A stretch of DNA of 64,000 bases from an uncultured Candidatus Micrarchaeota archaeon (GCA_963760615.1 CAVXDX010000008.1:1-64000); one strand, 5' to 3'. Numbered from the stretch's first letter, positions 1 through 64,000 are shown. Notes: generated by a model not told the origin, from the letters alone. Numbers and translations: made by a program.

Positions 1-446
1 GCTGCCTAAGTCGCTGTCGCCTTCTGCGTAAAAAGGCCACATTGTTATTTTCTCTTCCTTAACGAGTCCTTTATTTTCCTTACTTGTGGATAAATAATTT
101 GCGACACCCTGTCACTTTTTGGTATAATAAGCGAAAGGAGGGCGAACGGAAATGCAAAAAGAAAGAAGATTATTTAATCTCCGCGAACTCGAAAAATGCT
201 CAAATCACATTACAAAAAGCAAAATTCTGATTTAGAAGTATCCTTAGAATACTAAATTTGTTACATATGTCATTCATGAAAAGGGTAAACCCTGGGCGCG
301 GTCGTTGACAACAGAAGAGGCATTTACTGAGATAGCAAAGATTCTATTCCCGGATGAGGATGTCCGTATCGTACGAATGCAATCTGATCCCCCTAAAGTA
401 GAACTATTAATTGAAAAATCTTAACGGTCCCTTAGACTGAAATTCT

Positions 447-644
447 ATGCCCTACCAATACAAACGAGAACCCTTAAGCGACGACGAAGTCAATCGGCTC
501 ACCAATACCTGTGACGCCTTTGGGGAGAAATTCGTTATTTGGACCCTGCTTGGCACAGATCTCATGGTGAGTTCTTTGGGAGGACTTTGGCAACAGCTAT
601 TCATCTTGCGGAATGGCCTTTATGGCCATACTTTCAACCTGTAA
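447..644 (+). pseudogene. Decayed N-terminal fragment of a tyrosine recombinase/integrase
   Basis: MPYQYKREPLSDDEVNRLTNTC...KFVIWTLLGTDLMVS resembles the box I region (TLLxTGLRxSE), but the catalytic Arg is lost and the frame degenerates afterwards. Confidence 0.5.
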
Positions 645-1462
645 TCTTTAATTTTCTAAGCTTCTTACCCCCGAATGTTAGTAGGTGCAACGTTCAAGGG
701 ATACGGAGGGCTTTTGTGTTCACCTCTCCGATGATCAAATAACCCTCCCTCCATTTCTGCTTTTGGAGCAGGGGCTTACGGATAAGTTTCCCAAACCATC
801 ATTTCGCCTTTTGAATAACCCAATGGGCATATTCCCCAAAATTGAGATCCCCTCATTTTGGAGAAATTATGCTGATTAAGGAGTGAAGTTTTCAGAGGGT
901 ATCTTCTACGGAGAGGGATTACGTAGAGGGATAAGGAAATGCCATTATGCCTTTTCAAGAGAAATCTCATTAGGATAAAATCCATTTCCCCGAGGACTTC
1001 TACTTACTTGTTAAGGCTTCTTGGATTATTGTCGTCCGAATGTATGAGGGGGACACTCCCATATCTTGTGGTCGATTTTTCTTGACCTACTACTTTCTTT
1101 TTTGTATATTCAACCCATTTCGAAGCAAGTTCTTATCATTAGGAAATGACTTCTGTAGATAACTACCTACCTGACATCGAGTGTGGGAAGCACCCATTCA
1201 ACCCGGCGTCAGGTCATAGGAAATGAGGCAAGCCCTTACTTCCGCTTGCGGTTGACAAAGACGAAGCGGACTTTTTTACCGCTGCGTTTCACTTTCTTCG
1301 CATTGTTTATGCTATCTATAAATTCTTTGAGGTCAGGCAATTTTTTCTCGGCCACGGTACTTTCCTTCAGCTTGAATAATTCCAGTTATTACCCTAGCAT
1401 ATACACGTGCACAAAGCCAGTGTGGTATTATTGATTTACCGAGCCAGTTTCAGTCTACAACA

Positions 1463-1858
1463 ATGAAAAGAAACATTAAAGATTATCTGATAATTTTAGC
1501 CTCACTACTGGATGACGTAATCATAATCGGGCTGGTTATCCTGATACTCCGTATTTTCCACGTAAAAATCCTGCTGCCTGTAGCTATTTTCCTCGGCCTG
1601 GCCTGTGTGGCTCTGATATTTATCACCTATAAATTCCTGGTACCTGCTTACCGTAGAAAGATAACCACTGGCGCCGAGGGCGTGATTGGCCTAAAGGGCA
1701 GGGTGATTGAGCCGCTGGCGCCGGAAGGCGTCATCAAGATTAAAGATGAGTACTGGAAGGCACAAGCCGTTGATGGTAATATCAATGCCGGAGAAACTGT
1801 AGAGATAGTAGAGGTAGACGGGCTGCTGCTGAAAGTCAAAACGGAAAATCGAGGATAG
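1463..1858 (+). CDS. NfeD-family membrane protein (TM hairpin plus C-terminal OB fold)
   Basis: Two hydrophobic helices, then TGAEGVIGLKGRVIEPLAPEGVIKIKDEYWKA...GETVEIVEVDGLLLKV, the typical NfeD C-terminal signature. Confidence 0.88.
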   Translation: MKRNIKDYLIILASLLDDVIIIGLVILILRIFHVKILLPVAIFLGLACVALIFITYKFLVPAYRRKITTGAEGVIGLKGRVIEPLAPEGVIKIKDEYWKAQAVDGNINAGETVEIVEVDGLLLKVKTENRG

Positions 1859-1866
1859 TGCAAAGC

Positions 1867-2117
1867 ATGGACAAGTATCCTGTTAAAAAATATCCGTGAG
1901 GTCGGCGCGTGCGGGTTGAACTGTAATTTGTGCCCACGCTATCACATGGAAAGCGCATCGAAATGCCCCGGCTGCTGCGGACCCAGTTTCTGGCAAAAAC
2001 AACCCTCATGCAGCCTCATCACCTGCACCCTAAAGCAAAAGGGACTAGAAACCTGCGTCATCTGCCATGAGTTCGATAGTGACGCCAGGATAGCTAGAGT
2101 GTTCTTTCAACCCGTGA
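1867..2117 (+). pseudogene. DUF3795-like Cys-rich protein, frameshifted near the start and interrupted by a group II intron (possible 3' exon 2741..2814)
   Basis: MDKYPVKKYP, then a +1 frameshift to EVGACGLNCNLCPRY...CPGCCG...CSLITC...LETCVICHEF. Removing the intron joins a|tt and keeps the frame open to a TAA ending at 2814. Confidence 0.6.
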
Positions 2118-2740
2118 GTGCGCCACGAAGTTGCACAAGAGATGAGGGTAGGTCCCTCGGAGCCGGTTTACAGGGACAGGCTCCAAACCACCTTAAGCTG
2201 CTCTGGTCAAATGCCAGGGTGGTGAGCGTTAAGGAAAAGGCACTGTGAAAGGTGTCAGGTGAGGTTCAGGGAGGCGAGCGCAAGCGAACTACTGATGAGG
2301 TGTCGAAATGAAATTAGACGACGTCAAAACTGGTAGCTTACGGGATACCAGGATAAGTCCAGGAGAAACCTGCATACTGCCTGGGCGGCGTCCGGCATAA
2401 AGGTAGCGCGAACCTGAATCAGGCTCATGTGTGGAACGTGGGAACCTGTTATCCCGATGGTAAGGGAGAAACCCAAGTGGGGGACCCACGAGGGTGAGAG
2501 TACCGAGGCGGGATACAGGGGCGGAGTAACCCGTAGTAGCGATGAAGTCTCGTAATGGAGATGGAGCGAAGGGGTTGGATCATCTGGGCTTATTGCTTGG
2601 TCAACCAGTGACGGGAGGAGCTTGGTGATAAGGAAAGGTTCGCCGGAAATGGCGACGGGATGATAAGAGCCGGATGACGGGAGACTGTCACGTCCGGATC
2701 TGTGAGGGCCTGGGGGTGAAATTCCCCCGGGCTACTCGAC
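2118..2740 (+). ncRNA. ORF-less group II intron (623 nt)
   Basis: 5' end GTGCG at 2118. 34-nt domain V GAGCCGGATGACGGGAGACTGTCACGTCCGGATC (2667-2700, AGC triad). Domain VI hairpin ending ...CTACTCGAC at 2740. EBS1 TTACGG (2338-2343) pairs with IBS1 CCGTGA (2112-2117). No RT ORF. Confidence 0.9.
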
Positions 2741-3108
2741 TTGATAAACTTGATCGGCAAATGATCCAGTCCAAGCAGTTAAGAAATCTTAATTCAAACT
2801 TAATCTTTCTCTAATATTCTTTTGGTATTAATACCGCATGATGAGATCGATGAATTTCGTGACGAGGAAACTTACGCAGAAGGTCGATCTGTGATTACAA
2901 AAAAGGTATTTGAAGAATACCCCATAAAGATAATAATTGCTTCTCTCTGTATGCTGTTGTTCATCGGCCTTAAGATCTGGGATTACTGTGCCGAATTCTT
3001 TTTAGGTTTTAAAAGAAATTAACACGAGGAAAGTAAATACTTAAAACTAATGGGAGTGGTAAAGCTAATGTGTACGGTAGTTGACGTAGAAAGAAGGGGC
3101 GATTAAGT

Positions 3109-3459
3109 ATGAAAAATAGATATCTAAACAAAGTATTACCTGTAACTGTTATAACACTTTTACTTCTATTAGGTTGTGCAAGCACCAAATACCTCCCATC
3201 AAGCTCTGAAACCTATCCTCCAACAAGTAATACAGAGGTTTATGTCTATTGGAACAAACCGGATAGGTCTTATATAGAGATGGGTACGATTACTGTCAAG
3301 GCACACAGTGACACTGGGATGTTAGAGGGGTTCAAGCAGAAGGCAATGGAAATAGGTGCTGATGGAGTCTTTATAAAGTCCATAGATAATCAGTTACGGT
3401 TCGATAGCCATATATGGTTTTTACTGGTGCCCCTATTCGAGCAGAGGGTGTCGCAATAA
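3109..3459 (+). CDS. Putative bacterial lipoprotein (YbjQ/heavy-metal-binding-like fold)
   Basis: Lipobox LLLLLGC; YIEMGTITV...FKQKAMEIGADGV motif. Confidence 0.6.
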   Translation: MKNRYLNKVLPVTVITLLLLLGCASTKYLPSSSETYPPTSNTEVYVYWNKPDRSYIEMGTITVKAHSDTGMLEGFKQKAMEIGADGVFIKSIDNQLRFDSHIWFLLVPLFEQRVSQ

Positions 3460-3689
3460 AATTTAAAGATACATCACTTGAGAAATAGACAAAAAAAGGA
3501 AGAGGGAATTAAAAGTATTTTCTCTCTTTATGTCATTGCCAGTTCACCGCAGTCTGAAACGTTCCTGTGTGGAGAATTTACGGATTATCCACGATAAGAA
3601 TTTAGCATCACTCTACACAAAGAATTGGCAGGGGCACGCTCAACACTCGGAGGTTTATATTGGGAGAGGGAGGTAGTAAAGTGGGAGCC

Positions 3690-4283
3690 ATGAAGAAGGT
3701 TAAGATTTTAACTATTGTATTCAGCATCTTTTTAGTAGGTTGTTTTGCTTCCGCTCGGTCTTCTAAGCCTCGCTCAGATCCAGTCGGCTTCAGGGGTATC
3801 AGGTGGGGGACCGAGATATCTACGTTGAAAGACATGGAGAAAGTTGAACAAGACAAATCATCCAATAGTGACTTAGTCTGGTATACAAGAAAAGGGGATA
3901 CATTCGCAATAGGTAAGGCAAAAGTTGAAACCACCTTCTATTCATTTTGGATGGGAAACTTCGAGAGTGTGTGGATTGATATTAAAGGTGACGAAAATTT
4001 TGAGACTCTTAAAAAAGAGTTATTTGAACTATCCGGAAAGGTCCTTGAGTCTGAGGAACTTATGAAAAAGATGGATAAAAAAGCAGAGAGAGAACCATCT
4101 ACGATAGAACATGCGGAAGAATTTTATGCTTGGGAGGGCAAAAATACAGAGATGTCGTTGTCATATTCTAAGAATCTCCATAAGGGAACCCTCTACATTA
4201 ATTCCAGAATGATTGGCGAGGAAAGAAGAGCCTATGAAAAGCAAAAAGAAAAAGAAAAAAGGTTAAAGGAAAGGGGATTCTAA
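3690..4283 (+). CDS. Putative lipoprotein, function unknown
   Basis: MKKVKILTIVFSIFLVGC lipobox; 197-aa ORF. Confidence 0.7.
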   Translation: MKKVKILTIVFSIFLVGCFASARSSKPRSDPVGFRGIRWGTEISTLKDMEKVEQDKSSNSDLVWYTRKGDTFAIGKAKVETTFYSFWMGNFESVWIDIKGDENFETLKKELFELSGKVLESEELMKKMDKKAEREPSTIEHAEEFYAWEGKNTEMSLSYSKNLHKGTLYINSRMIGEERRAYEKQKEKEKRLKERGF

Positions 4284-4317
4284 GACGTGAAGACTATCCT
4301 CATTTTCGGGGGTTCCT

Positions 4318-4446
4318 ATGGCAATTAGTCTTCACCCAAAACAAGTTGTCTCCTTTGAAGACCTCCTCATGTCCCAGGTAGTATCTAGGGAAGCTCATGT
4401 AAGATTATTTGTGGGAAAAGGGGTATTCACCAAGGAGGAGTTTTAG
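4318..4446 (+). pseudogene. Truncated small hypothetical protein
   Basis: MAISLHPKQVVSFEDLLMSQVVSREAHVRLFVGKGVFTKEEF* resembles (from recall) a small deltaproteobacterial protein family that normally extends further. Confidence 0.4.
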
Positions 4447-4507
4447 TGATGGAAAGCGGCAGGCGAGGAGATAAGGCTAAAAAAGAAAGAAGCATGACAG
4501 TGTAATT

Positions 4508-4927
4508 ATGAGATCAATACTAATCGCTGTTTTAATAGGTGGGTTCGTGTTATTAGTATTTTTTTCCTGTGCTACAGTCCCTACCGGACCTCTCGGATCA
4601 GGCGAGCTAAGATTGTTAAGTATTGATGTTCTTGGAAACGAGGGGATCAAGGCAAGATCATCATATGAGGTGGGTATTCATTTTGAGGCAGACGGGAAAC
4701 CGGAGATCGAAACAGCTTGCTTCTCCTGGTCGGGCGATCGTCCAAGCTGTTATAAAGTAAAGGATGTAGAATTTGGATCACCAGGAACCATCAAGGTAAG
4801 GCTTCGTACTAACGACCCCGGCGAATATATATTGGAAGGTTACGTTGAATATGTTCGGGACGGGAAGAAACAAAAGACTAATGTGGTTAGTTCCCAAATA
4901 CTTGTTAAGGGAAGAAAAAAACGATGA
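4508..4927 (+). CDS. Putative lipoprotein with Ig-like beta fold
   Basis: Signal peptide ending VFFSC; beta-rich body. Confidence 0.7.
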   Translation: MRSILIAVLIGGFVLLVFFSCATVPTGPLGSGELRLLSIDVLGNEGIKARSSYEVGIHFEADGKPEIETACFSWSGDRPSCYKVKDVEFGSPGTIKVRLRTNDPGEYILEGYVEYVRDGKKQKTNVVSSQILVKGRKKR

Positions 4928-5307
4928 TAGGTTCTCGAATATCTGTCATTAAGGGTCGAGACCACCCACTGCATAGGATTTGAGGCAATTACAGCTTTCG
5001 CCAGAGAGATGCCTGATCAGTTCATCGTTAATGCAGCCGGGCCCAGATACACATTTACAGTTTGATTGAAATAGGCGGAGTGGTTGCCAACCAACTATCC
5101 ACTCCGCCCCACTTATTTCAGGTGTGCATATTTCTAACAGAAATCGTCAACTTTGAAGGTTAGCCTGAAGTGAAGAGTAGGTGGAAGTGTTAAATCGGCA
5201 TCGAGAGCATGATGAGCGGGCTTTTTGCATCGAACTTCATCTACTTCCCGAAGGGGTATGCATTGGAGGAAAAAGGTTTAAAGGAAGGATGAGCTAAACC
5301 TATCCGC

Positions 5308-5380
5308 AGCCCCGTCATCTAGTGGTCAAGGATGGGAGCCTCTGGAGCTCCACACGCCGGTTCGAATCCGACCGGGGCTA
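5308..5380 (+). tRNA. tRNA-Gln(CTG), archaeal type, no encoded CCA
   Basis: Acceptor stem AGCCCCG/CGGGGCT with A1-U72. Anticodon arm GGAGC-CTCTGGA-GCTCC. T loop TTCGAAT. TATA-like TTTAAA about 30 bp upstream. Confidence 0.93.
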
Positions 5381-5434
5381 TTAAGAAGCCTAGTCTGACA
5401 ACTAGTTGGAATAAAGATAACAAGGAGTCATCAC

Positions 5435-5836
5435 TCAGCCCATCTTTGCATAAACATAGCTCTTTACAGCTTCCTTCGCCTTCTTTATGTCATCCACCTT
5501 GAAGGCGAATATGCCCTCATTCCCCTTCTTCTCAAGGCTGTAAACGCTTCTTATGTTAACTCCCTTGAAGGCGAGTATTGCCGCAACTGTGCCCATCTCC
5601 CCTGGTCTGTCCTTGAGCTTCAGAACCAGCACTTCAGCCACCGCAGTGAGAAAGCCGGCCTCCTCCAGTATCTTCTTCACCTTCTCCGTATCCTTTACAA
5701 TGATGTGCAGAACTGCTGTGCCGCCTATGCTCTCGGCGGAGATGTAATCTATGTTAATTTTCTTCTCGCTCATCCTATTGGAAATTTTGGCCAGGAGGCC
5801 AACCCTGTCTTCAGCAAAAACTGTTAATTCCTTCAT
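5435..5836 (-). CDS. Tandem ACT-domain protein
   Basis: Two ACT repeats: EDRVGLLAKIS...INIDYI and KDRPGEMGTVA...VNIRSV. Confidence 0.88.
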   Translation of the reverse strand: MKELTVFAEDRVGLLAKISNRMSEKKINIDYISAESIGGTAVLHIIVKDTEKVKKILEEAGFLTAVAEVLVLKLKDRPGEMGTVAAILAFKGVNIRSVYSLEKKGNEGIFAFKVDDIKKAKEAVKSYVYAKMG

Positions 5837-5886
5837 TTTATCCCCCCATAGAACCTATTGAGATGGAGGTATATTAAATTATTGTT

Positions 5887-6186
5887 TCAACCTTCAACCC
5901 ACTTGATGAATTCCCTGGAGCCTCTCTCCACTTTGAGGGCAACTATGCACGGCGTATCATAGGAGTGGAGCTGCTTCACCCTTCTCTCAAGCTTCCCGTA
6001 GTTCCTCTCGCTTGTCTTTGCAATTAGTATGCACTCCTTACTCATCTCAAGCTTCCCCTTCCAGAAAAAGATTGATTTCATATGCGGAATAATGTTCACG
6101 CATCTTGCAAGTCCTTCTTTAACAATTGTTTCCCCAACCTTTCCAGCTTCTGCCTCGCTTGGGAATGTGATGTAGACTAAAAGCAT
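5887..6186 (-). CDS. cutA: Divalent-cation tolerance protein CutA
   Basis: VYITFP...LARCVNI...SIFFWKGK...HSYDTPCIV. Confidence 0.95.
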   Translation of the reverse strand: MLLVYITFPSEAEAGKVGETIVKEGLARCVNIIPHMKSIFFWKGKLEMSKECILIAKTSERNYGKLERRVKQLHSYDTPCIVALKVERGSREFIKWVEG

Positions 6187-7169
6187 CAGTCCCCCTCTGA
6201 GAATTCATCCAGCGTCATCTGGGATGCCTTGCTGATTGTTTTTGCGTCATAGCCCCTCCTCCTGAGCTCGCTGGCAAGCCTCACTGTCTCTCCATGGGTG
6301 CAGTATATTTTCTTGGGGGAACTCCTCTCGACATATTCGATGAGCTGGTTGAAATCAGCGTGGTCGCTCAGGGGGAAAGCCCTGTTCGCTGAGTATGCAT
6401 ACCTCAGTGCCCAGCCGCTGGCAACGGCACAGACCACCTTTCTGTTGTATACTCCCTCAAGCTTGCTACAGAAGCCCCTGCTTGCAGATGCAGGAGTGAC
6501 AATTGAGAGGAATTCGTGCTTCATGATTTCCTCTGCCTCATCCGTCCTCACAGGTACTCTGTCAAGCTTGACCCCGAACTTTTCATAAACTGCGCAGGCC
6601 CTTTCAATATTAGACTCAACAACGGGTGCTATGCCCAAATAGTGGTTTGCGAGTTTGACCAGCTCCTGCGCCTTGCCTATGGCATACCCTCCGAGCAGCA
6701 CTATGGCTCCTCTTTCAAGGTTGCTCCTCACCCATCTTGCCATGCAGGAGTACACAAAATCCCTCTCGGGGAAAACCATCTCCGGTGAGCCGTAGGTGCT
6801 CTCGATGAGCAGCACATCACATTTCCCAACCTCTGCTCCTTTCGTTGTGAGCGAATCCTGAAGCTTGAAATCTCCAGTATAAACAAAGCTCTCCCCATCC
6901 AGCTCAGCTCTGAGCTGCTTTGAGCCTAGTATGTGCCCTGAATTGAGAAGCTGTATTTTCACCCCATCCAGCTTGAGGGGAGAGACTTCATTTGAGCAGC
7001 CGGCAAGGGCAAGCGTTTCATCGGATGCAAGTATGCTTTTCCCTACTGCCCGGAGAGCTGCCACATGATCTGAGTGCGCATGCGAAACGAAGCAGTTCGT
7101 CCTACCGCATCCATCCAGCGAGATGGCGGTATCGCCCATCTCCAGATTCATGGCAGCATCCAGTCGCAT
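6186..7169 (-). CDS. MBL-fold beta-CASP nuclease with a C-terminal PIP-box-like motif
   Basis: SHAHSDH, GHILGS, YTGDF, LSDHADF and THGE motifs; C-terminal QMTLDEF. Confidence 0.88.
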   Translation of the reverse strand: MRLDAAMNLEMGDTAISLDGCGRTNCFVSHAHSDHVAALRAVGKSILASDETLALAGCSNEVSPLKLDGVKIQLLNSGHILGSKQLRAELDGESFVYTGDFKLQDSLTTKGAEVGKCDVLLIESTYGSPEMVFPERDFVYSCMARWVRSNLERGAIVLLGGYAIGKAQELVKLANHYLGIAPVVESNIERACAVYEKFGVKLDRVPVRTDEAEEIMKHEFLSIVTPASASRGFCSKLEGVYNRKVVCAVASGWALRYAYSANRAFPLSDHADFNQLIEYVERSSPKKIYCTHGETVRLASELRRRGYDAKTISKASQMTLDEFSEGD

Positions 7170-7295
7170 GCTTCAATTTCTCAGAGAGTGGTATATATAG
7201 CTTACCTGAAATTATTCTGGTTGTGAATACGCGAAAAACAAGTTTCCACAGTAAGCTTAATATATACCGGGCTATAACTACTCTTAGGTGATAGG

Positions 7296-7559
7296 ATGCC
7301 TGAAGAATACAGGTTTCTCTCTTTGAGCATAAAGGCGCACTGGCTGCATATATTTTTCGTACTCTTCCCAGTTGCGACAACGCTCTATGTCATGGCACTT
7401 GCGAATCCGTTTACCCTGCTCAAACCAGGTGCGGTCAGCGATGTTGACATATCAAGGGCGACGCTCTGGACGCTGATATCAATAAACGTTTCGCTTATAT
7501 TCATACTGGTTGAGCTCACGACATTGTACCTACTGTGGTTCACCCAGCGAAAAAGATGA
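7296..7559 (+). CDS. Small two-TM membrane protein
   Basis: 87 aa, two hydrophobic segments, SD-like GGTGA upstream. Confidence 0.6.
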   Translation: MPEEYRFLSLSIKAHWLHIFFVLFPVATTLYVMALANPFTLLKPGAVSDVDISRATLWTLISINVSLIFILVELTTLYLLWFTQRKR

Positions 7560-7595
7560 GTGCAGAAAAGTGAACTGCCTTCCCAGTACAATTAA

Positions 7596-7908
7596 CGGAG
7601 TGAGCGAGAAACCCACACTCTCCAGAGGTGGGATGAAAGCGAGCGAATAGGTTCACTGGAAAGCTACCCCTCCAGAAGATTTATATACGCCCTTCCCCAC
7701 CATTATCAACATTGCACCGCTGACCCGTAGGCGAATAGAGGTCGCAACACGAACTATCTGCATCAACTCTTGTATTGCGTAAAGCCGGCAAGGGTGGTGT
7801 GCGGAGGCGGAATAGGGAGGGGCACTCCCGAATGAAAGCATGTCTGAGAACCCAGCGGGTGTTCTTTGACGCATGAAGCCCACACCCTTCAGGGTGGGAG
7901 CATGTCAC
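7596..7908 (+). mobile_element. Non-autonomous IS200/IS605 (IS1341-type) derivative: left end plus tnpB 3' relic/omega-RNA region and right end
   Basis: Left-end GAGAAACCCACACTC..GAGGTGGGATGAAAGCGA and TTCACTGGAAAG.TACCCCTCC match the element at 33379. Right end ...GGTGGGAGCATGTCAC matches 34687. The interior has a degenerate tnpB C-terminus (GRNTN...IGRGTPE). Confidence 0.85.
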
Positions 7909-7918
7909 GGTAGTTCAA

Positions 7919-8596
7919 ATGATGAAGAAAACACACCTCGATTTGCTCCTTTTGCTACTGCGGGAAGGCGGGGGGACCGAAAAAGTTTTTGCCACCACAA
8001 ACGACATTGCAAGGGAGCTGAGGATCTCCCAGCAGAGCACCTCGAGGTGGATTATACAGCTTGAGAAGGCCGGGTTTGTTGAGAGGGGGCATTCCAGCAT
8101 CTGGCTGACGAGCAGGGCGCTGGATGAGCTCATGAGGGTATATTTTCTTATGAAGAGCTCCTTTGAGGAGGAGTTTCCTGTAAAGCTCTCGGGGAGTGTT
8201 GTCTCAGGTTTGAAGGATGGTAAGTACTACCTGTCGCTCCCCAAGTACACGAGGCAGTTTGTAAAGAAGCTAGGCTTCACCCCCTACCCCGGAACCCTCA
8301 ATATAGTTATAGAGGACAGAAGCAAGAAGTCCATGCTGGGCAGGATGAAGGGGATTGTTGTTGACGGGTTCAGTATCGGCAACCGCGTTCTGGGGAAGGT
8401 GAAATGCTTCCCTGTGCTGATAAACAAGAGGGTGAAAGGCGCACTGGTGCTCCCGGAAAGGTCGCACTACAGCTCGGACACCATTGAGATTGTCTCCCAG
8501 CACAACCTTAGGGAGAAGCTCGGGCTGAATGACGGGAGCAAAGTGGAGATAGAGCTGCTGAAACCTCCCGACTCCGCCCCCAGGAGCCGGAGATGA
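7919..8596 (+). CDS. ribK: CTP-dependent riboflavin kinase with N-terminal HTH
   Basis: N-terminal HTH; GSVVSGLKDGKYY, LGFTPYPGTLN, PERSHY, IEIVS..NLREKLGLNDG. Confidence 0.95.
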   Translation: MMKKTHLDLLLLLLREGGGTEKVFATTNDIARELRISQQSTSRWIIQLEKAGFVERGHSSIWLTSRALDELMRVYFLMKSSFEEEFPVKLSGSVVSGLKDGKYYLSLPKYTRQFVKKLGFTPYPGTLNIVIEDRSKKSMLGRMKGIVVDGFSIGNRVLGKVKCFPVLINKRVKGALVLPERSHYSSDTIEIVSQHNLREKLGLNDGSKVEIELLKPPDSAPRSRR

Positions 8597-8730
8597 GGGA
8601 GTTCAGATATATTTATAAATTGAGCAATGCATATTATAGGATATAACGGAAGGAAAGCCGTACTGTCTGACTGCTGAATGCAGAAAGGAAGGAAAGCTAT
8701 TTCTGACGTTTAAAAGAAGAGGTGTAAAGT

Positions 8731-8970
8731 ATGGAATTTGGAAGAAGACCCGATTTTGGCCCTAAACCTGTTCAGGTTGGGGAAGAGAGGGAAGTGACAA
8801 TAGAGGCAGTTGCATCCAAAGGGGATGGAATTGCAAAGGTTGAGGGGTTTGTTATATTTGTCCCCAATGCCAAGGTTGGAGAGAAAATAAAGGTGAAAAT
8901 AACCGATGTGAAGAGAACATGCGCAATTGCAGAGAAGATCGGTGAAGCCGGCGAAGCTCCAGCTGCTTAG
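8731..8970 (+). CDS. Stand-alone TRAM-domain RNA-binding protein
   Basis: PVQVGEEREVTIEAVASKGDGIAKVEGFVIFVP, the archaeal single-TRAM signature. Confidence 0.93.
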   Translation: MEFGRRPDFGPKPVQVGEEREVTIEAVASKGDGIAKVEGFVIFVPNAKVGEKIKVKITDVKRTCAIAEKIGEAGEAPAA

Positions 8971-9028
8971 AGGAATAAACTGAAAACTTTCTTTTTTTCT
9001 TGTTTTTTCTTTTTGTGATATTAACTTC

Positions 9029-9658
9029 CTAGAGTATTCCTTTTGTGAGCTTCTCAATAACTGTTGATGCTATTGTCTTCTTTGCCCCAACCGCTTTCTC
9101 AAATGAAGTTCTTATCGCAGGGTAGCCTAGAGTGAGCCCCTGCCATGAGCTAACAGTCTTCCCAGAAGGAGTTTTCAGCCCTATGCCGAAGTCCACCCAT
9201 TCTTGCAGGTTTTGGTTCTTATCAAGGAGCATCGTTAAGGAAACTTCTGCCTGGGAGTTTGACCTGTCGTTTGCCCTCACGGACGACCAGTAGGCAACGC
9301 TCTCTATATTCTCTGCTGTCTTCTCAAGGTTTGTCTTGAGCTCAATTAGCTCAGTGCGCCTGTCCCTTATTTCAAAGGATGACTTTAGTATCCACTCATC
9401 CTCCTTGGGGTTCACTTTCCTGAAAAGCTTTGCTATTCTTGCTATGATATCTTTCAGCATTGCAAGCTCATCGGATGATTTTTTCAGAAGCTCGTCGCAG
9501 CCCTTTATTTTCGGCTCAATCACATCGCGGGAATAGTTTTTGAGAGAATTCCCGAGGGAGTGGAGTTTTTGTGAAGCGGCTTTCCAGAAGTTTGCCTCGC
9601 AGCTCTCCCTGGTCCTCTTCTCAGCAATGGCAGGCTCGAATGTCTTAACCGTTTCCAT
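9029..9658 (-). CDS. Hypothetical protein, partly coiled coil
   Basis: 209-aa ORF co-oriented with the upstream repeat-protein gene. Confidence 0.65.
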   Translation of the reverse strand: METVKTFEPAIAEKRTRESCEANFWKAASQKLHSLGNSLKNYSRDVIEPKIKGCDELLKKSSDELAMLKDIIARIAKLFRKVNPKEDEWILKSSFEIRDRRTELIELKTNLEKTAENIESVAYWSSVRANDRSNSQAEVSLTMLLDKNQNLQEWVDFGIGLKTPSGKTVSSWQGLTLGYPAIRTSFEKAVGAKKTIASTVIEKLTKGIL

Positions 9659-9689
9659 GTGTATGTATCATACGGCGGGATATAAAAAT

Positions 9690-11306
9690 TTACTGTGGCT
9701 TCGCTGCAGGAGGCTCCCTGAATTCAGCGCCCTTTTCAGCAACTAGCGTTCTGATGAAGCTCCGGAACATGTCTTTTGACTTGATGAAGTTGATCGGCTC
9801 TATTTCCGTTACAGCTATATCATTGCATTCGCAAAGCTCAAACTTCCAATTCAGAGATGCGGCACCTTGCGAGAAGATGAGAGGATATTTTTTCCAGTCA
9901 AAATTGTGCATTTTGCACGTTTCCAGTATCCTTCCAACTGAGACGGGGGCTTGTTTTTTGATCTCCAGTGGTATCTTCTCTTCCTCTAAACCCTCCCCGA
10001 TCATTATCTTAACCACTTCCTTCTCCGCCTTCTGATGCGTTATAAATAACTTTCCTGGGACATGATTTTTGAGAAATTCTTTGAACTCATCATTCGGAAG
10101 CCACAGCGTGGATACTATGCCAGACTGCTCAGGGTCTATCCCTTCTTGTCTGCAGAAATCCAGATTTAAATCAAGAACATTCGCGCCCCAGGAGAAGACA
10201 TACTGATGAGCCTTCCAGTTGAATTCATGCTTATCGCATACCTTTATTACGTGCTCTACGGCCGCAGGATACGCCTTCTTAACAGAAGAAGTGATATCCT
10301 CTTCTTTAACGCCATGCTTTGCCATTATCTCGACTACTTTCTTTTCCTTTTCTTCTGCTGAAAGACGGAGTTTTACCGGCTCACGGTTCTTGAGGAATTC
10401 TTTGAAACTCTCGGGGTTCATGTTTAGTTTTGGAATGAGGAGGTCTCTTACAGGGTCTTTACCTTGCTCCTTGCAGGTTTTCAGGTTGTCTGAGAGGTTT
10501 TGCGCGGGGTAGGTCAAAGCATATGAAAACTTCACTGTGTTGATACCATGCTCCTCAAATGCTTGAATATTGCTGCTGAAGCTGGTGTAAGAATAGGGAA
10601 GGAAGTTGCGGTATGGCGTGAAGGGTATATGCTTCTCTTCGCATGTTGCAACTATTTTTCTAAGATTTTTCAGAGAGAGATGATGGAGTACAGGGTGATT
10701 CTCGAATTCTATGCCCTTCTCCTTGCAGAAAGCGTCTATCTCTGCATTTCTTATCTTCATCTGCTCCTGCGTGAAGAAGGGTCTGCCTACATTGCCATCA
10801 AAATGCCTGACCAGCTTTGTTACTTCCTGCTGGGATGCAGGTATGAGAATATCAGTTTTTATTGCATGCGGCTGGAATGCCTGCTTTGGGGATTCCGTTA
10901 CAATAGGCTTTTGAACCTCCTTGTGAGGTTCAGGTATAGGGGGCTTTTTGATTAAATATTTGCGTTCAAGAAAAACACCGAGCTTCTTCTCGTAACTCTT
11001 TGCAGTTTCCATACATTCCGGGTGCTTAAGAAGCCAGTCGTCCATTACAAGCTTTCCGGAACCATCATACTTTGCAGTTATCGAATTAACCCTGTCGACT
11101 ATTCTTGCCTCTTTCAGGGTTTTATCCGCATTTAACATAAGCTCTATGGAAAGCGCGGGAGCGTTTCCCCTGAATACTGGTACAATGCTTTCAACAGTCC
11201 TGAGGCTCTCCCACACAATCTTCTCCTTCCCGAGGCTTTCGAGATGCTCCCGCAGCTGGAGTTGCTCATTACCGAAATAGCAGAAGTCCTTTTCCAGTTT
11301 ATGCAT
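9690..11306 (-). CDS. Helical-repeat protein (about three ~107-aa super-repeats; mTERF-like periodicity)
   Basis: Repeats such as FKEFLKN..P.KL, EKKVVEIM..HG / EKEVVKIM..EG and C..H.F.WK. Confidence 0.75.
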   Translation of the reverse strand: MHKLEKDFCYFGNEQLQLREHLESLGKEKIVWESLRTVESIVPVFRGNAPALSIELMLNADKTLKEARIVDRVNSITAKYDGSGKLVMDDWLLKHPECMETAKSYEKKLGVFLERKYLIKKPPIPEPHKEVQKPIVTESPKQAFQPHAIKTDILIPASQQEVTKLVRHFDGNVGRPFFTQEQMKIRNAEIDAFCKEKGIEFENHPVLHHLSLKNLRKIVATCEEKHIPFTPYRNFLPYSYTSFSSNIQAFEEHGINTVKFSYALTYPAQNLSDNLKTCKEQGKDPVRDLLIPKLNMNPESFKEFLKNREPVKLRLSAEEKEKKVVEIMAKHGVKEEDITSSVKKAYPAAVEHVIKVCDKHEFNWKAHQYVFSWGANVLDLNLDFCRQEGIDPEQSGIVSTLWLPNDEFKEFLKNHVPGKLFITHQKAEKEVVKIMIGEGLEEEKIPLEIKKQAPVSVGRILETCKMHNFDWKKYPLIFSQGAASLNWKFELCECNDIAVTEIEPINFIKSKDMFRSFIRTLVAEKGAEFREPPAAKPQ

Positions 11307-11341
11307 GCCTTATTTTATGCAGTTTAAAATTTAAAAAGAAG

Positions 11342-11725
11342 CTACTTCAGCAGAACTGCATTCACAACCCCGTGCTGACCGGGCCTGCTTGTCACCTTCG
11401 CCTTTCCCAGCTCAGTTTCTATGACTGCCCCTTTTGTGATTATGTTCATTCTGGCATGGTGCCTGTTGTCCGGGGATTCTGCAACAGACTTTATCTTCGC
11501 CTTCTTCATCCCTTCAGGAGTTGAAATGTTTGCAAATGCCGCACGCATAAGCCTAACCTTGAGGTTGCTGCCCCTTGTCCTGTCAAGCTTTACTTCATCC
11601 TTCTCATCAACCTTTGTGCTGGCAAACGGCCCGCCCATCTCATGCAGGCGCTTGTCCCTGAACTTCCTCTGCTTCTTGCCGCTTCCGCTTGTCTTCCTCT
11701 TTGGTTTTCCGTGAAACTGCTCCAT
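11342..11725 (-). CDS. rps8e: 30S ribosomal protein S8e
   Basis: MEQFHGKPKRKTSG...RTRG.N.KVRL...NIITKGAVIETELGKAKVTSRPGQHGVVNAVL. Confidence 0.97.
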   Translation of the reverse strand: MEQFHGKPKRKTSGSGKKQRKFRDKRLHEMGGPFASTKVDEKDEVKLDRTRGSNLKVRLMRAAFANISTPEGMKKAKIKSVAESPDNRHHARMNIITKGAVIETELGKAKVTSRPGQHGVVNAVLLK

Positions 11726-11767
11726 ACGCAACCTCCTTTTTTATATAAGTTTGTTGAATATTTCTCC

Positions 11768-12259
11768 ATGGAATTCAGAGTTGTGCCCGCAAGGACGAAG
11801 TTCGAGGATGTTGAGGAGCTTCTCTCCAGAATGAAGCAAGTTTCTGAGAGGAGAAGAGCCGTCATCCAGGCATTCGACCCCGACATGGTTCTCTCCGAAA
11901 ACCACCTAATATTTTCAGCTCACCATGCTTTTAAGGCTTTTGCTGAGAAGAGGGCGATTGCCAGGAAGCTGGAGAGCGAGCTACTGCTCTGGGCTGCAGG
12001 AACGAGGAGGATTGGGGAGGCTGTGAAGAAGGTCGGAGTGAAAGATGCTGGGAAAGTTGTATTTCTCGTCCAAAAAGGAAAGGAGAAAGAGGTGCTGAGA
12101 GATTTGAAGGCTGAGCATGATGAGAAGCTTCTTAGGATGAGCAGGGAGAAGGCAAGCAGGATTATGCACAGTTTCGGGATAAGCGAAGCGGCATGCGGAT
12201 GCTATCCACTGGAGGAGCTGCTGCTTGAGAAAATTGCAATGCTTGCTCTTGAGAAGTGA
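11768..12259 (+). CDS. cgi121: KEOPS subunit Cgi121
   Basis: IQAFDPDMVLSENHL...A.KAF...IARKLESELLLWAAGTRRIGEAVKKVG...LLLEKIA. Confidence 0.9.
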   Translation: MEFRVVPARTKFEDVEELLSRMKQVSERRRAVIQAFDPDMVLSENHLIFSAHHAFKAFAEKRAIARKLESELLLWAAGTRRIGEAVKKVGVKDAGKVVFLVQKGKEKEVLRDLKAEHDEKLLRMSREKASRIMHSFGISEAACGCYPLEELLLEKIAMLALEK

Positions 12260-12263
12260 CTCC

Positions 12264-12986
12264 TTACTCGCAGAACTCCTCGCTCAAAGCTTTCTTTATG
12301 AACTTCGCCTTCTTTTTTCCAATCTTCTCCACTTCTGTAAGCTCTTTTTCATTTGCCTTTGCTATGTTTTCAATTGTCTTGAATTTCTTCAGGAGCGCAA
12401 CTGCAAGCTTTGGCCCCACTCCCGGGAGGCATTCCACAATCATCCTCTGCTGCTGCGCCATTGTGTGCACCCGCTTGTTTCCCTTGAGCCTCACAACTGC
12501 CTCCTTACCGAGCTGCTCCCTCTTCGCAAGTGCAAAAATCATCTCAGCGGTTCCTTCCAAGTCCCTGGTGAAAAAAACTGGAATGCCATAATCGAGTATC
12601 AGGGCGGATATTGCACCTAGCAGAGCATTCCTGTTCACCCTCTCCTCAAAAGTCTCTCCTTCAATTATTACAATTCCTTTCTCAAAGTTGTCAAGCATGT
12701 TCTCTGCCTGCCTGAATAACCTGCCGTCAATTATGGAGCTCTCAAAATCACTTCTTGTCTTCCTCTCTATGACAATCCTCTCGGATATTATGAAATCCCC
12801 AACCGGGAGGGTTTTTATCTTCACAACCGCACCAAGCTCCTTAAGAATATCTGGAAGGGTTCCTCTGCTCTCCTTCTCATCAACAAGTATCTCTACAAAA
12901 TTTCTCTTCTCCTTCTCGGAGAATTCGTTAAGGGAGCTCTGTTCCGTGATATCACCTGCTTCAAATAGACTTGCAGTATTCCTCAA
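12264..12986 (-). CDS. xpf: Short XPF/ERCC4 nuclease with (HhH)2 and an N-terminal PIP-like motif
   Basis: VDEKE, GDF, VIERKT..DF..SIIDGRLF.QA, HhH LPGVGPKLA; N-terminal QSSLNEF. Confidence 0.9.
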   Translation of the reverse strand: MRNTASLFEAGDITEQSSLNEFSEKEKRNFVEILVDEKESRGTLPDILKELGAVVKIKTLPVGDFIISERIVIERKTRSDFESSIIDGRLFRQAENMLDNFEKGIVIIEGETFEERVNRNALLGAISALILDYGIPVFFTRDLEGTAEMIFALAKREQLGKEAVVRLKGNKRVHTMAQQQRMIVECLPGVGPKLAVALLKKFKTIENIAKANEKELTEVEKIGKKKAKFIKKALSEEFCE

Positions 12987-13662
12987 TCTCGTTGAAGCTT
13001 ATGCTGCACCCCGAGAACTTCAGCCCATAGAGCGCAGCCTCTATGGCGCGCTTCTCAATCTCCCCATAGTCCTTGAACAGTCCTTTCTCATACCCAGCTA
13101 TGGCAAGCTCCGTACTTCTGAATAGGTTGAGCTTTCCAGTCATGTAAAGGAACCTGTCAAGATTCTTCTGGTTTACCTCTATTTTTTTCTGAAACTCATC
13201 CTCCATGTGGGCTTTCATTTCTAAAGGAGCCTCTATGAGCATCCTGGTTGTCCTCTCGTCTATGAGCACATTTCGCAGTTTGAGGTCCATTGCAACCGCA
13301 AGGGTTTCAGTCTCACCCTCATGAATGAGCTTAAGGGGCTTTCCGCCTATGTAGAATACGCTGTTGCCCAGAGATGACAGCTCGGATGTGAGCGCTGCGG
13401 AGTTCGGAGTTTCAACAACTTTTATCACATCATCCAGCAGCATTTTCTTCACTCTTACAGCGCCAAGGGTGTGCGATTTCATTTCAAGTGGACGCGTCAC
13501 GGATTCGTATTCCACTTTCTTTGTTATCAGGAAGTAGCCCTTGAAACTCCCAACAAGATTGGAGAACAGCCACAGGAGGCAGGAATCCGACAGGGATATG
13601 AGTGAGCTGGAATCACAGATGATTGAATCCTCGGGGATGCTACTTGAATAGTTTCCTGACAT
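12961..13662 (-). CDS. PIN-like domain protein
   Basis: IICDSSSLISL...HEGETETLA...VLIDERTTR matches the PIN acidic tetrad pattern. True start taken as MSGNYSS at 13662. Confidence 0.7.
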   Translation of the reverse strand: MSGNYSSSIPEDSIICDSSSLISLSDSCLLWLFSNLVGSFKGYFLITKKVEYESVTRPLEMKSHTLGAVRVKKMLLDDVIKVVETPNSAALTSELSSLGNSVFYIGGKPLKLIHEGETETLAVAMDLKLRNVLIDERTTRMLIEAPLEMKAHMEDEFQKKIEVNQKNLDRFLYMTGKLNLFRSTELAIAGYEKGLFKDYGEIEKRAIEAALYGLKFSGCSISFNEIEEYCKSI

Positions 13663-14191
13663 TTTTAAGCCTCTCCACAATCGGTTTTGTTTTTCCCATC
13701 CTATCGTGCATGAGGGTCTGCCCGGAGTAGTTGAGCACATCACTTTTGTTTGTGCCAGTGAGCGCGATGGCATTGCTGAGAGAGAAGCCTTGCGCATAAA
13801 GATAGGAGGCAAATCTGAGTCGTGCCTTGTGGAAAAGGCTACCGATATACCTCCTGTCCTCTGTGTCGAAAGTCTTCAAATCCTCGCTGATTGATTTGAG
13901 GTACTCCCTCATGTCATCAGTTCTGTTCTCATCAAGAGATGCAACTGCATTGTGCAGGCTCTCCTGGACTTTCTCGACAAACTCCTTCTTTATCTTCCTG
14001 TTCCAGTAGCGCGGTTTCTCGAGAACCTTTGCAAGCACGTAGGAGATTATGGCAACATCAAGCAGGTCGCTTTGCTCCTCAAGAGCGAATTCGCTTATGC
14101 ACCTGTCGCTTATCTTCTTAAGCTGGGAGAGTTCGCCTGTCATAAGAGCTACGAGCATCTCCTTCAATGCCTCTGTGACAGTATAGCTCAT
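13640..14191 (-). CDS. Hypothetical helical protein with a C-terminal HTH-like segment
   Basis: KARLRFASYLYAQGFSLSNAIALTG; overlaps the PIN-like gene start (translational coupling). Confidence 0.7.
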   Translation of the reverse strand: MSYTVTEALKEMLVALMTGELSQLKKISDRCISEFALEEQSDLLDVAIISYVLAKVLEKPRYWNRKIKKEFVEKVQESLHNAVASLDENRTDDMREYLKSISEDLKTFDTEDRRYIGSLFHKARLRFASYLYAQGFSLSNAIALTGTNKSDVLNYSGQTLMHDRMGKTKPIVERLKNVRKLFK

Positions 14192-14322
14192 GCTTTTCAA
14201 TTTGGCGGAGGTGATTTAAATATCTCCCTCCACATAAATTCTTCTCGGTAAATTTTGGGAATTAGGTTTTTGAATCTGATTTTTCGACAGAACGAAATGT
14301 TTATATACCCCTTCATCATCTA

Positions 14323-14363
14323 ATCATGACACAGTCATGATTTAAACCAGGTTTAGTCATGAT
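14323..14363. promoter_or_regulatory. Putative operator: perfect inverted repeat ATCATGAC-N3-GTCATGAT plus an extra GTCATGAT half-site
   Basis: Seen directly between the TATA-like TTTATATA (~14300) and the start of the HTH gene. Confidence 0.55.
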
Positions 14364-14384
14364 ACTCTCTGGAGGGAGTTGCGA

Positions 14385-14756
14385 ATGTCAGACGTGGTGG
14401 AAAAAGAGCTTGACAAAAAGACTGTGGAGACAACTACCATACTTACGAAAGTGAAGGAAACAACCGAGATGGAGCTCCTGAGGTCGATTGCTGGGAGACT
14501 GGAGGACATTGAGAAGAGGCTGGACGGAATCGAGAGGGAGCTTGGAAAGGAAGTTTCCGGGGAGATTCTTGGTGATGTTGACGAGAAGATAATTGAGTTT
14601 GTTAAGAAGAACGGAAAGGCGTGCGCAGAGGAGTTGCAGAGAGCGTTCAACTACAGGGGGAAGAATGCTGCAAGCGCAAGGCTCAACAAACTGCATTCCC
14701 AGGGACTGCTGGAGAAGAAGCAGGCCGGGAGGAGGGTTTATTACTTTGTGAAGTGA
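14385..14756 (+). CDS. Coiled-coil plus winged-HTH transcriptional regulator
   Basis: Heptads IAGRLEDIEKRLDGIE, then DEKIIEFVKKNG...AASARLNKLHSQGLLEKKQAGRRVYY. Confidence 0.82.
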   Translation: MSDVVEKELDKKTVETTTILTKVKETTEMELLRSIAGRLEDIEKRLDGIERELGKEVSGEILGDVDEKIIEFVKKNGKACAEELQRAFNYRGKNAASARLNKLHSQGLLEKKQAGRRVYYFVK

Positions 14757-14818
14757 TGCTGGCAAGGCGACTATAAATCTCTTTGTATAAAGGGGTGGTT
14801 CGGCCATAAGTTCACCTC

Positions 14819-14847
14819 CAACATGTGGGGTTTTGCCCCACATGTTG
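14819..14847. terminator. Perfect 12-bp hairpin between the convergent HTH and smc genes
   Basis: CAACATGTGGGG-TTTTG-CCCCACATGTTG. Confidence 0.35.
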
Positions 14848-14907
14848 CCATCACCCCAAACCTAATTCTATGAAATCAACAAACTGCTTACTAAATTTTA
14901 TAATTAG

Positions 14908-17900
14908 TTACGTGTTGAACTGCACTCCCACTATCTTTGAGCCGTCCTTTGTCCTTGTCACTCCAATTGCCGTGTCTGCAGAAGTTAAAACAGAGTCGTT
15001 GTGGGTTACAACGATGAACTGTGTATTCTTTGAAAGTTCCTTCAAAAGCTGCGACAGCTTCAGGCTGTTCTCCTTGTCAAGGGATGCATCCGCCTCATCA
15101 AGCAGATAGAAGGGAGCAGGTTTGTACATTTGGATTGCGAATATGAACATGAGAGTGAGCAGGGACTTCTCCCCTCCAGACTTTGATTCAATGAACTGCA
15201 GCTCTCCCTTCTCTGTTTTCAGCTGAATTTGCAAACCGCTCTCAAGAGGCGCTGCAGGGTTTTGAAGCACTAAATCACCTTCGCCTGCATTGAAAGCATA
15301 CCCATACAATTTCACGAAATTCTTCCTCACGACATCGAATGTTTCCATGAATATTGCAGACTTCTTTGTCTCTATCTCATCAATCATGCTCTGCACAGCC
15401 TTCCTCTCCTCAGCAAGTTTCTCAGTCTTCTCTTTAACTTCCTTCATCTCCTTTACTCTCTCATCATATTCCTGCGGGGCTTTGAGATTGACATTCCCAA
15501 GTGCAGCAAGCAGCTGCTCACCCTCTCCTATCTTTGCCTCAATATCCTCCTTTGCACCCTCCACCTGCTCTATATCCTGGTAGGAAGCGCTCTCAGTTTT
15601 CAAGTCAGCCAGCCTTGTCTCAAGGTTTGCTTTCATAATCTCATACCTTGTAAGATCTTTGAAGAATTTCTCGTAGTTGAAGCCGCTCTTCCCCTTCTCC
15701 AAAGCAAGTTCTTCAATCTGTCTCTCGATAACATTCCTGTTTTCATACAGTTTTTCCAAATCGCTGCTCACATTCTTTATCTTCGCGCTCTTCTCCTCGT
15801 ATAATTTGTTGTTTGAAGCCAGTGATGACTCAAGCCCCTTCAAATCACTATTCAGGATGTTCAAATCTCTCCTGAGCGGCTCGCACTCCTCCTCGTTGCT
15901 CTGCGCCCTCTTCTTCATAACATCAAGCTCAGCAGTGTATTTGGCAAGCTCAGCCTCATAAGATGTTTTGGTCGAGTTGAAGTCGTTGAGCTGCTTCTCG
16001 AACTCCTGCATCTTCCTGTTGAACTGCTCCTCCTTCTCAGCGTCTATCTGCTTGAGCGAATCCTCATTTGCTTTCTGAAGCTCACCCATCTCCGAGTTCA
16101 GCTTCTCGATGTCTGCCTGCCTCTCCGAGAGCTCCTTTGAAATCATGTTTATCTCATGTTTGAGCGAAGCTACATTCGCCTCGTATGTCTCCCTGCCCTT
16201 CCTCTCCTTGCTTTTTGTATCTGCAATGTGGGCAAGCTCCAGCTCAAACCCCTTCAGCTTGACCTCAAGCTCGCTTTTCTCCCTTCTCTTCTTGCTCATC
16301 TCCTCCCTCAGGGAATAAAGGGAGTTCACGATTCCGTCTCTCTCAGCCTTGAGGGCTTCAAGTTCCGAGTTCAGTCTTTCGACCTCGGCCCTCTCCTTTG
16401 CATGGGAGGAAACCCTTTTCATAACTCCGCCGGTTATGGCACCTGAAGATTCAAGCAAGTCACCCTCAAGCGTGACCATTCTGGCTTTTCCGATTCCAAC
16501 CTTCTTTGCGCTCTCTATGCTGTCAATGAGAAGCGTGTCCCCGAAAACAAACTGGAAGATGTTGGAGTATTTGGAATCAAAGCTCACAACCTCAAGCAGG
16601 AACCCCTTGGAGCCCTCCTTCTTGCTCAAAGCCCTCTGTTCATCTGTTATGAAGCGGGCGTTTATGTCAAGCGGTATGAAGGTGCATCTGCCAGCCTTGG
16701 TCTTCTTCAGGTATTCAATTGCCTTTGCCGCAGTGCTCACATCCTCAACAACCAAGTAGTTCATCCTGTGGCCTGCAGCAGCCTCTATGGCAGTTGAGTA
16801 TTCATCGTCAAACCTGCACAGCTCTCCCACGGTGCCGTATATGCCGGGAAGCATGCCATTCTTCTTGAGGTCAAGCAGTGCTCGGACTCCCTGGTTCTCA
16901 GGCAATTCTTTGAGGAACTGGAGCTTGCTCGCTATGCCAACATGCTTCTCCTTTACCTCAAGCAGCATCTTCTCAGTTGTCGGGAGCTTCTGGTTGAGTT
17001 CCTTCTCCTTCTCGAAAAGCGAGCTGAGCTGCGAGTCTATTTCCTTACTGGCTTTCCTCAGCTCATCCGCATCCTGGGATATCTCGCTCTCCCTCTCAGT
17101 TTTTTCAGAAGGAGCCTGGGATTCCAGCCTCTTTAACTCCATTTCTGCAAAGCTCTTCTTGCTGGCGAGCTTCTCAACATCAAGCTCAAGCTTCCTCGCC
17201 CTCTCCTTCCTCTCCTCAAGCTGCCTGAGAAGGTTTGTTGATTTCATCTTTGCCTCATAGAATTTGCTACCCAGGGCAGTCTCCTTTGAAGCCTTGTCCC
17301 TCTCGTTCAGGAACGCAAGAATCTGCCCCTCCACATCGGATATCTTCTCCTTTACACCTGCGGAATCCTGGGCGAGCTGAATCATCTTCGCATTCATGGA
17401 TATTTTCTCGTTCTCCAGCGTGCGTATCCTCTGTTTTATCCTTTCAGTTTCTCTCTCCTTCTGCTCCTTGCTTCCCAATGCCAAATTTATTGAAGTCTTG
17501 AGCTGCTCCACCTCGCTGAAAAGGGAATTCTTCTCCCTCTCTGCTTTTTCATTTATCTGCTGTGTTATGCTGTTCTTCTGTGTTTCAAACTCCTTTATTT
17601 TGGCATCAATCTCTGCAAGCTTCCTGTCGACTTCCTCCTCCTGGCTCTTCAGCTCCAGATACTTGTTTGTGGCGCGGGTGAACTCCTTTTCAACCTTCTT
17701 CAGCTCGATGAATAGCAGAGAACCCCTGTATTTCCTCAAGCCTGCATTTATCTCATTGTATTTCAGTGCGTCATTCTTGTCCTTCTCCAGCTCTGTGAGG
17801 AAGCCCTCCCTCTCCTTCAAAACAATTGTGGCGTCGTTTATCTTCTGCTCCACCTTCGCAAGCTCTGCAAGAGCCTCCCTCTTCTTGTCCTCGAACTCGG

Positions 17901-18360
17901 AGATGCCTGCAACCCCGTCTATTATCTCCCTCCTCTCCTTTGGGTTGATGTCCACAATCCTCTCAACTTCTCCCTGCGGTATTATATTGTGGTTGCCTGC
18001 ACTAATGCCCATTCTTGACAGCTCATCAAGAACGTCTGTGCGGGTCATCCTCTTGCCATCCAGCTTGTAGAGAGTCTTCCCATCTTTCCTTATCGCCCTC
18101 TTCAGCTCGTGCTTCTTGTCGCCGTCAAACTGCAGGTATATTTCAGCCTTTTCAGAGCCGTGAGTGATGAGATCAGCAACCTTCTTCGCCCTGAGGGATT
18201 TGAAGCTGTTCTCACCCAAAGCGAATCTTATCGCATCTCCTATATTCGATTTTCCTGAACCGTTGGGACCGGCTAGGCATACGAAACCCTTTGAGAGGGG
18301 TATGTCCGCATACCTGAAAGACTTGAACCTCTTCAGCTTGATTCTCTCTATGTAAACCAT
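14908..18360 (-). CDS. smc: Chromosome segregation protein SMC
   Basis: FKSF, Walker A GPNGSGKSN, hinge GIYGTVGELC...AIEAAAG, signature SGGEKS, Walker B LLDEADASLD, VVTH. Confidence 0.97.
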   Translation of the reverse strand: MVYIERIKLKRFKSFRYADIPLSKGFVCLAGPNGSGKSNIGDAIRFALGENSFKSLRAKKVADLITHGSEKAEIYLQFDGDKKHELKRAIRKDGKTLYKLDGKRMTRTDVLDELSRMGISAGNHNIIPQGEVERIVDINPKERREIIDGVAGISEFEDKKREALAELAKVEQKINDATIVLKEREGFLTELEKDKNDALKYNEINAGLRKYRGSLLFIELKKVEKEFTRATNKYLELKSQEEEVDRKLAEIDAKIKEFETQKNSITQQINEKAEREKNSLFSEVEQLKTSINLALGSKEQKERETERIKQRIRTLENEKISMNAKMIQLAQDSAGVKEKISDVEGQILAFLNERDKASKETALGSKFYEAKMKSTNLLRQLEERKERARKLELDVEKLASKKSFAEMELKRLESQAPSEKTERESEISQDADELRKASKEIDSQLSSLFEKEKELNQKLPTTEKMLLEVKEKHVGIASKLQFLKELPENQGVRALLDLKKNGMLPGIYGTVGELCRFDDEYSTAIEAAAGHRMNYLVVEDVSTAAKAIEYLKKTKAGRCTFIPLDINARFITDEQRALSKKEGSKGFLLEVVSFDSKYSNIFQFVFGDTLLIDSIESAKKVGIGKARMVTLEGDLLESSGAITGGVMKRVSSHAKERAEVERLNSELEALKAERDGIVNSLYSLREEMSKKRREKSELEVKLKGFELELAHIADTKSKERKGRETYEANVASLKHEINMISKELSERQADIEKLNSEMGELQKANEDSLKQIDAEKEEQFNRKMQEFEKQLNDFNSTKTSYEAELAKYTAELDVMKKRAQSNEEECEPLRRDLNILNSDLKGLESSLASNNKLYEEKSAKIKNVSSDLEKLYENRNVIERQIEELALEKGKSGFNYEKFFKDLTRYEIMKANLETRLADLKTESASYQDIEQVEGAKEDIEAKIGEGEQLLAALGNVNLKAPQEYDERVKEMKEVKEKTEKLAEERKAVQSMIDEIETKKSAIFMETFDVVRKNFVKLYGYAFNAGEGDLVLQNPAAPLESGLQIQLKTEKGELQFIESKSGGEKSLLTLMFIFAIQMYKPAPFYLLDEADASLDKENSLKLSQLLKELSKNTQFIVVTHNDSVLTSADTAIGVTRTKDGSKIVGVQFNT

Positions 18361-18470
18361 GGGCTCCCCCAGAATGCACGTTTTGCTTTTTTCCATCCTA
18401 TGCCTGATCGCCACTCATTTTTTTGCTTTCAGTATTTATAAACCTTCGGAGGGGGTAACTTTCCGTCATA

Positions 18471-20084
18471 CTAAGGCCTTATGCCGAGCTGCTTGTAGAG
18501 GAGTTCCGTGTCTATGGGTATGTCAAGTCCCAGCACTTTGTGTATGTAAGAGAATATTTCAACTGCTAGGCTGGGTTCTATGCCGCTCATCTTCACTATG
18601 TCCCTCAGGCTGGACTTCTTGTCTATGAACTCATAGAGAAGAATGCCTTCCCTTCCATACCTGTTGTATATTGAGAATCCCTCATCCCCGTACAACTCCC
18701 TTACATTTTCAGGAGTGAGACACTGGACTTTGATGGCACCGTTATCAAGCAGGAAGGAGGTTATATTATCAAACCTTGCCGGGCTCATTCTAAGCTCTTT
18801 CATAATTTTTACATTGACCTTCTTCCCGTTCATGAGCGATAGAACCTTGGAACCTTCATTGCCGTACCTTCTGAGCAACTCGCCCTCAATCCTCAGCTTG
18901 TTGACAAGCTTTAGGGGAAGCGCAGTTGGCACGCACACCTCCGCCCTGCTGAATGGAAGCGGTTTAAGCGCCTTGGGGGCAGGCGTCTCAATAGGCTTGG
19001 GTGGTGCTGGGGTTGTGACAGGCTTTGGTTGAGGTTGCGCCGTGGGGGGTGAAGGCTTTGGCTGCAGGGGGGTTGTGACTGGTGGTGCGTGAAATGGTGC
19101 GACCTGCTTTGGAGGCTGCGCTGCTGGTTTTACCAGCCTTGGCTTTTCTTCAGGAGGTATCTCAGCCGGTATGACAAGAGGTCTCTCAAGCTTTATGATA
19201 CCCTCCTCCTTCATGAATTCGATTATTCCCTTGAGACGCTCCTCGCTCATCCCAGTCTGCTTCATTATCTCCCTGGGAGTTTTGAATTCGTCTATAAGGG
19301 AGTAGGCATAAAGTCCATCATCCCCAAATTTGTTGTAAAGCTTATTCTCCATGGGGGTTTTAGGGGGGCGCGGCTTGGCGTATCCTTTTGGTCTAGGAGC
19401 GGGCGGCTGGGCTGGCTCTTCTTGAGGCTTTCCGCTGGCGACAAGGGCTTTAAGCGCTGAGCTCTTCTCCTCCGCTTCAACAACGCCCTCTGTTTTCAGG
19501 AGAGGGATTGATGGTTGCTCTTCCTTGGGTTTTTCAGGTAGAAGTTCCTGCTTTGGCTTCTCTGGAGGAGGCTCCTCCTTTGGGACTTTCTCCACCTCCA
19601 GACCAACCTCTTCTGTTTTTAGTAGCGGTATTGGCGGAGGCTCTTCCCTTGGCTTCTCAACTTTTTCCTCTTTTGATTCAAACCCTTCTGTTTTTATGAG
19701 CGGGATTGGGGGTGGCTCTTGCTCTGGCTTCTCTGGAGGAGGCTCCTCCTTGGGTTTTTCAAGTGGAAGCTCCTCCTTTGGTTTGGGAAGGGCTTCCTCC
19801 GGTTTTGCAGGCTGAGCCGGCACTTCCTCTACTGGCTTTGGAACAGCCTCTCCAACCGCAACCATGTCGTTTTTCTCCATATGGCTGATTATTTCTATGA
19901 ATGTGCCCTCCTCCATACCGACTTTTTTCATTATGTCCTCTGCGCTTGTCTCACCGTCAACAAGCAGGTACACCCTAATTCCGTCGCTCCCGTACTTATC
20001 CGATAAGTCCTTCTCATGCATGTACCTATCGATTGGCCCCTGCTGCTTCTTTTCCAATACCTTTTTGAGAGAATCTCTATCCAT
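18471..20084 (-). CDS. Multi-winged-helix protein with Pro/Glu/Lys-rich linkers
   Basis: Four related units (KYGSDGIRVYLLVDG, KFGDDGLYAYSLIDE, RYGNEGSKVLSLMNG, RYGREGILLYEFIDK) separated by low-complexity repeats. Confidence 0.8.
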   Translation of the reverse strand: MDRDSLKKVLEKKQQGPIDRYMHEKDLSDKYGSDGIRVYLLVDGETSAEDIMKKVGMEEGTFIEIISHMEKNDMVAVGEAVPKPVEEVPAQPAKPEEALPKPKEELPLEKPKEEPPPEKPEQEPPPIPLIKTEGFESKEEKVEKPREEPPPIPLLKTEEVGLEVEKVPKEEPPPEKPKQELLPEKPKEEQPSIPLLKTEGVVEAEEKSSALKALVASGKPQEEPAQPPAPRPKGYAKPRPPKTPMENKLYNKFGDDGLYAYSLIDEFKTPREIMKQTGMSEERLKGIIEFMKEEGIIKLERPLVIPAEIPPEEKPRLVKPAAQPPKQVAPFHAPPVTTPLQPKPSPPTAQPQPKPVTTPAPPKPIETPAPKALKPLPFSRAEVCVPTALPLKLVNKLRIEGELLRRYGNEGSKVLSLMNGKKVNVKIMKELRMSPARFDNITSFLLDNGAIKVQCLTPENVRELYGDEGFSIYNRYGREGILLYEFIDKKSSLRDIVKMSGIEPSLAVEIFSYIHKVLGLDIPIDTELLYKQLGIRP

Positions 20085-20107
20085 CTTAAACCCTTCTAGA
20101 TAGCAAA

Positions 20108-20386
20108 TTAGCGTTTTTTGGACACACTGCTGACCTCTATCTCAAAAATTGTTTTAAGCTGGATTGCCTTTGACTTTTCCATGAAGTTCAGTATTTCCAA
20201 AAACTTCCCTTCAGTAAGGTCTGTTTCAGTTTGTATCTCCTCTGCATTCTTCTTTGAGTCTATGGACAGATAGACCCTTATGGCGTCGTCCTTGAATTTT
20301 TCGTACAGCATCTTCTCAATTCTGAATCTTTCGACTACTCCCAGCTCCTCTCTTACCGGTATAATTCCCAATAGTTCTTCCCCCAT
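20108..20386 (-). CDS. Single winged-helix-unit paralogue of the downstream multi-domain protein
   Basis: KFKDDAIRVYLSIDSKKNAEEI...FLEILNFMEK aligns with unit 1 of 18471..20084. SD AGGTG precedes ATG 20386. Confidence 0.75.
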   Translation of the reverse strand: MGEELLGIIPVREELGVVERFRIEKMLYEKFKDDAIRVYLSIDSKKNAEEIQTETDLTEGKFLEILNFMEKSKAIQLKTIFEIEVSSVSKKR

Positions 20387-20456
20387 CTCTCCCACCTATT
20401 CCCTAACAGGTATTATACCTAAACCTTTATTAATAATTAGCAGCGAAAACCCATAC

Positions 20457-21059
20457 ATGGCTCTTGATGACTCACTCATAAGCACCGGTGTTGACAGGCT
20501 CATGAAGCTGGTGCGCGACAGAGGGAGAATTGAGCTCAGGGATGCTGCAGTTGAACTGGGCATATCCCAAGGTGTTTTAGAGGAGTGGTCGAGGGTGCTG
20601 GAAAAGGAAGGCGTGATTAGGATAGAGTACCTATTTACCAAGGTTTATCTCACAACTCCGAGCGCAGAAAAAGATGAGAAGCAGAAGAGGGCTAAGGAAA
20701 TAGCTGACATGCAGGTGACTGTGTCAAGGGAGGTTGAAACGCAGGCGAAGAGGCTTGAGAGGGTTGGGAAGGAGCTGGATGACATGCGGGATGAGTTCTT
20801 GGGGGTATCCAAGCTTTTTGAGGATAAACTAGCAGCAGTAAGGCAGAGGGTGAGGGAGCTGGATGCTCTTGAGAAGCAGTATGATGAGATGTGTTTCAGA
20901 TGCAGGAGCAGCAATGAGAGGTTTGTCTCAGAAACTGAGAGTCTTAAAAAAGTAGTTGAGGAGAGCGAAAAGAAGCTCGAGAGACTGCAGAAGATTGGTG
21001 ATGAGCTGCAGAACAGCATAAAGGTATGCTCCGAGATTCCTAAGAGTGGGAAGAGATGA
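20457..21059 (+). CDS. N-terminal winged-HTH plus coiled-coil protein
   Basis: ISTGVDRLMKLV...DAAVELGISQGVLEEWSRVLEKEGVIRIEY, followed by long heptad repeats. Confidence 0.78.
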   Translation: MALDDSLISTGVDRLMKLVRDRGRIELRDAAVELGISQGVLEEWSRVLEKEGVIRIEYLFTKVYLTTPSAEKDEKQKRAKEIADMQVTVSREVETQAKRLERVGKELDDMRDEFLGVSKLFEDKLAAVRQRVRELDALEKQYDEMCFRCRSSNERFVSETESLKKVVEESEKKLERLQKIGDELQNSIKVCSEIPKSGKR

Positions 21060-22123
21060 CCAAAAAGAAGTTAAGCAAGACGGTGGAGTCCGCCCAGAAA
21101 AACACGGGCAAGAAACAGGAGATTAAACAAAAAACGCCAAGCAAGATGGAGGAGTTTCCCAAGAAGGAAGCTGCTGAGAAAGGTCTTATTCAAAAAATAT
21201 TCGGCAGGAAAGAGGCTGAGAAGGCTCCTGTTGAGGAAGTTGTTGAGAAGAAGGAAGCTGAGAAGGCTGCAGAGCCTAAGGTCGTCGTTGAGGAAGAGAT
21301 TATAGAGAAGAGCTTTGTGAATAGGGAGGAGATTCCAGAGAAGGCTCCAAGCAGAAAAGAGGGTCTTATTCAAAAAATATTCGGCAGGAAAGAGGCTGAG
21401 AAGGCTCCAGTTAAAAAAGAGGAGAAGAAGAAAGTCATTGAGGAGGTTCAGAAGGCTCCTGTTGAGGAAGTTGTTGAGAAGAAGGAAGCTGAGAAGGCTG
21501 CAGAGCCAAAAGTTACAAGTGAAGAGGTCAGCCAGAAGGAGACGATTGAAAAGGTGGAGGCAACCGGCCAGGAGGAAGCCGCTAGGGTTGAGATAAAGGA
21601 GGGGTTTGCAGGTGAGCCTAGGAAGGAGATTAGCGAAGCTGAATTAAAGAAGAAATGCTCAGAAGTTGATAGGCTGTGGGGGGATTTCACGCATTCAGCT
21701 GGGGTGGGCTGGAAAGAGGTGGATAAGATAAAGAAGGAGGCCCATACGAAGGATGCAGCGAGTTCCGAGCAGAGGGAGAGAGAGCTCTTTGAAAAATTTG
21801 AAAGCAAAAGGAATGAGGTGAGGGCGGAGTTGGATGAGTTGCACAGGATTCTGGGGAGGTACGAGGAAAGGGTCAGGTACAAGGATGAGGCAGATGGTGA
21901 GCTTCAGGCTCTTGAAGAAGTGAAAGTGATGCTTGGAGAGAAACTGAGGAACATTGCAAGAAGAGCTGCGAGATTAAAGGTCCGACCAAATTCTGATTTG
22001 ACAAAGCTTTATGCCGAGGCCAGAGAGTGCGAGGAGGAGGCAAAGAGAAGCGAGGAGGACATACTAGATTTTGAGAGGGAATACACCAAATTCCTAAGCA
22101 TGATGGGAAAAATGAGTGGATAA
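21056..22123 (+). CDS. Low-complexity E/K/A/P-rich protein with duplicated GLIQKIFGRK helices and a C-terminal coiled coil
   Basis: Exact internal DNA duplications; overlaps the previous gene (ATGA). Confidence 0.75.
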   Translation: MTKKKLSKTVESAQKNTGKKQEIKQKTPSKMEEFPKKEAAEKGLIQKIFGRKEAEKAPVEEVVEKKEAEKAAEPKVVVEEEIIEKSFVNREEIPEKAPSRKEGLIQKIFGRKEAEKAPVKKEEKKKVIEEVQKAPVEEVVEKKEAEKAAEPKVTSEEVSQKETIEKVEATGQEEAARVEIKEGFAGEPRKEISEAELKKKCSEVDRLWGDFTHSAGVGWKEVDKIKKEAHTKDAASSEQRERELFEKFESKRNEVRAELDELHRILGRYEERVRYKDEADGELQALEEVKVMLGEKLRNIARRAARLKVRPNSDLTKLYAEARECEEEAKRSEEDILDFEREYTKFLSMMGKMSG

Positions 22124-22162
22124 GTTTATATTCACCACCAAAGATTATTATGTGGTGATTGG

Positions 22163-23680
22163 TTGAGCGACCAGGAAGCCAGAGAGGGGACGCTTGATGA
22201 GTATAGCTTTTTGGCAGGGGATATACCGGTCACTGTTAGGATAAGCCAGAGCAGGAAGGATTTTGTCCCGGTTTATGACATTGGTGTTAGAGGCCTAGGT
22301 GAGGGGACAAAGATAGTACTCAACACCCTGAGGGGGGAGCTCATCACTGATGTGAAACTGGATGCAGATGAGCTCATGAACCCGAAGCTCATAGAGCAGG
22401 TGAGGAAGAAGTTCGAAGAGAAAGCCATGAAGCTTCTCGACAAGCATTTCCTCACACTTTCGGAGGATGCGAAGACGCTGCTTGCCGCCTACCTTGTCCA
22501 GAATATGCTCGGCCTTGGAGATCTGGAGGCGCCGATTCATGATGAGAACCTTGAGGAGGTGGTTGTCAACGGGGCGGCTGAGCCGGTGTGGGTGTTCCAC
22601 AAGAAGCACGGGTGGTGCAAGACGAACCTTATCCTCAAGGATGAGGAAACAATATATGAGTATGCAGCTGGAATAGGCAGGAGGATAGGCAAGCAGATAA
22701 CAGTACTCAACCCCCTTATGGATGCAACTCTCTTGGATGGGTCGAGGGTCAACGCAACACTCCACCCCATATCCGTGTGCGGGAACACCATAACAATAAG
22801 AAAGTTCTCAAAGAACCCCTGGACCATCACAGCTGTCCTTGAGAGGAATACTATAAGCCCCGAGGCGGCTTCTCTCATATGGCTGTGCATGCAGAATGAG
22901 TTGTCACTGCTTATCTCTGGAGGAACAGCTTCTGGAAAGACGTCTTTCCTCAACTCCATCTCCTGCTTCATCCCGCCAAACCACAGAATAATAACCATAG
23001 AGGATACATCGGAGCTGACATTACCAAAGCATATGCAGTGGGTGCCCATGCTCACAAGGCAGCCCAACCCTGAGGGAAAGGGAGAGGTGACAATGCTGGA
23101 TTTGCTGGTCAATGCACTGAGGCAGAGGCCCGACAGGCTAATTGTGGGAGAGATAAGGAGGCAGAAGGAAGCTGAAGTGCTGTTTGAGGCGATGCACACG
23201 GGCCATTCTGTTTACGCTACATTGCATGCAGACAATGCTGGGGATACTGTGACAAGGCTAACAAACCCGCCAATCAACATCCCCAAGAGCATGCTGGATG
23301 CGCTTGCAGGGATTGTTGTTCAGTTCAGGCACAGGAGGCTCGGCATAAGGAGGATGCTGGAGTTCGCCGAGATACTGAAGGGGGGGGACATCAACGTCAT
23401 AGAGAGATGGGATTTGAAGACGGATTCAATAAAGGAGATAAACGAGCTGAGCGTGCTTGCGGATACGCTCTCACTATACGCAGGAATGACGAGGAAGGAG
23501 ATAGTTGATGATATTGCAGAGAAGACAAGAGTATTAAGATGGATGCTGAAAAACCATATAAAAGACGTTGATAATGTTGGTCTTGTGGTATCGCGGTACT
23601 ACAGAAGTTCCAGTGAGATGATGGAGATAGTGGACAAGGATGAGCCCTGGAGCGAGGAGCTCGGTCTGTATGGCAAATGA
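22163..23680 (+). CDS. Type II/IV secretion ATPase (CpaF/TadA/VirB11 family)
   Basis: Walker A GGTASGKTS, TIEDT.EL, LRQRPDRLIVGEIR, TGHSVYATLHA. Confidence 0.95.
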   Translation: MSDQEAREGTLDEYSFLAGDIPVTVRISQSRKDFVPVYDIGVRGLGEGTKIVLNTLRGELITDVKLDADELMNPKLIEQVRKKFEEKAMKLLDKHFLTLSEDAKTLLAAYLVQNMLGLGDLEAPIHDENLEEVVVNGAAEPVWVFHKKHGWCKTNLILKDEETIYEYAAGIGRRIGKQITVLNPLMDATLLDGSRVNATLHPISVCGNTITIRKFSKNPWTITAVLERNTISPEAASLIWLCMQNELSLLISGGTASGKTSFLNSISCFIPPNHRIITIEDTSELTLPKHMQWVPMLTRQPNPEGKGEVTMLDLLVNALRQRPDRLIVGEIRRQKEAEVLFEAMHTGHSVYATLHADNAGDTVTRLTNPPINIPKSMLDALAGIVVQFRHRRLGIRRMLEFAEILKGGDINVIERWDLKTDSIKEINELSVLADTLSLYAGMTRKEIVDDIAEKTRVLRWMLKNHIKDVDNVGLVVSRYYRSSSEMMEIVDKDEPWSEELGLYGK

Positions 23681-24344
23681 TGTGGATAAGAAGGCAGAGG
23701 TGGATGCGGCCTTCCTGAATGCCTCCAACGAGGCCAAGAGACTTGAGAAGGAGGCGATACCTACTGGAGCAAAGGCCTTCCCCAGCGGTGCTATTTTTGA
23801 GCAGTTTGATGTTGAAAAAATTTCAATAGATTCCTACGAAGCTGCCCTGAAGGACGCACAGGGGATAGAGAGGGAGGGCATAAAGACTCCCAAGAGACCT
23901 GAGGAAAGGGCTGGGAGAGCGGTGGGGCAGAAGGTTACCAGCGAGGAAGAGCCGGAGCATATACCGAGGGAGAAGGTTGAAGTTTTGGCAAGGAGCGAGC
24001 AGGAGATACTGGAGGAGGAGAGGAAGCTGGAAAGCATGAAGGAGAAGTTCGCCAAACTCATGTCGGAAGCACCGCAAGAAAAACCCATCCCAGAGGCACC
24101 AAAAGAGGATAAAGCCCCCAAAGCGCCAGTGGAGAAACCAGCCATGCCGGAGCCTGAAAGACCAGAGGCAGTGGTGGAGACTGCAAGGGCAGAAGAGAAG
24201 CAGCTTGATGCTACCAAAGTCGAGGAGATAAAGGAACTCAGTGAGAACTTCAAGAGGATAACGATGAAGAAAGAGGAGAGGGAGAAGCAGGAGAGGATAA
24301 GGAAGATGAAAAAGGAGATAGAGGATATGCTTGAGAGCGGGTGA
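23670..24344 (+). CDS. Hypothetical acidic coiled-coil/disordered protein
   Basis: Overlaps the ATPase stop and the TadC start; E/K-rich. Confidence 0.7.
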   Translation: MANDVDKKAEVDAAFLNASNEAKRLEKEAIPTGAKAFPSGAIFEQFDVEKISIDSYEAALKDAQGIEREGIKTPKRPEERAGRAVGQKVTSEEEPEHIPREKVEVLARSEQEILEEERKLESMKEKFAKLMSEAPQEKPIPEAPKEDKAPKAPVEKPAMPEPERPEAVVETARAEEKQLDATKVEEIKELSENFKRITMKKEEREKQERIRKMKKEIEDMLESG

Positions 24345-24351
24345 GTTGGAG

Positions 24352-25305
24352 ATGGGAGAGGAGGATAAAAAAATAGTTGAAGTGGAGAAGAAGGAGGAAG
24401 TGAAGCAGGCTCTAGAGAAGATAACCACTCAGAAAAAGGAGCCTCAACCGCTGGTTATCGGAATTGGGGGGAGAAGAGCCAGCGTTGGGTGGGACAAGAG
24501 AATCATTGGCGTGGTGGTCAAGCAGTTCCCGGATTTGTCAAGGAAGCTTGAGATGGCTGATATGGATATAGACCCTAGGGACTTTGCCGCCAGAACCCTT
24601 GTTAACGCCCTTGTAATGATGATAATGTTCACCATAGTGCTCGCAATGCTTGCATCCATTTTCTCATTCCCCCTCCTGTTGGTTGCTCTCATATCTCCTG
24701 TGCTGTTCTTCGTTTTCTTCATTATGGGAATGGGGGCTGTGGATGTTAAGATAGGGCAGAAAGCGAGGGAGGTTGACAGGGATTCCCTATTCGCAGGCAG
24801 GGATATGCTGATAGCTCTGAAGTCAGGGGCTCCTCTCTTCAATGCGCTTGTGGGAGTCAGGAAAGACTATGGAGCGACGAGCAAGGAGTTCCAGAAAATA
24901 GTTGAGAAGATAGACAGCGGCATTCCTGCAGAAATCGCACTGCAGCAGGCCTATGAGGCGAACAAGGCGCCTTCGTTCAGGAGGATAGTACTGCAGATAC
25001 TCATGTCAATGAGGTCAGGCTCGGATGTGGGGAATGGGCTTGAGACCACGCTGAACCAGATTTCAGCTGAGCAGGTCATAGAGATAAAGAGGTACGGGCA
25101 GAAGCTCAACCCCATTGCCATGTTCTACATGCTGTTCGCGATAATCCTGCCTTCTCTCGGGGTTGCCATAGGGGTCATACTGAGCTCGTTCGTAAGCATT
25201 GATATTGACTTCGGAACTCTCACAATTGTGCTGGTGTTCCTTGCACTGGCGCAGTACACCTTCCTTACAATAGTCAGGTCGTCAAGACCGAACTTTGATA
25301 TATGA
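24352..25305 (+). CDS. TadC/GspF-family membrane platform protein
   Basis: LIALKSGAPLFNAL...GIPAEIAL...SFRRIVLQI...GSDVGNGL; TM segments. Confidence 0.88.
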   Translation: MGEEDKKIVEVEKKEEVKQALEKITTQKKEPQPLVIGIGGRRASVGWDKRIIGVVVKQFPDLSRKLEMADMDIDPRDFAARTLVNALVMMIMFTIVLAMLASIFSFPLLLVALISPVLFFVFFIMGMGAVDVKIGQKAREVDRDSLFAGRDMLIALKSGAPLFNALVGVRKDYGATSKEFQKIVEKIDSGIPAEIALQQAYEANKAPSFRRIVLQILMSMRSGSDVGNGLETTLNQISAEQVIEIKRYGQKLNPIAMFYMLFAIILPSLGVAIGVILSSFVSIDIDFGTLTIVLVFLALAQYTFLTIVRSSRPNFDI

Positions 25306-25315
25306 GGTAAGCAGC

Positions 25316-26323
25316 ATGGCTGAAGAAGTATACGGTGTGGTTGGAAGACTGCTGAAGAGGGAGTGGATACTGAGAGTAGAGGACACCCTAGCGATGGCTG
25401 GAGTTGACATATCGCCTGAAACATTCATGGGTATGGTCCTGCTCATTGTGTTCGGCCTCCCCATCCCCATCTTCATTTTTATGGTGAGGGCTTTCCCGGA
25501 TATTGCACTGATAGTGTCAGCAGGAGTCATGATAGCCGCTGCCGTTATGGTTTATGTATGGCTTAGGATGAGGATAGACAACAGGAAGAAGCAGATAGAA
25601 GAGGTGCTGCCGGACTTTCTTCAGATATGCGCAGCAAATGTGAGAGCAGGCATGTCAATTGAGAGGGCTCTCTGGTTTGCCGCAAGGCCTGAGTTCGGCC
25701 TGCTCTCAGAGGAGATTGCAAACACCACAAGGAGGACATTCGGAGGGGAGCCGTTCACCCAGGCCCTGAGAAAGCTCGCCAAGAAGTTCAACTCAAGGCA
25801 GCTCAACAGGACTATCAACCTGATTATTGAGGAGAGCTCAAGCGGAGGCGAGATTGCAACGCTCCTTGACAAGTGCTCCTGGGACGCGAGGCAGGTGCAG
25901 ATACTGCACAAGGAGATATCCGAGATGATGCTCATGTATGTCATATTCATCGTTTTTGCATCCTGCATTGGAGCGCCCCTGCTCTACGGGCTTTCCTACC
26001 AGCTCATAAGCTCAACGAATAAGATATGGAGTGACATCACCAAGCAGAACCCTCAGGGGTTCCCAAAGATGGGGATGATGTCGTCACTGCTCCAGCCGAG
26101 ACCGCCAAAGATATCAACTGGGGACTTCTATGAGTTTGCCATCATAGCAACCATACTGGTAACTTTCTCGGCATCGATGATAATTGCAGTAATCAACACC
26201 GGCTCTTGGATAAACGGATTCAAGTACGCTCCATTTTTCGTGGGGCTTGGGCTGGTGGTGTTTTTCGCGATAACCCTGGTGTTCAGTCTCCTGTTTGCAT
26301 CCATCTTCGCTAGCACTGGTTAG
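25316..26323 (+). CDS. Second TadC/GspF-family membrane platform protein
   Basis: IEEVLPDFLQICAANVRAGMSIERAL...EFGLLSEEI...SGGEIATLL. Confidence 0.9.
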   Translation: MAEEVYGVVGRLLKREWILRVEDTLAMAGVDISPETFMGMVLLIVFGLPIPIFIFMVRAFPDIALIVSAGVMIAAAVMVYVWLRMRIDNRKKQIEEVLPDFLQICAANVRAGMSIERALWFAARPEFGLLSEEIANTTRRTFGGEPFTQALRKLAKKFNSRQLNRTINLIIEESSSGGEIATLLDKCSWDARQVQILHKEISEMMLMYVIFIVFASCIGAPLLYGLSYQLISSTNKIWSDITKQNPQGFPKMGMMSSLLQPRPPKISTGDFYEFAIIATILVTFSASMIIAVINTGSWINGFKYAPFFVGLGLVVFFAITLVFSLLFASIFASTG

Positions 26324-26382
26324 TATATCATGCAGCAAGTCTCACAGCTTTTCTTATCATCTTGCTGCTGGTCTGCCCACTG

Positions 26383-29300
26383 TTAACATGGCATTGGGCA
26401 GCAAGTGAAACAGGCCGCCGCGGGGCACCCTGAGAATATATTGGACACGCACAAAGTTGTTATCCCAGATTTCTCACATGGGTGGTAACCAGCGCAGTTG
26501 CAGCAATGTTTACCTGGAGGGCATGGGGAGGAAGCATCGCATCCTTGTGTTGGATTAACGCAGCTGTTGCCTATGCATGTGCCACCCGAGAATGTGCAGT
26601 CGACTTCAGCGTCGCAGCATGTTGCCTCGATATAACTGCCGATGCATATTTTGGAACCAGAAACTTGAGCGTCGCATTGTGATACAAAATGATCGCAACC
26701 CCGTATGTTGGCGCATTTCGAGTGGCATATATAATCCAACTGAAGCGTTGGGGATATAATGCCCTGACAGGATAAGCAGCAATCCTCTGGGCAAGTGTCC
26801 CACGTCTCTCCCTCGCTTGTGTCACATGTGCCATTACCGCAGTGAGGAGGCTTAGGTACGCATTGGTGGTTAATGCATTGATTCGGAGGCACGCAGTCTG
26901 GAACGCAGCCGTATATTATGTTGCATTCGACGGGAGGGTTCGTTTTCAGCTTGTAGGTGCACCTACTATCCCCTCCTCCTCCTGCAGTGATGGGACATCC
27001 TGTACCCTCACAACTTACATCCCAGCATTGTGGGAGGTTACCTGGGTGGGAGGGGCAATCCAAATATGAGATGCATGCAGGTTGCATACATATGCCCTGC
27101 GGGCCAGGGCAGCACAAATAGTTGGAGTTGTAACCGAGGTCTGAACATTTGCAGGAGGCACTGCAAGACGGCGCCATGCATGGCGAGCCGGGTGCAGGCG
27201 GGGTGCCGGGCTGGGTCACAATAATGCTGACTCCTCCGTATAACTGCACATGCGTGTATACGCCACTTGCGTTTACATTGGCTATGGAATTATCAAGGTA
27301 GAAGTGAGGCTTGTTTGAGTCGTTGCATATTGTTGAATTCTCGCAGTTGGGCATCCCCTTTATTTTGTATACGGCAGGGTTGTTGTTGCTGAAGTAGTAG
27401 TAATCAACAGAGGATTTGCTCTGCATGAAACTGTCAATCCTCACAAACGACTCTATCCCATAGGTTGAGGGTTCGAAATCACCGCTCAGCCTCATGAGGA
27501 AGCTTGGCGCATAGTTGCTCGCACGGTAATAGCCGTTGGAGTAGAAGTCCCTGAGCCCTGAGATGTCCTGCGTCACATTGTATTCACCGTTGAGCAGGAC
27601 GTAGCTGTGGTTGGGTATTTTGTCGTACAAGCGCGGGGCGAAGTTGTATGCGTAGGGTTTAGTTATATTGCATATGACGGAACCGAGCTGGCCGCAGACA
27701 TTATCATCAAATATGACACCTGCAAAACTGTTGACTCCTGGGTTACAGCTTCCTGTGTCTGCTATGTTTGTTGAGTTTTTGACAAGCAGAATTTTTGATG
27801 AGTCTAATCCCGCAAGGTCTGCGCATAGGGGAGTGTCGACTTTCACCACCATTCCATAAACCCAGTTGGCACCAGCTGAACTGATACCCATGTTTCTGAC
27901 AAGATTCTCCGGGTTGGGAGCAGGGGCTATGACTTTATGGAAAGTTGCGCTGGTGTTAAGTGAATAGATAGGATCTTCAAACACAAGTGCCGGCAGGGAT
28001 GGCACACCTGCGTAGGATATGGGGTAGGTGCCGTAGGAGTCGTTGGTTGTGAGGCACGTTCTGCTGCACTCGAACCTCCAGGGGTTGAGGCAAGGGAGAA
28101 GAATCGCTGTATCGACCTCATAGACACCTGTAGAATTGAGAAACGCTTGGTATGTTGACGACCCCAGGGTGCACCCTATGGTCAATTGGCATCTGGTTTC
28201 TGCATCATTTACTGTAAGACCGCTGCTCTGGTTTGTGTAGTTGCCGTAGAATGCCACCTTTGTGCCATAGGGCTGCGGCGGTGTGGTTGTGTTAAGGGGC
28301 CACATTGTGACTTTCAATCCAGAGGGCCGAGGAGCAACTATGGAGTAGGAGGAGGTAGCTGTTGAGTTGTATGGGTAGGTAGCCGCCCATGCGCTGCAAT
28401 TCCATGAGTAGGGACCCAGCGGAAGGCTGTCGTTCAGCTCGTAGTACATTGAGCCATCGAAATTGACTGCGCAGGGCAGGAAGTTGCTATTTCCATTGGT
28501 GCAGTCGACGTTCAAAATTCCGCTATTGGAGTAGAGAGTGCCGTTGATGGTTATGTTGACATAGGCGGGAGAACTTGCGGTGCCAATTGGAACTCCATTG
28601 CCATCAGTGTAATTGCAGTAGAAGTAGGCAGGCGCTTGGAAGCATTGGGAGTCTGCTGGGGAGGCAACCGCGTTGATTTTTGAGGTGTGTATGCTCAGCA
28701 TCAGTTTTGGGGCGCCTACATTGGCTGTGAAGCAGTTAAATACTGTGCAGCACTTAACTGTCCAGTTCAGGTTGGTGTAGTCACTCGAATATGTATAGAG
28801 TATGCTGTTCACAGAGCTGTTCACGAGATTGCTGTTTGTAGCCACCTGCCCGTTTACATCATCAACGATTGAGCAGTTTTGCGGTGCGGTGTCGAGCCAT
28901 GTGACATTGTAGGTGAAGTTGATTGTTCTGTTCGTCGTTACAAATCCGCCGGGAGGACTCAGCAGCGTTATATTGACCGCAGGGTTGAAGTTCAGGAACA
29001 GGTAATCGTATTTGAGTGTGCCTGGGCTGGCAATGTATGCTACACCTATCCTGCGGTCAGCGGCAGCATAGAAGGATGTGATCTTGTCATTACCCAGAAG
29101 GTGATTCGCACTCTCGTCAATCCAGTCATGCGGGGTATCCCATGTTTGAGTCAGGGCAGTGTATATCTTGTAATAGATATGGTCATACTGAGCCCAGAAG
29201 AGGTAGAGGTCTCCGGTCATTGGGTCGACACTGAGGACAGGCGCAGATGTTGGGGATAATGTGCTGTTGAGCACAGTTTTGGTCCATGTCGAGCTGGAGT

Positions 29301-30894
29301 AGCTCCTCTTGGCGAAAACCAAGGAATTGTCCGTTCTTAGGTAAGCAACAAACACATCACTTCCGTACCCTACGCCGCTCGCATAGTAGGGTGTTGAATC
29401 TGTCGCTATGCTCTCTTCAGGACCCCAGTTTGTCCCATCCCAGAGTCTTCCAGCCATGTTGCTGGAAGTACTGTCAGACGAGTAGACAGCGTAAGCCTTC
29501 CCGTTATCCAACGTAGCTATAAAGTTCTTTTTGTTGGTATAAGCATCCGAACGGGGGGCGGGGTATTCATAACCTCCTACATTGTATTCTGACAATGTGG
29601 GGAAATACCACCACGCGCATCTCGCCCCTGTGAGACATTTCACAACAGACTCCCCGATAGGTGTGTCAGTTGATCCCCAACCAGTCCACGTCCCACTTGC
29701 ATTCCACTCCGTCTTTCTGAATATTATCCAGGGAATGTTTTGGGAGTCAACTGCTATGGAAGGGATACCAAGCTGCCCGTAGGATCCTTGGGAGTAAAAC
29801 GAACTAACCCCAAACTTAGCATCGATGTATAATGTGTGAGTATTGCATGACACGGTGCACGGGGCCATCACCTCCCACGCATATTCAATATAAAGATAAT
29901 CATGGTACGGAACGACGCTTTCATTCAGAAAGACTGTCATATTCGTCAGCGTTATAGTATCGCTTCCTGGCACAAAGATATTGTCGGAGTGCGTCCAATT
30001 CATAACTAGAACCGGTGTGCTCAAATCGGCATTTTTGTCTTTCCAGATTCTGACCCACAGTCGCCCAGTGTGGTTTGAATCTGAAGTCCCGTTGGTCTTC
30101 ATTTGCAGATATATTCTATTCCAGCTCGGCTCAATGGCGGTGGTGTATAACGTCATCCATCCACTCTTTGTTATGGCTACGGGCAGGTTACCATACGTCG
30201 CAGTATTATGAAGAGGTACTACATTGAATACGCTCCCGGCTGGTGCAGCGTGAACAGCAAGCCCTGTGTCCCAATTGTGATACCAACCTGCACAAGTCCA
30301 AGCGGAACCCCCACCTATGTAGCTATAGGTATCCAAAGTGTATACATTCCCAAAAATGTTAGTGTCAGATAGACAGAAGAACATGGGCAGGTTTGGGAAG
30401 ATTTGGAAAGGGGGCCAGCGGTCGAATCCAAAAAGAAGGGGGCCTGAGGCGTAATCTGCATAACCTGGGCTTGAAGTCCACTGTATAGTATCACCAAATT
30501 GGTGTAAGCATTCTCCTGACGCAAAAGTTAATTCATCTCCGCTCCATGCCCCGTGAAAAGCAAAAAATAGATTAGTGCCATTCGAAGCCACACTGAACTT
30601 ACTACCATAGTAGGCAGTTACTTGTCCTGACCTAGTATCAATAGAATCCAGTGACCAGCTCAGATCATCACCTGCCCTCATCATTTGCGGTGAGAAGCCT
30701 GTGAACCCGTTGGCGTAGAAAATCCAATGCTTGCCACAGAAATAAACCGCCTTCCTCTGGAATGACCCATAGTCAATTGCATCGTTTGGCACTCCGGTGG
30801 CGACAACTGACGGCGGGGGGCTGTATATTGTTCCTGCTTTTGAAGGTAGGGCAAGAAGCAAAAATAAAACGATTAGCACGAACTTCCTATCCAT
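26383..30894 (-). CDS. Giant secreted surface/adhesin-like protein (~1500 aa: propeller-like, Ig-like and pilin-associated segments, Cys-rich tail)
   Basis: Sec signal MDRKFVLIVLFLLLALPSKA; many NxS/T sequons; FEDPIY...APSFLMRLSG...YGIESFV; Cys-dense C-terminus. Confidence 0.85.
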   Translation of the reverse strand: MDRKFVLIVLFLLLALPSKAGTIYSPPPSVVATGVPNDAIDYGSFQRKAVYFCGKHWIFYANGFTGFSPQMMRAGDDLSWSLDSIDTRSGQVTAYYGSKFSVASNGTNLFFAFHGAWSGDELTFASGECLHQFGDTIQWTSSPGYADYASGPLLFGFDRWPPFQIFPNLPMFFCLSDTNIFGNVYTLDTYSYIGGGSAWTCAGWYHNWDTGLAVHAAPAGSVFNVVPLHNTATYGNLPVAITKSGWMTLYTTAIEPSWNRIYLQMKTNGTSDSNHTGRLWVRIWKDKNADLSTPVLVMNWTHSDNIFVPGSDTITLTNMTVFLNESVVPYHDYLYIEYAWEVMAPCTVSCNTHTLYIDAKFGVSSFYSQGSYGQLGIPSIAVDSQNIPWIIFRKTEWNASGTWTGWGSTDTPIGESVVKCLTGARCAWWYFPTLSEYNVGGYEYPAPRSDAYTNKKNFIATLDNGKAYAVYSSDSTSSNMAGRLWDGTNWGPEESIATDSTPYYASGVGYGSDVFVAYLRTDNSLVFAKRSYSSSTWTKTVLNSTLSPTSAPVLSVDPMTGDLYLFWAQYDHIYYKIYTALTQTWDTPHDWIDESANHLLGNDKITSFYAAADRRIGVAYIASPGTLKYDYLFLNFNPAVNITLLSPPGGFVTTNRTINFTYNVTWLDTAPQNCSIVDDVNGQVATNSNLVNSSVNSILYTYSSDYTNLNWTVKCCTVFNCFTANVGAPKLMLSIHTSKINAVASPADSQCFQAPAYFYCNYTDGNGVPIGTASSPAYVNITINGTLYSNSGILNVDCTNGNSNFLPCAVNFDGSMYYELNDSLPLGPYSWNCSAWAATYPYNSTATSSYSIVAPRPSGLKVTMWPLNTTTPPQPYGTKVAFYGNYTNQSSGLTVNDAETRCQLTIGCTLGSSTYQAFLNSTGVYEVDTAILLPCLNPWRFECSRTCLTTNDSYGTYPISYAGVPSLPALVFEDPIYSLNTSATFHKVIAPAPNPENLVRNMGISSAGANWVYGMVVKVDTPLCADLAGLDSSKILLVKNSTNIADTGSCNPGVNSFAGVIFDDNVCGQLGSVICNITKPYAYNFAPRLYDKIPNHSYVLLNGEYNVTQDISGLRDFYSNGYYRASNYAPSFLMRLSGDFEPSTYGIESFVRIDSFMQSKSSVDYYYFSNNNPAVYKIKGMPNCENSTICNDSNKPHFYLDNSIANVNASGVYTHVQLYGGVSIIVTQPGTPPAPGSPCMAPSCSASCKCSDLGYNSNYLCCPGPQGICMQPACISYLDCPSHPGNLPQCWDVSCEGTGCPITAGGGGDSRCTYKLKTNPPVECNIIYGCVPDCVPPNQCINHQCVPKPPHCGNGTCDTSEGETWDTCPEDCCLSCQGIISPTLQLDYICHSKCANIRGCDHFVSQCDAQVSGSKICIGSYIEATCCDAEVDCTFSGGTCIGNSCVNPTQGCDASSPCPPGKHCCNCAGYHPCEKSGITTLCVSNIFSGCPAAACFTCCPMPC

Positions 30895-30900
30895 ATACAT

Positions 30901-31524
30901 CTACCCCCCTGAATACGTATAATTGGTTATAGGGATTGTCACAAGCACCGGGATGAGGTTTGTCCTGAATACCGAGTCCAGCGCCCTGTCGGTTATGTTG
31001 ACATAAAGGTTGTAGCCTATCTTCACGTTCCATGGGTCGGACTGGAACACGGCAATATCCCGCCTCGCTATGCTGATGTCGTAGTTTAAAGTATTCGCAA
31101 GCTGGGTCATATTCTGGTCCCATTCCCAGAGCGTGAAGCTGCCCATCTGGTTCGGGTCTGAGAAGTTGATTGTTTGATTGATCCAGTTCGGGTAGGTCTG
31201 TTTTCCCCCTATTGTTGCATTGTACATGAGTTCATATATGCAGGAGCTGTTTGAGCATTTTGAGTTATCCAGGAACTTGCTCTCGTTGTTTGAGGCGACG
31301 TAGGATGCTGCGGTTCTCAGGGCATTGAACCCTGCCAACTGCGTTCTCCTCGCCGCGTCATCCCTCAGCTTGTCTGAGAATTCGTTCATTTTCGCTATTC
31401 TTGTTAAAGAAACATCCTGCTTCTCCTGCGTCTCCTTGGTGCGGGTCCAGGCTGTTACCGAAATAAGGACTAGAAAAAAGAATATGAAGACAAGGAGCGT
31501 GAAGAAGAATGCTTTTCTCTTCAT
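30901..31524 (-). CDS. Class III signal-peptide (pilin-like) protein
   Basis: MKRKA|FFFTLLVFIFFFLVLISV fits the archaeal prepilin peptidase motif. Confidence 0.8.
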   Translation of the reverse strand: MKRKAFFFTLLVFIFFFLVLISVTAWTRTKETQEKQDVSLTRIAKMNEFSDKLRDDAARRTQLAGFNALRTAASYVASNNESKFLDNSKCSNSSCIYELMYNATIGGKQTYPNWINQTINFSDPNQMGSFTLWEWDQNMTQLANTLNYDISIARRDIAVFQSDPWNVKIGYNLYVNITDRALDSVFRTNLIPVLVTIPITNYTYSGG

Positions 31525-31534
31525 ACCGTACACC

Positions 31535-33265
31535 TTAGTTCCATAATCTCAACTCAATCTCCATTGGGCTTTGGGCGTAGTAGGTCGTACTGCCCTTCTG
31601 CGATATACTGGATATGTATCTGCTATCCTTTATTAAAAACCTTTGGTATTTAGTCTGATTGCAGTCATTCGTGTAGAGGGAATCCCATTTTTTTGAAATT
31701 GAACCGTTGCAGTAGTAGCAGTCATACAAGCCATGGGAGCAGTCCACCCCTGACCCCTCAGGTGGTTTCACGACAAACTCAAAGCCATAGTTCTGGGGCA
31801 CCGCGGAGTCAATGAACTCCTTTGTCAGCGCCTTCGCGCAGTCTGGCCTGTTTATGCTCCAGAATGCGGCAATGGAGTCTATCACGGACATGTTGTCATC
31901 CCAGAGGGAGCAGTTGCCAAATGCGTAGAGGTATCCGTCATTTGAACCTATGTATATCCTGCCGTTGACAAGCGAAGGGGAGGAGTAGATGGGCCCTCCT
32001 GTGGTGTAGCTCCACAGCGTTTGAAGAGTGCCCCCATGGCTCAGGTAAAACTTGTTCACTATCCTCACAGTGCCGTCGTAACCCCCTATTATTAACGAAT
32101 CATTTGTAACTATGGGAGTGGCGTAGATCGCAGAGCCCATATCAACCTGGTCGCATGAAGGGGTTGACAGTGTGGTGTCAATAGCACATATCCCCTTCCT
32201 GAAAGGCGCGTTCACATTGGCGCAGCCGATGTATATAATTCCATTGTCGAACACTGGGGATGAAGTGAACCTAAGGCCGAAACGTGTAACAGGCCACCCA
32301 ACCAGCTCATATCCCGTCGTCGCATTTACTGCATCCACGCTTACCTCATTGGTGAAGTAGACGACCCCATTGGCGACTGCGGGCGATGGGTCAACAAAGA
32401 GGTTCATGCTTGCGGAAGACAGACTGTAACTCCACAGCTGCATGCCAGTATCCTCGTCAAGCGCGTAGAGGTGACCCATGAAACCATCATTTGAGAACAC
32501 AATTACCTCTCTGTTGTATATGACAGGCGTGGCGGTTATATTTTGGGTTGGCATACTAAAACTGACATTCCAGATGGAGTTTCCTGAGCTCAGGTCCACT
32601 GCCGCTACGGAACCGTTGGTGACACCCAGGAACAATTTTCCGTTGTGGACTATTGGGGAGGATATGACATCACCCCCGAGTGTGGAATTCCAAACAATGT
32701 TGCTAAGCTCATCATATGCATAGATGCTTTTGTTGAGGGTGCCAATGAATATGCGGCCGTTGTACAGCAGTGGAGTGGCGTCAGCCGGTATTGGCTGGTA
32801 CCGGGGCAGTACAGCACCAGTATTCTCGTCAAAGACATGGGTGCCATTCTCGGATGCCATGACAATCTTACCATAGTAGACTATGGGAGTGGTGTGAACC
32901 TGTGTTGTGATTCCTAGACCATGCGGGCCGATTTCTAGTTTCATCCAAGTGGAGTTGGACTGGGGGTATACTGACGCTACGGAAACATTGTGGTCGAATG
33001 TCCTCTCGAACATAGGCCACATTGCGAGGGAGTTATGTCGTATGTAGAGAAGGCTGTTGGTGTATGGATACTGCGGATTGCCCTGGACATCCCTGAGCCT
33101 GATGCTGCTCAAAGCAAGCAATGTGTCGCTTGCCACCTGTTGGGGCTGGTCGGTGTACACTCTTGGGTTATAGGTCAGAAGCATGAGAATTGAAAGTATT
33201 ATGGTTATAAGGTAGAAGGCAAGCACCGCATCTGCAGTGAAGATGAATGCTCTGCGGGCTTTCAT
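31535..33265 (-). CDS. Pilin-like protein with a PQQ/BamB-type beta-propeller
   Basis: MKARRA|FIFTADAVLA; repeats such as WSYTTGGPIYSSPSLVNGRIYIGSNDGYLYA. Confidence 0.87.
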   Translation of the reverse strand: MKARRAFIFTADAVLAFYLITIILSILMLLTYNPRVYTDQPQQVASDTLLALSSIRLRDVQGNPQYPYTNSLLYIRHNSLAMWPMFERTFDHNVSVASVYPQSNSTWMKLEIGPHGLGITTQVHTTPIVYYGKIVMASENGTHVFDENTGAVLPRYQPIPADATPLLYNGRIFIGTLNKSIYAYDELSNIVWNSTLGGDVISSPIVHNGKLFLGVTNGSVAAVDLSSGNSIWNVSFSMPTQNITATPVIYNREVIVFSNDGFMGHLYALDEDTGMQLWSYSLSSASMNLFVDPSPAVANGVVYFTNEVSVDAVNATTGYELVGWPVTRFGLRFTSSPVFDNGIIYIGCANVNAPFRKGICAIDTTLSTPSCDQVDMGSAIYATPIVTNDSLIIGGYDGTVRIVNKFYLSHGGTLQTLWSYTTGGPIYSSPSLVNGRIYIGSNDGYLYAFGNCSLWDDNMSVIDSIAAFWSINRPDCAKALTKEFIDSAVPQNYGFEFVVKPPEGSGVDCSHGLYDCYYCNGSISKKWDSLYTNDCNQTKYQRFLIKDSRYISSISQKGSTTYYAQSPMEIELRLWN

Positions 33266-33313
33266 GGTAATAGTATTAATTCAGGGGGTATAAAAATTTA
33301 TGTAGACGATAGA

Positions 33314-33347
33314 GAGGGCGCAAGGCAAGAAAGAAGCTTGAGTCTGA
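33314..33347 (+). repeat. att-like repeat copy A (right arm plus core)
   Basis: GAGGGCGCAAGGCAAGAAAGAAGCTTGAGTCTGA, 30/34 identical to 36238..36271. Confidence 0.75.
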
Positions 33348-33378
33348 AGCCCCGAGTTGGTTTTGACTCATGCTTTAG

Positions 33379-34687
33379 CAGAAGCGAGTGAGAAACCCAC
33401 ACTCTTGAGAGGTGGGATGAAAGCGAATCTATAAGAGAGGATTCAGATGCCCTAATAACAACTTCACTGGAAAGTTACCCCTCCCAGAGGTTTATAAAGG
33501 GAAAAATAACTTAAAATAACACCTATGAGCGCCTATAAATTCAGGATATACCCATCGAAGAATCAGGAAGGGCAAATGCAGACGCATCTCTGGCTGGCAA
33601 AGAACCTCTGGAATGAGATGCTTGCATTCACCAAGGAGATTTACAACAACCATGGAAAATTCCCAACAAAGAGAACCTTAAGGGAAATGGTCAAACAATC
33701 CGGTCTATTCTCCCAAGTTGGCCAGGAGCTTGTAGACAGGTTGATTGATGCTCTTCATAGGAAAATAGAGATGAAGAAAAACGGGGAGAAAGGCGGCTTC
33801 CCGCGCTTCAAGTCTCTTGACAGGATGAAAAGCTTATGTTACCCGCAATCTGGTTTCTGGCTTGACAAGAAACTCAAAGTGACTCCTTTTGGCGAGATTG
33901 CAATAAAGAAGCACAGGAAGATAGCCGGAAAAATCAAGACTCTTACTCTGAAAAGAGAACCAACGGGAAAATGGTTTGCTGTTTTCTGTGCCGACACTCC
34001 TAAAGAAACTCCAAAAGAAAACAAGGGAGAGGCAGTTGGAATTGACTTGGGCTTGAAGACATTTGCAACCTTGTCAAATGGAATGAAAATAGAAAACCCA
34101 AGGCATTCCAAAAAATATGAGGAGAGACTTGCCTTTGTTCAAAGAAAGTTTTCAAAGAGGGAAAGAAGAAGCAACAACAGGAAGCGAGCAAAACAGAGAC
34201 TCGCAAAACTGCATGAAAAAATTTCAGATTGCAGGAGGAACTTCCTGCACAAGATTTCGACTGAATTAGTGAATTATTATGCCCTCCTTGTATTGGAGAA
34301 ACTTGCCTCACAGGAAATGGCTGAACAGAATTACGGAAAGCAGATAAGAGATGCGGGATGGAGTATGTTTGCAAACATGCTTGCATACAAGGCGGAAGGA
34401 GCTGGATGCAGGGTAGTGTTTGTAGACCCTGAAAATACTTCGAAGATGTGCAGCAGATGCGAAAACATCAGAAATGATTTGACTCTGCGGGACAGGGTGT
34501 ATACCTGTCCTGAATGTGGGTTATCAATAGACAGAGATTTAAATGCTGCACGCAATATACTCATAAGAGCTACCCCTGGGCAAGGGGGAAGTAACGCCTG
34601 CAATTCCTTGCAGAAGGAGAGAGATGTTGCATTGGCAACGTCTGTGAAGCAGGAAGTGCTCACCCTTTAGTGGTGGGAACATGTCAC
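33379..34687 (+). mobile_element. IS200/IS605-family (IS1341-type, tnpB-only) insertion sequence
   Basis: Subterminal hairpin left end after TTAG; tnpB; right end ...GGTGGGAACATGTCAC. No tnpA in the window. Confidence 0.88.
33525..34670 (+). CDS. tnpB: RNA-guided endonuclease TnpB
   Basis: AYKFRIYP HTH; RuvC-I GIDLG; RuvC-II VLEKL; Zn ribbon CSRC...CPEC; RuvC-III DRDLNAARNI, all intact. Confidence 0.96.
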   Translation: MSAYKFRIYPSKNQEGQMQTHLWLAKNLWNEMLAFTKEIYNNHGKFPTKRTLREMVKQSGLFSQVGQELVDRLIDALHRKIEMKKNGEKGGFPRFKSLDRMKSLCYPQSGFWLDKKLKVTPFGEIAIKKHRKIAGKIKTLTLKREPTGKWFAVFCADTPKETPKENKGEAVGIDLGLKTFATLSNGMKIENPRHSKKYEERLAFVQRKFSKRERRSNNRKRAKQRLAKLHEKISDCRRNFLHKISTELVNYYALLVLEKLASQEMAEQNYGKQIRDAGWSMFANMLAYKAEGAGCRVVFVDPENTSKMCSRCENIRNDLTLRDRVYTCPECGLSIDRDLNAARNILIRATPGQGGSNACNSLQKERDVALATSVKQEVLTL

Positions 34688-34705
34688 TTAATAAATTCCC
34701 CGCTC
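34565..34705 (+). ncRNA. Predicted TnpB omega/re-RNA with flanking guide (TTAATAAATTCCCCGCTC...)
   Basis: Established IS605 architecture: scaffold overlapping the tnpB 3' end through TCAC (34687), with the guide taken from the flank. The 5' boundary is approximate. Confidence 0.6.
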
Positions 34706-34791
34706 TTGGGTTTCCTTACTAACAAACTCTTACAATTGAATAATTTTATAAGCTATGCGCTTCAAAAGCAATATGAAGTGATGGTGATCTA

Positions 34792-34983
34792 ATGAAAGGA
34801 AAAGTAAAGATGTTTAACACCGCGCGTGGTTTTGGATTTATCACGGGCGAAGACGGCAAGGACGTGTACGTGAACGTCTCGGAGATTCAAGGCGGTGCCG
34901 TGCTCGCAGTCGGCGATGCTGTAGAGTACGATGTTGAATCAGGCGAACGCGGGCCGCGTGCAAAGAACGTAAAAAAAGTCTAA
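34792..34983 (+). CDS. csp: Cold-shock domain protein
   Basis: MKGKVKMFNTARGFGFI...DVYVNVSEI...GPRAKNV (RNP1/RNP2). Confidence 0.95.
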   Translation: MKGKVKMFNTARGFGFITGEDGKDVYVNVSEIQGGAVLAVGDAVEYDVESGERGPRAKNVKKV

Positions 34984-35064
34984 AAGCGTTTGCGAAACCG
35001 TAGAATGCCGCTTCTAGGATTCATCCTCCTAGCCTAGCGCAAAAACGTTAGAAAAATAGGATAT

Positions 35065-35093
35065 GAGGGTGCAAGGCAAGGATGAAACTTAAG
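35065..35093 (+). repeat. att-like repeat copy B
   Basis: GAGGGTGCAAGGCAAGGATGAAACTTAAG, 24/29 identical to copy C. Confidence 0.65.
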
Positions 35094-35203
35094 CATTGGT
35101 CCTTAGTGTTTTGGTTAAAAACTCTCATCCATAAAACAACTAGTAAGGATATACCTTTTCCAACTAAAGGGGTTAAAAACATTTCCATAGTAAATTCTAT
35201 CGG

Positions 35204-36138
35204 GTGTTGGATACTCTCTTGTATATCATTGTCGGTCTTGCAATCCTGGCGAAAGCGAGCGATTATGCTGTAAAATCCATTGTTAACATAGCAAGGCTCT
35301 CTCATTTCAGCGAGTTCGCGGCAAGTTTTGTAATTGTGGGCATAGCATCGGTAATGCCCGAATTCTTCGTTGCTGTGACCTCATCACTAAATAACGTTCC
35401 GCATTTCGGTCTTGGGTCCTGCTGGGCTCCAATGTCATTGACTTGACATTGGTAATCGCATTGGTGGTGCTCATTGCCGGCAGGATAAAGATAAACACAA
35501 AATTTTTGCACTGGGGGAACTGGTATGTGATAATAACTGCACTTCCAGTTTTGCTTTTGCTGGATGGCTCCCTCTCGCCTCTTGATGGGGTAATTTTGGT
35601 ATTCGTGTTTCTCTTTTATGTTACATTCATCCTCGCAAGAGGCAGGAGGATGCTTGGCGGCAGGAGTAAGGAGGATTTTGGGAAATTCCTAAAAGAATCC
35701 ATCGTAGCAGTAGTAAGTCTAGCCATCATTTTCTGGAGTGCAAACCTCGTAGTGACCAATTCAGTAGCACTCTCTGAAAAACTGTCTTTCCCCCTTGTCT
35801 TCACTGGGTTTTTTGTCGCCTTTGGAACGTGTTTCCCGGAGTTTGTATTCGCGCTAAAAGCCGCAAAAGAGAAGCACGGCGAGCTCGGCATCGGCGCGAT
35901 AATGGGCGATGTGATAGTTGACGCAACTTTTTCAATAGGTGTTGTTTCTCTGATAAGTCCCATAACTCCGCCGCTGATTATGACTGTACTGAGCGGTCTC
36001 TTCATGATAGTAGCCTCTCTGGTCGTACTGCACTTCATAAAAAATGATAAGGAGATAACGCGGAACGATGGGGTCCTCCTCCTCATCCTCTACCTTCTAT
36101 TCGGCACTGTGGAATTGTGGGTTAAGGCAGTTACTTGA
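35204..36138 (+). pseudogene. Na+/Ca2+ antiporter (CaCA family) with a single frameshift at ~35415
   Basis: Alpha-repeats GIASVMPEFFV and FGTCFPEFVF. Adding 1 nt at GGG|TC restores GLGVLLGSNVIDLTLV. Could be a sequencing error. Confidence 0.8.
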
Positions 36139-36163
36139 TATTACCCATCCAAAGCAATTAAGC

Positions 36164-36271
36164 TTGCTGCAGAATTGGACACTTTTGTTAGGGGATTGAC
36201 GAAGAAGGGGCAAGACTATAGAATGATACACTATGCAGGGGGTGCAAGGCAAGAATGATGCTTGAGTCTGA
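36164..36271 (+). repeat. att-like repeat copy C (left arm shared with D, right arm shared with A and B)
   Basis: 36164..36249 is 73/86 identical to 49791..49876, including the exact 27-mer ATTGACGAAGAAGGGGCAAGACTATAG. Confidence 0.85.
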
Positions 36272-36307
36272 GGTTAATATATATTTTTAACTGAGTATAG
36301 GCATATC

Positions 36308-37570
36308 ATGGCGAGAAAGCAGATAAAACTCAAGAGGACTCTCAACCTGCTCGATGCAGTGTCAATAGGACTAGGAGCGATTATTGGAGCAGGGATATAC
36401 GTTGTCGTGGGCATAGCCGCCGGGGCTGCAGGACCGGGAGTGATGCTCTCTGTCATTTTCGCTGGCATCATAGCTTTGTTCACTGCCCTTAGCTTCGCAG
36501 CGCTCAGCTCCAGAATAACGAAGGAGGGAGGGGCATACGAGTATGTGTACGAATTAATCTCACCTTCCTTGGGTTTTTTAACCGGCTGGTTTTGGGTTTT
36601 CGGGCAGATTGTTGCAGGAGCAGCCGTGAGCCTTGGGTTTGCGACATACATGGCGGTGTTAATTCCGCTGCCGGTGAAGTTTGTTGCAGCTGGTGGTTGC
36701 CTGCTTTTCATGCTTCTCAACCTGATTGGCGTGAAGCAGTCCAGCCTCGTGAATGATGCACTGGTTGCATCAAAGATACTTGTGCTATGCATCTTTGTGG
36801 CAGTTGGAGCTTCCTACATAAAATTCTCGAATTTCACTCCACTTATGCCTAATGGATTTTCAGGAGTGGTGAGCGGAGCTGCTCTGATATTCTTCGCCTT
36901 TCTCGGTTATGGTAGGATAACCACAATCTCTGAAGAGGTGAAAAACCCCGAAAAGGTGGTGCCGCTCTCAATCCTGCTCGCCCTTGGGATATCCAGCATT
37001 CTTTACCTTCTTGTGGGTTTCACTGCAGTTGGCATTGTTGGTTCCAATGCGCTTTCTTCCTCAGGCTCGCCCCTTGCCATTGCAATGGGGGCAACTGGAA
37101 ACGGACTGGCAGTGCTGGTTGTATCCATTGGTGGGATTCTGGCAACGGCGAGCGTGCTTCTCACAACAGTGCTCGGTGTTTCAAGGGTGTCATTCTCTAT
37201 GGCGAGGAATAAGCAGATTCCAGAATTCATAAATGCAATTCATCCAAAATTCATGACTCCTTACATCTCGATACTTCTTACGGGATTCCTGATGGCTGCG
37301 CTTGCCTTTTTTGGGGATTTGAAGCAGGTTGTCTCGCTTGCCAGCTTCGCCGTGATATCAACGCATGTGCTAGTCAACTATGCTGCATTTAAGGTGAGGG
37401 ACAGGTGCAGCTTCAAAATACCATTCTGCCCTGTTCCGCCTCTGCTCGGGATGGTAAGTTGCGCAGCCCTGACGCTCTCCTTACTGCCTGATGTGTGGGT
37501 GGTGGCACTGGTTGTGCTGCTTGCAGGAGTTGTCTTTTACTCAATATACAAACTCGCGGTTGTACGCTAG
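36308..37570 (+). CDS. APC-family amino acid permease
   Basis: GLGAIIGAGIY, FFAFLGY, EEVKNPEK, 12 TM segments. Confidence 0.93.
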   Translation: MARKQIKLKRTLNLLDAVSIGLGAIIGAGIYVVVGIAAGAAGPGVMLSVIFAGIIALFTALSFAALSSRITKEGGAYEYVYELISPSLGFLTGWFWVFGQIVAGAAVSLGFATYMAVLIPLPVKFVAAGGCLLFMLLNLIGVKQSSLVNDALVASKILVLCIFVAVGASYIKFSNFTPLMPNGFSGVVSGAALIFFAFLGYGRITTISEEVKNPEKVVPLSILLALGISSILYLLVGFTAVGIVGSNALSSSGSPLAIAMGATGNGLAVLVVSIGGILATASVLLTTVLGVSRVSFSMARNKQIPEFINAIHPKFMTPYISILLTGFLMAALAFFGDLKQVVSLASFAVISTHVLVNYAAFKVRDRCSFKIPFCPVPPLLGMVSCAALTLSLLPDVWVVALVVLLAGVVFYSIYKLAVVR

Positions 37571-37696
37571 GGGGAGGGTGTTGGAGTTTGGGTTTATAAA
37601 TCGCTTTTATAAAATTGTGCACCGAGTATTCAAAATTGCTCTCCGCGGAATTTCCTTTACTAAATATATTTAAACTTTAGGTTCACCTAAATCAGC

Positions 37697-38338
37697 ATGC
37701 AAAAAATCAGCCCAGAGATTGAGGAGTACCTTGAGACAATCTACAGAATAAAAGAGAAGGGCAAGGATGCGAAAACTACCGAGGTAGCCGAGGAGCTTGG
37801 AGTCTCCCCTCCAAGCGTTAGCGAGATGTTCAGGAAGATGGCGAAGGATGGACTAATAAGATACAACCGCTACAGGGGCGCATCGCTGACCAAAAAGGGG
37901 GAGGAGATTGGAGGAGGGATACTCCACAAGCACAGGCTTATTCAGAAATTTCTTATATTCCTAGGGGTGAAGAGGAAGGTTCATGACCAGGCGTGCGCTC
38001 TGGAACACGTGGTTTCGGATGAGGTTGAAAATGCGATGCAAGATACGTTACTGCACGGTCCCCATTTGAGGAAGGATGTTGTAAGGCTCAGCGAGATGAG
38101 AGAAGGAGAGGAGGGCAAGGTAGCCTTCGTAATGGGTGGGAGAAGTGCTTCGCAGAGGCTTGCGGACATGGGCTTGACTCCAGGAAGCGGGGTGAAGATG
38201 TTGCGTGCTTCCAGCTATGGCGGTCCTCTGAACCTGAGCATTTGCGGCTATAGCCTCGCTCTTGGAATAGGTGTAGCGTCCAAGGTTTTCGTCCATGTTC
38301 ACCATCAGGAACATCACAGAGTCAAGAGGTCTGAGTAA
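37697..38338 (+). CDS. DtxR/IdeR-family metal-dependent repressor with a C-terminal FeoA domain
   Basis: EEYLETIYRI...VSPPSVSEM...HRLIQKFL...ACALEH; FeoA RLADMGLTPG. Confidence 0.92.
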   Translation: MQKISPEIEEYLETIYRIKEKGKDAKTTEVAEELGVSPPSVSEMFRKMAKDGLIRYNRYRGASLTKKGEEIGGGILHKHRLIQKFLIFLGVKRKVHDQACALEHVVSDEVENAMQDTLLHGPHLRKDVVRLSEMREGEEGKVAFVMGGRSASQRLADMGLTPGSGVKMLRASSYGGPLNLSICGYSLALGIGVASKVFVHVHHQEHHRVKRSE

Positions 38339-40270
38339 ATGAAAAAGCTGAAAGTTGCACTAGCAGGTAACGCAAACGTAGGCAAATCGGTGATTTTCAA
38401 CGATCTCACAGGGCTTCACCAGCACATAGGGAACTGGCCAGGCAAGACAATTGAGAGGGCAGAGGGCACGCTGCGCTTCGGGAAATATGAGGTGGACGTG
38501 ATGGACCTGCCTGGAATATACTCGCTCTCAACCTTTTCCCAGGAGGAGGTGATATCGCGCGGGTACATAGCAAAGGAGAAACCCGATGTTGTTGTGAATG
38601 TGATTGATGCTTCCGTTCTTGAGAGAAACCTCTTTCTGACCCTCCAGCTGCTGGAGCTTGAAGCGCCTCTTGTGATAGCACTGAATATGGTAGACAGCGC
38701 TAAGAAAAAGGGCATAGTGGTAGATTCAAAGAAGCTTTCGAAGATTCTGGGCGTGCCAGTCGTGGAAACTATCGCACCAAGAGGAATTGGCATAAAAGAG
38801 CTGATGGAGGCTGTTGTGGATGTTGCAGAAAATCCCAGGAAGCAGTTCAAGCCATCCTACAGCAAGCCTATAGAAGATGCAATCCGGAAGATGATGGTGC
38901 CTATTGAAAAATGCGATGTGGTGTACCCCCCTCGGTGGATGGCGATGAAGCTTCTTGAGTGCGATGCGGAGGTGGAGGAGTTAACCAGAAGAAAGTGCCC
39001 CTCCGTGCTTCCGCTCGCCAAAAAACTCAGGCAGGAACTGGAAGGCTCGAAGAAGGAGATATGCTCAATGGCAATAACTTCCGAGAAATACCTCATTTCA
39101 AAACGCATAATAGATGAAACCCAGAGAATAAAGACCCCTGAAAAACCATCCCTTGAGAGCAGGCTGGACGGGGTGCTTCTGCACAGGATATGGGGTTATG
39201 TATTTCTTATAGCAGTTGGAGTCGTGGTATTCGGATTGGTTTTCAGCATGGGGGGCTTGCTCTCCTCAGCCCTCTCTGATGTGCTGGTAGGATTAAAACT
39301 GCCTGTCAGAGAAGCTTTTGGAGGAGGACTTCTTGCGGATATCGTATGGAACGGCATATTTGAAGGCGTTATCGCAGGGATTACGATAGCCATACCGTAT
39401 ATCCTGCCATTCTATATACTGCTCTCTATTCTTGAGAGCTCAGGCTACCTTGCAAGGATGGCTTTTCTCATGGACAATGTGATGCACCAGATTGGGCTTC
39501 ACGGGAAAGCATTCATCCCGCTTATACTCGGATACGGGTGCAATGTCCCAGCGTGCCTCGGCTGCAGGGTTATGGAGGACGAGAGGGAGAGGATTACGGC
39601 AGGGTTTGTCGTTACTTTGGTACCTTGTTCCGCGAGAACCGTTGTCATACTTGGGCTGGTTGGAACCTTTCTGGGTTTGAAATGGGCTCTGGCGATATAC
39701 GTGTTCAATCTCCTTGTCATATTCCTTCTTGGAAGGCTGGCATTCAAGATTCTGCCAGGCGAGCCAATGGGCCTGATAATGGAGATGCCGCCCTACAGGA
39801 TGCCCCAAATGGACTCTATCGCGAAGGAGAGTTGGGGGAGGATTAGCGATTTCGTTCTCATGGCATTCCCGGTGATAATCATCTCAACGTTCGCAATAGA
39901 GCTGTTCTATCTCGCCGGACTCGTGCAGGTGATTTCAAACCTGCTGAGCCCAATAACTGTTGGCTGGCTAGGGCTCCCCGCGGTTATTGGCATAACACTC
40001 ATATTCGGAATTCTCAGAAAGGAGCTAACACTCATAATGCTGGCGAGCGCATTTGGAACGCAGAATTTTGGAGCAGTTCTCAGCCCAGTTCAGATGGTCG
40101 TTTTCACATTGGTGACACTTTTCTACATTCCATGTGCCGCCACAATAAGTGCCCTTGTTAAAGAGTTTGGGTGGAGAAAAGCGCTTTACATAACAGTATT
40201 CGAAATAGGGTTCGCCTTGCTGCTGGGAGGGATAGCATTTAGGCTGCTGAGCATTTCTGGAGTTCTCTAA
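38339..40270 (+). CDS. feoB: Ferrous iron transporter FeoB
   Basis: GNANVGKS, GNWPGKT, DLPGIYSL, ALNMVD, GYGCNVPA, PCSAR. Confidence 0.97.
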   Translation: MKKLKVALAGNANVGKSVIFNDLTGLHQHIGNWPGKTIERAEGTLRFGKYEVDVMDLPGIYSLSTFSQEEVISRGYIAKEKPDVVVNVIDASVLERNLFLTLQLLELEAPLVIALNMVDSAKKKGIVVDSKKLSKILGVPVVETIAPRGIGIKELMEAVVDVAENPRKQFKPSYSKPIEDAIRKMMVPIEKCDVVYPPRWMAMKLLECDAEVEELTRRKCPSVLPLAKKLRQELEGSKKEICSMAITSEKYLISKRIIDETQRIKTPEKPSLESRLDGVLLHRIWGYVFLIAVGVVVFGLVFSMGGLLSSALSDVLVGLKLPVREAFGGGLLADIVWNGIFEGVIAGITIAIPYILPFYILLSILESSGYLARMAFLMDNVMHQIGLHGKAFIPLILGYGCNVPACLGCRVMEDERERITAGFVVTLVPCSARTVVILGLVGTFLGLKWALAIYVFNLLVIFLLGRLAFKILPGEPMGLIMEMPPYRMPQMDSIAKESWGRISDFVLMAFPVIIISTFAIELFYLAGLVQVISNLLSPITVGWLGLPAVIGITLIFGILRKELTLIMLASAFGTQNFGAVLSPVQMVVFTLVTLFYIPCAATISALVKEFGWRKALYITVFEIGFALLLGGIAFRLLSISGVL

Positions 40271-40409
40271 ACTGCGAATCCTCTATTTGCTGAGAAGCTC
40301 CATCGACTTACCGTAGCATCCCAAGACTCCCCCGCCAACTTTTGTTATCAGTACTTCATTCCCCATCGCTGCATCCGTACCTCTCTCCAACTTTCTTAAC
40401 CCTCAGCAT

Positions 40410-40631
40410 TCAGTCATGCTCCTTGAAAGCTGCATCCTGAACAGGGTCGTTCTTCCTCAGCCATTCCATCAGCATCGCCGTATGCTCCTTCTCCTCATCC
40501 ATATTGTGCTGCAGAACTTTCTTCAGTTCAGGATCCGTTGCCGGCCCTATCCTCGACTGGTATTTGTTTATCGCGTCAAGCTCTTCAATCATCGACTGCC
40601 TCGCCATCCCCAAATCCTCCGGTTTTCCCAT
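40410..40631 (-). CDS. Encapsulated-ferritin-like (EncFtn) small ferritin-family protein
   Basis: ARQSMIEELDAINKYQSR...HNMDEEKEHTAMLMEWLRKNDP. Confidence 0.85.
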   Translation of the reverse strand: MGKPEDLGMARQSMIEELDAINKYQSRIGPATDPELKKVLQHNMDEEKEHTAMLMEWLRKNDPVQDAAFKEHD

Positions 40632-40635
40632 CCAA

Positions 40636-41499
40636 TCACCTCCAAACAATTCTCTCTATCTCCCCAACCATCTTTCTGAAAGCATACGCAGCTTTTCCCT
40701 TCCCAAGCACAGGAGGCACTCCATCCGCAAGCAGACGTGGCACCTCCTCGTCATATGGTATTCTTGCAACGAGCTTCCTCCCAAATTTCCTGAGAGCCTT
40801 CCTCTCGTTCCTCTTGGATATGCCCTCCTTGTTCATAACAACGCAGTATCGTATCCTGAAATGCCTCACGACCTGCAGAGCCCTCTCAAGGTTGGCTGCA
40901 CCCGCAGGTGTTGGCTCGAGAACTCCTACCGCATACTCGCATCCAGCAACAGCTGCTATCACCGGGCATCCTATCCCCGCAGGTGCATCTACAAGCACAA
41001 GCTCAGCACCCCTCCTCCCAGCTATCTCATCCCCAAGTCTCCTCGCCTCATGCACGATTCTCCCGCTCCCCGACTCCCCTGGGAGAAGCCTTCCGTAAAC
41101 CAGCAGGAAGCTTTCAGTCTCTCTCACAACCATCTCTCCGCTCAGCTTTGGAGCAAGCCTGATAGCACCGTTGGGGCATGCAAGAACACACGCGCCGCAT
41201 CCCTCACAGCGAAGCTCATCAACTTCAATCCTCTCTCCAGTCGCCAGTGCTCCGAACTGGCATGCTTTCAAGCACTCCCCGCACAGCTTGCATTTCTTCC
41301 TGTCAACAACCGCAATTTTTGATGCATATATCTCCTCCTTTCTGACATCCCTTCCGGGGAAAATAATATGCTGGTTCGGGCAGTCAGCATCCCCGTCGAC
41401 CAGCACCAGCTTCCTTCTCTTTGACAGCTCCACTGCTAGCGATGAGACTACACAGGACTTGCCAGTTCCGCCCTTTCCGCTCAGAACGACGATTCTCAT
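40636..41499 (-). CDS. MinD-superfamily P-loop ATPase with inserted 2x[4Fe-4S] ferredoxin
   Basis: SGKGGTGKS, DADCPN, CKLCGEC...CEGCGAC, PAGIGCP. Confidence 0.92.
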   Translation of the reverse strand: MRIVVLSGKGGTGKSCVVSSLAVELSKRRKLVLVDGDADCPNQHIIFPGRDVRKEEIYASKIAVVDRKKCKLCGECLKACQFGALATGERIEVDELRCEGCGACVLACPNGAIRLAPKLSGEMVVRETESFLLVYGRLLPGESGSGRIVHEARRLGDEIAGRRGAELVLVDAPAGIGCPVIAAVAGCEYAVGVLEPTPAGAANLERALQVVRHFRIRYCVVMNKEGISKRNERKALRKFGRKLVARIPYDEEVPRLLADGVPPVLGKGKAAYAFRKMVGEIERIVWR

Positions 41500-42326
41500 C
41501 TCACCATCTTTTCTGCAAGCTTGAAGAAATCCTTGGAGATGGGATTCTCGGGGTATCTCTCAACGATGGGCACTCCATCCACGTAACATTCAATCATTTT
41601 TTTATCGTAAGGAATTTGCATCAATGCATGTTTTACTCTTCTTTTCGAAATAGTGCTCCTGTTAACAATCAGATCATATCCTATCTCGAGTTTTCTCAGA
41701 ACGGATTCAATGACTTCCAAGTCATGAATGCCAAACAAGGTGGGTTCAGTCACAGCTATTGCTCTGTCGCATCCATCAAGCGCGCGAACCACCTGGCAGT
41801 GTGCTCCTGCAGATGTGTCGATTATGAAAACCTCCCCTCTCCCTTCCCCCAACCCCCTGATTTTAATCGCGTCAACTATCTTCTCTGAAAGGGGCTCTGA
41901 TGGTTTGAGCTCACCGGAGAAGAGCTCCACTCCATATTTTTCAGTTTTATACGTCCATCCAACAGTTTTCTCTTCTTCCCGTATTGCATTATGAGTACAA
42001 GCCAAGACGCATGCTCTGCATCCGTTGCAGATTGGCTCGAGTAGGGTGGGGATCTTTCCCGGAAGCTGGTATAATGCATTCAGCTCACACACCTTCACGC
42101 ATTTCCCGCATTTTCTGCATTTCCCGCTGTTAAAATGAGGTATGAAGGAAGTCACCTCCCTCTTCATCCTTCTCCTGGCACCCATAACGATGTGCGCGCT
42201 GGGGCAGTCCGCATCACAATCAAGATAGGTAACTCTTCTCCCAGTTTTAGCAATAGCAACAGCTAGGTTTACAGCCACAACAGTCTTGCCCGTTCCCCCC
42301 TTTCCACCAGTAACCCCAATGATCAT
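41496..42326 (-). CDS. Second MinD-superfamily P-loop ATPase with inserted ferredoxin
   Basis: TGGKGGTGKT, DCDADCP, CRKCGKC, CNGCRAC. Confidence 0.92.
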   Translation of the reverse strand: MIIGVTGGKGGTGKTVVAVNLAVAIAKTGRRVTYLDCDADCPSAHIVMGARRRMKREVTSFIPHFNSGKCRKCGKCVKVCELNALYQLPGKIPTLLEPICNGCRACVLACTHNAIREEEKTVGWTYKTEKYGVELFSGELKPSEPLSEKIVDAIKIRGLGEGRGEVFIIDTSAGAHCQVVRALDGCDRAIAVTEPTLFGIHDLEVIESVLRKLEIGYDLIVNRSTISKRRVKHALMQIPYDKKMIECYVDGVPIVERYPENPISKDFFKLAEKMVR

Positions 42327-42343
42327 AAGAGAAACACATCCAC

Positions 42344-42694
42344 TCAGTGCTTGCAGACGTTTTCATCTGCCTTTAACTCACCCTTGAGATATTTCTCAAC
42401 AGCATCCTTAATCCTGCCCTGGACCCCGAAGATGATTTTTATTCCCAGGGATTCGAACATCGCAAGTGCTCTGCTGCCCATCCCTCCGGTTATCATCAAA
42501 TCCACATGGAGGGAGGAGATGAACTTCGGAACTGCGCCTTGGACGTGGTTTTGGAAATAGGGGTTCTCCACTCTCTCCACCTTTATTATTTCCTCACCCT
42601 TGCTTTCCACGATGACGAACTCAGGACACCTGCCAAAATGTTCAGAAACCTCCCCATCAATTCCTCCTCCTGCTGATGATACGGCTATTCTCAT
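42344..42694 (-). CDS. NifB/NifX (FeMo-cofactor-binding domain) family protein
   Basis: VSEHFGRCPEF...LMITGGMGSRA. Confidence 0.9.
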   Translation of the reverse strand: MRIAVSSAGGGIDGEVSEHFGRCPEFVIVESKGEEIIKVERVENPYFQNHVQGAVPKFISSLHVDLMITGGMGSRALAMFESLGIKIIFGVQGRIKDAVEKYLKGELKADENVCKH

Positions 42695-43095
42695 AGCATC
42701 CTCCTACCTCTCCTTCCGAAACCCATTCCAAAATGGCCGGACACATTCGGTGCTGTTACGCTGGGAAGTTTGCCCTCAAGAAGTTTTGTCACAGCATCCC
42801 CAACTTTTCCTGCGGAGGAATAGACACTTACGCCTGCTTGCATGAGCACAGCCATGGCATTGGGGCCGCAGTTGCCTGTTATAAGGCTATTTGCTCCGCT
42901 GTTAATAACTGCTTGCGCAGCAGCTATTCCCGCACCGCCGCCAGCCATCGCTCCGGGGTTGGGTATCACTTCTGTTTTTAGTATCCTCTTCTCCTTTTCG
43001 TCAACCTCAAGAAGAGTGAAAGTGGGGCATCTGCCAAACATCGGGCATATCAAATCGCCTACTCCGCCCTTGGACGTAGATATAAGTATTTTCAT
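42691..43095 (-). CDS. Second NifB/NifX family protein with a Gly/Arg-rich tail
   Basis: CPMFGRCPTF...GAGIAAAQ...ITGNCGPNA...GMGFGRRGRR. Confidence 0.9.
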   Translation of the reverse strand: MKILISTSKGGVGDLICPMFGRCPTFTLLEVDEKEKRILKTEVIPNPGAMAGGGAGIAAAQAVINSGANSLITGNCGPNAMAVLMQAGVSVYSSAGKVGDAVTKLLEGKLPSVTAPNVSGHFGMGFGRRGRRML

Positions 43096-43105
43096 GCGCT
43101 CACTT

Positions 43106-43393
43106 TCACTGCTGAGGCTTCTCAAGCTCCGCTATTCTCTTCTTTATTTCCTCAAGCTCAATCCTCAGTTCCTCGGAGTAGGACTTAAGCTCTTGGAGCT
43201 CCTGTTCCTTGCTCGGTTGCGGAAGCGTGGTGCTCTGGGTGCTTGGAAAACCACTTGAATACGTCATTCTCCAGCTAAACCCACGGCCGAATCCCCTCCT
43301 CCCACCAGGGCCAAAATCTGAGCCGAAGCCTCTTCTCCAGCATCTCCAATTTCCTCCGCCCCACCAGGGACCTGTTCCATCTCCCCACGGCAT
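43106..43393 (-). CDS. DUF5320-family Gly/Arg-rich protein with a C-terminal coiled coil
   Basis: MPWGDGTGP...GRRGFGRG...ELQELKSYSEELRIELEEIKKRIAEL. Confidence 0.85.
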   Translation of the reverse strand: MPWGDGTGPWWGGGNWRCWRRGFGSDFGPGGRRGFGRGFSWRMTYSSGFPSTQSTTLPQPSKEQELQELKSYSEELRIELEEIKKRIAELEKPQQ

Positions 43394-43479
43394 TCTAATC
43401 ACCTCTTTTTTTTATAAGTTCCAAATAACCTAAAAGACAATGTTGCATGGTAGCTTTTTCAGTACTTGTAATCTATCCT

Positions 43480-43590
43480 TCACCAGCCTCTTCCTTTGCC
43501 CGTTCTTTTGGTCTCAGAGCATCCGCCTCGCCCTCTGTTAGCACGTCTGCCCGTTCCCGAACCATCTCTCTTTGGTTTACCATACGGCAT
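43480..43590 (-). CDS. 36-aa Gly/Arg-rich microprotein (absent from the ORF track)
   Basis: MPYGKPKRDGSGTGRRANRGRGGCSETKRTGKGRGW*; SD GAGGTG upstream; co-oriented inside the operon. Confidence 0.65.
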   Translation of the reverse strand: MPYGKPKRDGSGTGRRANRGRGGCSETKRTGKGRGW

Positions 43591-43600
43591 CTATTCCACC

Positions 43601-43906
43601 TCATTTTTGCTTTTTTATCAGGGAGTAATTCCCCCCATGAATCTTGATTGCCTTGCCCTTTGTGAGCGCCTCGGCAACCTTTCTTCTCGCTGATTTGAGG
43701 AGCCTGTGCAGCGTCGGTTGCGATATCTTAATCCTTTTCGCCACTTGCACCTGCTCCAATCCCTCGTAATCTTTCAGCCTGAGCGCCTCAAACTCCTCGA
43801 CGCTCAGCTCCACCTCCTTCAGCTCAATGAGCGGTATTGCTCGGGGCTTGAAGTAGGTCACTCCGGGCTCGGCGTAAACCATTTTGCATTTCTTCGGTCT
43901 TACCAT
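43601..43906 (-). CDS. DUF134 family DNA-binding protein
   Basis: MVRPKKCK...YFKP...LSVEEFEALRLKDYEGLEQ..VAKRI.ISQPTLHRLL..ARRKVAEAL. Confidence 0.93.
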   Translation of the reverse strand: MVRPKKCKMVYAEPGVTYFKPRAIPLIELKEVELSVEEFEALRLKDYEGLEQVQVAKRIKISQPTLHRLLKSARRKVAEALTKGKAIKIHGGNYSLIKKQK

Positions 43907-43981
43907 AATGAATATATATGCGTAACACATATTTATAAATCTTTCTGCATATATATTCATAACTGTCCTAGGTGGCTTGAC

Positions 43982-45076
43982 ATGAGAAAAGCATTATCCG
44001 CATTTTTGTTCTCATTTCTATTCTCAGGCATCTGCTTATCCTCGGGAATAAATGTAACCGTCTACTATGGAGCAGGCTGTCCTCACTGCGCTGCCACGAT
44101 AGCCCTCATAAGAAATTACGAGAATGTGTACAACCTCAGCATAGAGGAGAAAGAAGTTTACAGCAATACGAGCAACAACAATGAGCTTATGGAGCTCTAC
44201 TCAACTTTTGGGATAAACCCAGCGAGCGATGAAGCAGGAGTTCCAACTATTTTCATTCCTCCTAGAACTATGGTAATTGGTGAAATGTCGCTTGAGAGAT
44301 GGGGGGAGATCCTTTCCAATTGTAGTATGGGAACATGCCCCGAGGGAGCGTACAATTACAAAGGATTGATAAAAGGAGATTCAGCTCAGAAACTCACAAT
44401 CCCGGTACTCGTAGGGGCTGCATTGGTGGACTCCATAAACCCATGCACAATTGCGATTATGGTTATGCTTCTCGGTATGATAATGCTGTCCAAGGGAAAA
44501 CAAGAGGCGCTTCTGGCTGGCTTGACCTTCTCATTTACAATATATGTAATGTATCTCCTGATGGGTTTGGGGATATTTCATGTAATAGCATCGTCAGGCC
44601 TCACGAATCTTTTCTTCATCATAGTTACCATTGCCGCACTCCTGCTTTCTGCAATGGAGGTTAAGGCCTACTTCTCTTATAAGCCGGGCTTTGGCGCCAT
44701 TGAAATGCCAATGTTCCTCAGGCCATACGCAAAGAAAGCCACATCTAGCGCAACCTCAATCCCAGGAGTGGTAATCGCGGCAGTATTATGCTCTCTGTTC
44801 CTTCTCCCCTGCTCCTCGGGTCCGTATCTGATGGTGCTGGGGATGCTTGCCAAATCAGCGACCGCCGAAACTTTGAGCTATCTGTTGATCTACAACGTAA
44901 TTTTCATACTGCCAATGCTAATCATGACAGTTGCCCTCTACCTAGGAAAGACCACTGCTGAAGCGATGGGTGAGATGAAGGAGAGGTATATCAAAGAGAT
45001 CCATCTGATCTCAGGGATTATAATGTTCCTCCTCTTCCTTCTGATGTTGAGTGAGATATTCCATTCCTTATTGTAG
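43982..45076 (+). CDS. Thioredoxin/glutaredoxin (CPHC) fused to a CcdA/DsbD-like TM domain
   Basis: Signal peptide; GCPHC; DSINPC; LPCSSGPY. Confidence 0.85.
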   Translation: MRKALSAFLFSFLFSGICLSSGINVTVYYGAGCPHCAATIALIRNYENVYNLSIEEKEVYSNTSNNNELMELYSTFGINPASDEAGVPTIFIPPRTMVIGEMSLERWGEILSNCSMGTCPEGAYNYKGLIKGDSAQKLTIPVLVGAALVDSINPCTIAIMVMLLGMIMLSKGKQEALLAGLTFSFTIYVMYLLMGLGIFHVIASSGLTNLFFIIVTIAALLLSAMEVKAYFSYKPGFGAIEMPMFLRPYAKKATSSATSIPGVVIAAVLCSLFLLPCSSGPYLMVLGMLAKSATAETLSYLLIYNVIFILPMLIMTVALYLGKTTAEAMGEMKERYIKEIHLISGIIMFLLFLLMLSEIFHSLL

Positions 45077-45095
45077 AATTATCACGGGTGTAACT

Positions 45096-45899
45096 ATGGA
45101 TAATCAATCAGTTGATGAAGAACGAAAGGAGATAGACAGCAGGATGCAGCATATAAAGCATAAGCTTGCGGTGATGAGCGGAAAGGGTGGGGTTGGAAAG
45201 AGCATGGTGACTGCCCTTCTTGCTTCAACTTTGCGTAGGCGGGGGAATAAAGTTGGAGTGATTGATGCAGATATAACCGGGGCAAGCATTCCGAAGATAT
45301 TTGGGGTTAGCGAGAAGTTATATAGCTTGCCGGTTGGTACAATCCCGGCCAAAACCAAATCCGGGATCAAGATCATCTCAACCCATCTGCTACTCGAGAG
45401 GGAGGATCAGCCGATTATATGGAGAGGTCCGCTTATAGCCAGGATCATAAGGGAGTTTCTTGCAGGTGTTGAATGGGGCGCGCTCGATTATCTGCTGGTG
45501 GATCTGCCTCCTGGAACTAGTGACGCACCACTCACAGTTATCCAATCAATACCACTTGATGGAGTCGTGTTTGTAACATCACCTCAGAAGTTGTCTATGA
45601 TGGTGGTAAAAAAATCTATGAATATGGTAAAAAAGATGGGAGTTCCTCTTCTGGGCATGATAGAAAACATGAGCTATTACAAATGCCCTCACTGCGGGAA
45701 AATCTCATATATTTTTGGTAAAGGAACAACAGCTAAATCCGCAGATGAAAATGGAATCCCTTTTCTGGGAAAAATTTCTCTTGATCCTTCTCTCTCCTAT
45801 CTCTCTGATTCTGGTAGGATGGAGGAGTATGGGAGTGAACATGCGGATAGGATAGTGGATAAGTTGCTCAGAACTTTAGAACATAGTGGAAGAGGGTGA
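45096..45899 (+). CDS. mrp: Mrp/NBP35 Fe-S carrier ATPase
   Basis: SGKGGVGKS, IIWRGP, DLPPGTSD, ENMS..CPHC. Confidence 0.95.
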   Translation: MDNQSVDEERKEIDSRMQHIKHKLAVMSGKGGVGKSMVTALLASTLRRRGNKVGVIDADITGASIPKIFGVSEKLYSLPVGTIPAKTKSGIKIISTHLLLEREDQPIIWRGPLIARIIREFLAGVEWGALDYLLVDLPPGTSDAPLTVIQSIPLDGVVFVTSPQKLSMMVVKKSMNMVKKMGVPLLGMIENMSYYKCPHCGKISYIFGKGTTAKSADENGIPFLGKISLDPSLSYLSDSGRMEEYGSEHADRIVDKLLRTLEHSGRG

Positions 45900-45905
45900 T
45901 GAGGT

Positions 45906-46460
45906 ATGGAAAATATGGTACCAAAAAAATTATTCTTGACTAAGGGTGTGGGAAAAGACGTGGATCCTTTATCTTCTTTTGAGCGCGCCTTGAAAGACGC
46001 GGGAATCGAGAAATGCAATCTGGTGAACGTCTCGAGCATTCTGCCTCCCAACTGCGAGATAATTCCAAGAGAGAAGGGAGTTGAAATGCTTAAGCCTGGG
46101 CAGATGACCTTCGTGGTGATGAGCAGGAATTCCTCAAATGAGCCGAGCAGACTAATAGCAGCATCAATAGGCGTGGCAATTCCTAGTGATAGGTCCATGT
46201 ACGGCTACCTCAGCGAGTATCATTCATTTGGGGAAACTGATGAGAAGGCAGAGGAGAAGGCGGAGGATTTGGCTGCGTGCATGCTTGCATCAACTCTTGG
46301 CATAGACTTTGATATGAACCAGAGCTGGGATGAGAAAGAGCAGCTCTTCAAGCTCAGCGGCAAGATAGTCAAAACAAGAAATGTTGCCCAGTCTGCAATT
46401 GTTGACAAGGATGGGATGTGGACAACTGTCCTTGCTGCCGCAGTCCTGCTTCTTGATTAG
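45906..46460 (+). CDS. pdaD: Pyruvoyl-dependent arginine decarboxylase
   Basis: [25 protein letters not shown] (Ser-Ser cleavage site), YGYLSE. Confidence 0.92.
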
Positions 46461-46513
46461 ATTACTACACTTTCACCTTTTGATACGGACGGCCAACTGT
46501 GATCTTCCTCATG

Positions 46514-46756
46514 AGCTGCGCAGTGCTTTATAAACAATTTTGCGCAGCTTATTCTTTGATTTTATAAAGTTCTGATTGCTGAAACATACAATATTGCGCA
46601 GCTTATACCTCCAGTAGATTATTGATGAACTGCTCAATGCTTTATAAATGACTTTGAGCAGCCGATTCATTTATTTTCTATTGTTGTGCTTCTTACATCC
46701 AATATTTTTGAGCAGCTCAAGCCTCAGGTATATTTGTTGATGCAAAGCTGCTCAAT
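46514..46756. repeat. ~114-bp tandem repeat (about 2.3 copies), each unit with an inverted repeat flanking TTTATAAA
   Basis: Unit 1 GCTGCGCA-N18-TGCGCAGC (46515-46548); unit 2 CTGCTCA-N18-TGAGCAG (46630-46661); third sites at 46595 and 46709. Confidence 0.75.
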
Positions 46757-47087
46757 CTGCGCTTAAAAACAGAGAATTATCTACCGAGAGTTATCATAAA
46801 AGAGAGGCTGAAGTGCAGGTACTCAAAATATGGAACGGTAGTTACCCGCGCCACTCTGAAGAAGACTTTGGAATCTATTTTCAGATAATCTCAGCACAAA
46901 TAGATAACATATATATTATATGGAGCGCTGTAGGAGGCAGTGAAACGGCTATTTTCCGATGATTTCCCGAATGAGCGCAAACTTTGCGCAAAGAGGAATT
47001 AGGGGCAAGAAAACTGGATTGGGAATGCTTGAAAGAGGCGAATTTTCCACTTAATTCTACGCTTAAATTTTTGCGCAGATTCAATTT

Positions 47088-47639
47088 TCAGGCCAATTCC
47101 CTGAATTTTTTCTTGTCCGCCTTGATTTGCGAACGCAAGGCAAATCTTCCATAAGGGGTCTGCTTTGTCTTGGCGCCAGCTATGTTTCCCCGGTGAAATA
47201 TTATCTCATTTCCGAAAAAGGAGAGGATCCTTGCGATTTTCCTTGCACGCCAAGTCCCCCTTGCAATGTTCTTCTCAGTGCGCCGTTTTAGGCTTATTTT
47301 TCTTGAGATTTTTGGATTTACTATGTGCACGCTGCCGGAAGGCTGCCAATTCAGGCCAAGCGCTTCCTCTGCTGTCCTGCAGCTGAAATAGAACTCATTG
47401 CTTTCCAGGAAAAGCGCGACAGCCTGGAACAGGACCTTGAGCGGCTTTTCGATGAAAGAGCCTTTCCTTTCCTCCTCCAGAGGGACGTAGTAAATTCCCT
47501 TAAAAGGTGTTGGAAAGAGCTTGAGGGACGAGCACAGCGCGAGAATCTCCTTCTTGCTCAGCCCTTCTGAGCGAAGCTGCGCAAAACTGACTGCCTGCTT
47601 AGGAAGCATCAGAAACCACCTCTTGGAAAGCTGCTGCAT
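47088..47639 (-). CDS. Putative AbiEi-like partner/antitoxin
   Basis: N-terminal short HTH-like segment, then PFKGIYYVP...YFSCRTAEEALGL; coupled to an AbiEii-like gene. Confidence 0.65.
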   Translation of the reverse strand: MQQLSKRWFLMLPKQAVSFAQLRSEGLSKKEILALCSSLKLFPTPFKGIYYVPLEEERKGSFIEKPLKVLFQAVALFLESNEFYFSCRTAEEALGLNWQPSGSVHIVNPKISRKISLKRRTEKNIARGTWRARKIARILSFFGNEIIFHRGNIAGAKTKQTPYGRFALRSQIKADKKKFRELA

Positions 47640-48186
47640 CCTCCTGGTTTAGCGCCATAGAATCTATATCCTCTATCCTTCTTGGAAGACCGCTTTTCAC
47701 GATCAGCTTTTTCACCATAGCAGAACTGCCTTTCCCTTTCAGAATACAGAATATGTCAAACAGGTCCCTTGCCTCCTTTCTGTCATTATAGGCAGAAAGC
47801 TTCATTTGGAGAATGTCGTCAAGCGAGGCAACCTTTATTTTCGCGCCGCCGAAAACATGCTCCTGAATCTTTCGGATTTTCCTGTCTGGTTCAAAAACTT
47901 CAACCTTTATGCTTGTGTCCTCGAACTGCACCACGAGCTGATTCTTGAAAGCGCCGGGCATGGTGCGGTAGCCCTTCTTGGAAAGGCAGCCTTTGAGCTC
48001 TTCCTTGAGCTTTGTCTCGTCTCCGGCAATTGGAACGAAGTCCAAATCCACGCTTACGCGGTGCTTCAGGTAGAAAAGGGCAAGCGCTGTCCCGCCAACA
48101 AGGATTAATTTTCCCTGTGCGCATTCGGCAACATCCGGGAGTATCTCCAGTACCTTCTTGTATTTCCTGTTGAATGACTCATTCAT
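47599..48186 (-). CDS. AbiEii/AbiGii-family nucleotidyltransferase toxin
   Basis: LVGGTALALFYLKHRVSVDLDF...KL.A...R.EARDLFDI. Confidence 0.9.
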   Translation of the reverse strand: MNESFNRKYKKVLEILPDVAECAQGKLILVGGTALALFYLKHRVSVDLDFVPIAGDETKLKEELKGCLSKKGYRTMPGAFKNQLVVQFEDTSIKVEVFEPDRKIRKIQEHVFGGAKIKVASLDDILQMKLSAYNDRKEARDLFDIFCILKGKGSSAMVKKLIVKSGLPRRIEDIDSMALNQEDAAAFQEVVSDAS

Positions 48187-48291
48187 GGTTGTTTATTGAT
48201 GCCAAAACTATATAAACCTTGTTATTACTAGATTAAATTAAGTTTAATCTAGATAAACTTTAGTCGACTGTAAGAAATTCTAGAGTTTTCC

Positions 48292-48470
48292 GCTCAAGCC
48301 TCCGGTATATTTGTTGATTTCGAGCTGCTCAGAGTGGTAACTGCTTTCTGCGCCTGTTTCTACGCTTAATTTTTTATAGACACTTTCATGCCGAATCAAG
48401 CACTTCTATCTTGAGTTTCTGCGCCTAAAATGCGCCTGTTTCGGAGTTCTGGCAATCAATTGCGCCTATT
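48292..48470. repeat. Copy of 46715..46754 followed by four TGCGCCT direct repeats downstream of the integrase
   Basis: GCTCAAGCCTC.GGTATATTTGTTGAT....AGCTGCTCA (35/40 identical); TGCGCCT at 48349, 48420, 48431 and 48461. Confidence 0.7.
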
Positions 48471-48552
48471 TTACAAATTTCAATTTCTACGAATATTATT
48501 CTTTAATTTGCATTCTTTTTGCACTTAAAAGTAGAGAATCGTTTTCAGAGAG

Positions 48553-49758
48553 TTATTTTATGCCATTCATCAGGTTTTTATCTAACCCCATAGCAACGAC
48601 TTTCTTGGCTAGGAATTCCTTAACCTCCGGGTCCTGGAACAGGGCATTCATCAGTTCGTTTGCCTGCCCGTTGTAATCAACCAAAAGCTTCCTTTCGTCT
48701 AATGGATTGCCACATCTGCCGCAAAAGGACTGGCCGGGGGAATTCCTCTCCTTGCAGCGATGACAAATCTTAATATCAAGCTTGGGCTCTTTTTCCACAG
48801 GTTGCTCCTTCAAGGAGTACATCTGCAGGAGCGTGGAATCAACGTCCCTGCCAGACAGGTGCACGTAGATTGCAGCCATGTCGCTGCACTGGGTCCAGCC
48901 AAAGTATTCCTTCATTTGAGCCTCTGTAAGCTTGCTAGCCAAGGCTGTTGCACGAGAATGACGGAAAAGATGCGGATAAATGCGCTTTTTGACCCCGCTT
49001 GCCTTCCGGGTTCGGCGTAACATGGCAAGAACTGAAGGGTAGGAAACAGGGATTGGTTCGTATCTGCCTAGCCTGGAAGGCCAGAGAGGGGCGTTCGGGT
49101 TGTCCTTGTCCGGGTGCTCCTGAAGCCACTGGCCCAAAACCTGAACGCTTGCAATAACTCTTACTCTCCGGCTGCCTGTTTTACCATTAACAAGCAAAAC
49201 CCCGCCGTAATTGTCAAACTGGACGTTTTTCAGCTTAAGGTAGAGCAATTCGCCAATTCTGCAGCCGGATTCGTATAGAACCAAAATCAGAGCCTTATCT
49301 CGTGGATTTGTGGTAGCGTTAGCAAGCTTTTCAACTTCCTCAACCGTTAGCAGTTCCTCAGGGAGTTTGTGCTTTTCATTCCTCAATTTAGGCTTGAGCC
49401 ACTTTATAACTTCTGGGAATTCTTCATCTCCTCCCTTGAGCCATTTGTAGAATGTTTTGAGGACAATCTTGAAATCGTACACTGTGTATTCTGAGTAATC
49501 TTTTGAATCCATAGAGGAAACGAGCTCAATCAGATCCTCCTTTGTCGCTTCAGAAAAATCCTTCCCGAGCCATTCGGCAAGGTAGCGGACGCACCACATA
49601 CATTTGACCACGCGGAGCTTGCTTGAACCCTTGGCTAGCCTGATATGGGCGAAGTCCTCAATCTGCTTTTTGGTTTTTTCCGGGAGGACAGAGGCTCGCA
49701 GTCGTTGGAGCTCCTTTTCAAAGTTAGTCTGGTGCTTGTATATTGTGAATTCGTTCAT
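48553..49758 (-). CDS. Tyrosine recombinase/integrase with a C-terminal Zn ribbon
   Basis: LYESGCRIGE (R), KTG, HLFRH, FGW, AAIYVH (Y) catalytic set intact; CHRC...CGRC. Confidence 0.95.
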   Translation of the reverse strand: MNEFTIYKHQTNFEKELQRLRASVLPEKTKKQIEDFAHIRLAKGSSKLRVVKCMWCVRYLAEWLGKDFSEATKEDLIELVSSMDSKDYSEYTVYDFKIVLKTFYKWLKGGDEEFPEVIKWLKPKLRNEKHKLPEELLTVEEVEKLANATTNPRDKALILVLYESGCRIGELLYLKLKNVQFDNYGGVLLVNGKTGSRRVRVIASVQVLGQWLQEHPDKDNPNAPLWPSRLGRYEPIPVSYPSVLAMLRRTRKASGVKKRIYPHLFRHSRATALASKLTEAQMKEYFGWTQCSDMAAIYVHLSGRDVDSTLLQMYSLKEQPVEKEPKLDIKICHRCKERNSPGQSFCGRCGNPLDERKLLVDYNGQANELMNALFQDPEVKEFLAKKVVAMGLDKNLMNGIK

Positions 49759-49790
49759 GCCTCTGTCCTACTCGAAGATCTATTTATAGA

Positions 49791-49876
49791 TTGCTGCAGA
49801 ATCAAGCACTTTTGTCAGGCTATTGACGAAGAAGGGGCAAGACTATAGTATTATGCAAGATGCAGGGGGTGTAAGG
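49791..49876 (+). repeat. att-like repeat copy D immediately upstream of the integrase promoter
   Basis: 73/86 identical to 36164..36249; diverges after GGGGGTGTAAGG. Confidence 0.85.
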
Positions 49877-50046
49877 GGAGACCACGCCTCAGAGCAGAAC
49901 CCTCTTTGAAATGCCCTTCTACGCACTATACTGTAGCATTAGACGTTTATAAGCACTGCCCCGGTTTCTCCTCGGAGACGAGGGCGATTTCGTCCATTGC
50001 CTGACGTTAATAAACGAAAGAACAGAGGGCGTTTCCTAGGAAATGC

Positions 50047-50211
50047 TTATTTTTTCTGGGCAGGTTCTTCATAAATTAGATTATATTTTGTCAAAATTTC
50101 TCGTCCATTTTTTTCACTAATTTCTTTAAGGTCTTGCTTTATTGCATCATCAAGTACTATATCGCAGTAAGAGATTATTGTTCTTGGGATACCCTTGGTA
50201 ACTTCGTATAA
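50047..50211 (-). pseudogene. C-terminal relic of an AAA+ ATPase (lid region)
   Basis: LYEVTKGIPRTIISYCDIVLDDA resembles the ExeA/AAA_22 lid motif; no upstream open frame. Confidence 0.35.
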
Positions 50212-50357
50212 AAATTAGTGCACAACTTGTTAACAAACATTGGGCTGATTGTATTTCAACTCCGTAGATATTACTAACATTGATATTATTTAAATCTATC
50301 CTCGATAAATAGTTATGGAGGTATATGACCAGGCGGGAGTTTGAGTAAGGTGGATAT

Positions 50358-51500
50358 ATGGATAGAAAAATAGACCAACCAGAAGTTAGGTTTATAATTA
50401 AGCTAGTTTTTATTACTGGGCTTATTGGTCTTTTTAGCATTGCCATACCCTTTGTTCTTCTCGCTAACTATGCAAATTTTTCTGCACTAGTCGACTCACT
50501 TCGTTTGAATGGTTTACTGGTAGAAGCCACTTCACTAGTTAATAATCAAAATTATGGAAGTATCGTGCTAGCCTTTTTCTTAGCAATAGCTACTGGTTAC
50601 GTATACGTCTTAGTTGACTCTTCAAGCAAAAATTACTACATAGTATCAGAACCTGATCAAGAAAGAGAGTTTGGGATAATACTCACAATCTTTCGTCTCC
50701 TTAACTATATACTACCTCTTATCATTGTGGTGTATGCCCTTCTATCAGTAAATCATTATCTAAGTGGGCATCTGATAATTCAATTATTATTGGGCGTAGT
50801 AACGTTTTTTGTGATTTTTTTAGGTTCATTTTATCGACCTATTTTGGAAATACTTGTTTCTCTTCTATCTTACTTACCATATATCGGCAGACTGATTAAG
50901 TTTATTTGGGACATGAAGATACCTTTCATATTCATTATCGGTCTTATTATTCTCTTATTGCCCATAATACCCGTTTTGTTGAAAGAAAGTGTCATGCTAT
51001 TTCTTCTATTTATCTTTGGTGCGATAGTTATAGATATTGTAAAAGATATCGATGCCATTACAAGATCTTATAAAAGTTCAGAATTTTTCCTTATAAAAGA
51101 AAATAAGATCAAACTTGAAGGCAAAGGAACACAGGACTTTTGGTGGGACTTTCTCGCTAGATCTACTCTAGTAATTGTCTACCAAAGGGGCTTAGTGATG
51201 AGTGGTCTTATCTTTCTAGCTGCTGCTATAATCATGTTTTCAAATTTTCAAGGGTTCACCGTAGTAACACCGATTTATACACTTCTTGGTCTGGTTATTT
51301 GGTGCACCATTCTTCAAATGATGGCTATGCTACCTAAAAAGAAGGCGAGAATATGTTTTGTGGATAAACAGCCGCCAATGGATGTAATTATTATAGAAGA
51401 GAATTACAAGAATGGGTACATGTATGTACTACAAGAAGATAACAAGAGGCAAAAATTGTTGTTGCAGAATATCTCAAAAATTGAAGAAATTAACGATTGA
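50358..51500 (+). CDS. AT-rich polytopic membrane protein, unknown function
   Basis: 380 aa with about 9-10 hydrophobic segments. Confidence 0.7.
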   Translation: MDRKIDQPEVRFIIKLVFITGLIGLFSIAIPFVLLANYANFSALVDSLRLNGLLVEATSLVNNQNYGSIVLAFFLAIATGYVYVLVDSSSKNYYIVSEPDQEREFGIILTIFRLLNYILPLIIVVYALLSVNHYLSGHLIIQLLLGVVTFFVIFLGSFYRPILEILVSLLSYLPYIGRLIKFIWDMKIPFIFIIGLIILLLPIIPVLLKESVMLFLLFIFGAIVIDIVKDIDAITRSYKSSEFFLIKENKIKLEGKGTQDFWWDFLARSTLVIVYQRGLVMSGLIFLAAAIIMFSNFQGFTVVTPIYTLLGLVIWCTILQMMAMLPKKKARICFVDKQPPMDVIIIEENYKNGYMYVLQEDNKRQKLLLQNISKIEEIND

Positions 51501-51518
51501 CCATTACAATGTCGACTA

Positions 51519-52808
51519 CTAAATCCGATAGTATCTGCTGGTTTTGTCCACAAGTCTTTTTATGATTCTTTCTTGTTTCAATGAGAGCCGTCTATCATTT
51601 TCTATATAATCAAACATTGTTTGATAGAATCTTTTTTCCCATTCGGTAAGCAGGTTATAATCGATTCTATAAAGTTGAGTTAACAAAACCTCCTGGGGAG
51701 TCTTCGAAAGCCCCTCACCTACGTAATGTGTTTTGATCTCTTCTACACAACGCTCTATGTTATTAAATATCTCGGAGCCCGTAAATCTGAGAACAACGAA
51801 ACCCATTTTTTGTAACTCCCTGTCTATGTTTTTATCTCTAAATGCCTGCTCTTTAGTAGTTTGGTGGTACATATGTCCATCGCAATAAATTGCAATTGCT
51901 TTAGTATCATTTCCGATAAGCATATCTGGTTTTGTGATTATTCGGTCGTTGCTTTTCGTCTCAGGGAAACTTGGGGTAACAGGATAGTGTTGGACGAATG
52001 GAATGCTCTCCTCTACAAGTTTTTTGCAAAGAGGAACTTCTATTGGACTATCACAGTTTTTTTCAATATCCGATAATATACTGGTCATGTATAGCATTTT
52101 TTGTGCAGGTCTTATATCTATAACGAATTGTTTTTTTTGGTCTTGTTCGTGTTCTTTTTTTAGCTCATCAAAGTCAGTTTTTTTGGATATTGTACCAATC
52201 CTAGAGTAGAACGAGGTATAACCTCGTGCATTAAGAAGGTCATTTATCATCCTACTGAGGTATATATTGAGTACCATCTGGAACTGTGCATCATTGTAAA
52301 TCGGATAATCAATATCTTTCAGGGCTTGCAAGACAAACTCTTTTTTGAAACCCATCATAATAATCTCCATCTCGTCTATTTTGCCTGTTTTTATATCAAC
52401 CAGAATGTTGGTCCTAAATCGGAACAGATCAGTAGTTGCCAACTCTCCATCAATTTCCGAAAATAACGATGAAAAAGACTTATCACTCATTTTTATATTT
52501 TGTCTTGAAAAATAGAGATTGTAGCTTCTAAATTTATATGGTCCATAGGTGGTACTAAATGCTTGAATTTCATCGCTAGGTTTAGGAACTATGTACGCAT
52601 AATCCGGTAATTTTTCGATTTTCTTGATTAAAAAGTTTCTTCTATCCCTCTTTTTTAGGATTTCTTTGTGTGACTTGCCTAAGCAACATTTTTTATATTT
52701 TTTTCCGCTTCCGCACGGACAGGGATCATTCCGTCTGATACTCCTCTTTTTAATCCATTCCTCAATAAAATCTGCCATTTGTCTGGACATTCCGTCTAAC
52801 TCTGCCAT
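51519..52808 (-). CDS. SEC-C motif protein with a DUF559/Vsr-like endonuclease domain
   Basis: RNDPCPCGSGKKYKKCC; KPDMLI...AIYCDGHMYH...RDKNIDRELQKMGFVVLRFTGSEI. Confidence 0.85.
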   Translation of the reverse strand: MAELDGMSRQMADFIEEWIKKRSIRRNDPCPCGSGKKYKKCCLGKSHKEILKKRDRRNFLIKKIEKLPDYAYIVPKPSDEIQAFSTTYGPYKFRSYNLYFSRQNIKMSDKSFSSLFSEIDGELATTDLFRFRTNILVDIKTGKIDEMEIIMMGFKKEFVLQALKDIDYPIYNDAQFQMVLNIYLSRMINDLLNARGYTSFYSRIGTISKKTDFDELKKEHEQDQKKQFVIDIRPAQKMLYMTSILSDIEKNCDSPIEVPLCKKLVEESIPFVQHYPVTPSFPETKSNDRIITKPDMLIGNDTKAIAIYCDGHMYHQTTKEQAFRDKNIDRELQKMGFVVLRFTGSEIFNNIERCVEEIKTHYVGEGLSKTPQEVLLTQLYRIDYNLLTEWEKRFYQTMFDYIENDRRLSLKQERIIKRLVDKTSRYYRI

Positions 52809-52845
52809 ATCCTTCCCTTCATATGATAAAACATTATATCCGCCT

Positions 52846-53154
52846 TCAAAATTCCTTTCTTAGGTGATCAAACTCTTCGAATGATCTAAAGAATATAACC
52901 AGCGCCCCAATAATCGAAGCACTCTCTAATTCTGAAGATTCCAATTCGAATAGTACTAACCCTAGAAATTTCAAAACTACATATAAAATGATTATAACTC
53001 CGATGAACATCCCAGTCATAATCCCAAGTAAAGTGAGTATTTTATTAATTTTGATAAATTTTTTATAATTTTTATGTTTGAAAAAAATTTGCCATCCAAC
53101 GTATAGGACCGTAAGTACGACTCCAACTAAAATTGGTAGTATAACGTTAACCAT
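52846..53154 (-). CDS. Small membrane protein (about 3 TM)
   Basis: Hydrophobic 102-aa ORF in an operon with its neighbours. Confidence 0.6.
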   Translation of the reverse strand: MVNVILPILVGVVLTVLYVGWQIFFKHKNYKKFIKINKILTLLGIMTGMFIGVIIILYVVLKFLGLVLFELESSELESASIIGALVIFFRSFEEFDHLRKEF

Positions 53155-53155
53155 G

Positions 53156-53290
53156 TCAGCGCCTTTTACTACTAGCAGCGATTAATGCTCCAATTAGTGC
53201 GCCAACTAGTGTACCCTCAGGACCTGCTTGCGAGCCGATTATACCGCCAAGAATTAAACCAGCAAATACCTCATCATCTTTGCTACTCAT
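53156..53290 (-). CDS. 44-aa glycine-zipper peptide (absent from the ORF track)
   Basis: MSSKDDEVFAGLILGGIIGSQAGPEGTLVGALIGALIAASSKRR*; its stop lies 1 nt before the next ATG. Confidence 0.7.
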   Translation of the reverse strand: MSSKDDEVFAGLILGGIIGSQAGPEGTLVGALIGALIAASSKRR

Positions 53291-53397
53291 GTATACCAAC
53301 TACTAGTTAGTATGTTTAAGTATATAAATTTGTATAATGTATTACATTGTAAAGTCAAAGCAAGCTTAATATATCTCGCAATATTAAAATTGAGTCA

Positions 53398-54846
53398 ATG
53401 GTTTCTTTAACATTCTTCGGCGGGGTTAATGAGGTAGGGGGAAACAAGATACTCCTCAAGGACAGGAAAACCAAGCTATGGCTTGATTTCGGGATGAGCT
53501 TCTCCGGCTCGGCTGAGTTCTACTCTGATTTTCTCGGTCCCAAGAAGTGCAACGGTGTGGGGGATTACATCGAACTGGGGCTCGTCCCTGACATCAAAGG
53601 GCTTTACAGAGAGGATTACCTGAAGAAGATGGGAAGGAAGAAGGAGGAAAAGGAGTTTGACGGAATCCTGCTGTCCCATGCCCATATCGACCACATGGGG
53701 CATATTGATTTGGTGAGGCCCGATATCCCAGTATATTGTTCCCAGGGCTCAAAATGCATCATGGAAATGCTTGACACAACAAGCGGGGGGGAGTTCCTGA
53801 GGGAGAAGGTAAGCTTCTGCTTCGTCCCGAAGAAGAAGGGGGAGGGTTTGAAGCGCCTGGACAGTAGGGAGTCTGAGGGAATTGCCGAAAGAGCCATAAA
53901 AGTGGTTGAAAAGCCGTTTAAAGTCGGGGATTTGGAAGTCACGCCGATGTCTGTAGACCATTCTCTGCCGGGCGCATTGGCATTCGCAATAGAGACCAGT
54001 GAAGGTACGGTTGTTTACTCCGGGGATTTTAGGTTTCACGGACTTAATGAGAAGAAGACAAGGGAATTCGTTGAAAAGGCTGCCAAGTTTGAGCCGGTTG
54101 CATTTATCTGTGAGGGCACCAGGATTGACAGCAACAAGACAGAGACTGAGAGGGATGTGTACAACACAGTGACGAAGTTCTGCAAAGACTGTGAAGCTCT
54201 TATAATTGCAAACTACCCCCTTCGTGATACTGACAGGATGTCGACTTTCCTCAAGGCAGCTGAGGACCATGACAGGAAACTCGTTGTAAACCTTAAGCAG
54301 GCTTTCCTGCTTGATGCGTTTGAAAAGGCAGGGCAGGAGGCACCGAAGCTTGAGGATGTTTCTGTTTACATACCGCGCAAGTCCTGGGGCCTAGTAACTG
54401 AGGACGTGCATCCAGATTTGGTATACGGTGATTATGAAGCATGGGAGTGCCAGTTTGTTGATGCTGACAACTCCGTAACATGCGGGGAGCTCAGGGAAAA
54501 GCAGGATAGATACCTCTGGCACTGCGGTTTTTACGAGCTGAAGGAGCTTACTGATGTCAGACCTAAGAAGACAAGCAAGTACGTCTGGAGCGTCACCGAG
54601 CCGTTTGACGTGAAGATGGAGATGGACGAGAAGATAGTGATGAACTGGCTGGGGCACTACAACATAACTGAAATAGCCAGGTCGCATGTTTCCGGGCATG
54701 CAAACGGGCAGGATTTGAAGGAAACTGTTGATTTGATAAAGCCCCGGAAGCTGTTTGCGGTGCATACCGAGCATCCTGAGATGTTCAAGCTGGTGCATAG
54801 GGGAAGTGTAGAACTGGAGAGAGGAAAGGAATACGAGCTAGGGTGA
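53398..54846 (+). CDS. RNase J-like MBL/beta-CASP metallo-hydrolase
   Basis: GGVNEVGGNK, SHAHIDH, VDHS, YSGDFRFHG, HVSGHA, VHTEH. Confidence 0.9.
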   Translation: MVSLTFFGGVNEVGGNKILLKDRKTKLWLDFGMSFSGSAEFYSDFLGPKKCNGVGDYIELGLVPDIKGLYREDYLKKMGRKKEEKEFDGILLSHAHIDHMGHIDLVRPDIPVYCSQGSKCIMEMLDTTSGGEFLREKVSFCFVPKKKGEGLKRLDSRESEGIAERAIKVVEKPFKVGDLEVTPMSVDHSLPGALAFAIETSEGTVVYSGDFRFHGLNEKKTREFVEKAAKFEPVAFICEGTRIDSNKTETERDVYNTVTKFCKDCEALIIANYPLRDTDRMSTFLKAAEDHDRKLVVNLKQAFLLDAFEKAGQEAPKLEDVSVYIPRKSWGLVTEDVHPDLVYGDYEAWECQFVDADNSVTCGELREKQDRYLWHCGFYELKELTDVRPKKTSKYVWSVTEPFDVKMEMDEKIVMNWLGHYNITEIARSHVSGHANGQDLKETVDLIKPRKLFAVHTEHPEMFKLVHRGSVELERGKEYELG

Positions 54847-54913
54847 TGGAAAGAGAAGCGGGAGAGAAACTTAGTTAAATCTGAGGATGTAAGGGAATAT
54901 GCGCCGTATGTGA

Positions 54914-55807
54914 GTGTGTGAGGTGAACGTTCTGAAGAATAAATTAGTTTTTGGCGATGCTCAGAATATGAGCGAACTAGAGGACAAAAGCATTCACTTA
55001 GTTGTCACTTCACCACCTTATTTCAACGCCCCATTTGACTACCCTGATTTATTCGAGAGCTATGAAGCTTTTCTGAAGTTGATTAGTGCGGTGGCAAAAA
55101 ATCTGAAAAGAGTTCTAGATGACGGACGCATAGCGGCATTTGTTGTTGATGATACGCTTATTGATAGTCAAAAATACCCCGTTGTTGCGGACATAACAAA
55201 AATTTTCAAGGAGGAAGGATTCAAGTACCGTGAGAGAATTGTTTGGGTGAAGCCTGTGGGGTACATACGGATAAGCAGGAGAAGCGGAGTTTTACTTCAG
55301 CATCCTTATCCTATGTATTACTACCCGGATAACCTGCAAGAATCTATTCTGATATTTCAAAATGGTGATTTTGACTACAAAAAAATCCCCAAGGGGTTCA
55401 AGGAAGAATCCAAGATTGACCTTAAAGAGTATCAGAAAGAGAAATGGTATCTGAATGTGTGGAATATCACAAATGTATTGCCAGTAAATAACCGGTTAGA
55501 GAAGGGCATAGCTGCATTTCCGGATGAGATAGCGTATAGGCTGATAAAGCTCTTTTCTTTCAAAAGTGAAACTGTTCTAGACCCTTTCATGGGTTCTGGG
55601 ACTACTCTAAAGGTTGCTCTTGAACTTGGAAGACAGGCAGTAGGTTATGAGATTGACATTGAGCTTTTAGATACAGTAAAAGAGAAGCTAGGGCTTAAAC
55701 AGGCCAAGCTTCAGAATAATTTAGATTTTGAAGTAGTAGTCAGGGGCGATGTGAAGCATCTGAGAACCAAGTTACAAGGTAAAGTACCGAAAGGGAGAGG
55801 TAAGTAA
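54914..55807 (+). CDS. Amino-DNA methyltransferase, beta class (N4mC/N6mA)
   Basis: Motif IV VTSPPY precedes motif I LDPFMGSGTT. Confidence 0.93.
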   Translation: MCEVNVLKNKLVFGDAQNMSELEDKSIHLVVTSPPYFNAPFDYPDLFESYEAFLKLISAVAKNLKRVLDDGRIAAFVVDDTLIDSQKYPVVADITKIFKEEGFKYRERIVWVKPVGYIRISRRSGVLLQHPYPMYYYPDNLQESILIFQNGDFDYKKIPKGFKEESKIDLKEYQKEKWYLNVWNITNVLPVNNRLEKGIAAFPDEIAYRLIKLFSFKSETVLDPFMGSGTTLKVALELGRQAVGYEIDIELLDTVKEKLGLKQAKLQNNLDFEVVVRGDVKHLRTKLQGKVPKGRGK

Positions 55808-56890
55808 ATGGAGATTTTTGCTGAGATAAAAAAGATGAAGTATACACCGTTATTATGTTCAAAGCTGGATACCTATGATTTTGGGCAGCTTGAAACCGCA
55901 TTAGAAAAAAGCACTAGTTTTATTTTGAGAATTGACGATAACAACAAACTTGCAGTAAGTCGATGGGTTTCTGCGAAAAGAACTAGGTCGTATCCTTATG
56001 AACGCGTCTATAATACTCTAGGTTTTACCGGTAAAAGAATTACAATAATTCCAGTAATTAAAGATGAAGGAAGAGGAGACAGGGACTTTTTACAGTGGGA
56101 TACCATCTCGCTGATGAGTCTTTTGGGAATTTATGTAATTATTGGCTATTATGTTGACGCTTCAGTTAATCCAAGAAAAGGGAATAAGATAACGGACCAA
56201 AGGTTTGACGTTGATTATATCAAAAGCGAGATACGCAGACTTCTTTCTTATTCTGATGCTTTTCACTGGAATATGGAACAGACAGAAAAGTTTCCTGAGC
56301 TTGCTAAAAAAGCATTGGCAGCTTATGAGAGGATAGGTAGTAAGCTAGGGATTAGAATGCACGCTGATGAGTCAAAAAGGATTTCTGAATTTATTGAAGC
56401 TAAAAATAATTTTATGATGAAGTCAAGAAAACGGGCTGAAGAAGCACAGAAAAGAGAGAGTGTGACAACTCAGCCTAAAGAGCATCTGGATGGGACAAAG
56501 GCTAGCATTACAATAAATAATTATCTAGGTGGTTACTACTTCTTCACCAGTGATGAAACTGAACTTACTCAAAATGAAGTTTATCTAATTGAGGGGAAAC
56601 ATACTAAAAATGGGTTGTTGCCATCCAAATTAGATATAAAAGACGGTTTGCTGAAGATGTTCTTATTCACCAATCTTGAAAATGTGAGAATAAACGGGCG
56701 TAATTATAAGCCCATTCCTGTTTTGAAACTTACTTCTAATAAATTTGATGAGTCTTTGCTGAAAGGAGAGGAGAAGCATATGTTTGAAACCCTGAAGAAA
56801 GAAGCGAAAATTAATGGATTTGAGTTGAGAATTAATAATGGGGAAGGCGGAAGTAAATCTGTTTCGGATTTAAGAAAATGGTTTAAGTGA
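55808..56890 (+). CDS. Putative type II restriction endonuclease (PD-(D/E)xK)
   Basis: Directly follows the MTase (TAAATG); SDE...LIEGKH motif; AT-rich. Confidence 0.65.
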   Translation: MEIFAEIKKMKYTPLLCSKLDTYDFGQLETALEKSTSFILRIDDNNKLAVSRWVSAKRTRSYPYERVYNTLGFTGKRITIIPVIKDEGRGDRDFLQWDTISLMSLLGIYVIIGYYVDASVNPRKGNKITDQRFDVDYIKSEIRRLLSYSDAFHWNMEQTEKFPELAKKALAAYERIGSKLGIRMHADESKRISEFIEAKNNFMMKSRKRAEEAQKRESVTTQPKEHLDGTKASITINNYLGGYYFFTSDETELTQNEVYLIEGKHTKNGLLPSKLDIKDGLLKMFLFTNLENVRINGRNYKPIPVLKLTSNKFDESLLKGEEKHMFETLKKEAKINGFELRINNGEGGSKSVSDLRKWFK

Positions 56891-57813
56891 AGCAAATGGA
56901 AGAATTTAAGGTGCTTAAGGCATTATTGCCGGAAAATGGTAAAGATTTTCCAATTGGCAAAGGAGTCAATTGTATTTGCGGTAAGACTTTTGCTAGAACG
57001 GGTATTTGGTGGAAGGCAATTCTGCTTGTAAAGACAAAGTTTGGTAATGTAGAAAAATACCAGCTAAGACTTTATGGCTGGAGGAAGAATAAGGAAGGAG
57101 TCTATAAGAATAGGCAAAAATTTAATTTATCTGCTTCTAGGTATGTTAGTGATTTAATTGCAAGTTTACATACATTTATAGCAGAGTCAGGCAGAGAAGA
57201 TATTCTAGAAGAAATTGATGAACATATCAACTCACGTTTTGACCAAATAGAAAGAGAACAAAGACGCTTACAGAGACAGAGGGGCAAAGTTCCTGAGCTA
57301 GAAAAAAGTTTGAAAGAATTTGAAAAATTATTGAAAAAAGATAAAGTTACAGAGCCAGAGGTACATAAGTTCTTAAAAAAGAATACGTGGATGTTTGGTA
57401 CTAACTATAGCAAGATGTTCAAAAGTGAAAAAGTAATAACAATATGCAGCAGAAATGACTTTTTATTGAAGAGATTTGATGGATATTTTGATATTCTAGA
57501 GTTGAAGTCACCGAGATTTGAATTATTTGTAAGTGTAGGCAAAAAGAAAGCCCTTAGCAAAGAGTTAAAGGATTCTATATCACAGGTTATGGTTTATCTT
57601 GCAGAGGCTAGAACACATTATTTACCTATAAAAGACAAAGCAGAAGTAGATGTATTCCTTCCTGAAGGAATAATTGTTATTGGGCGCAGAAATGATGAGG
57701 ATAGAATTTTATTAAAAATCCATAACGAGTTTCTTAATAAAATCAAAATTTGGACTTATGACGATTTGCTGGATACTGCTAAAAAGACAATTGAGACTTA
57801 TAGAGGCAAATAG
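56887..57813 (+). CDS. sduA: Shedu (SduA/DUF4263) anti-phage nuclease with a novel N-terminal domain
   Basis: EPEVHKFLKKNTWMFG...DFLL...ILELKSP...SISQV..Y...GIIVIGR...IWTYDDLL. Confidence 0.82.
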   Translation: MKQMEEFKVLKALLPENGKDFPIGKGVNCICGKTFARTGIWWKAILLVKTKFGNVEKYQLRLYGWRKNKEGVYKNRQKFNLSASRYVSDLIASLHTFIAESGREDILEEIDEHINSRFDQIEREQRRLQRQRGKVPELEKSLKEFEKLLKKDKVTEPEVHKFLKKNTWMFGTNYSKMFKSEKVITICSRNDFLLKRFDGYFDILELKSPRFELFVSVGKKKALSKELKDSISQVMVYLAEARTHYLPIKDKAEVDVFLPEGIIVIGRRNDEDRILLKIHNEFLNKIKIWTYDDLLDTAKKTIETYRGK

Positions 57814-57831
57814 GGTATAATATATCATTCT

Positions 57832-58020
57832 GAAAACGCTGTAAACGCTTCTCCTTCCGGCGTAGCCAGTCTGCTCCTGCAATTCTGAGAAAAAAAGCAG
57901 GAAAATGCAGGTTCTGAACCGGTTTAGCCCGGCTTCTCAGGAGTGCTGAGGCACTTCTGCCTGAGCAGAAGAGCCGGATTAAGCGTTTACCTCGGAGGAA
58001 TTTCAAAGTGAAAACGCTTC
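57832..58020. promoter_or_regulatory. Putative replication/transfer origin upstream of cdc6, with AAACGCT iterons
   Basis: GAAAACGCT 57832, AAACGCTT 57843, inverted AAGCGTTT 57981, GAAAACGCTT 58010. Function inferred from position. Confidence 0.4.
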
Positions 58021-58070
58021 CCGCATGCTTCCGTCGTGCTGCTCTGGAAAAAGCCGAGCTTTTTCACTGA

Positions 58071-58142
58071 TTAGTTTACAAATTATACGAACTTAATCGT
58101 GAAGAAATTGAACTTGTTGAAAACTTTGGAAAAAGCATATGA
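58071..58142 (+). pseudogene. C-terminal relic of a type IIG/Eco57I-like restriction-modification protein
   Basis: LVYKLYELNREEIELVE matches the typical VYxLYxLxxEEIxxVE C-terminus. Confidence 0.55.
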
Positions 58143-58237
58143 TGTCAGAGCTCACACAGTTCATTTCCGCAGAAATTAGCAGTTTCTGACCGTTAATCTT
58201 ATAATTGCTTGTTGTTATATTATTCGTGGTGAGTTGA

Positions 58238-59365
58238 GTGGGAGGCCTGTTTGATCGCGGTCGTTCGGCAAGCGAGTCGAGCATCATTACAAGGGAGGAA
58301 GTGTTAATGCCGGAGTACTTTCCCTCCGAGCTGCTGCACCGCGAGGCTGAAATGCAGGAAATCGCAGAAGCGGTAAAGCCCTTGATTGAAGGGCGGCACG
58401 CGGACAACTTGTTCGTTCACGGCGACAGCGGAACCGGAAAGACGACTTGCGTGAAGCACGTTTTGAATGAATTGGAGGAACACACTTCCAGGGTAAAGAC
58501 TGTTTACGCCAACTGCTGGGAGTACTCGACAAGAATGGCGGTTTATTCTCTAATCGTGCACGCATTAAAGGAAATACTGCCTCGCAGGGGTTTGGCAACG
58601 GACGAAGTTTTTGACCGGATTCAGGAGGTAATGCAGAAAGGCGGAGTACGCATCCTCATAGTCTTGGACGAGTTGGACGGCTTGTTTTTCCACAACGAGG
58701 AAAAGCTGCTTTACGAGTTATCGAGGGCGGGCGGAGGAAAGCCTTTCTTTGGGATTATTGGAATTTCCAACAACCCTTACTTGCTGGTCAACAAGGACGT
58801 GCGAATCAAAAGCTCGCTCCACCTTACCGAACTCGAATTCAAGCACTACAACCGCGAGCAAATGGTCTCAATCGTGGCAGAGCGCGCCAAAGCGGGCCTT
58901 TTGCCCGGCTCGTGGGGTAAAGAAGTGATTGAAGCTTGTGCCGTAAAGGCCGTTGCGCGAAAGAGCAACGTTCGCGTCGGTCTGGAACTCCTATGGAAAG
59001 CCGCAAAGCGTGCCGACAAGCAGGATAGGAAAGCCATTTCGGTTGAAGATGTGGAGACGGTGGACGGAAAGAGCCCATACGAATCGAAAGCCAAGCCAGT
59101 GGAAGAGTGCAGTTTCGAAATCCGCTCAAAAAGCCTGAGCGAGGAGGAAAAGCTGATTCTCGAGATCCTGAAAGGCGGGGAAAAACAGTCTTCCGAGCTT
59201 TACCTGGCGTTCTGCAAGAAGCTGACCCGCACCAAGAGGCAGATCAGGAACTACCTCAAGGCTCTGGAAGCCAAGAAACTGATAATTATCGAGGAAGTGG
59301 AGGGAAGCAATCCGATGCTCAAAACGAAGAAGATTCGGTTGAGTTGGGAAGGGGTGAAAAAATGA
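58238..59365 (+). CDS. cdc6: Orc1/Cdc6 replication initiator
   Basis: PEYFPSELLHRE, Walker A GDSGTGKT, Walker B VLDELD, C-terminal wHTH. Confidence 0.92.
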   Translation: MGGLFDRGRSASESSIITREEVLMPEYFPSELLHREAEMQEIAEAVKPLIEGRHADNLFVHGDSGTGKTTCVKHVLNELEEHTSRVKTVYANCWEYSTRMAVYSLIVHALKEILPRRGLATDEVFDRIQEVMQKGGVRILIVLDELDGLFFHNEEKLLYELSRAGGGKPFFGIIGISNNPYLLVNKDVRIKSSLHLTELEFKHYNREQMVSIVAERAKAGLLPGSWGKEVIEACAVKAVARKSNVRVGLELLWKAAKRADKQDRKAISVEDVETVDGKSPYESKAKPVEECSFEIRSKSLSEEEKLILEILKGGEKQSSELYLAFCKKLTRTKRQIRNYLKALEAKKLIIIEEVEGSNPMLKTKKIRLSWEGVKK

Positions 59366-59541
59366 AAGGTGAAAAGATGCTATCAAGAAACAGCGTACGC
59401 GTGTTCCTCAAGCAGAACGGCAAGAGGATCGCAAGCGACACTTTTGCGCAGCTCGACCAGGAAGTCAAAGAAATGTTGCTGAAAGCCGTTAAAAGATCCG
59501 GGGCAAACCACCGCTCTACAGTGATGCCGCAGGACCTGTGA
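59362..59541 (+). CDS. Histone-fold protein (59 aa)
   Basis: VRVFLKQNGKRIASDTFAQLDQEVKEMLLKAVKRSGANHRSTVMPQDL; the R.TV...D histone-fold terminus; ATGA-coupled to cdc6. Confidence 0.8.
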   Translation: MKGEKMLSRNSVRVFLKQNGKRIASDTFAQLDQEVKEMLLKAVKRSGANHRSTVMPQDL

Positions 59542-59687
59542 GCCAATTCCAATTGTTTTCTAACTGTGGGCAACCAGAACGCCGATTTTTGCTTTTCTGC
59601 CTTGTTTTTTGACAATTGCGATTCCCAATTGTTTCAATGTTCCAGGTCTCAGAACCCTGTTTTTCGCTAGAATAACTCCACAATTAA

Positions 59688-62105
59688 TTATGTGAACAAC
59701 TCTCTTACTTTCTCTCTTATCTGAGAGCGAATTATTACCTTGCCGTATTTCTCGAACTCCTTTTTTACGTCCCGCTTGGTTACCAGGATGTAGTAGTCAT
59801 CGTATTCCTGGGAGATCTTCTCGTACTTCAACTTGGTGGCTTTCTGATTGGTTTCGTCCATTGAGCCAGTTTCAACTTCAAAACAAATCTTTTTGTCGTC
59901 TTTGATTATTACGATGTCCGGTTTTACCGTGGTGTAGAGGAAAACATGCTCGGTGTATTTGTGTATCTCAGTTTCCAGTATCCTGCAGAAAAAGAAGTGA
60001 ACAGGACTTTCGTTGAATCTGGGTTTGACGTAATAAGTGAAGCCTTTTCCTGCTCCAAACGGGTTCGTGTTTATTTCCGTGTATTCTTCATTTTCCAGTA
60101 ATTTGCATTGATCCGGAGTTAGCGAGCTTTTTAGGTAGAAACCCTCGTAAATGTCGAATATTTTCTGTTCCTTCTTTTCCTTTGGCTTCTTGTCTTCGGC
60201 TTTCTTCAGCTCAATCACTTCCTCTGGATCGGTCGTGATCATTTCGTGTATTTTCGGCGATGGCTTGGCAAAGAACTTGCAGCGGTCTTCTTCTGTTATC
60301 AGCAAACCGTGTCCTTTGCCGCATTTTATGAGGAAATCCTTCTCGTTTTGGTTGAGTTTCAGGACCTTGCTTATCAAGTCGATGTTGGAAGTATTCTGCT
60401 TCATGAGTATTTTTACCGAGGCTTGGTTGAGGATTAACCGGCCGCCATCGCTGTTCAACAAGTCCTCTATTTCCTGGGTTATGAAGCCTACCGAGGTCCC
60501 GAACTTTCTTGAGGTTTTAATGAAGTTCAAGAGGTATTCTTCTGCCTCCTTGCTGCGGAGTAGCGTCCAGCCTTCATCAATAAGAAGGACCTTGGAGGAT
60601 GTGTCTTTTTCGATCTCTCGTTTTATGAAGTCCAGCACTATGAACATCATCAGCGGCTTTACCGCTGCCGGGAGCTTACTTAAGTCGAAGTTCAGGAATT
60701 TGTTTCGCAAGTCTATTTCTGTCGCCCTGTCCATGAAGCCGAAGAAGCCGTTTCTGCAATACATTCCAATGCGGTTGAGCAGCACCTGCAGGCTCTTCGT
60801 GTCCGGGGAAACGCGGCGTCTGTCTCGTTTTTCGCACTCCTTGAGCTCAAGCTCGAGAACCTTGTATAAATCCGAAAATACGGGCGGTTCCTTGCCCCAG
60901 GTTTGCGGCTCGTTCTTGAATATTCCTTTTTGCTCGTAAACCAATTGCAGAACCCGGTTTAGAACTCCTTTCTGGCTTTCTGTAAGCCCCCCAACAATGA
61001 TATCAAAGGTTGGAATTAAAATCAGCATTTTGCTGCCGAAGTCCGTTCCGGTCAAGTCAAATACGTTAATCATTGACTTTGAAGTTCTGGAGAGCTCTAT
61101 GTTTTCCCCGCCGAACCTTTCGCAGATCTGCTTGTACTCTGCATTGGGGTCTAGAATGAATACTTGCGAGGCTTCGGCAAACAGTATTTGCAGCATCAAA
61201 TACTTTGCAGTATAGCTCTTTCCGGAGCCGGAAATTCCCAGGATAAAGAAGTGCTTATTCGACATCTTCGAGAAGTTGATGAAAATCGGATTGCTGGTTT
61301 CCTCCTCATGGGCAAACAGGATTCCTTTCTTGTCGGAGCTTGAAGAAGAAATAAAGGGAAAAGTCGCAGCTAGTGAATTGGTTGGAAATTCTTGCTGGGC
61401 GGATAACTCGTCCAGGCCTAGCGGCAAGCAGGACCGCACTCCCTCGTAAAACCTGAAGTTCGTTGTTTTTGGAATGATTAGGAGCGCGTTGAGATTCGAC
61501 TTGCATTTCTCGGTTAGCATATCAAGTTTCTCGAGCGTTGCTTCCTTGTTGTCTATGTAAAGAGAGACCCTGAATAGTTTTTCTTCCCCTTTGTAGAGCG
61601 AATCGTAAATTCGCCTGGTGTCTGCGAGTTTTATCTCTAGGGATGGATTTGGCGTCCCTTTTGCGGTGCTTGAAATCAGGTCGGTGGTTTGCTTGATTAT
61701 TTGGTTGTGGAGAAAGGCGAGCGTCTCTTCGATTGGAGAGGGTTGGATGTGGATGGAGACGTCATAATCCTCGTTTTTATCCAGGAACGCCTGAAGCCAG
61801 CCGTCATCAACCTTCCTGGGATAGCCTACTGCTTGAACGACTCGATGGTAGGTTTCGTTTATCCTGGCGTAGCCCGGCTTTATTTCCAGGTAAGATGGGG
61901 TGATTAGATAGGAGAACATTTCTTCGGGAGGTATGACCCTCGGTCTTTTCTTTGGCCAGAATTGAGGAAACAACCGCCAGGTTTTTCTTGGTTTGTCCTT
62001 GTTGAGCTTCTGCGCTACCAGGTGTTCTACTTCTTCTGGGGTAAGCAGCCGGGGCTGTTTATGCTCTATTATCGTTTCTTCTTCTATTTCAGGCATTTTT
62101 ACCAC
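59688..62105 (-). CDS. virB4: VirB4/TraC-like conjugative ATPase with a C-terminal PD-(D/E)xK-like extension
   Basis: YPRKV..GWL; Walker A GISGSGKS; Walker B LIDEGW; RKFG..V...TQ; C-terminal KPDIV...ICFEVETGS. Confidence 0.88.
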   Translation of the reverse strand: MVKMPEIEEETIIEHKQPRLLTPEEVEHLVAQKLNKDKPRKTWRLFPQFWPKKRPRVIPPEEMFSYLITPSYLEIKPGYARINETYHRVVQAVGYPRKVDDGWLQAFLDKNEDYDVSIHIQPSPIEETLAFLHNQIIKQTTDLISSTAKGTPNPSLEIKLADTRRIYDSLYKGEEKLFRVSLYIDNKEATLEKLDMLTEKCKSNLNALLIIPKTTNFRFYEGVRSCLPLGLDELSAQQEFPTNSLAATFPFISSSSSDKKGILFAHEEETSNPIFINFSKMSNKHFFILGISGSGKSYTAKYLMLQILFAEASQVFILDPNAEYKQICERFGGENIELSRTSKSMINVFDLTGTDFGSKMLILIPTFDIIVGGLTESQKGVLNRVLQLVYEQKGIFKNEPQTWGKEPPVFSDLYKVLELELKECEKRDRRRVSPDTKSLQVLLNRIGMYCRNGFFGFMDRATEIDLRNKFLNFDLSKLPAAVKPLMMFIVLDFIKREIEKDTSSKVLLIDEGWTLLRSKEAEEYLLNFIKTSRKFGTSVGFITQEIEDLLNSDGGRLILNQASVKILMKQNTSNIDLISKVLKLNQNEKDFLIKCGKGHGLLITEEDRCKFFAKPSPKIHEMITTDPEEVIELKKAEDKKPKEKKEQKIFDIYEGFYLKSSLTPDQCKLLENEEYTEINTNPFGAGKGFTYYVKPRFNESPVHFFFCRILETEIHKYTEHVFLYTTVKPDIVIIKDDKKICFEVETGSMDETNQKATKLKYEKISQEYDDYYILVTKRDVKKEFEKYGKVIIRSQIREKVRELFT

Positions 62106-62970
62106 GCTCCTTGAAGAAAGACTGGCACACGCTAACGCGCCAGAGGTAATCCTCGTTTACTTCGACGTAGCCCTCAAAGTAGGACATCACCAACGAAACG
62201 AGCTGGTTGGTGTTCAAGCGGTAACTAGTCAGGCCGCAGTTGCCGAGCTTTGCCTGGACTATCCCGACCCGCTCTTCGAGTTTTTTGAGCTGCCTTTCCT
62301 TGTGGGTTATTCTTGCGCTTAGGGTATTGTTTTCAAAGGGGCTTAGCGGGACTACAACATAGTAGAGCCGTTCTTTTACGAAGTGCTCTTTCAGGAACTT
62401 TTCCTCGTATATCCTGAAGTCGTTGTAGAGACTGATCAGGTTCTCGTCCTTGGTTTCCAGTATCTTGACCTCGTGATCGCTGAAATAATCCGCCAAGCTG
62501 ACGTTAACGGTTCTGACGACTATCTGTACGGGCTGCGAGAGCTGGTTAAGGAAATCCCGGTAATTCAGGATTATTGATTTCTGCCTGCCTTCATCAAGTA
62601 GTTCAAAGTTAACCGGTTTTACGAGGAGTACCGCCCTCAGTTCGCCGTTTTCTAAATAGATCGTGTCGTTTTCTATTCTCTTTACGCCAACAAAAGCTCG
62701 GACTTTCCTGTCCAGGGCGCCGCCAATCCTGACGTTGCGCAAGTAGGAAAACCGCTCTAGGGCAATTCGTTCAAAACCGAGGAAAACAAACCCGAGTCCC
62801 AATAGAATGGCAAAGGTCGGCAGGATTAGTTTTTCTTCGTTTCGGAGCGGCAGGTTGTACGAAAGCCCGGCCAGCAAAGCGAACGCTATGAAGTAACCCA
62901 GTTGCCTCATGTCCAGATTTAGGAAGATTTTTTCCCGGTATCTGACTTTGTCCGGAATTTCGTAGCCCAT
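62089..62970 (-). CDS. PrgI/VirB3-like membrane protein with a TraE-N-like soluble domain
   Basis: True start MGYEIPDKVRYREKIFLNLDMRQLGYF at 62970 (TAATG overlap), two TMs, KPVNF.L. Confidence 0.78.
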   Translation of the reverse strand: MGYEIPDKVRYREKIFLNLDMRQLGYFIAFALLAGLSYNLPLRNEEKLILPTFAILLGLGFVFLGFERIALERFSYLRNVRIGGALDRKVRAFVGVKRIENDTIYLENGELRAVLLVKPVNFELLDEGRQKSIILNYRDFLNQLSQPVQIVVRTVNVSLADYFSDHEVKILETKDENLISLYNDFRIYEEKFLKEHFVKERLYYVVVPLSPFENNTLSARITHKERQLKKLEERVGIVQAKLGNCGLTSYRLNTNQLVSLVMSYFEGYVEVNEDYLWRVSVCQSFFKERGKNA

Positions 62971-63920
62971 TAGAGAATCGCCTTCCCGATAATGCCAGCA
63001 ATAAGGTACCTTACGGGCCCAAGCGACTTGGTAGCCGCGCCAATGAGCGAGAACAAGGAAGATAGGAAGAGGAAGAAGTTTAGTATTCCAATCAGCGAAA
63101 AGCCGAGTATGATGGCCGTCGCCCTGATGAAACCGCTCGCGAGATTCGGATCTGGAGTGCTGAACAGAAGCGAGAGGGCCATTATCAGCAATGCGTCGAA
63201 TGCAGTCATGAAAACTACTGAGACGATGAGTTTCAGGAAGGTCAACCCCCACTCCTTGGTAAACGGAATAAAGTAGAGAAAAATGGAGATTGGAAATAGC
63301 AGGAGCAGGAACGGAATCAGCAAATATCGGGCTAGCAGCGTCAGGAAAGCCAGCAACAGCACGAAAGTGGCGGTTGACAGAATAATAAAGGCAAAGGCGA
63401 GGGAAGCGAATGCGGTTGCGGGGTTGAAAACGTCCCGGGTTGCATATGAGAGGAAGGAGGTAGTCAAGTAGGAGTTGACCGAGACCATTACCTCGAATAT
63501 TTGGAAGGAGAAGGATAGCGCCAGAATCATTAGGAAGATGTTTTTCAGCCATTCCTTGGCGGCAAGTCGGCCTTCCACATCGGTTGACCGGAATATGTAG
63601 AATAATCCCAAGCCCATGAACGCCAAAGTGTAAAGCGATTCTATTATTGACATCACGTTGTTGTACGGAGTGCAGAACCAATGCAAGTCCGGAGTGGCGG
63701 CTATAAAATTGAAAGACGCGGAAAGAAACTGGTCTATTGCATAAGCAAAGCCTGAAGTGAACGTTCCTATGAACGATTCGGTAATGCAGCCGGGCAGATT
63801 CGTCAAAGTTGCCAAGAGGTCGTTGCTTCCGGTGCAGCTGCTGTTTCCGATAGTGAAGTTAGACGCGTAAGAAAAGCCACTAAACAAAACAAACAAAAAG
63901 AGCAGTGTTGCGGCCCTCAT
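62970..63920 (-). CDS. VirB6/TrbL-like polytopic membrane protein
   Basis: Signal peptide, about 6 TMs, LLLFPISIFLYFIPFTKEWG; position in the virB6-prgI-virB4 order. Confidence 0.7.
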   Translation of the reverse strand: MRAATLLFLFVLFSGFSYASNFTIGNSSCTGSNDLLATLTNLPGCITESFIGTFTSGFAYAIDQFLSASFNFIAATPDLHWFCTPYNNVMSIIESLYTLAFMGLGLFYIFRSTDVEGRLAAKEWLKNIFLMILALSFSFQIFEVMVSVNSYLTTSFLSYATRDVFNPATAFASLAFAFIILSTATFVLLLAFLTLLARYLLIPFLLLLFPISIFLYFIPFTKEWGLTFLKLIVSVVFMTAFDALLIMALSLLFSTPDPNLASGFIRATAIILGFSLIGILNFFLFLSSLFSLIGAATKSLGPVRYLIAGIIGKAIL

Positions 63921-64000
63921 TTGAAAGCACCCCTAACCCATTTATAAAACAGAAAGGCCGAAATGAGCAAGCCGACAATAAAGAGGATCAAATCCAGACC
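63917..64000 (-). CDS. Partial C-terminus of a hydrophobic (pilin-like?) protein cut by the window edge
   Basis: ...GLDLILFIVGLLISAFLFYKWVRGAFK*, ATGA-coupled to the VirB6-like gene. Confidence 0.5.
   Translation of the reverse strand, partial: GLDLILFIVGLLISAFLFYKWVRGAFK

Follow-up and report, generated by a model that had tools for sequence, protein, structure and literature searches.

Four direct repeats in the genome of an uncultured archaeon are best read as junction scars, left by mobile elements that integrated in tandem at the 3' terminus of a tRNA-Leu(CAG) gene in Ca. Fermentimicrarchaeum (Micrarchaeota, DPANN); we put the probability of this reading at about 0.88. The repeats, sites A to D, lie in a 64,000-nt stretch from one end of a contig, the whole of which was analyzed and is called the window below, and the tRNA gene sits 10.5 kb past the window's end. 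Tandem accretion at tRNA hotspots is well known in both bacteria and archaea, and the novelty here lies in the lineage of the host and the family of the integrase.

Four sites share the end of a tRNA-Leu gene

The four related repeats described in a first-pass annotation of the window are present. A repeat search of the window returned C and D as a 94-nt pair (36161-36254 and 49788-49881, 83% identical) and A, B and C as a 45-nt family starting at 33303, 35054 and 36227 (A-C 82% and A-B 60% identical), while a script comparing the sequences from 36164 and 49791 reproduced the 73 matching nucleotides out of 86 and the exact 27-mer from 36195. A degenerate core pattern, GGGYGYAAGGSRAG, has four matches in the window, precisely at A-D, with 0.32 predicted from shuffles. 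The claim of a core common to all four sites thus holds for the pattern, but against the 11-mer TGCAGGGGGTG the cores of A (7/11) and B (6/11) are degenerate. The exact 11-mer occurs three times in the genome, always on the same strand: in C, in D and at the 3' end of tRNA-Leu(CAG). When the 115-nt C site was compared with the whole 1.14-Mb assembly, strong matches were limited to C, D, A and B, showing that the repeat belongs to this locus and is not scattered. The features of the region are as follows.

33303..33347, plus strand: site A, leftmost junction, attL type
33379..34687, plus strand: TnpB-only IS200/IS605-type IS (tnpB 33525-34670; Pfam OrfB_IS605, Cas12f1-like_TNB)
34792..34983, plus strand: cold-shock protein gene, csp (Pfam CSD), sole gene of the putative relic module A-B
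35054..35098, plus strand: site B, eroded junction
35204..36138, plus strand: Na+/Ca2+ exchanger gene in two ORFs (each Pfam Na_Ca_ex), sole gene of the putative relic module B-C
36161..36271, plus strand: site C (P1 arm, exact core 36234-36244, P'1 arm)
36272..48552, both strands: cargo of the Int1 element (Pfam)
46511-46734: 114-bp tandem repeats within this cargo
47088-48186: AbiE pair, including AbiEii, within this cargo
48553..49758, minus strand: Int1 tyrosine integrase, 401 aa, intact ORF (Pfam Phage_integrase, 74 bits)
49788..49881, plus strand: site D (P1 arm on the integrase promoter side, exact core 49861-49871, P'2 arm)
49882..64000, strand mixed or unstated: left 14 kb of the Int2 element, which runs on past the window to contig position 74476
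contig 73177-74382, minus strand: Int2 integrase, intact
contig 74476-74562, minus strand: tRNA-Leu(CAG)

The core is the last 11 nt of the tRNA-Leu(CAG) gene, covering the discriminator base, the 3' acceptor strand and 3 nt of the T stem. The gene was called by ARAGORN, scores 54 bits against Rfam and is the single such gene in the genome. Direct repeats at the element ends therefore correspond to the 3' part of a tRNA that lies intact at one end, and the locus, first taken for a non-tRNA hotspot, is a tRNA target whose defining gene fell outside the window. Synteny with Ca. Fermentimicrarchaeum limneticum Sv326, whose genome is complete (CP058998.1), is lost at A and regained exactly at the tRNA (98% identical), which places the end of the island there, 41 kb from A, rather than at D as the 16.5-kb extent originally given had it. 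Counting against our reading, 11 nt of identity is little for an element that targets a tRNA gene.

Each site has its own composition of arms around the core. In A, the promoter flank of a PQQ-propeller gene is followed by the degenerate core and a P'1 arm (26/28 as in C), a chromosome-core-P' layout that bears out its description as attL-like; orthologues of A with an exact core are found in Sv326, in the relatives G003 and G004 and on metagenome contigs. B keeps a P'1 arm (20/28 vs C), and its counterparts in metagenome relatives (L140, L143) retain an exact core together with ~20 nt of P arm. C has the P-core-P' layout proposed for it, its P1 arm ending just before it would reach the integrase promoter, and joins a relic to the Int1 element as an attP-like junction. 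D was correctly placed by the TATA box of the integrase gene, since it begins at a TATA-like box that precedes the Int1 ATG by 22-31 nt. C (P1-core-P'1) and D (P1-core-P'2) are thus hybrid junctions in direct orientation around one core, and a P'2-like arm is found again in G003 and G004. D was initially interpreted as attR-like; it is instead the junction between the Int1 and Int2 elements, and the true attR is at tRNA-Leu(CAG).

Elements, probable relics and a proposed order of stacking

The 13.6-kb Int1 element (C-D) carries an iron-related set of genes comprising a DtxR-like regulator with a FeoA domain, FeoB, two MinD/Fer4 ATPases, two NifX-like proteins and Mrp/NBP35, along with an amino-acid permease, a DUF5320 protein, a 456-aa membrane/thioredoxin-like protein and a second pdaD copy, the other copy being chromosomal (contig 178432). 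With these and the AbiEii, TnpB, Csp, Na/Ca exchanger and tyrosine integrase genes, the module contents previously listed were all recovered. In three genus mates no FeoB was detected, and the Fe gene block recurs on a sediment metagenome contig with proteins 87-98% identical. Aligned with the archaeal XerA structures 4a8e and 5hxy, the Int1 catalytic residues are intact and in register (R167, H263-x-x-R266, Y298), and its C-terminus holds a zinc ribbon, CxxC-N10-CxxC. With the core 102 nt ahead of the Int1 ATG, the att site falls outside the ORF. An SSV-type (type I, suicidal) integrase is ruled out, as Int1 and Int2 are unsplit and the core is upstream of the ATG, and assignment to the XerA dimer resolvases was likewise rejected (NF040815, 102 bits vs a cutoff of 220).

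The 24.6-kb Int2 element has a GC content of 42.3%, against 46.9% for the genome. In the window it encodes a DUF559-like nuclease, a beta-CASP hydrolase, a DNA methylase, Shedu, Orc1/Cdc6, a VirB4-like ATPase and a PrgI/TrsD-like membrane protein; beyond it come a pilin-like gene, a second methylase, a CAP-domain protein and Int2. The VirB4-like protein scores 289 bits to CD1110 (cutoff 325), and the matches to PrgI, TrsD and the T4SS pilin are weak. At the far end of the element, with the P1 arm joined to P'2 at D, a differing P2 arm lies ~95 nt from the tRNA together with Int2 (56% identical). This arrangement is expected if a P2-core-P'2 circle entered a P1-core-tRNA junction.

The two small modules to the left appear to be eroded relics, the products of decay, and the degenerate cores of A and B suggest that both are probably inert in this genome. 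The A-csp-B block is common to Sv326 (95% identical), G003 and G001. The exchanger module has no DNA match among five genus mates, and its gene is divided by a 1-nt frameshift near 35420-35445, reflecting a pseudogene or else an assembly error at a homopolymer. B has no P arm in this genome; if a deletion removed it, the end point must have fallen near the core, which simple random deletion does not predict and which counts against our reading. The TnpB IS, formerly counted as part of the first module, is a later, independent insertion into the csp module and stands outside the att system: Sv326 has a precise empty site for it (609280/609281), and the IS has four diverged copies in its own genome and many in genus mates.

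The array probably arose as follows. Each element would bring an attP, P arm-TGCAGGGGGTG-P' arm, beside the gene for a lambda-paradigm (archaeal type II) tyrosine integrase. Strand exchange, which would take place inside the 11-nt core, would restore the tRNA end from element DNA and leave a core copy at the element's far end, and repeated use of the rebuilt tRNA would stack elements with the oldest farthest from it. Ancient elements would have entered first, the csp and Na/Ca-exchanger relics being all that is left of them, followed by the Int1 element with its iron-uptake and Fe-S genes, then by the conjugative-plasmid-like Int2 element between D and the tRNA; the TnpB IS would have landed in the csp relic last. 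The order of these events is the one that the layout suggests. Serial integration by one integrase had been proposed earlier, of which the serial part stands, but the integrases are of more than one type.

Variable content and decay in relatives

Comparison with related genomes and metagenome contigs shows gain and loss of modules with breakpoints at the core, as had been anticipated. Relatives carry 4 to 14 kb of other cargo between the same flanks, and the distance from the PQQ gene to the tRNA ranges from ~4.2 kb in G004 through 5.6 kb in G006 and 13.9 kb in Sv326 (G002) to 41 kb in the present genome (G000), the cargo differing throughout. The Int2 element is absent from Sv326, G003 (contig C17) and G004, where the P1 arm is fused straight to tRNA-Leu in a canonical attR; in Sv326 the adjoining integrase is a 97% identical Int1 orthologue. 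G006 also has the P1 arm fused to the tRNA, with the integrase deleted down to a mutated start. G003 has two alternative contigs for the tRNA-Leu junction. Sv326 has five sites plus the tRNA, and a further 15 junctions from metagenomes fall into the classes flank-core-P', P1-core-P', P3-core-P' and csp-core-P'. At least three integrase/arm types occur at the site, and att repeats lie beside each of three integrase paralogs.

Signs of decay are visible in several places. Sv326 has an integrase stub (codons 1-27) beside a P arm, a 3.3-kb module on metagenome contig L138 holds an integrase fragment (residues 190-345), and P arms are shortened unequally, to ~86, 53, 42, 20 and 0 nt. Such stubs and arm lengths point to decay and not to uniform cassettes; together with the degenerate cores, they make the supposed single-gene cassettes look like decayed integrase-bearing elements. 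Some observations count against our reading. An empty site, with the PQQ promoter directly joined to the tRNA, was not found in six genomes and the metagenome contigs examined, and scans of viral and metagenome contigs gave no circular or excised form. All genomes are MAGs, in which repeats could have misled assembly.

Other readings and known systems

The alternative that survives best, which we nonetheless consider unlikely, is that the small att-flanked modules are still mobilized, in cis with a neighbor or in trans by Int, as bacterial CIMEs are, making the locus a slow site of gene exchange. It draws on an array of the same architecture at tRNA-Glu(CTC) on contig C14, with six exact cores and Int3, whose existence also supports our own reading. 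Among its modules are four that measure 1.05-1.8 kb, hold one or two genes each and have perfect 11-nt cores with mosaic arm types. In addition, csp lies at tRNA-Leu(CAA) in G004, within a 3.3-kb module that lacks an integrase and has an exact 11-nt repeat of this tRNA's end on either side, and the same small module start follows three differing left neighbors (G004, L138, L140 and L148 compared). However, excision of a neighbor between direct cores explains these contexts with the small module unmoved, the A and B cores are degenerate in the present genome, and neither two viral-contig scans nor a search for terminal overlaps on the metagenome contigs revealed a circular or excised form. A narrower version, in which resident integrases still exchange the one- or two-gene modules with intact cores in trans (the tRNA-Glu array, the G004 csp module and the three-context module), strikes us as distinctly improbable. 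If true, the tRNA ends of these reduced DPANN genomes would serve for gene capture much as integrons do, as arrays in which small accessory genes are shuffled.

The first-pass annotation went further and proposed an integron-like platform, in which one resident integrase at a non-tRNA hotspot captured integrase-less single-gene cassettes and a large module via cassette-borne sites. Several modules are indeed single-gene and lack an integrase, junction C carries both arms, and one small module lies behind differing left neighbors. As in integrons, a tyrosine recombinase accompanies a row of short modules with related sites in direct orientation. Yet the target is a tRNA gene used by several integrase/arm types, and Int1 is not resident, lying beside the tRNA in Sv326, G003 and G004, 24.6 kb off in the present genome, and moving with its own P arm. 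Unlike integron cassettes, the modules have their own promoters, occupy both strands with no stationary integrase and common promoter, and include integrase remnants, and the integrase is part of the mobile unit. Int1 has no IntI signature (TIGR02249, 48.4 bits vs a cutoff of 265; PRK15417, 26 vs 435), and the sites have no attC-like hairpins, folding of A-D on both strands being no better than that of shuffles (z -1.43 to +0.48). Stubs and unequal P-arm cuts again speak for decay, and we regard an integron-like system as very improbable. That the repeats have no link to recombination, being regulatory or structural elements between genes (promoter, terminator or small RNA) or chance similarities, has next to no likelihood: all four are intergenic near gene starts and D overlaps the integrase promoter, but the core is a tRNA end otherwise absent from the genome, synteny breaks coincide with the sites, an Rfam search of the region gave no match, the sites have no significant fold and the pattern count exceeds expectation.

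A tandem array at a tRNA end is reminiscent of bacterial accretion and CIMEs at tRNA 3' ends, such as the ICESt1-related elements and the Streptococcus tRNA-Lys islands (PMC5704250). Both feature integration at a tRNA end, a resident that decays to an att-flanked, integrase-less remnant, a newcomer that enters the attR holding the tRNA end, and distantly related integrases that use one site, whereas here the host is archaeal, the cargo is of archaeal type (Orc1/Cdc6), the integrase has a zinc ribbon and the core is just 11 nt. In archaea, type II (pNOB8/lambda-paradigm) integrases with tRNA 'gene capture' and tandem elements are described from Thermococcales, Methanococcales and Thaumarchaeota, and tandem integration with integrase loss has been reported (PMC8371274; PMC6563490). 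The present array shares with these an unsplit integrase gene, an att site outside the ORF, tRNA targets, arrays formed by site re-use, integrase loss after integration and one conjugative-plasmid-like element with a putative VirB4-type ATPase. It differs from the types of PMC8371274 in its R...HxxR...Y (Xer/lambda-like) signature, neither the pNOB8-type YxxR nor the SSV-type KxxR, and that review makes no mention of Micrarchaeota or a zinc-ribbon tail. In support of our reading, 28 of 70 integrase loci surveyed across Micrarchaeota have a tRNA T-loop motif upstream of the integrase gene, on its strand and no more than 300 nt away (0.7 expected); at 13 loci a tRNA was called 74-163 nt from the gene on that side, nine of these being tRNA-Leu.

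Four repeats and the 3' end of tRNA-Leu(CAG)

The first-pass annotation had described four direct repeats in the window, A to D, and a repeat search together with a script reproduced their coordinates, the 73/86 identity between C and D and the exact 27-mer that these two share (at 36195); the gene content of the modules between the sites also matches its description.

Features of the island (contig C8, CAVXDX010000008.1, with the window at 1-64000)
33314: repeat A
35065: repeat B
36164-36271: repeat C
48553-49758, minus strand: tyrosine integrase Int1
49791-49876: repeat D
73177-74382: integrase Int2, 56% identical to Int1, with the same domain layout
74476-74562, minus strand: tRNA-Leu(CAG) gene, the sole one of the assembly

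The repeat search returned C and D as a 94-nt pair (36161-36254 and 49788-49881, 83% identical) and A, B and C as a 45-nt family (33303, 35054 and 36227). A degenerate core pattern has four matches in the window, exactly A to D, against 0.32 expected from shuffles, and a search of the whole 1.14-Mb assembly, a check that the annotation had called for, confined strong matches to the 115-nt C site to C, D, A and B. The only Rfam matches in the window are to a group II intron and a tRNA-Gln, both far from the repeats, so these are no known RNA. The group II intron RNA domains lie at 2144-2740 (RF01999, 116 bits; RF00029, 58 bits).

At the centre of C and D is the 11-mer TGCAGGGGGTG, which is the 3' end of tRNA-Leu(CAG) as it reads on the plus strand, with the T arm next to it. 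Genome-wide, this 11-mer is confined to C, D and the end of that tRNA gene; the cores of A and B are degenerate, with 7/11 and 6/11 matches to it. Synteny with the complete genome of Ca. Fermentimicrarchaeum limneticum Sv326, a member of the same genus (G002, CP058998.1), holds up to A, breaks, and resumes at C8:74477 with a 91-nt stretch, 98% identical to G002, that is the tRNA-Leu(CAG) gene. Since the core is the end of this gene and synteny returns at it, the hotspot is the tRNA gene itself and not a non-tRNA locus as had been proposed; it is 10.5 kb beyond the end of the window, out of reach of the first-pass annotation. The island, formerly bounded at 33314-49876, extends from 33.3 to 74.5 kb, about 41 kb.

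Integrases, junctions and a proposed order of arrival

Aligned to archaeal XerA structures, Int1 has R167, H263xxR266 and Y298 in register, and its score falls well below the XerA equivalog cutoff. In all three integrase paralogs of this genome (G000), Int1, Int2 and Int3, the catalytic Tyr is followed at the C terminus by a CxxC-N10-CxxC zinc ribbon with a conserved helical tail of ~50 aa (in Int1 within the last ~100 aa, 48553-48760; the whole Int2 gene is at L024:9177-10382). A family scan with one genome per species turned up 149 relatives, and the 80 loci kept are nearly all from Micrarchaeota. Called same-strand tRNAs end 74-163 nt before the integrase ATG at 13 of the 70 loci with enough upstream sequence (9/13 tRNA-Leu, four anticodons), and at 28/70 the 300 nt upstream of the integrase contain a T-loop motif, against 0.7 expected; the family is therefore generally tRNA-associated. 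In architecture the integrases are archaeal type II, staying intact upon integration, and not of the SSV type; they share the HxxR signature of Xer and lambda-type enzymes, as opposed to the YxxR consensus of pNOB8 (quoted in PMC8371274). The same review of archaeal tyrosine recombinases makes no mention of Micrarchaeota or of a zinc-containing integrase.

All junctions were aligned by anchoring on the core, P and P' being the arms to its left and right. In this alignment A is an attL (chromosome flank, core, P'1) and C is an attP-like hybrid, P1-core-P'1, both much as first described. An exact core follows the same PQQ-gene promoter at the orthologous leftmost sites of three relatives (G002, G003 and G004) and of three metagenome contigs. 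The P1 arm, ~100 nt on the Int1 side that include the integrase promoter, is fused straight to the tRNA in G002, G003 (C17) and G004 (C23), and this P1-core-tRNA junction is the canonical attR; the fusion is found as well in G006, of a different genus, where all that a deletion has left of the integrase is a mutated start codon. Site D, previously taken for attR-like, instead joins the P1 arm to a different right arm, P'2, and the tRNA-Leu(CAG) of G000 is preceded by another arm, P2, and by Int2. A circle with P2-core-P'2 recombining with P1-core-tRNA would give the pattern seen at D and at the tRNA. From P1-P'2 at D and P2 with Int2 at the tRNA, we infer that the 24.6-kb D-to-tRNA element came to the locus later than the Int1 element. 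The idea of one integrase for all modules thus gives way to at least a second enzyme with its own P2 arm beside the tRNA, and metagenomes hold a third arm type, P3. What endures of the original interpretation is that the repeats are att sites and that the locus grew by accretion.

Two alternative tRNA-Leu(CAG) junction contigs are present in the G003 MAG (contigs C30, C17 and C41; L025, L052, L051), with the P1 arm in one and the P3 arm in the other, a sign that strains are mixed or that the hotspot is misassembled. In this MAG, an integrase reading inward lies beside the csp relic (module A-B in G000), on the P' side.

The interval from the PQQ-propeller gene to tRNA-Leu varies between genomes.

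Distance from PQQ-propeller gene to tRNA-Leu, with contents
G004: ~4.2 kb; two sites, small genes, tandem repeats, Int1
G006: 5.6 kb; AbiE pair, integrase absent
G002: 13.9 kb; five sites
G000: 41 kb; relics A-B (csp) and B-C (exchanger), C-D element, D-to-tRNA element

Modules have thus been gained and lost with breakpoints at the core, as anticipated: between the leftmost and A-type sites of G002 lies an additional module of ~1 kb that G000 lacks, and the join is at the core. When metagenome contigs were scanned with the core and the start of P'1, 15/19 matches were genuine junctions and 4/19 were chance matches in unrelated GC-rich coding DNA; the 15 fall into the classes flank-core-P', full P1-core-P', P3-core-P' and csp-core-P'. 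An empty site (PQQ promoter joined to tRNA-Leu), which the annotation had suggested seeking, was found neither in genus mates nor in the second genus (G006) nor in metagenome contigs, and G006 has in its place an integrase-less remnant. Viral contigs, scanned twice for exact matches to P1-core-P'1 and P2-core-P'2 junctions, gave none, and no metagenome contig with a junction showed terminal overlap.

Cargo of the two large elements

The C-D element (13.6 kb, GC 47.6%) and the D-to-tRNA element (GC 42.3% vs 46.9% for the genome) carry the following genes.

C-D element: amino-acid permease, DtxR-type regulator, FeoB, MinD/ferredoxin ATPases, NifX-like proteins, Mrp/NBP35 homologue, pdaD, 114-bp tandem repeats, AbiE pair, Int1
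D-to-tRNA element: DNA methylase and Shedu protein (block at 53.4-57.8 kb), second methylase past the window end, Orc1/Cdc6 (above the NCBIfam cutoff), VirB4-like ATPase, PrgI/TrsD-like and pilin-like proteins, Int2

The pyruvoyl arginine decarboxylase gene pdaD is a core gene found elsewhere in relatives, and the C-D segment might be read as a relocated piece of chromosome. We reject this because G000 keeps a chromosomal pdaD (C8:178432-178983), the island gene (45906-46460) being a second copy with 88% protein identity, and because searches of three genus mates gave no FeoB. The iron gene block recurs on a sediment metagenome contig (L139) at 87-98% protein identity, beside similar junctions. 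The island pdaD is slightly nearer to the G006 ortholog (90%).

The AbiE pair (47088-48186) sits between direct repeats (46715-46794 and 48292-48556; 40 nt at 88% and 37 nt at 78% identity). It is absent in G004, where the tandem repeats continue straight into the integrase 3' flank; at 84-98% protein identity, it lies beside tRNA-Leu without an integrase in G006 and beside a different integrase in G003, inverted relative to G000. By these comparisons the pair behaves as a putative movable sub-module. The 114-bp tandem repeats (46511-46734), just past the 3' end of the integrase, have conserved counterparts in G004 (C32:1154-1511) and, on L139, adjoin a P arm that is truncated; they may serve as replication-origin iterons or as arm-type sites bound by the integrase.

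The D-to-tRNA element resembles an integrated conjugative plasmid. Near its left end, a noncoding stretch of ~100-138 nt (50207-50344) is 77-90% identical to single places in G001, G003, G004 and G005, one copy (G004 C45) lying ~2 kb from another integrase gene.

Small modules and a second array

We favour the view that the small modules result from decay of integrase-bearing elements. Directly after its B site, G002 keeps codons 1-27 of an Int1-type gene together with promoter and P arm, and a 3.3-kb module on metagenome contig L138 retains an integrase fragment (residues 190-345). On L139 the tandem repeats normally found behind the integrase stop codon adjoin a shortened P arm, the integrase having been lost. 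P arms measure roughly 86 nt at C, 53 nt in G002, 42 nt in G003, ~20 nt at the csp junctions of L140 and L143 and 0 nt at B in G000, an unequal truncation that uniform cassettes would not show. The A core is degenerate in G000, and the csp relic appears older than the species G000, G002 and G003 because the B core is degenerate in G002 and G003 as well as in G000.

In a weaker and less probable form of the cassette idea, some integrase-less modules would still be mobile, either in cis or in trans: one and the same module start follows three different left neighbours, and the csp gene of G004 (C20; L054, reverse strand) belongs to a 3.3-kb module without integrase at tRNA-Leu(CAA), not tRNA-Leu(CAG), flanked by an exact 11-nt repeat of the tRNA-Leu(CAA) 3' end, TGCAGGGGGAG, and a P'2-like arm. 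Membership among integrons, the stronger claim of an integron-like cassette system, is rejected on the integrase stubs, the unequal P arms and the degenerate cores, together with integrase scores far below integron-integrase models and DNA folds of the four sites no better than those of shuffled sequence, which rule out attC-like hairpins.

Beside these decayed elements, the TnpB IS (33379-34687) is unrelated to the att system: G002 has its precise empty site, and the family is multicopy in G000 and all genus mates. The Na+/Ca2+ exchanger gene has a 1-nt frameshift at 35420-35445, just before the conserved LGSNVIDL motif, and is either a pseudogene or split by an assembly error within a short stretch of G.

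No paper on this locus was found. Archaeal arrays built by re-use of one site, with integrase loss after integration, have been described (PMC6563490; PMC8371274), and the tRNA-Leu array is a new case of this well-known kind, with a classical mechanism and no new principle. A second array lies on contig C14 of G000 (C14:55248-80923; L135, L136).

C14:55248-55323: tRNA-Glu(CTC), array anchor
C14:74315-75493: Int3, at the tRNA-distal end of the array

On one strand of C14:55312-80913, the 3'-terminal 11 nt of tRNA-Glu(CTC), CGGTCGGAGCA, occur six times without mismatch, and within the genome they are confined to this array. The six copies bound a 20.3-kb Int3 element and four modules of 1.05-1.8 kb with one or two genes each; three of these modules code for uncharacterised proteins. 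DPANN archaea have very small genomes, and in this one the two tRNA genes anchor ~41 kb and ~26 kb of stacked foreign DNA, close to 6% of 1.14 Mb, with cargo that includes an iron-uptake/Fe-S block that did not turn up in genus mates, an extra arginine decarboxylase gene, defence systems and a conjugation-type module. The arrays offer a concrete, testable route of gene gain for Micrarchaeota and define a widespread integrase family by its zinc-ribbon tail and 11-nt target; their interest is moderate for DPANN gene gain and low as mechanism, the value lying in cataloguing and in an experimental handle, for example as a site-specific integration tool in these uncultured archaea. A genome-wide check of tRNA 3' 11-mers, which depends on ARAGORN end calls, added weak candidates only, at tRNA-Asn and tRNA-Leu(TAG). 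One of the four small modules on C14 codes for a Fic/DOC protein.
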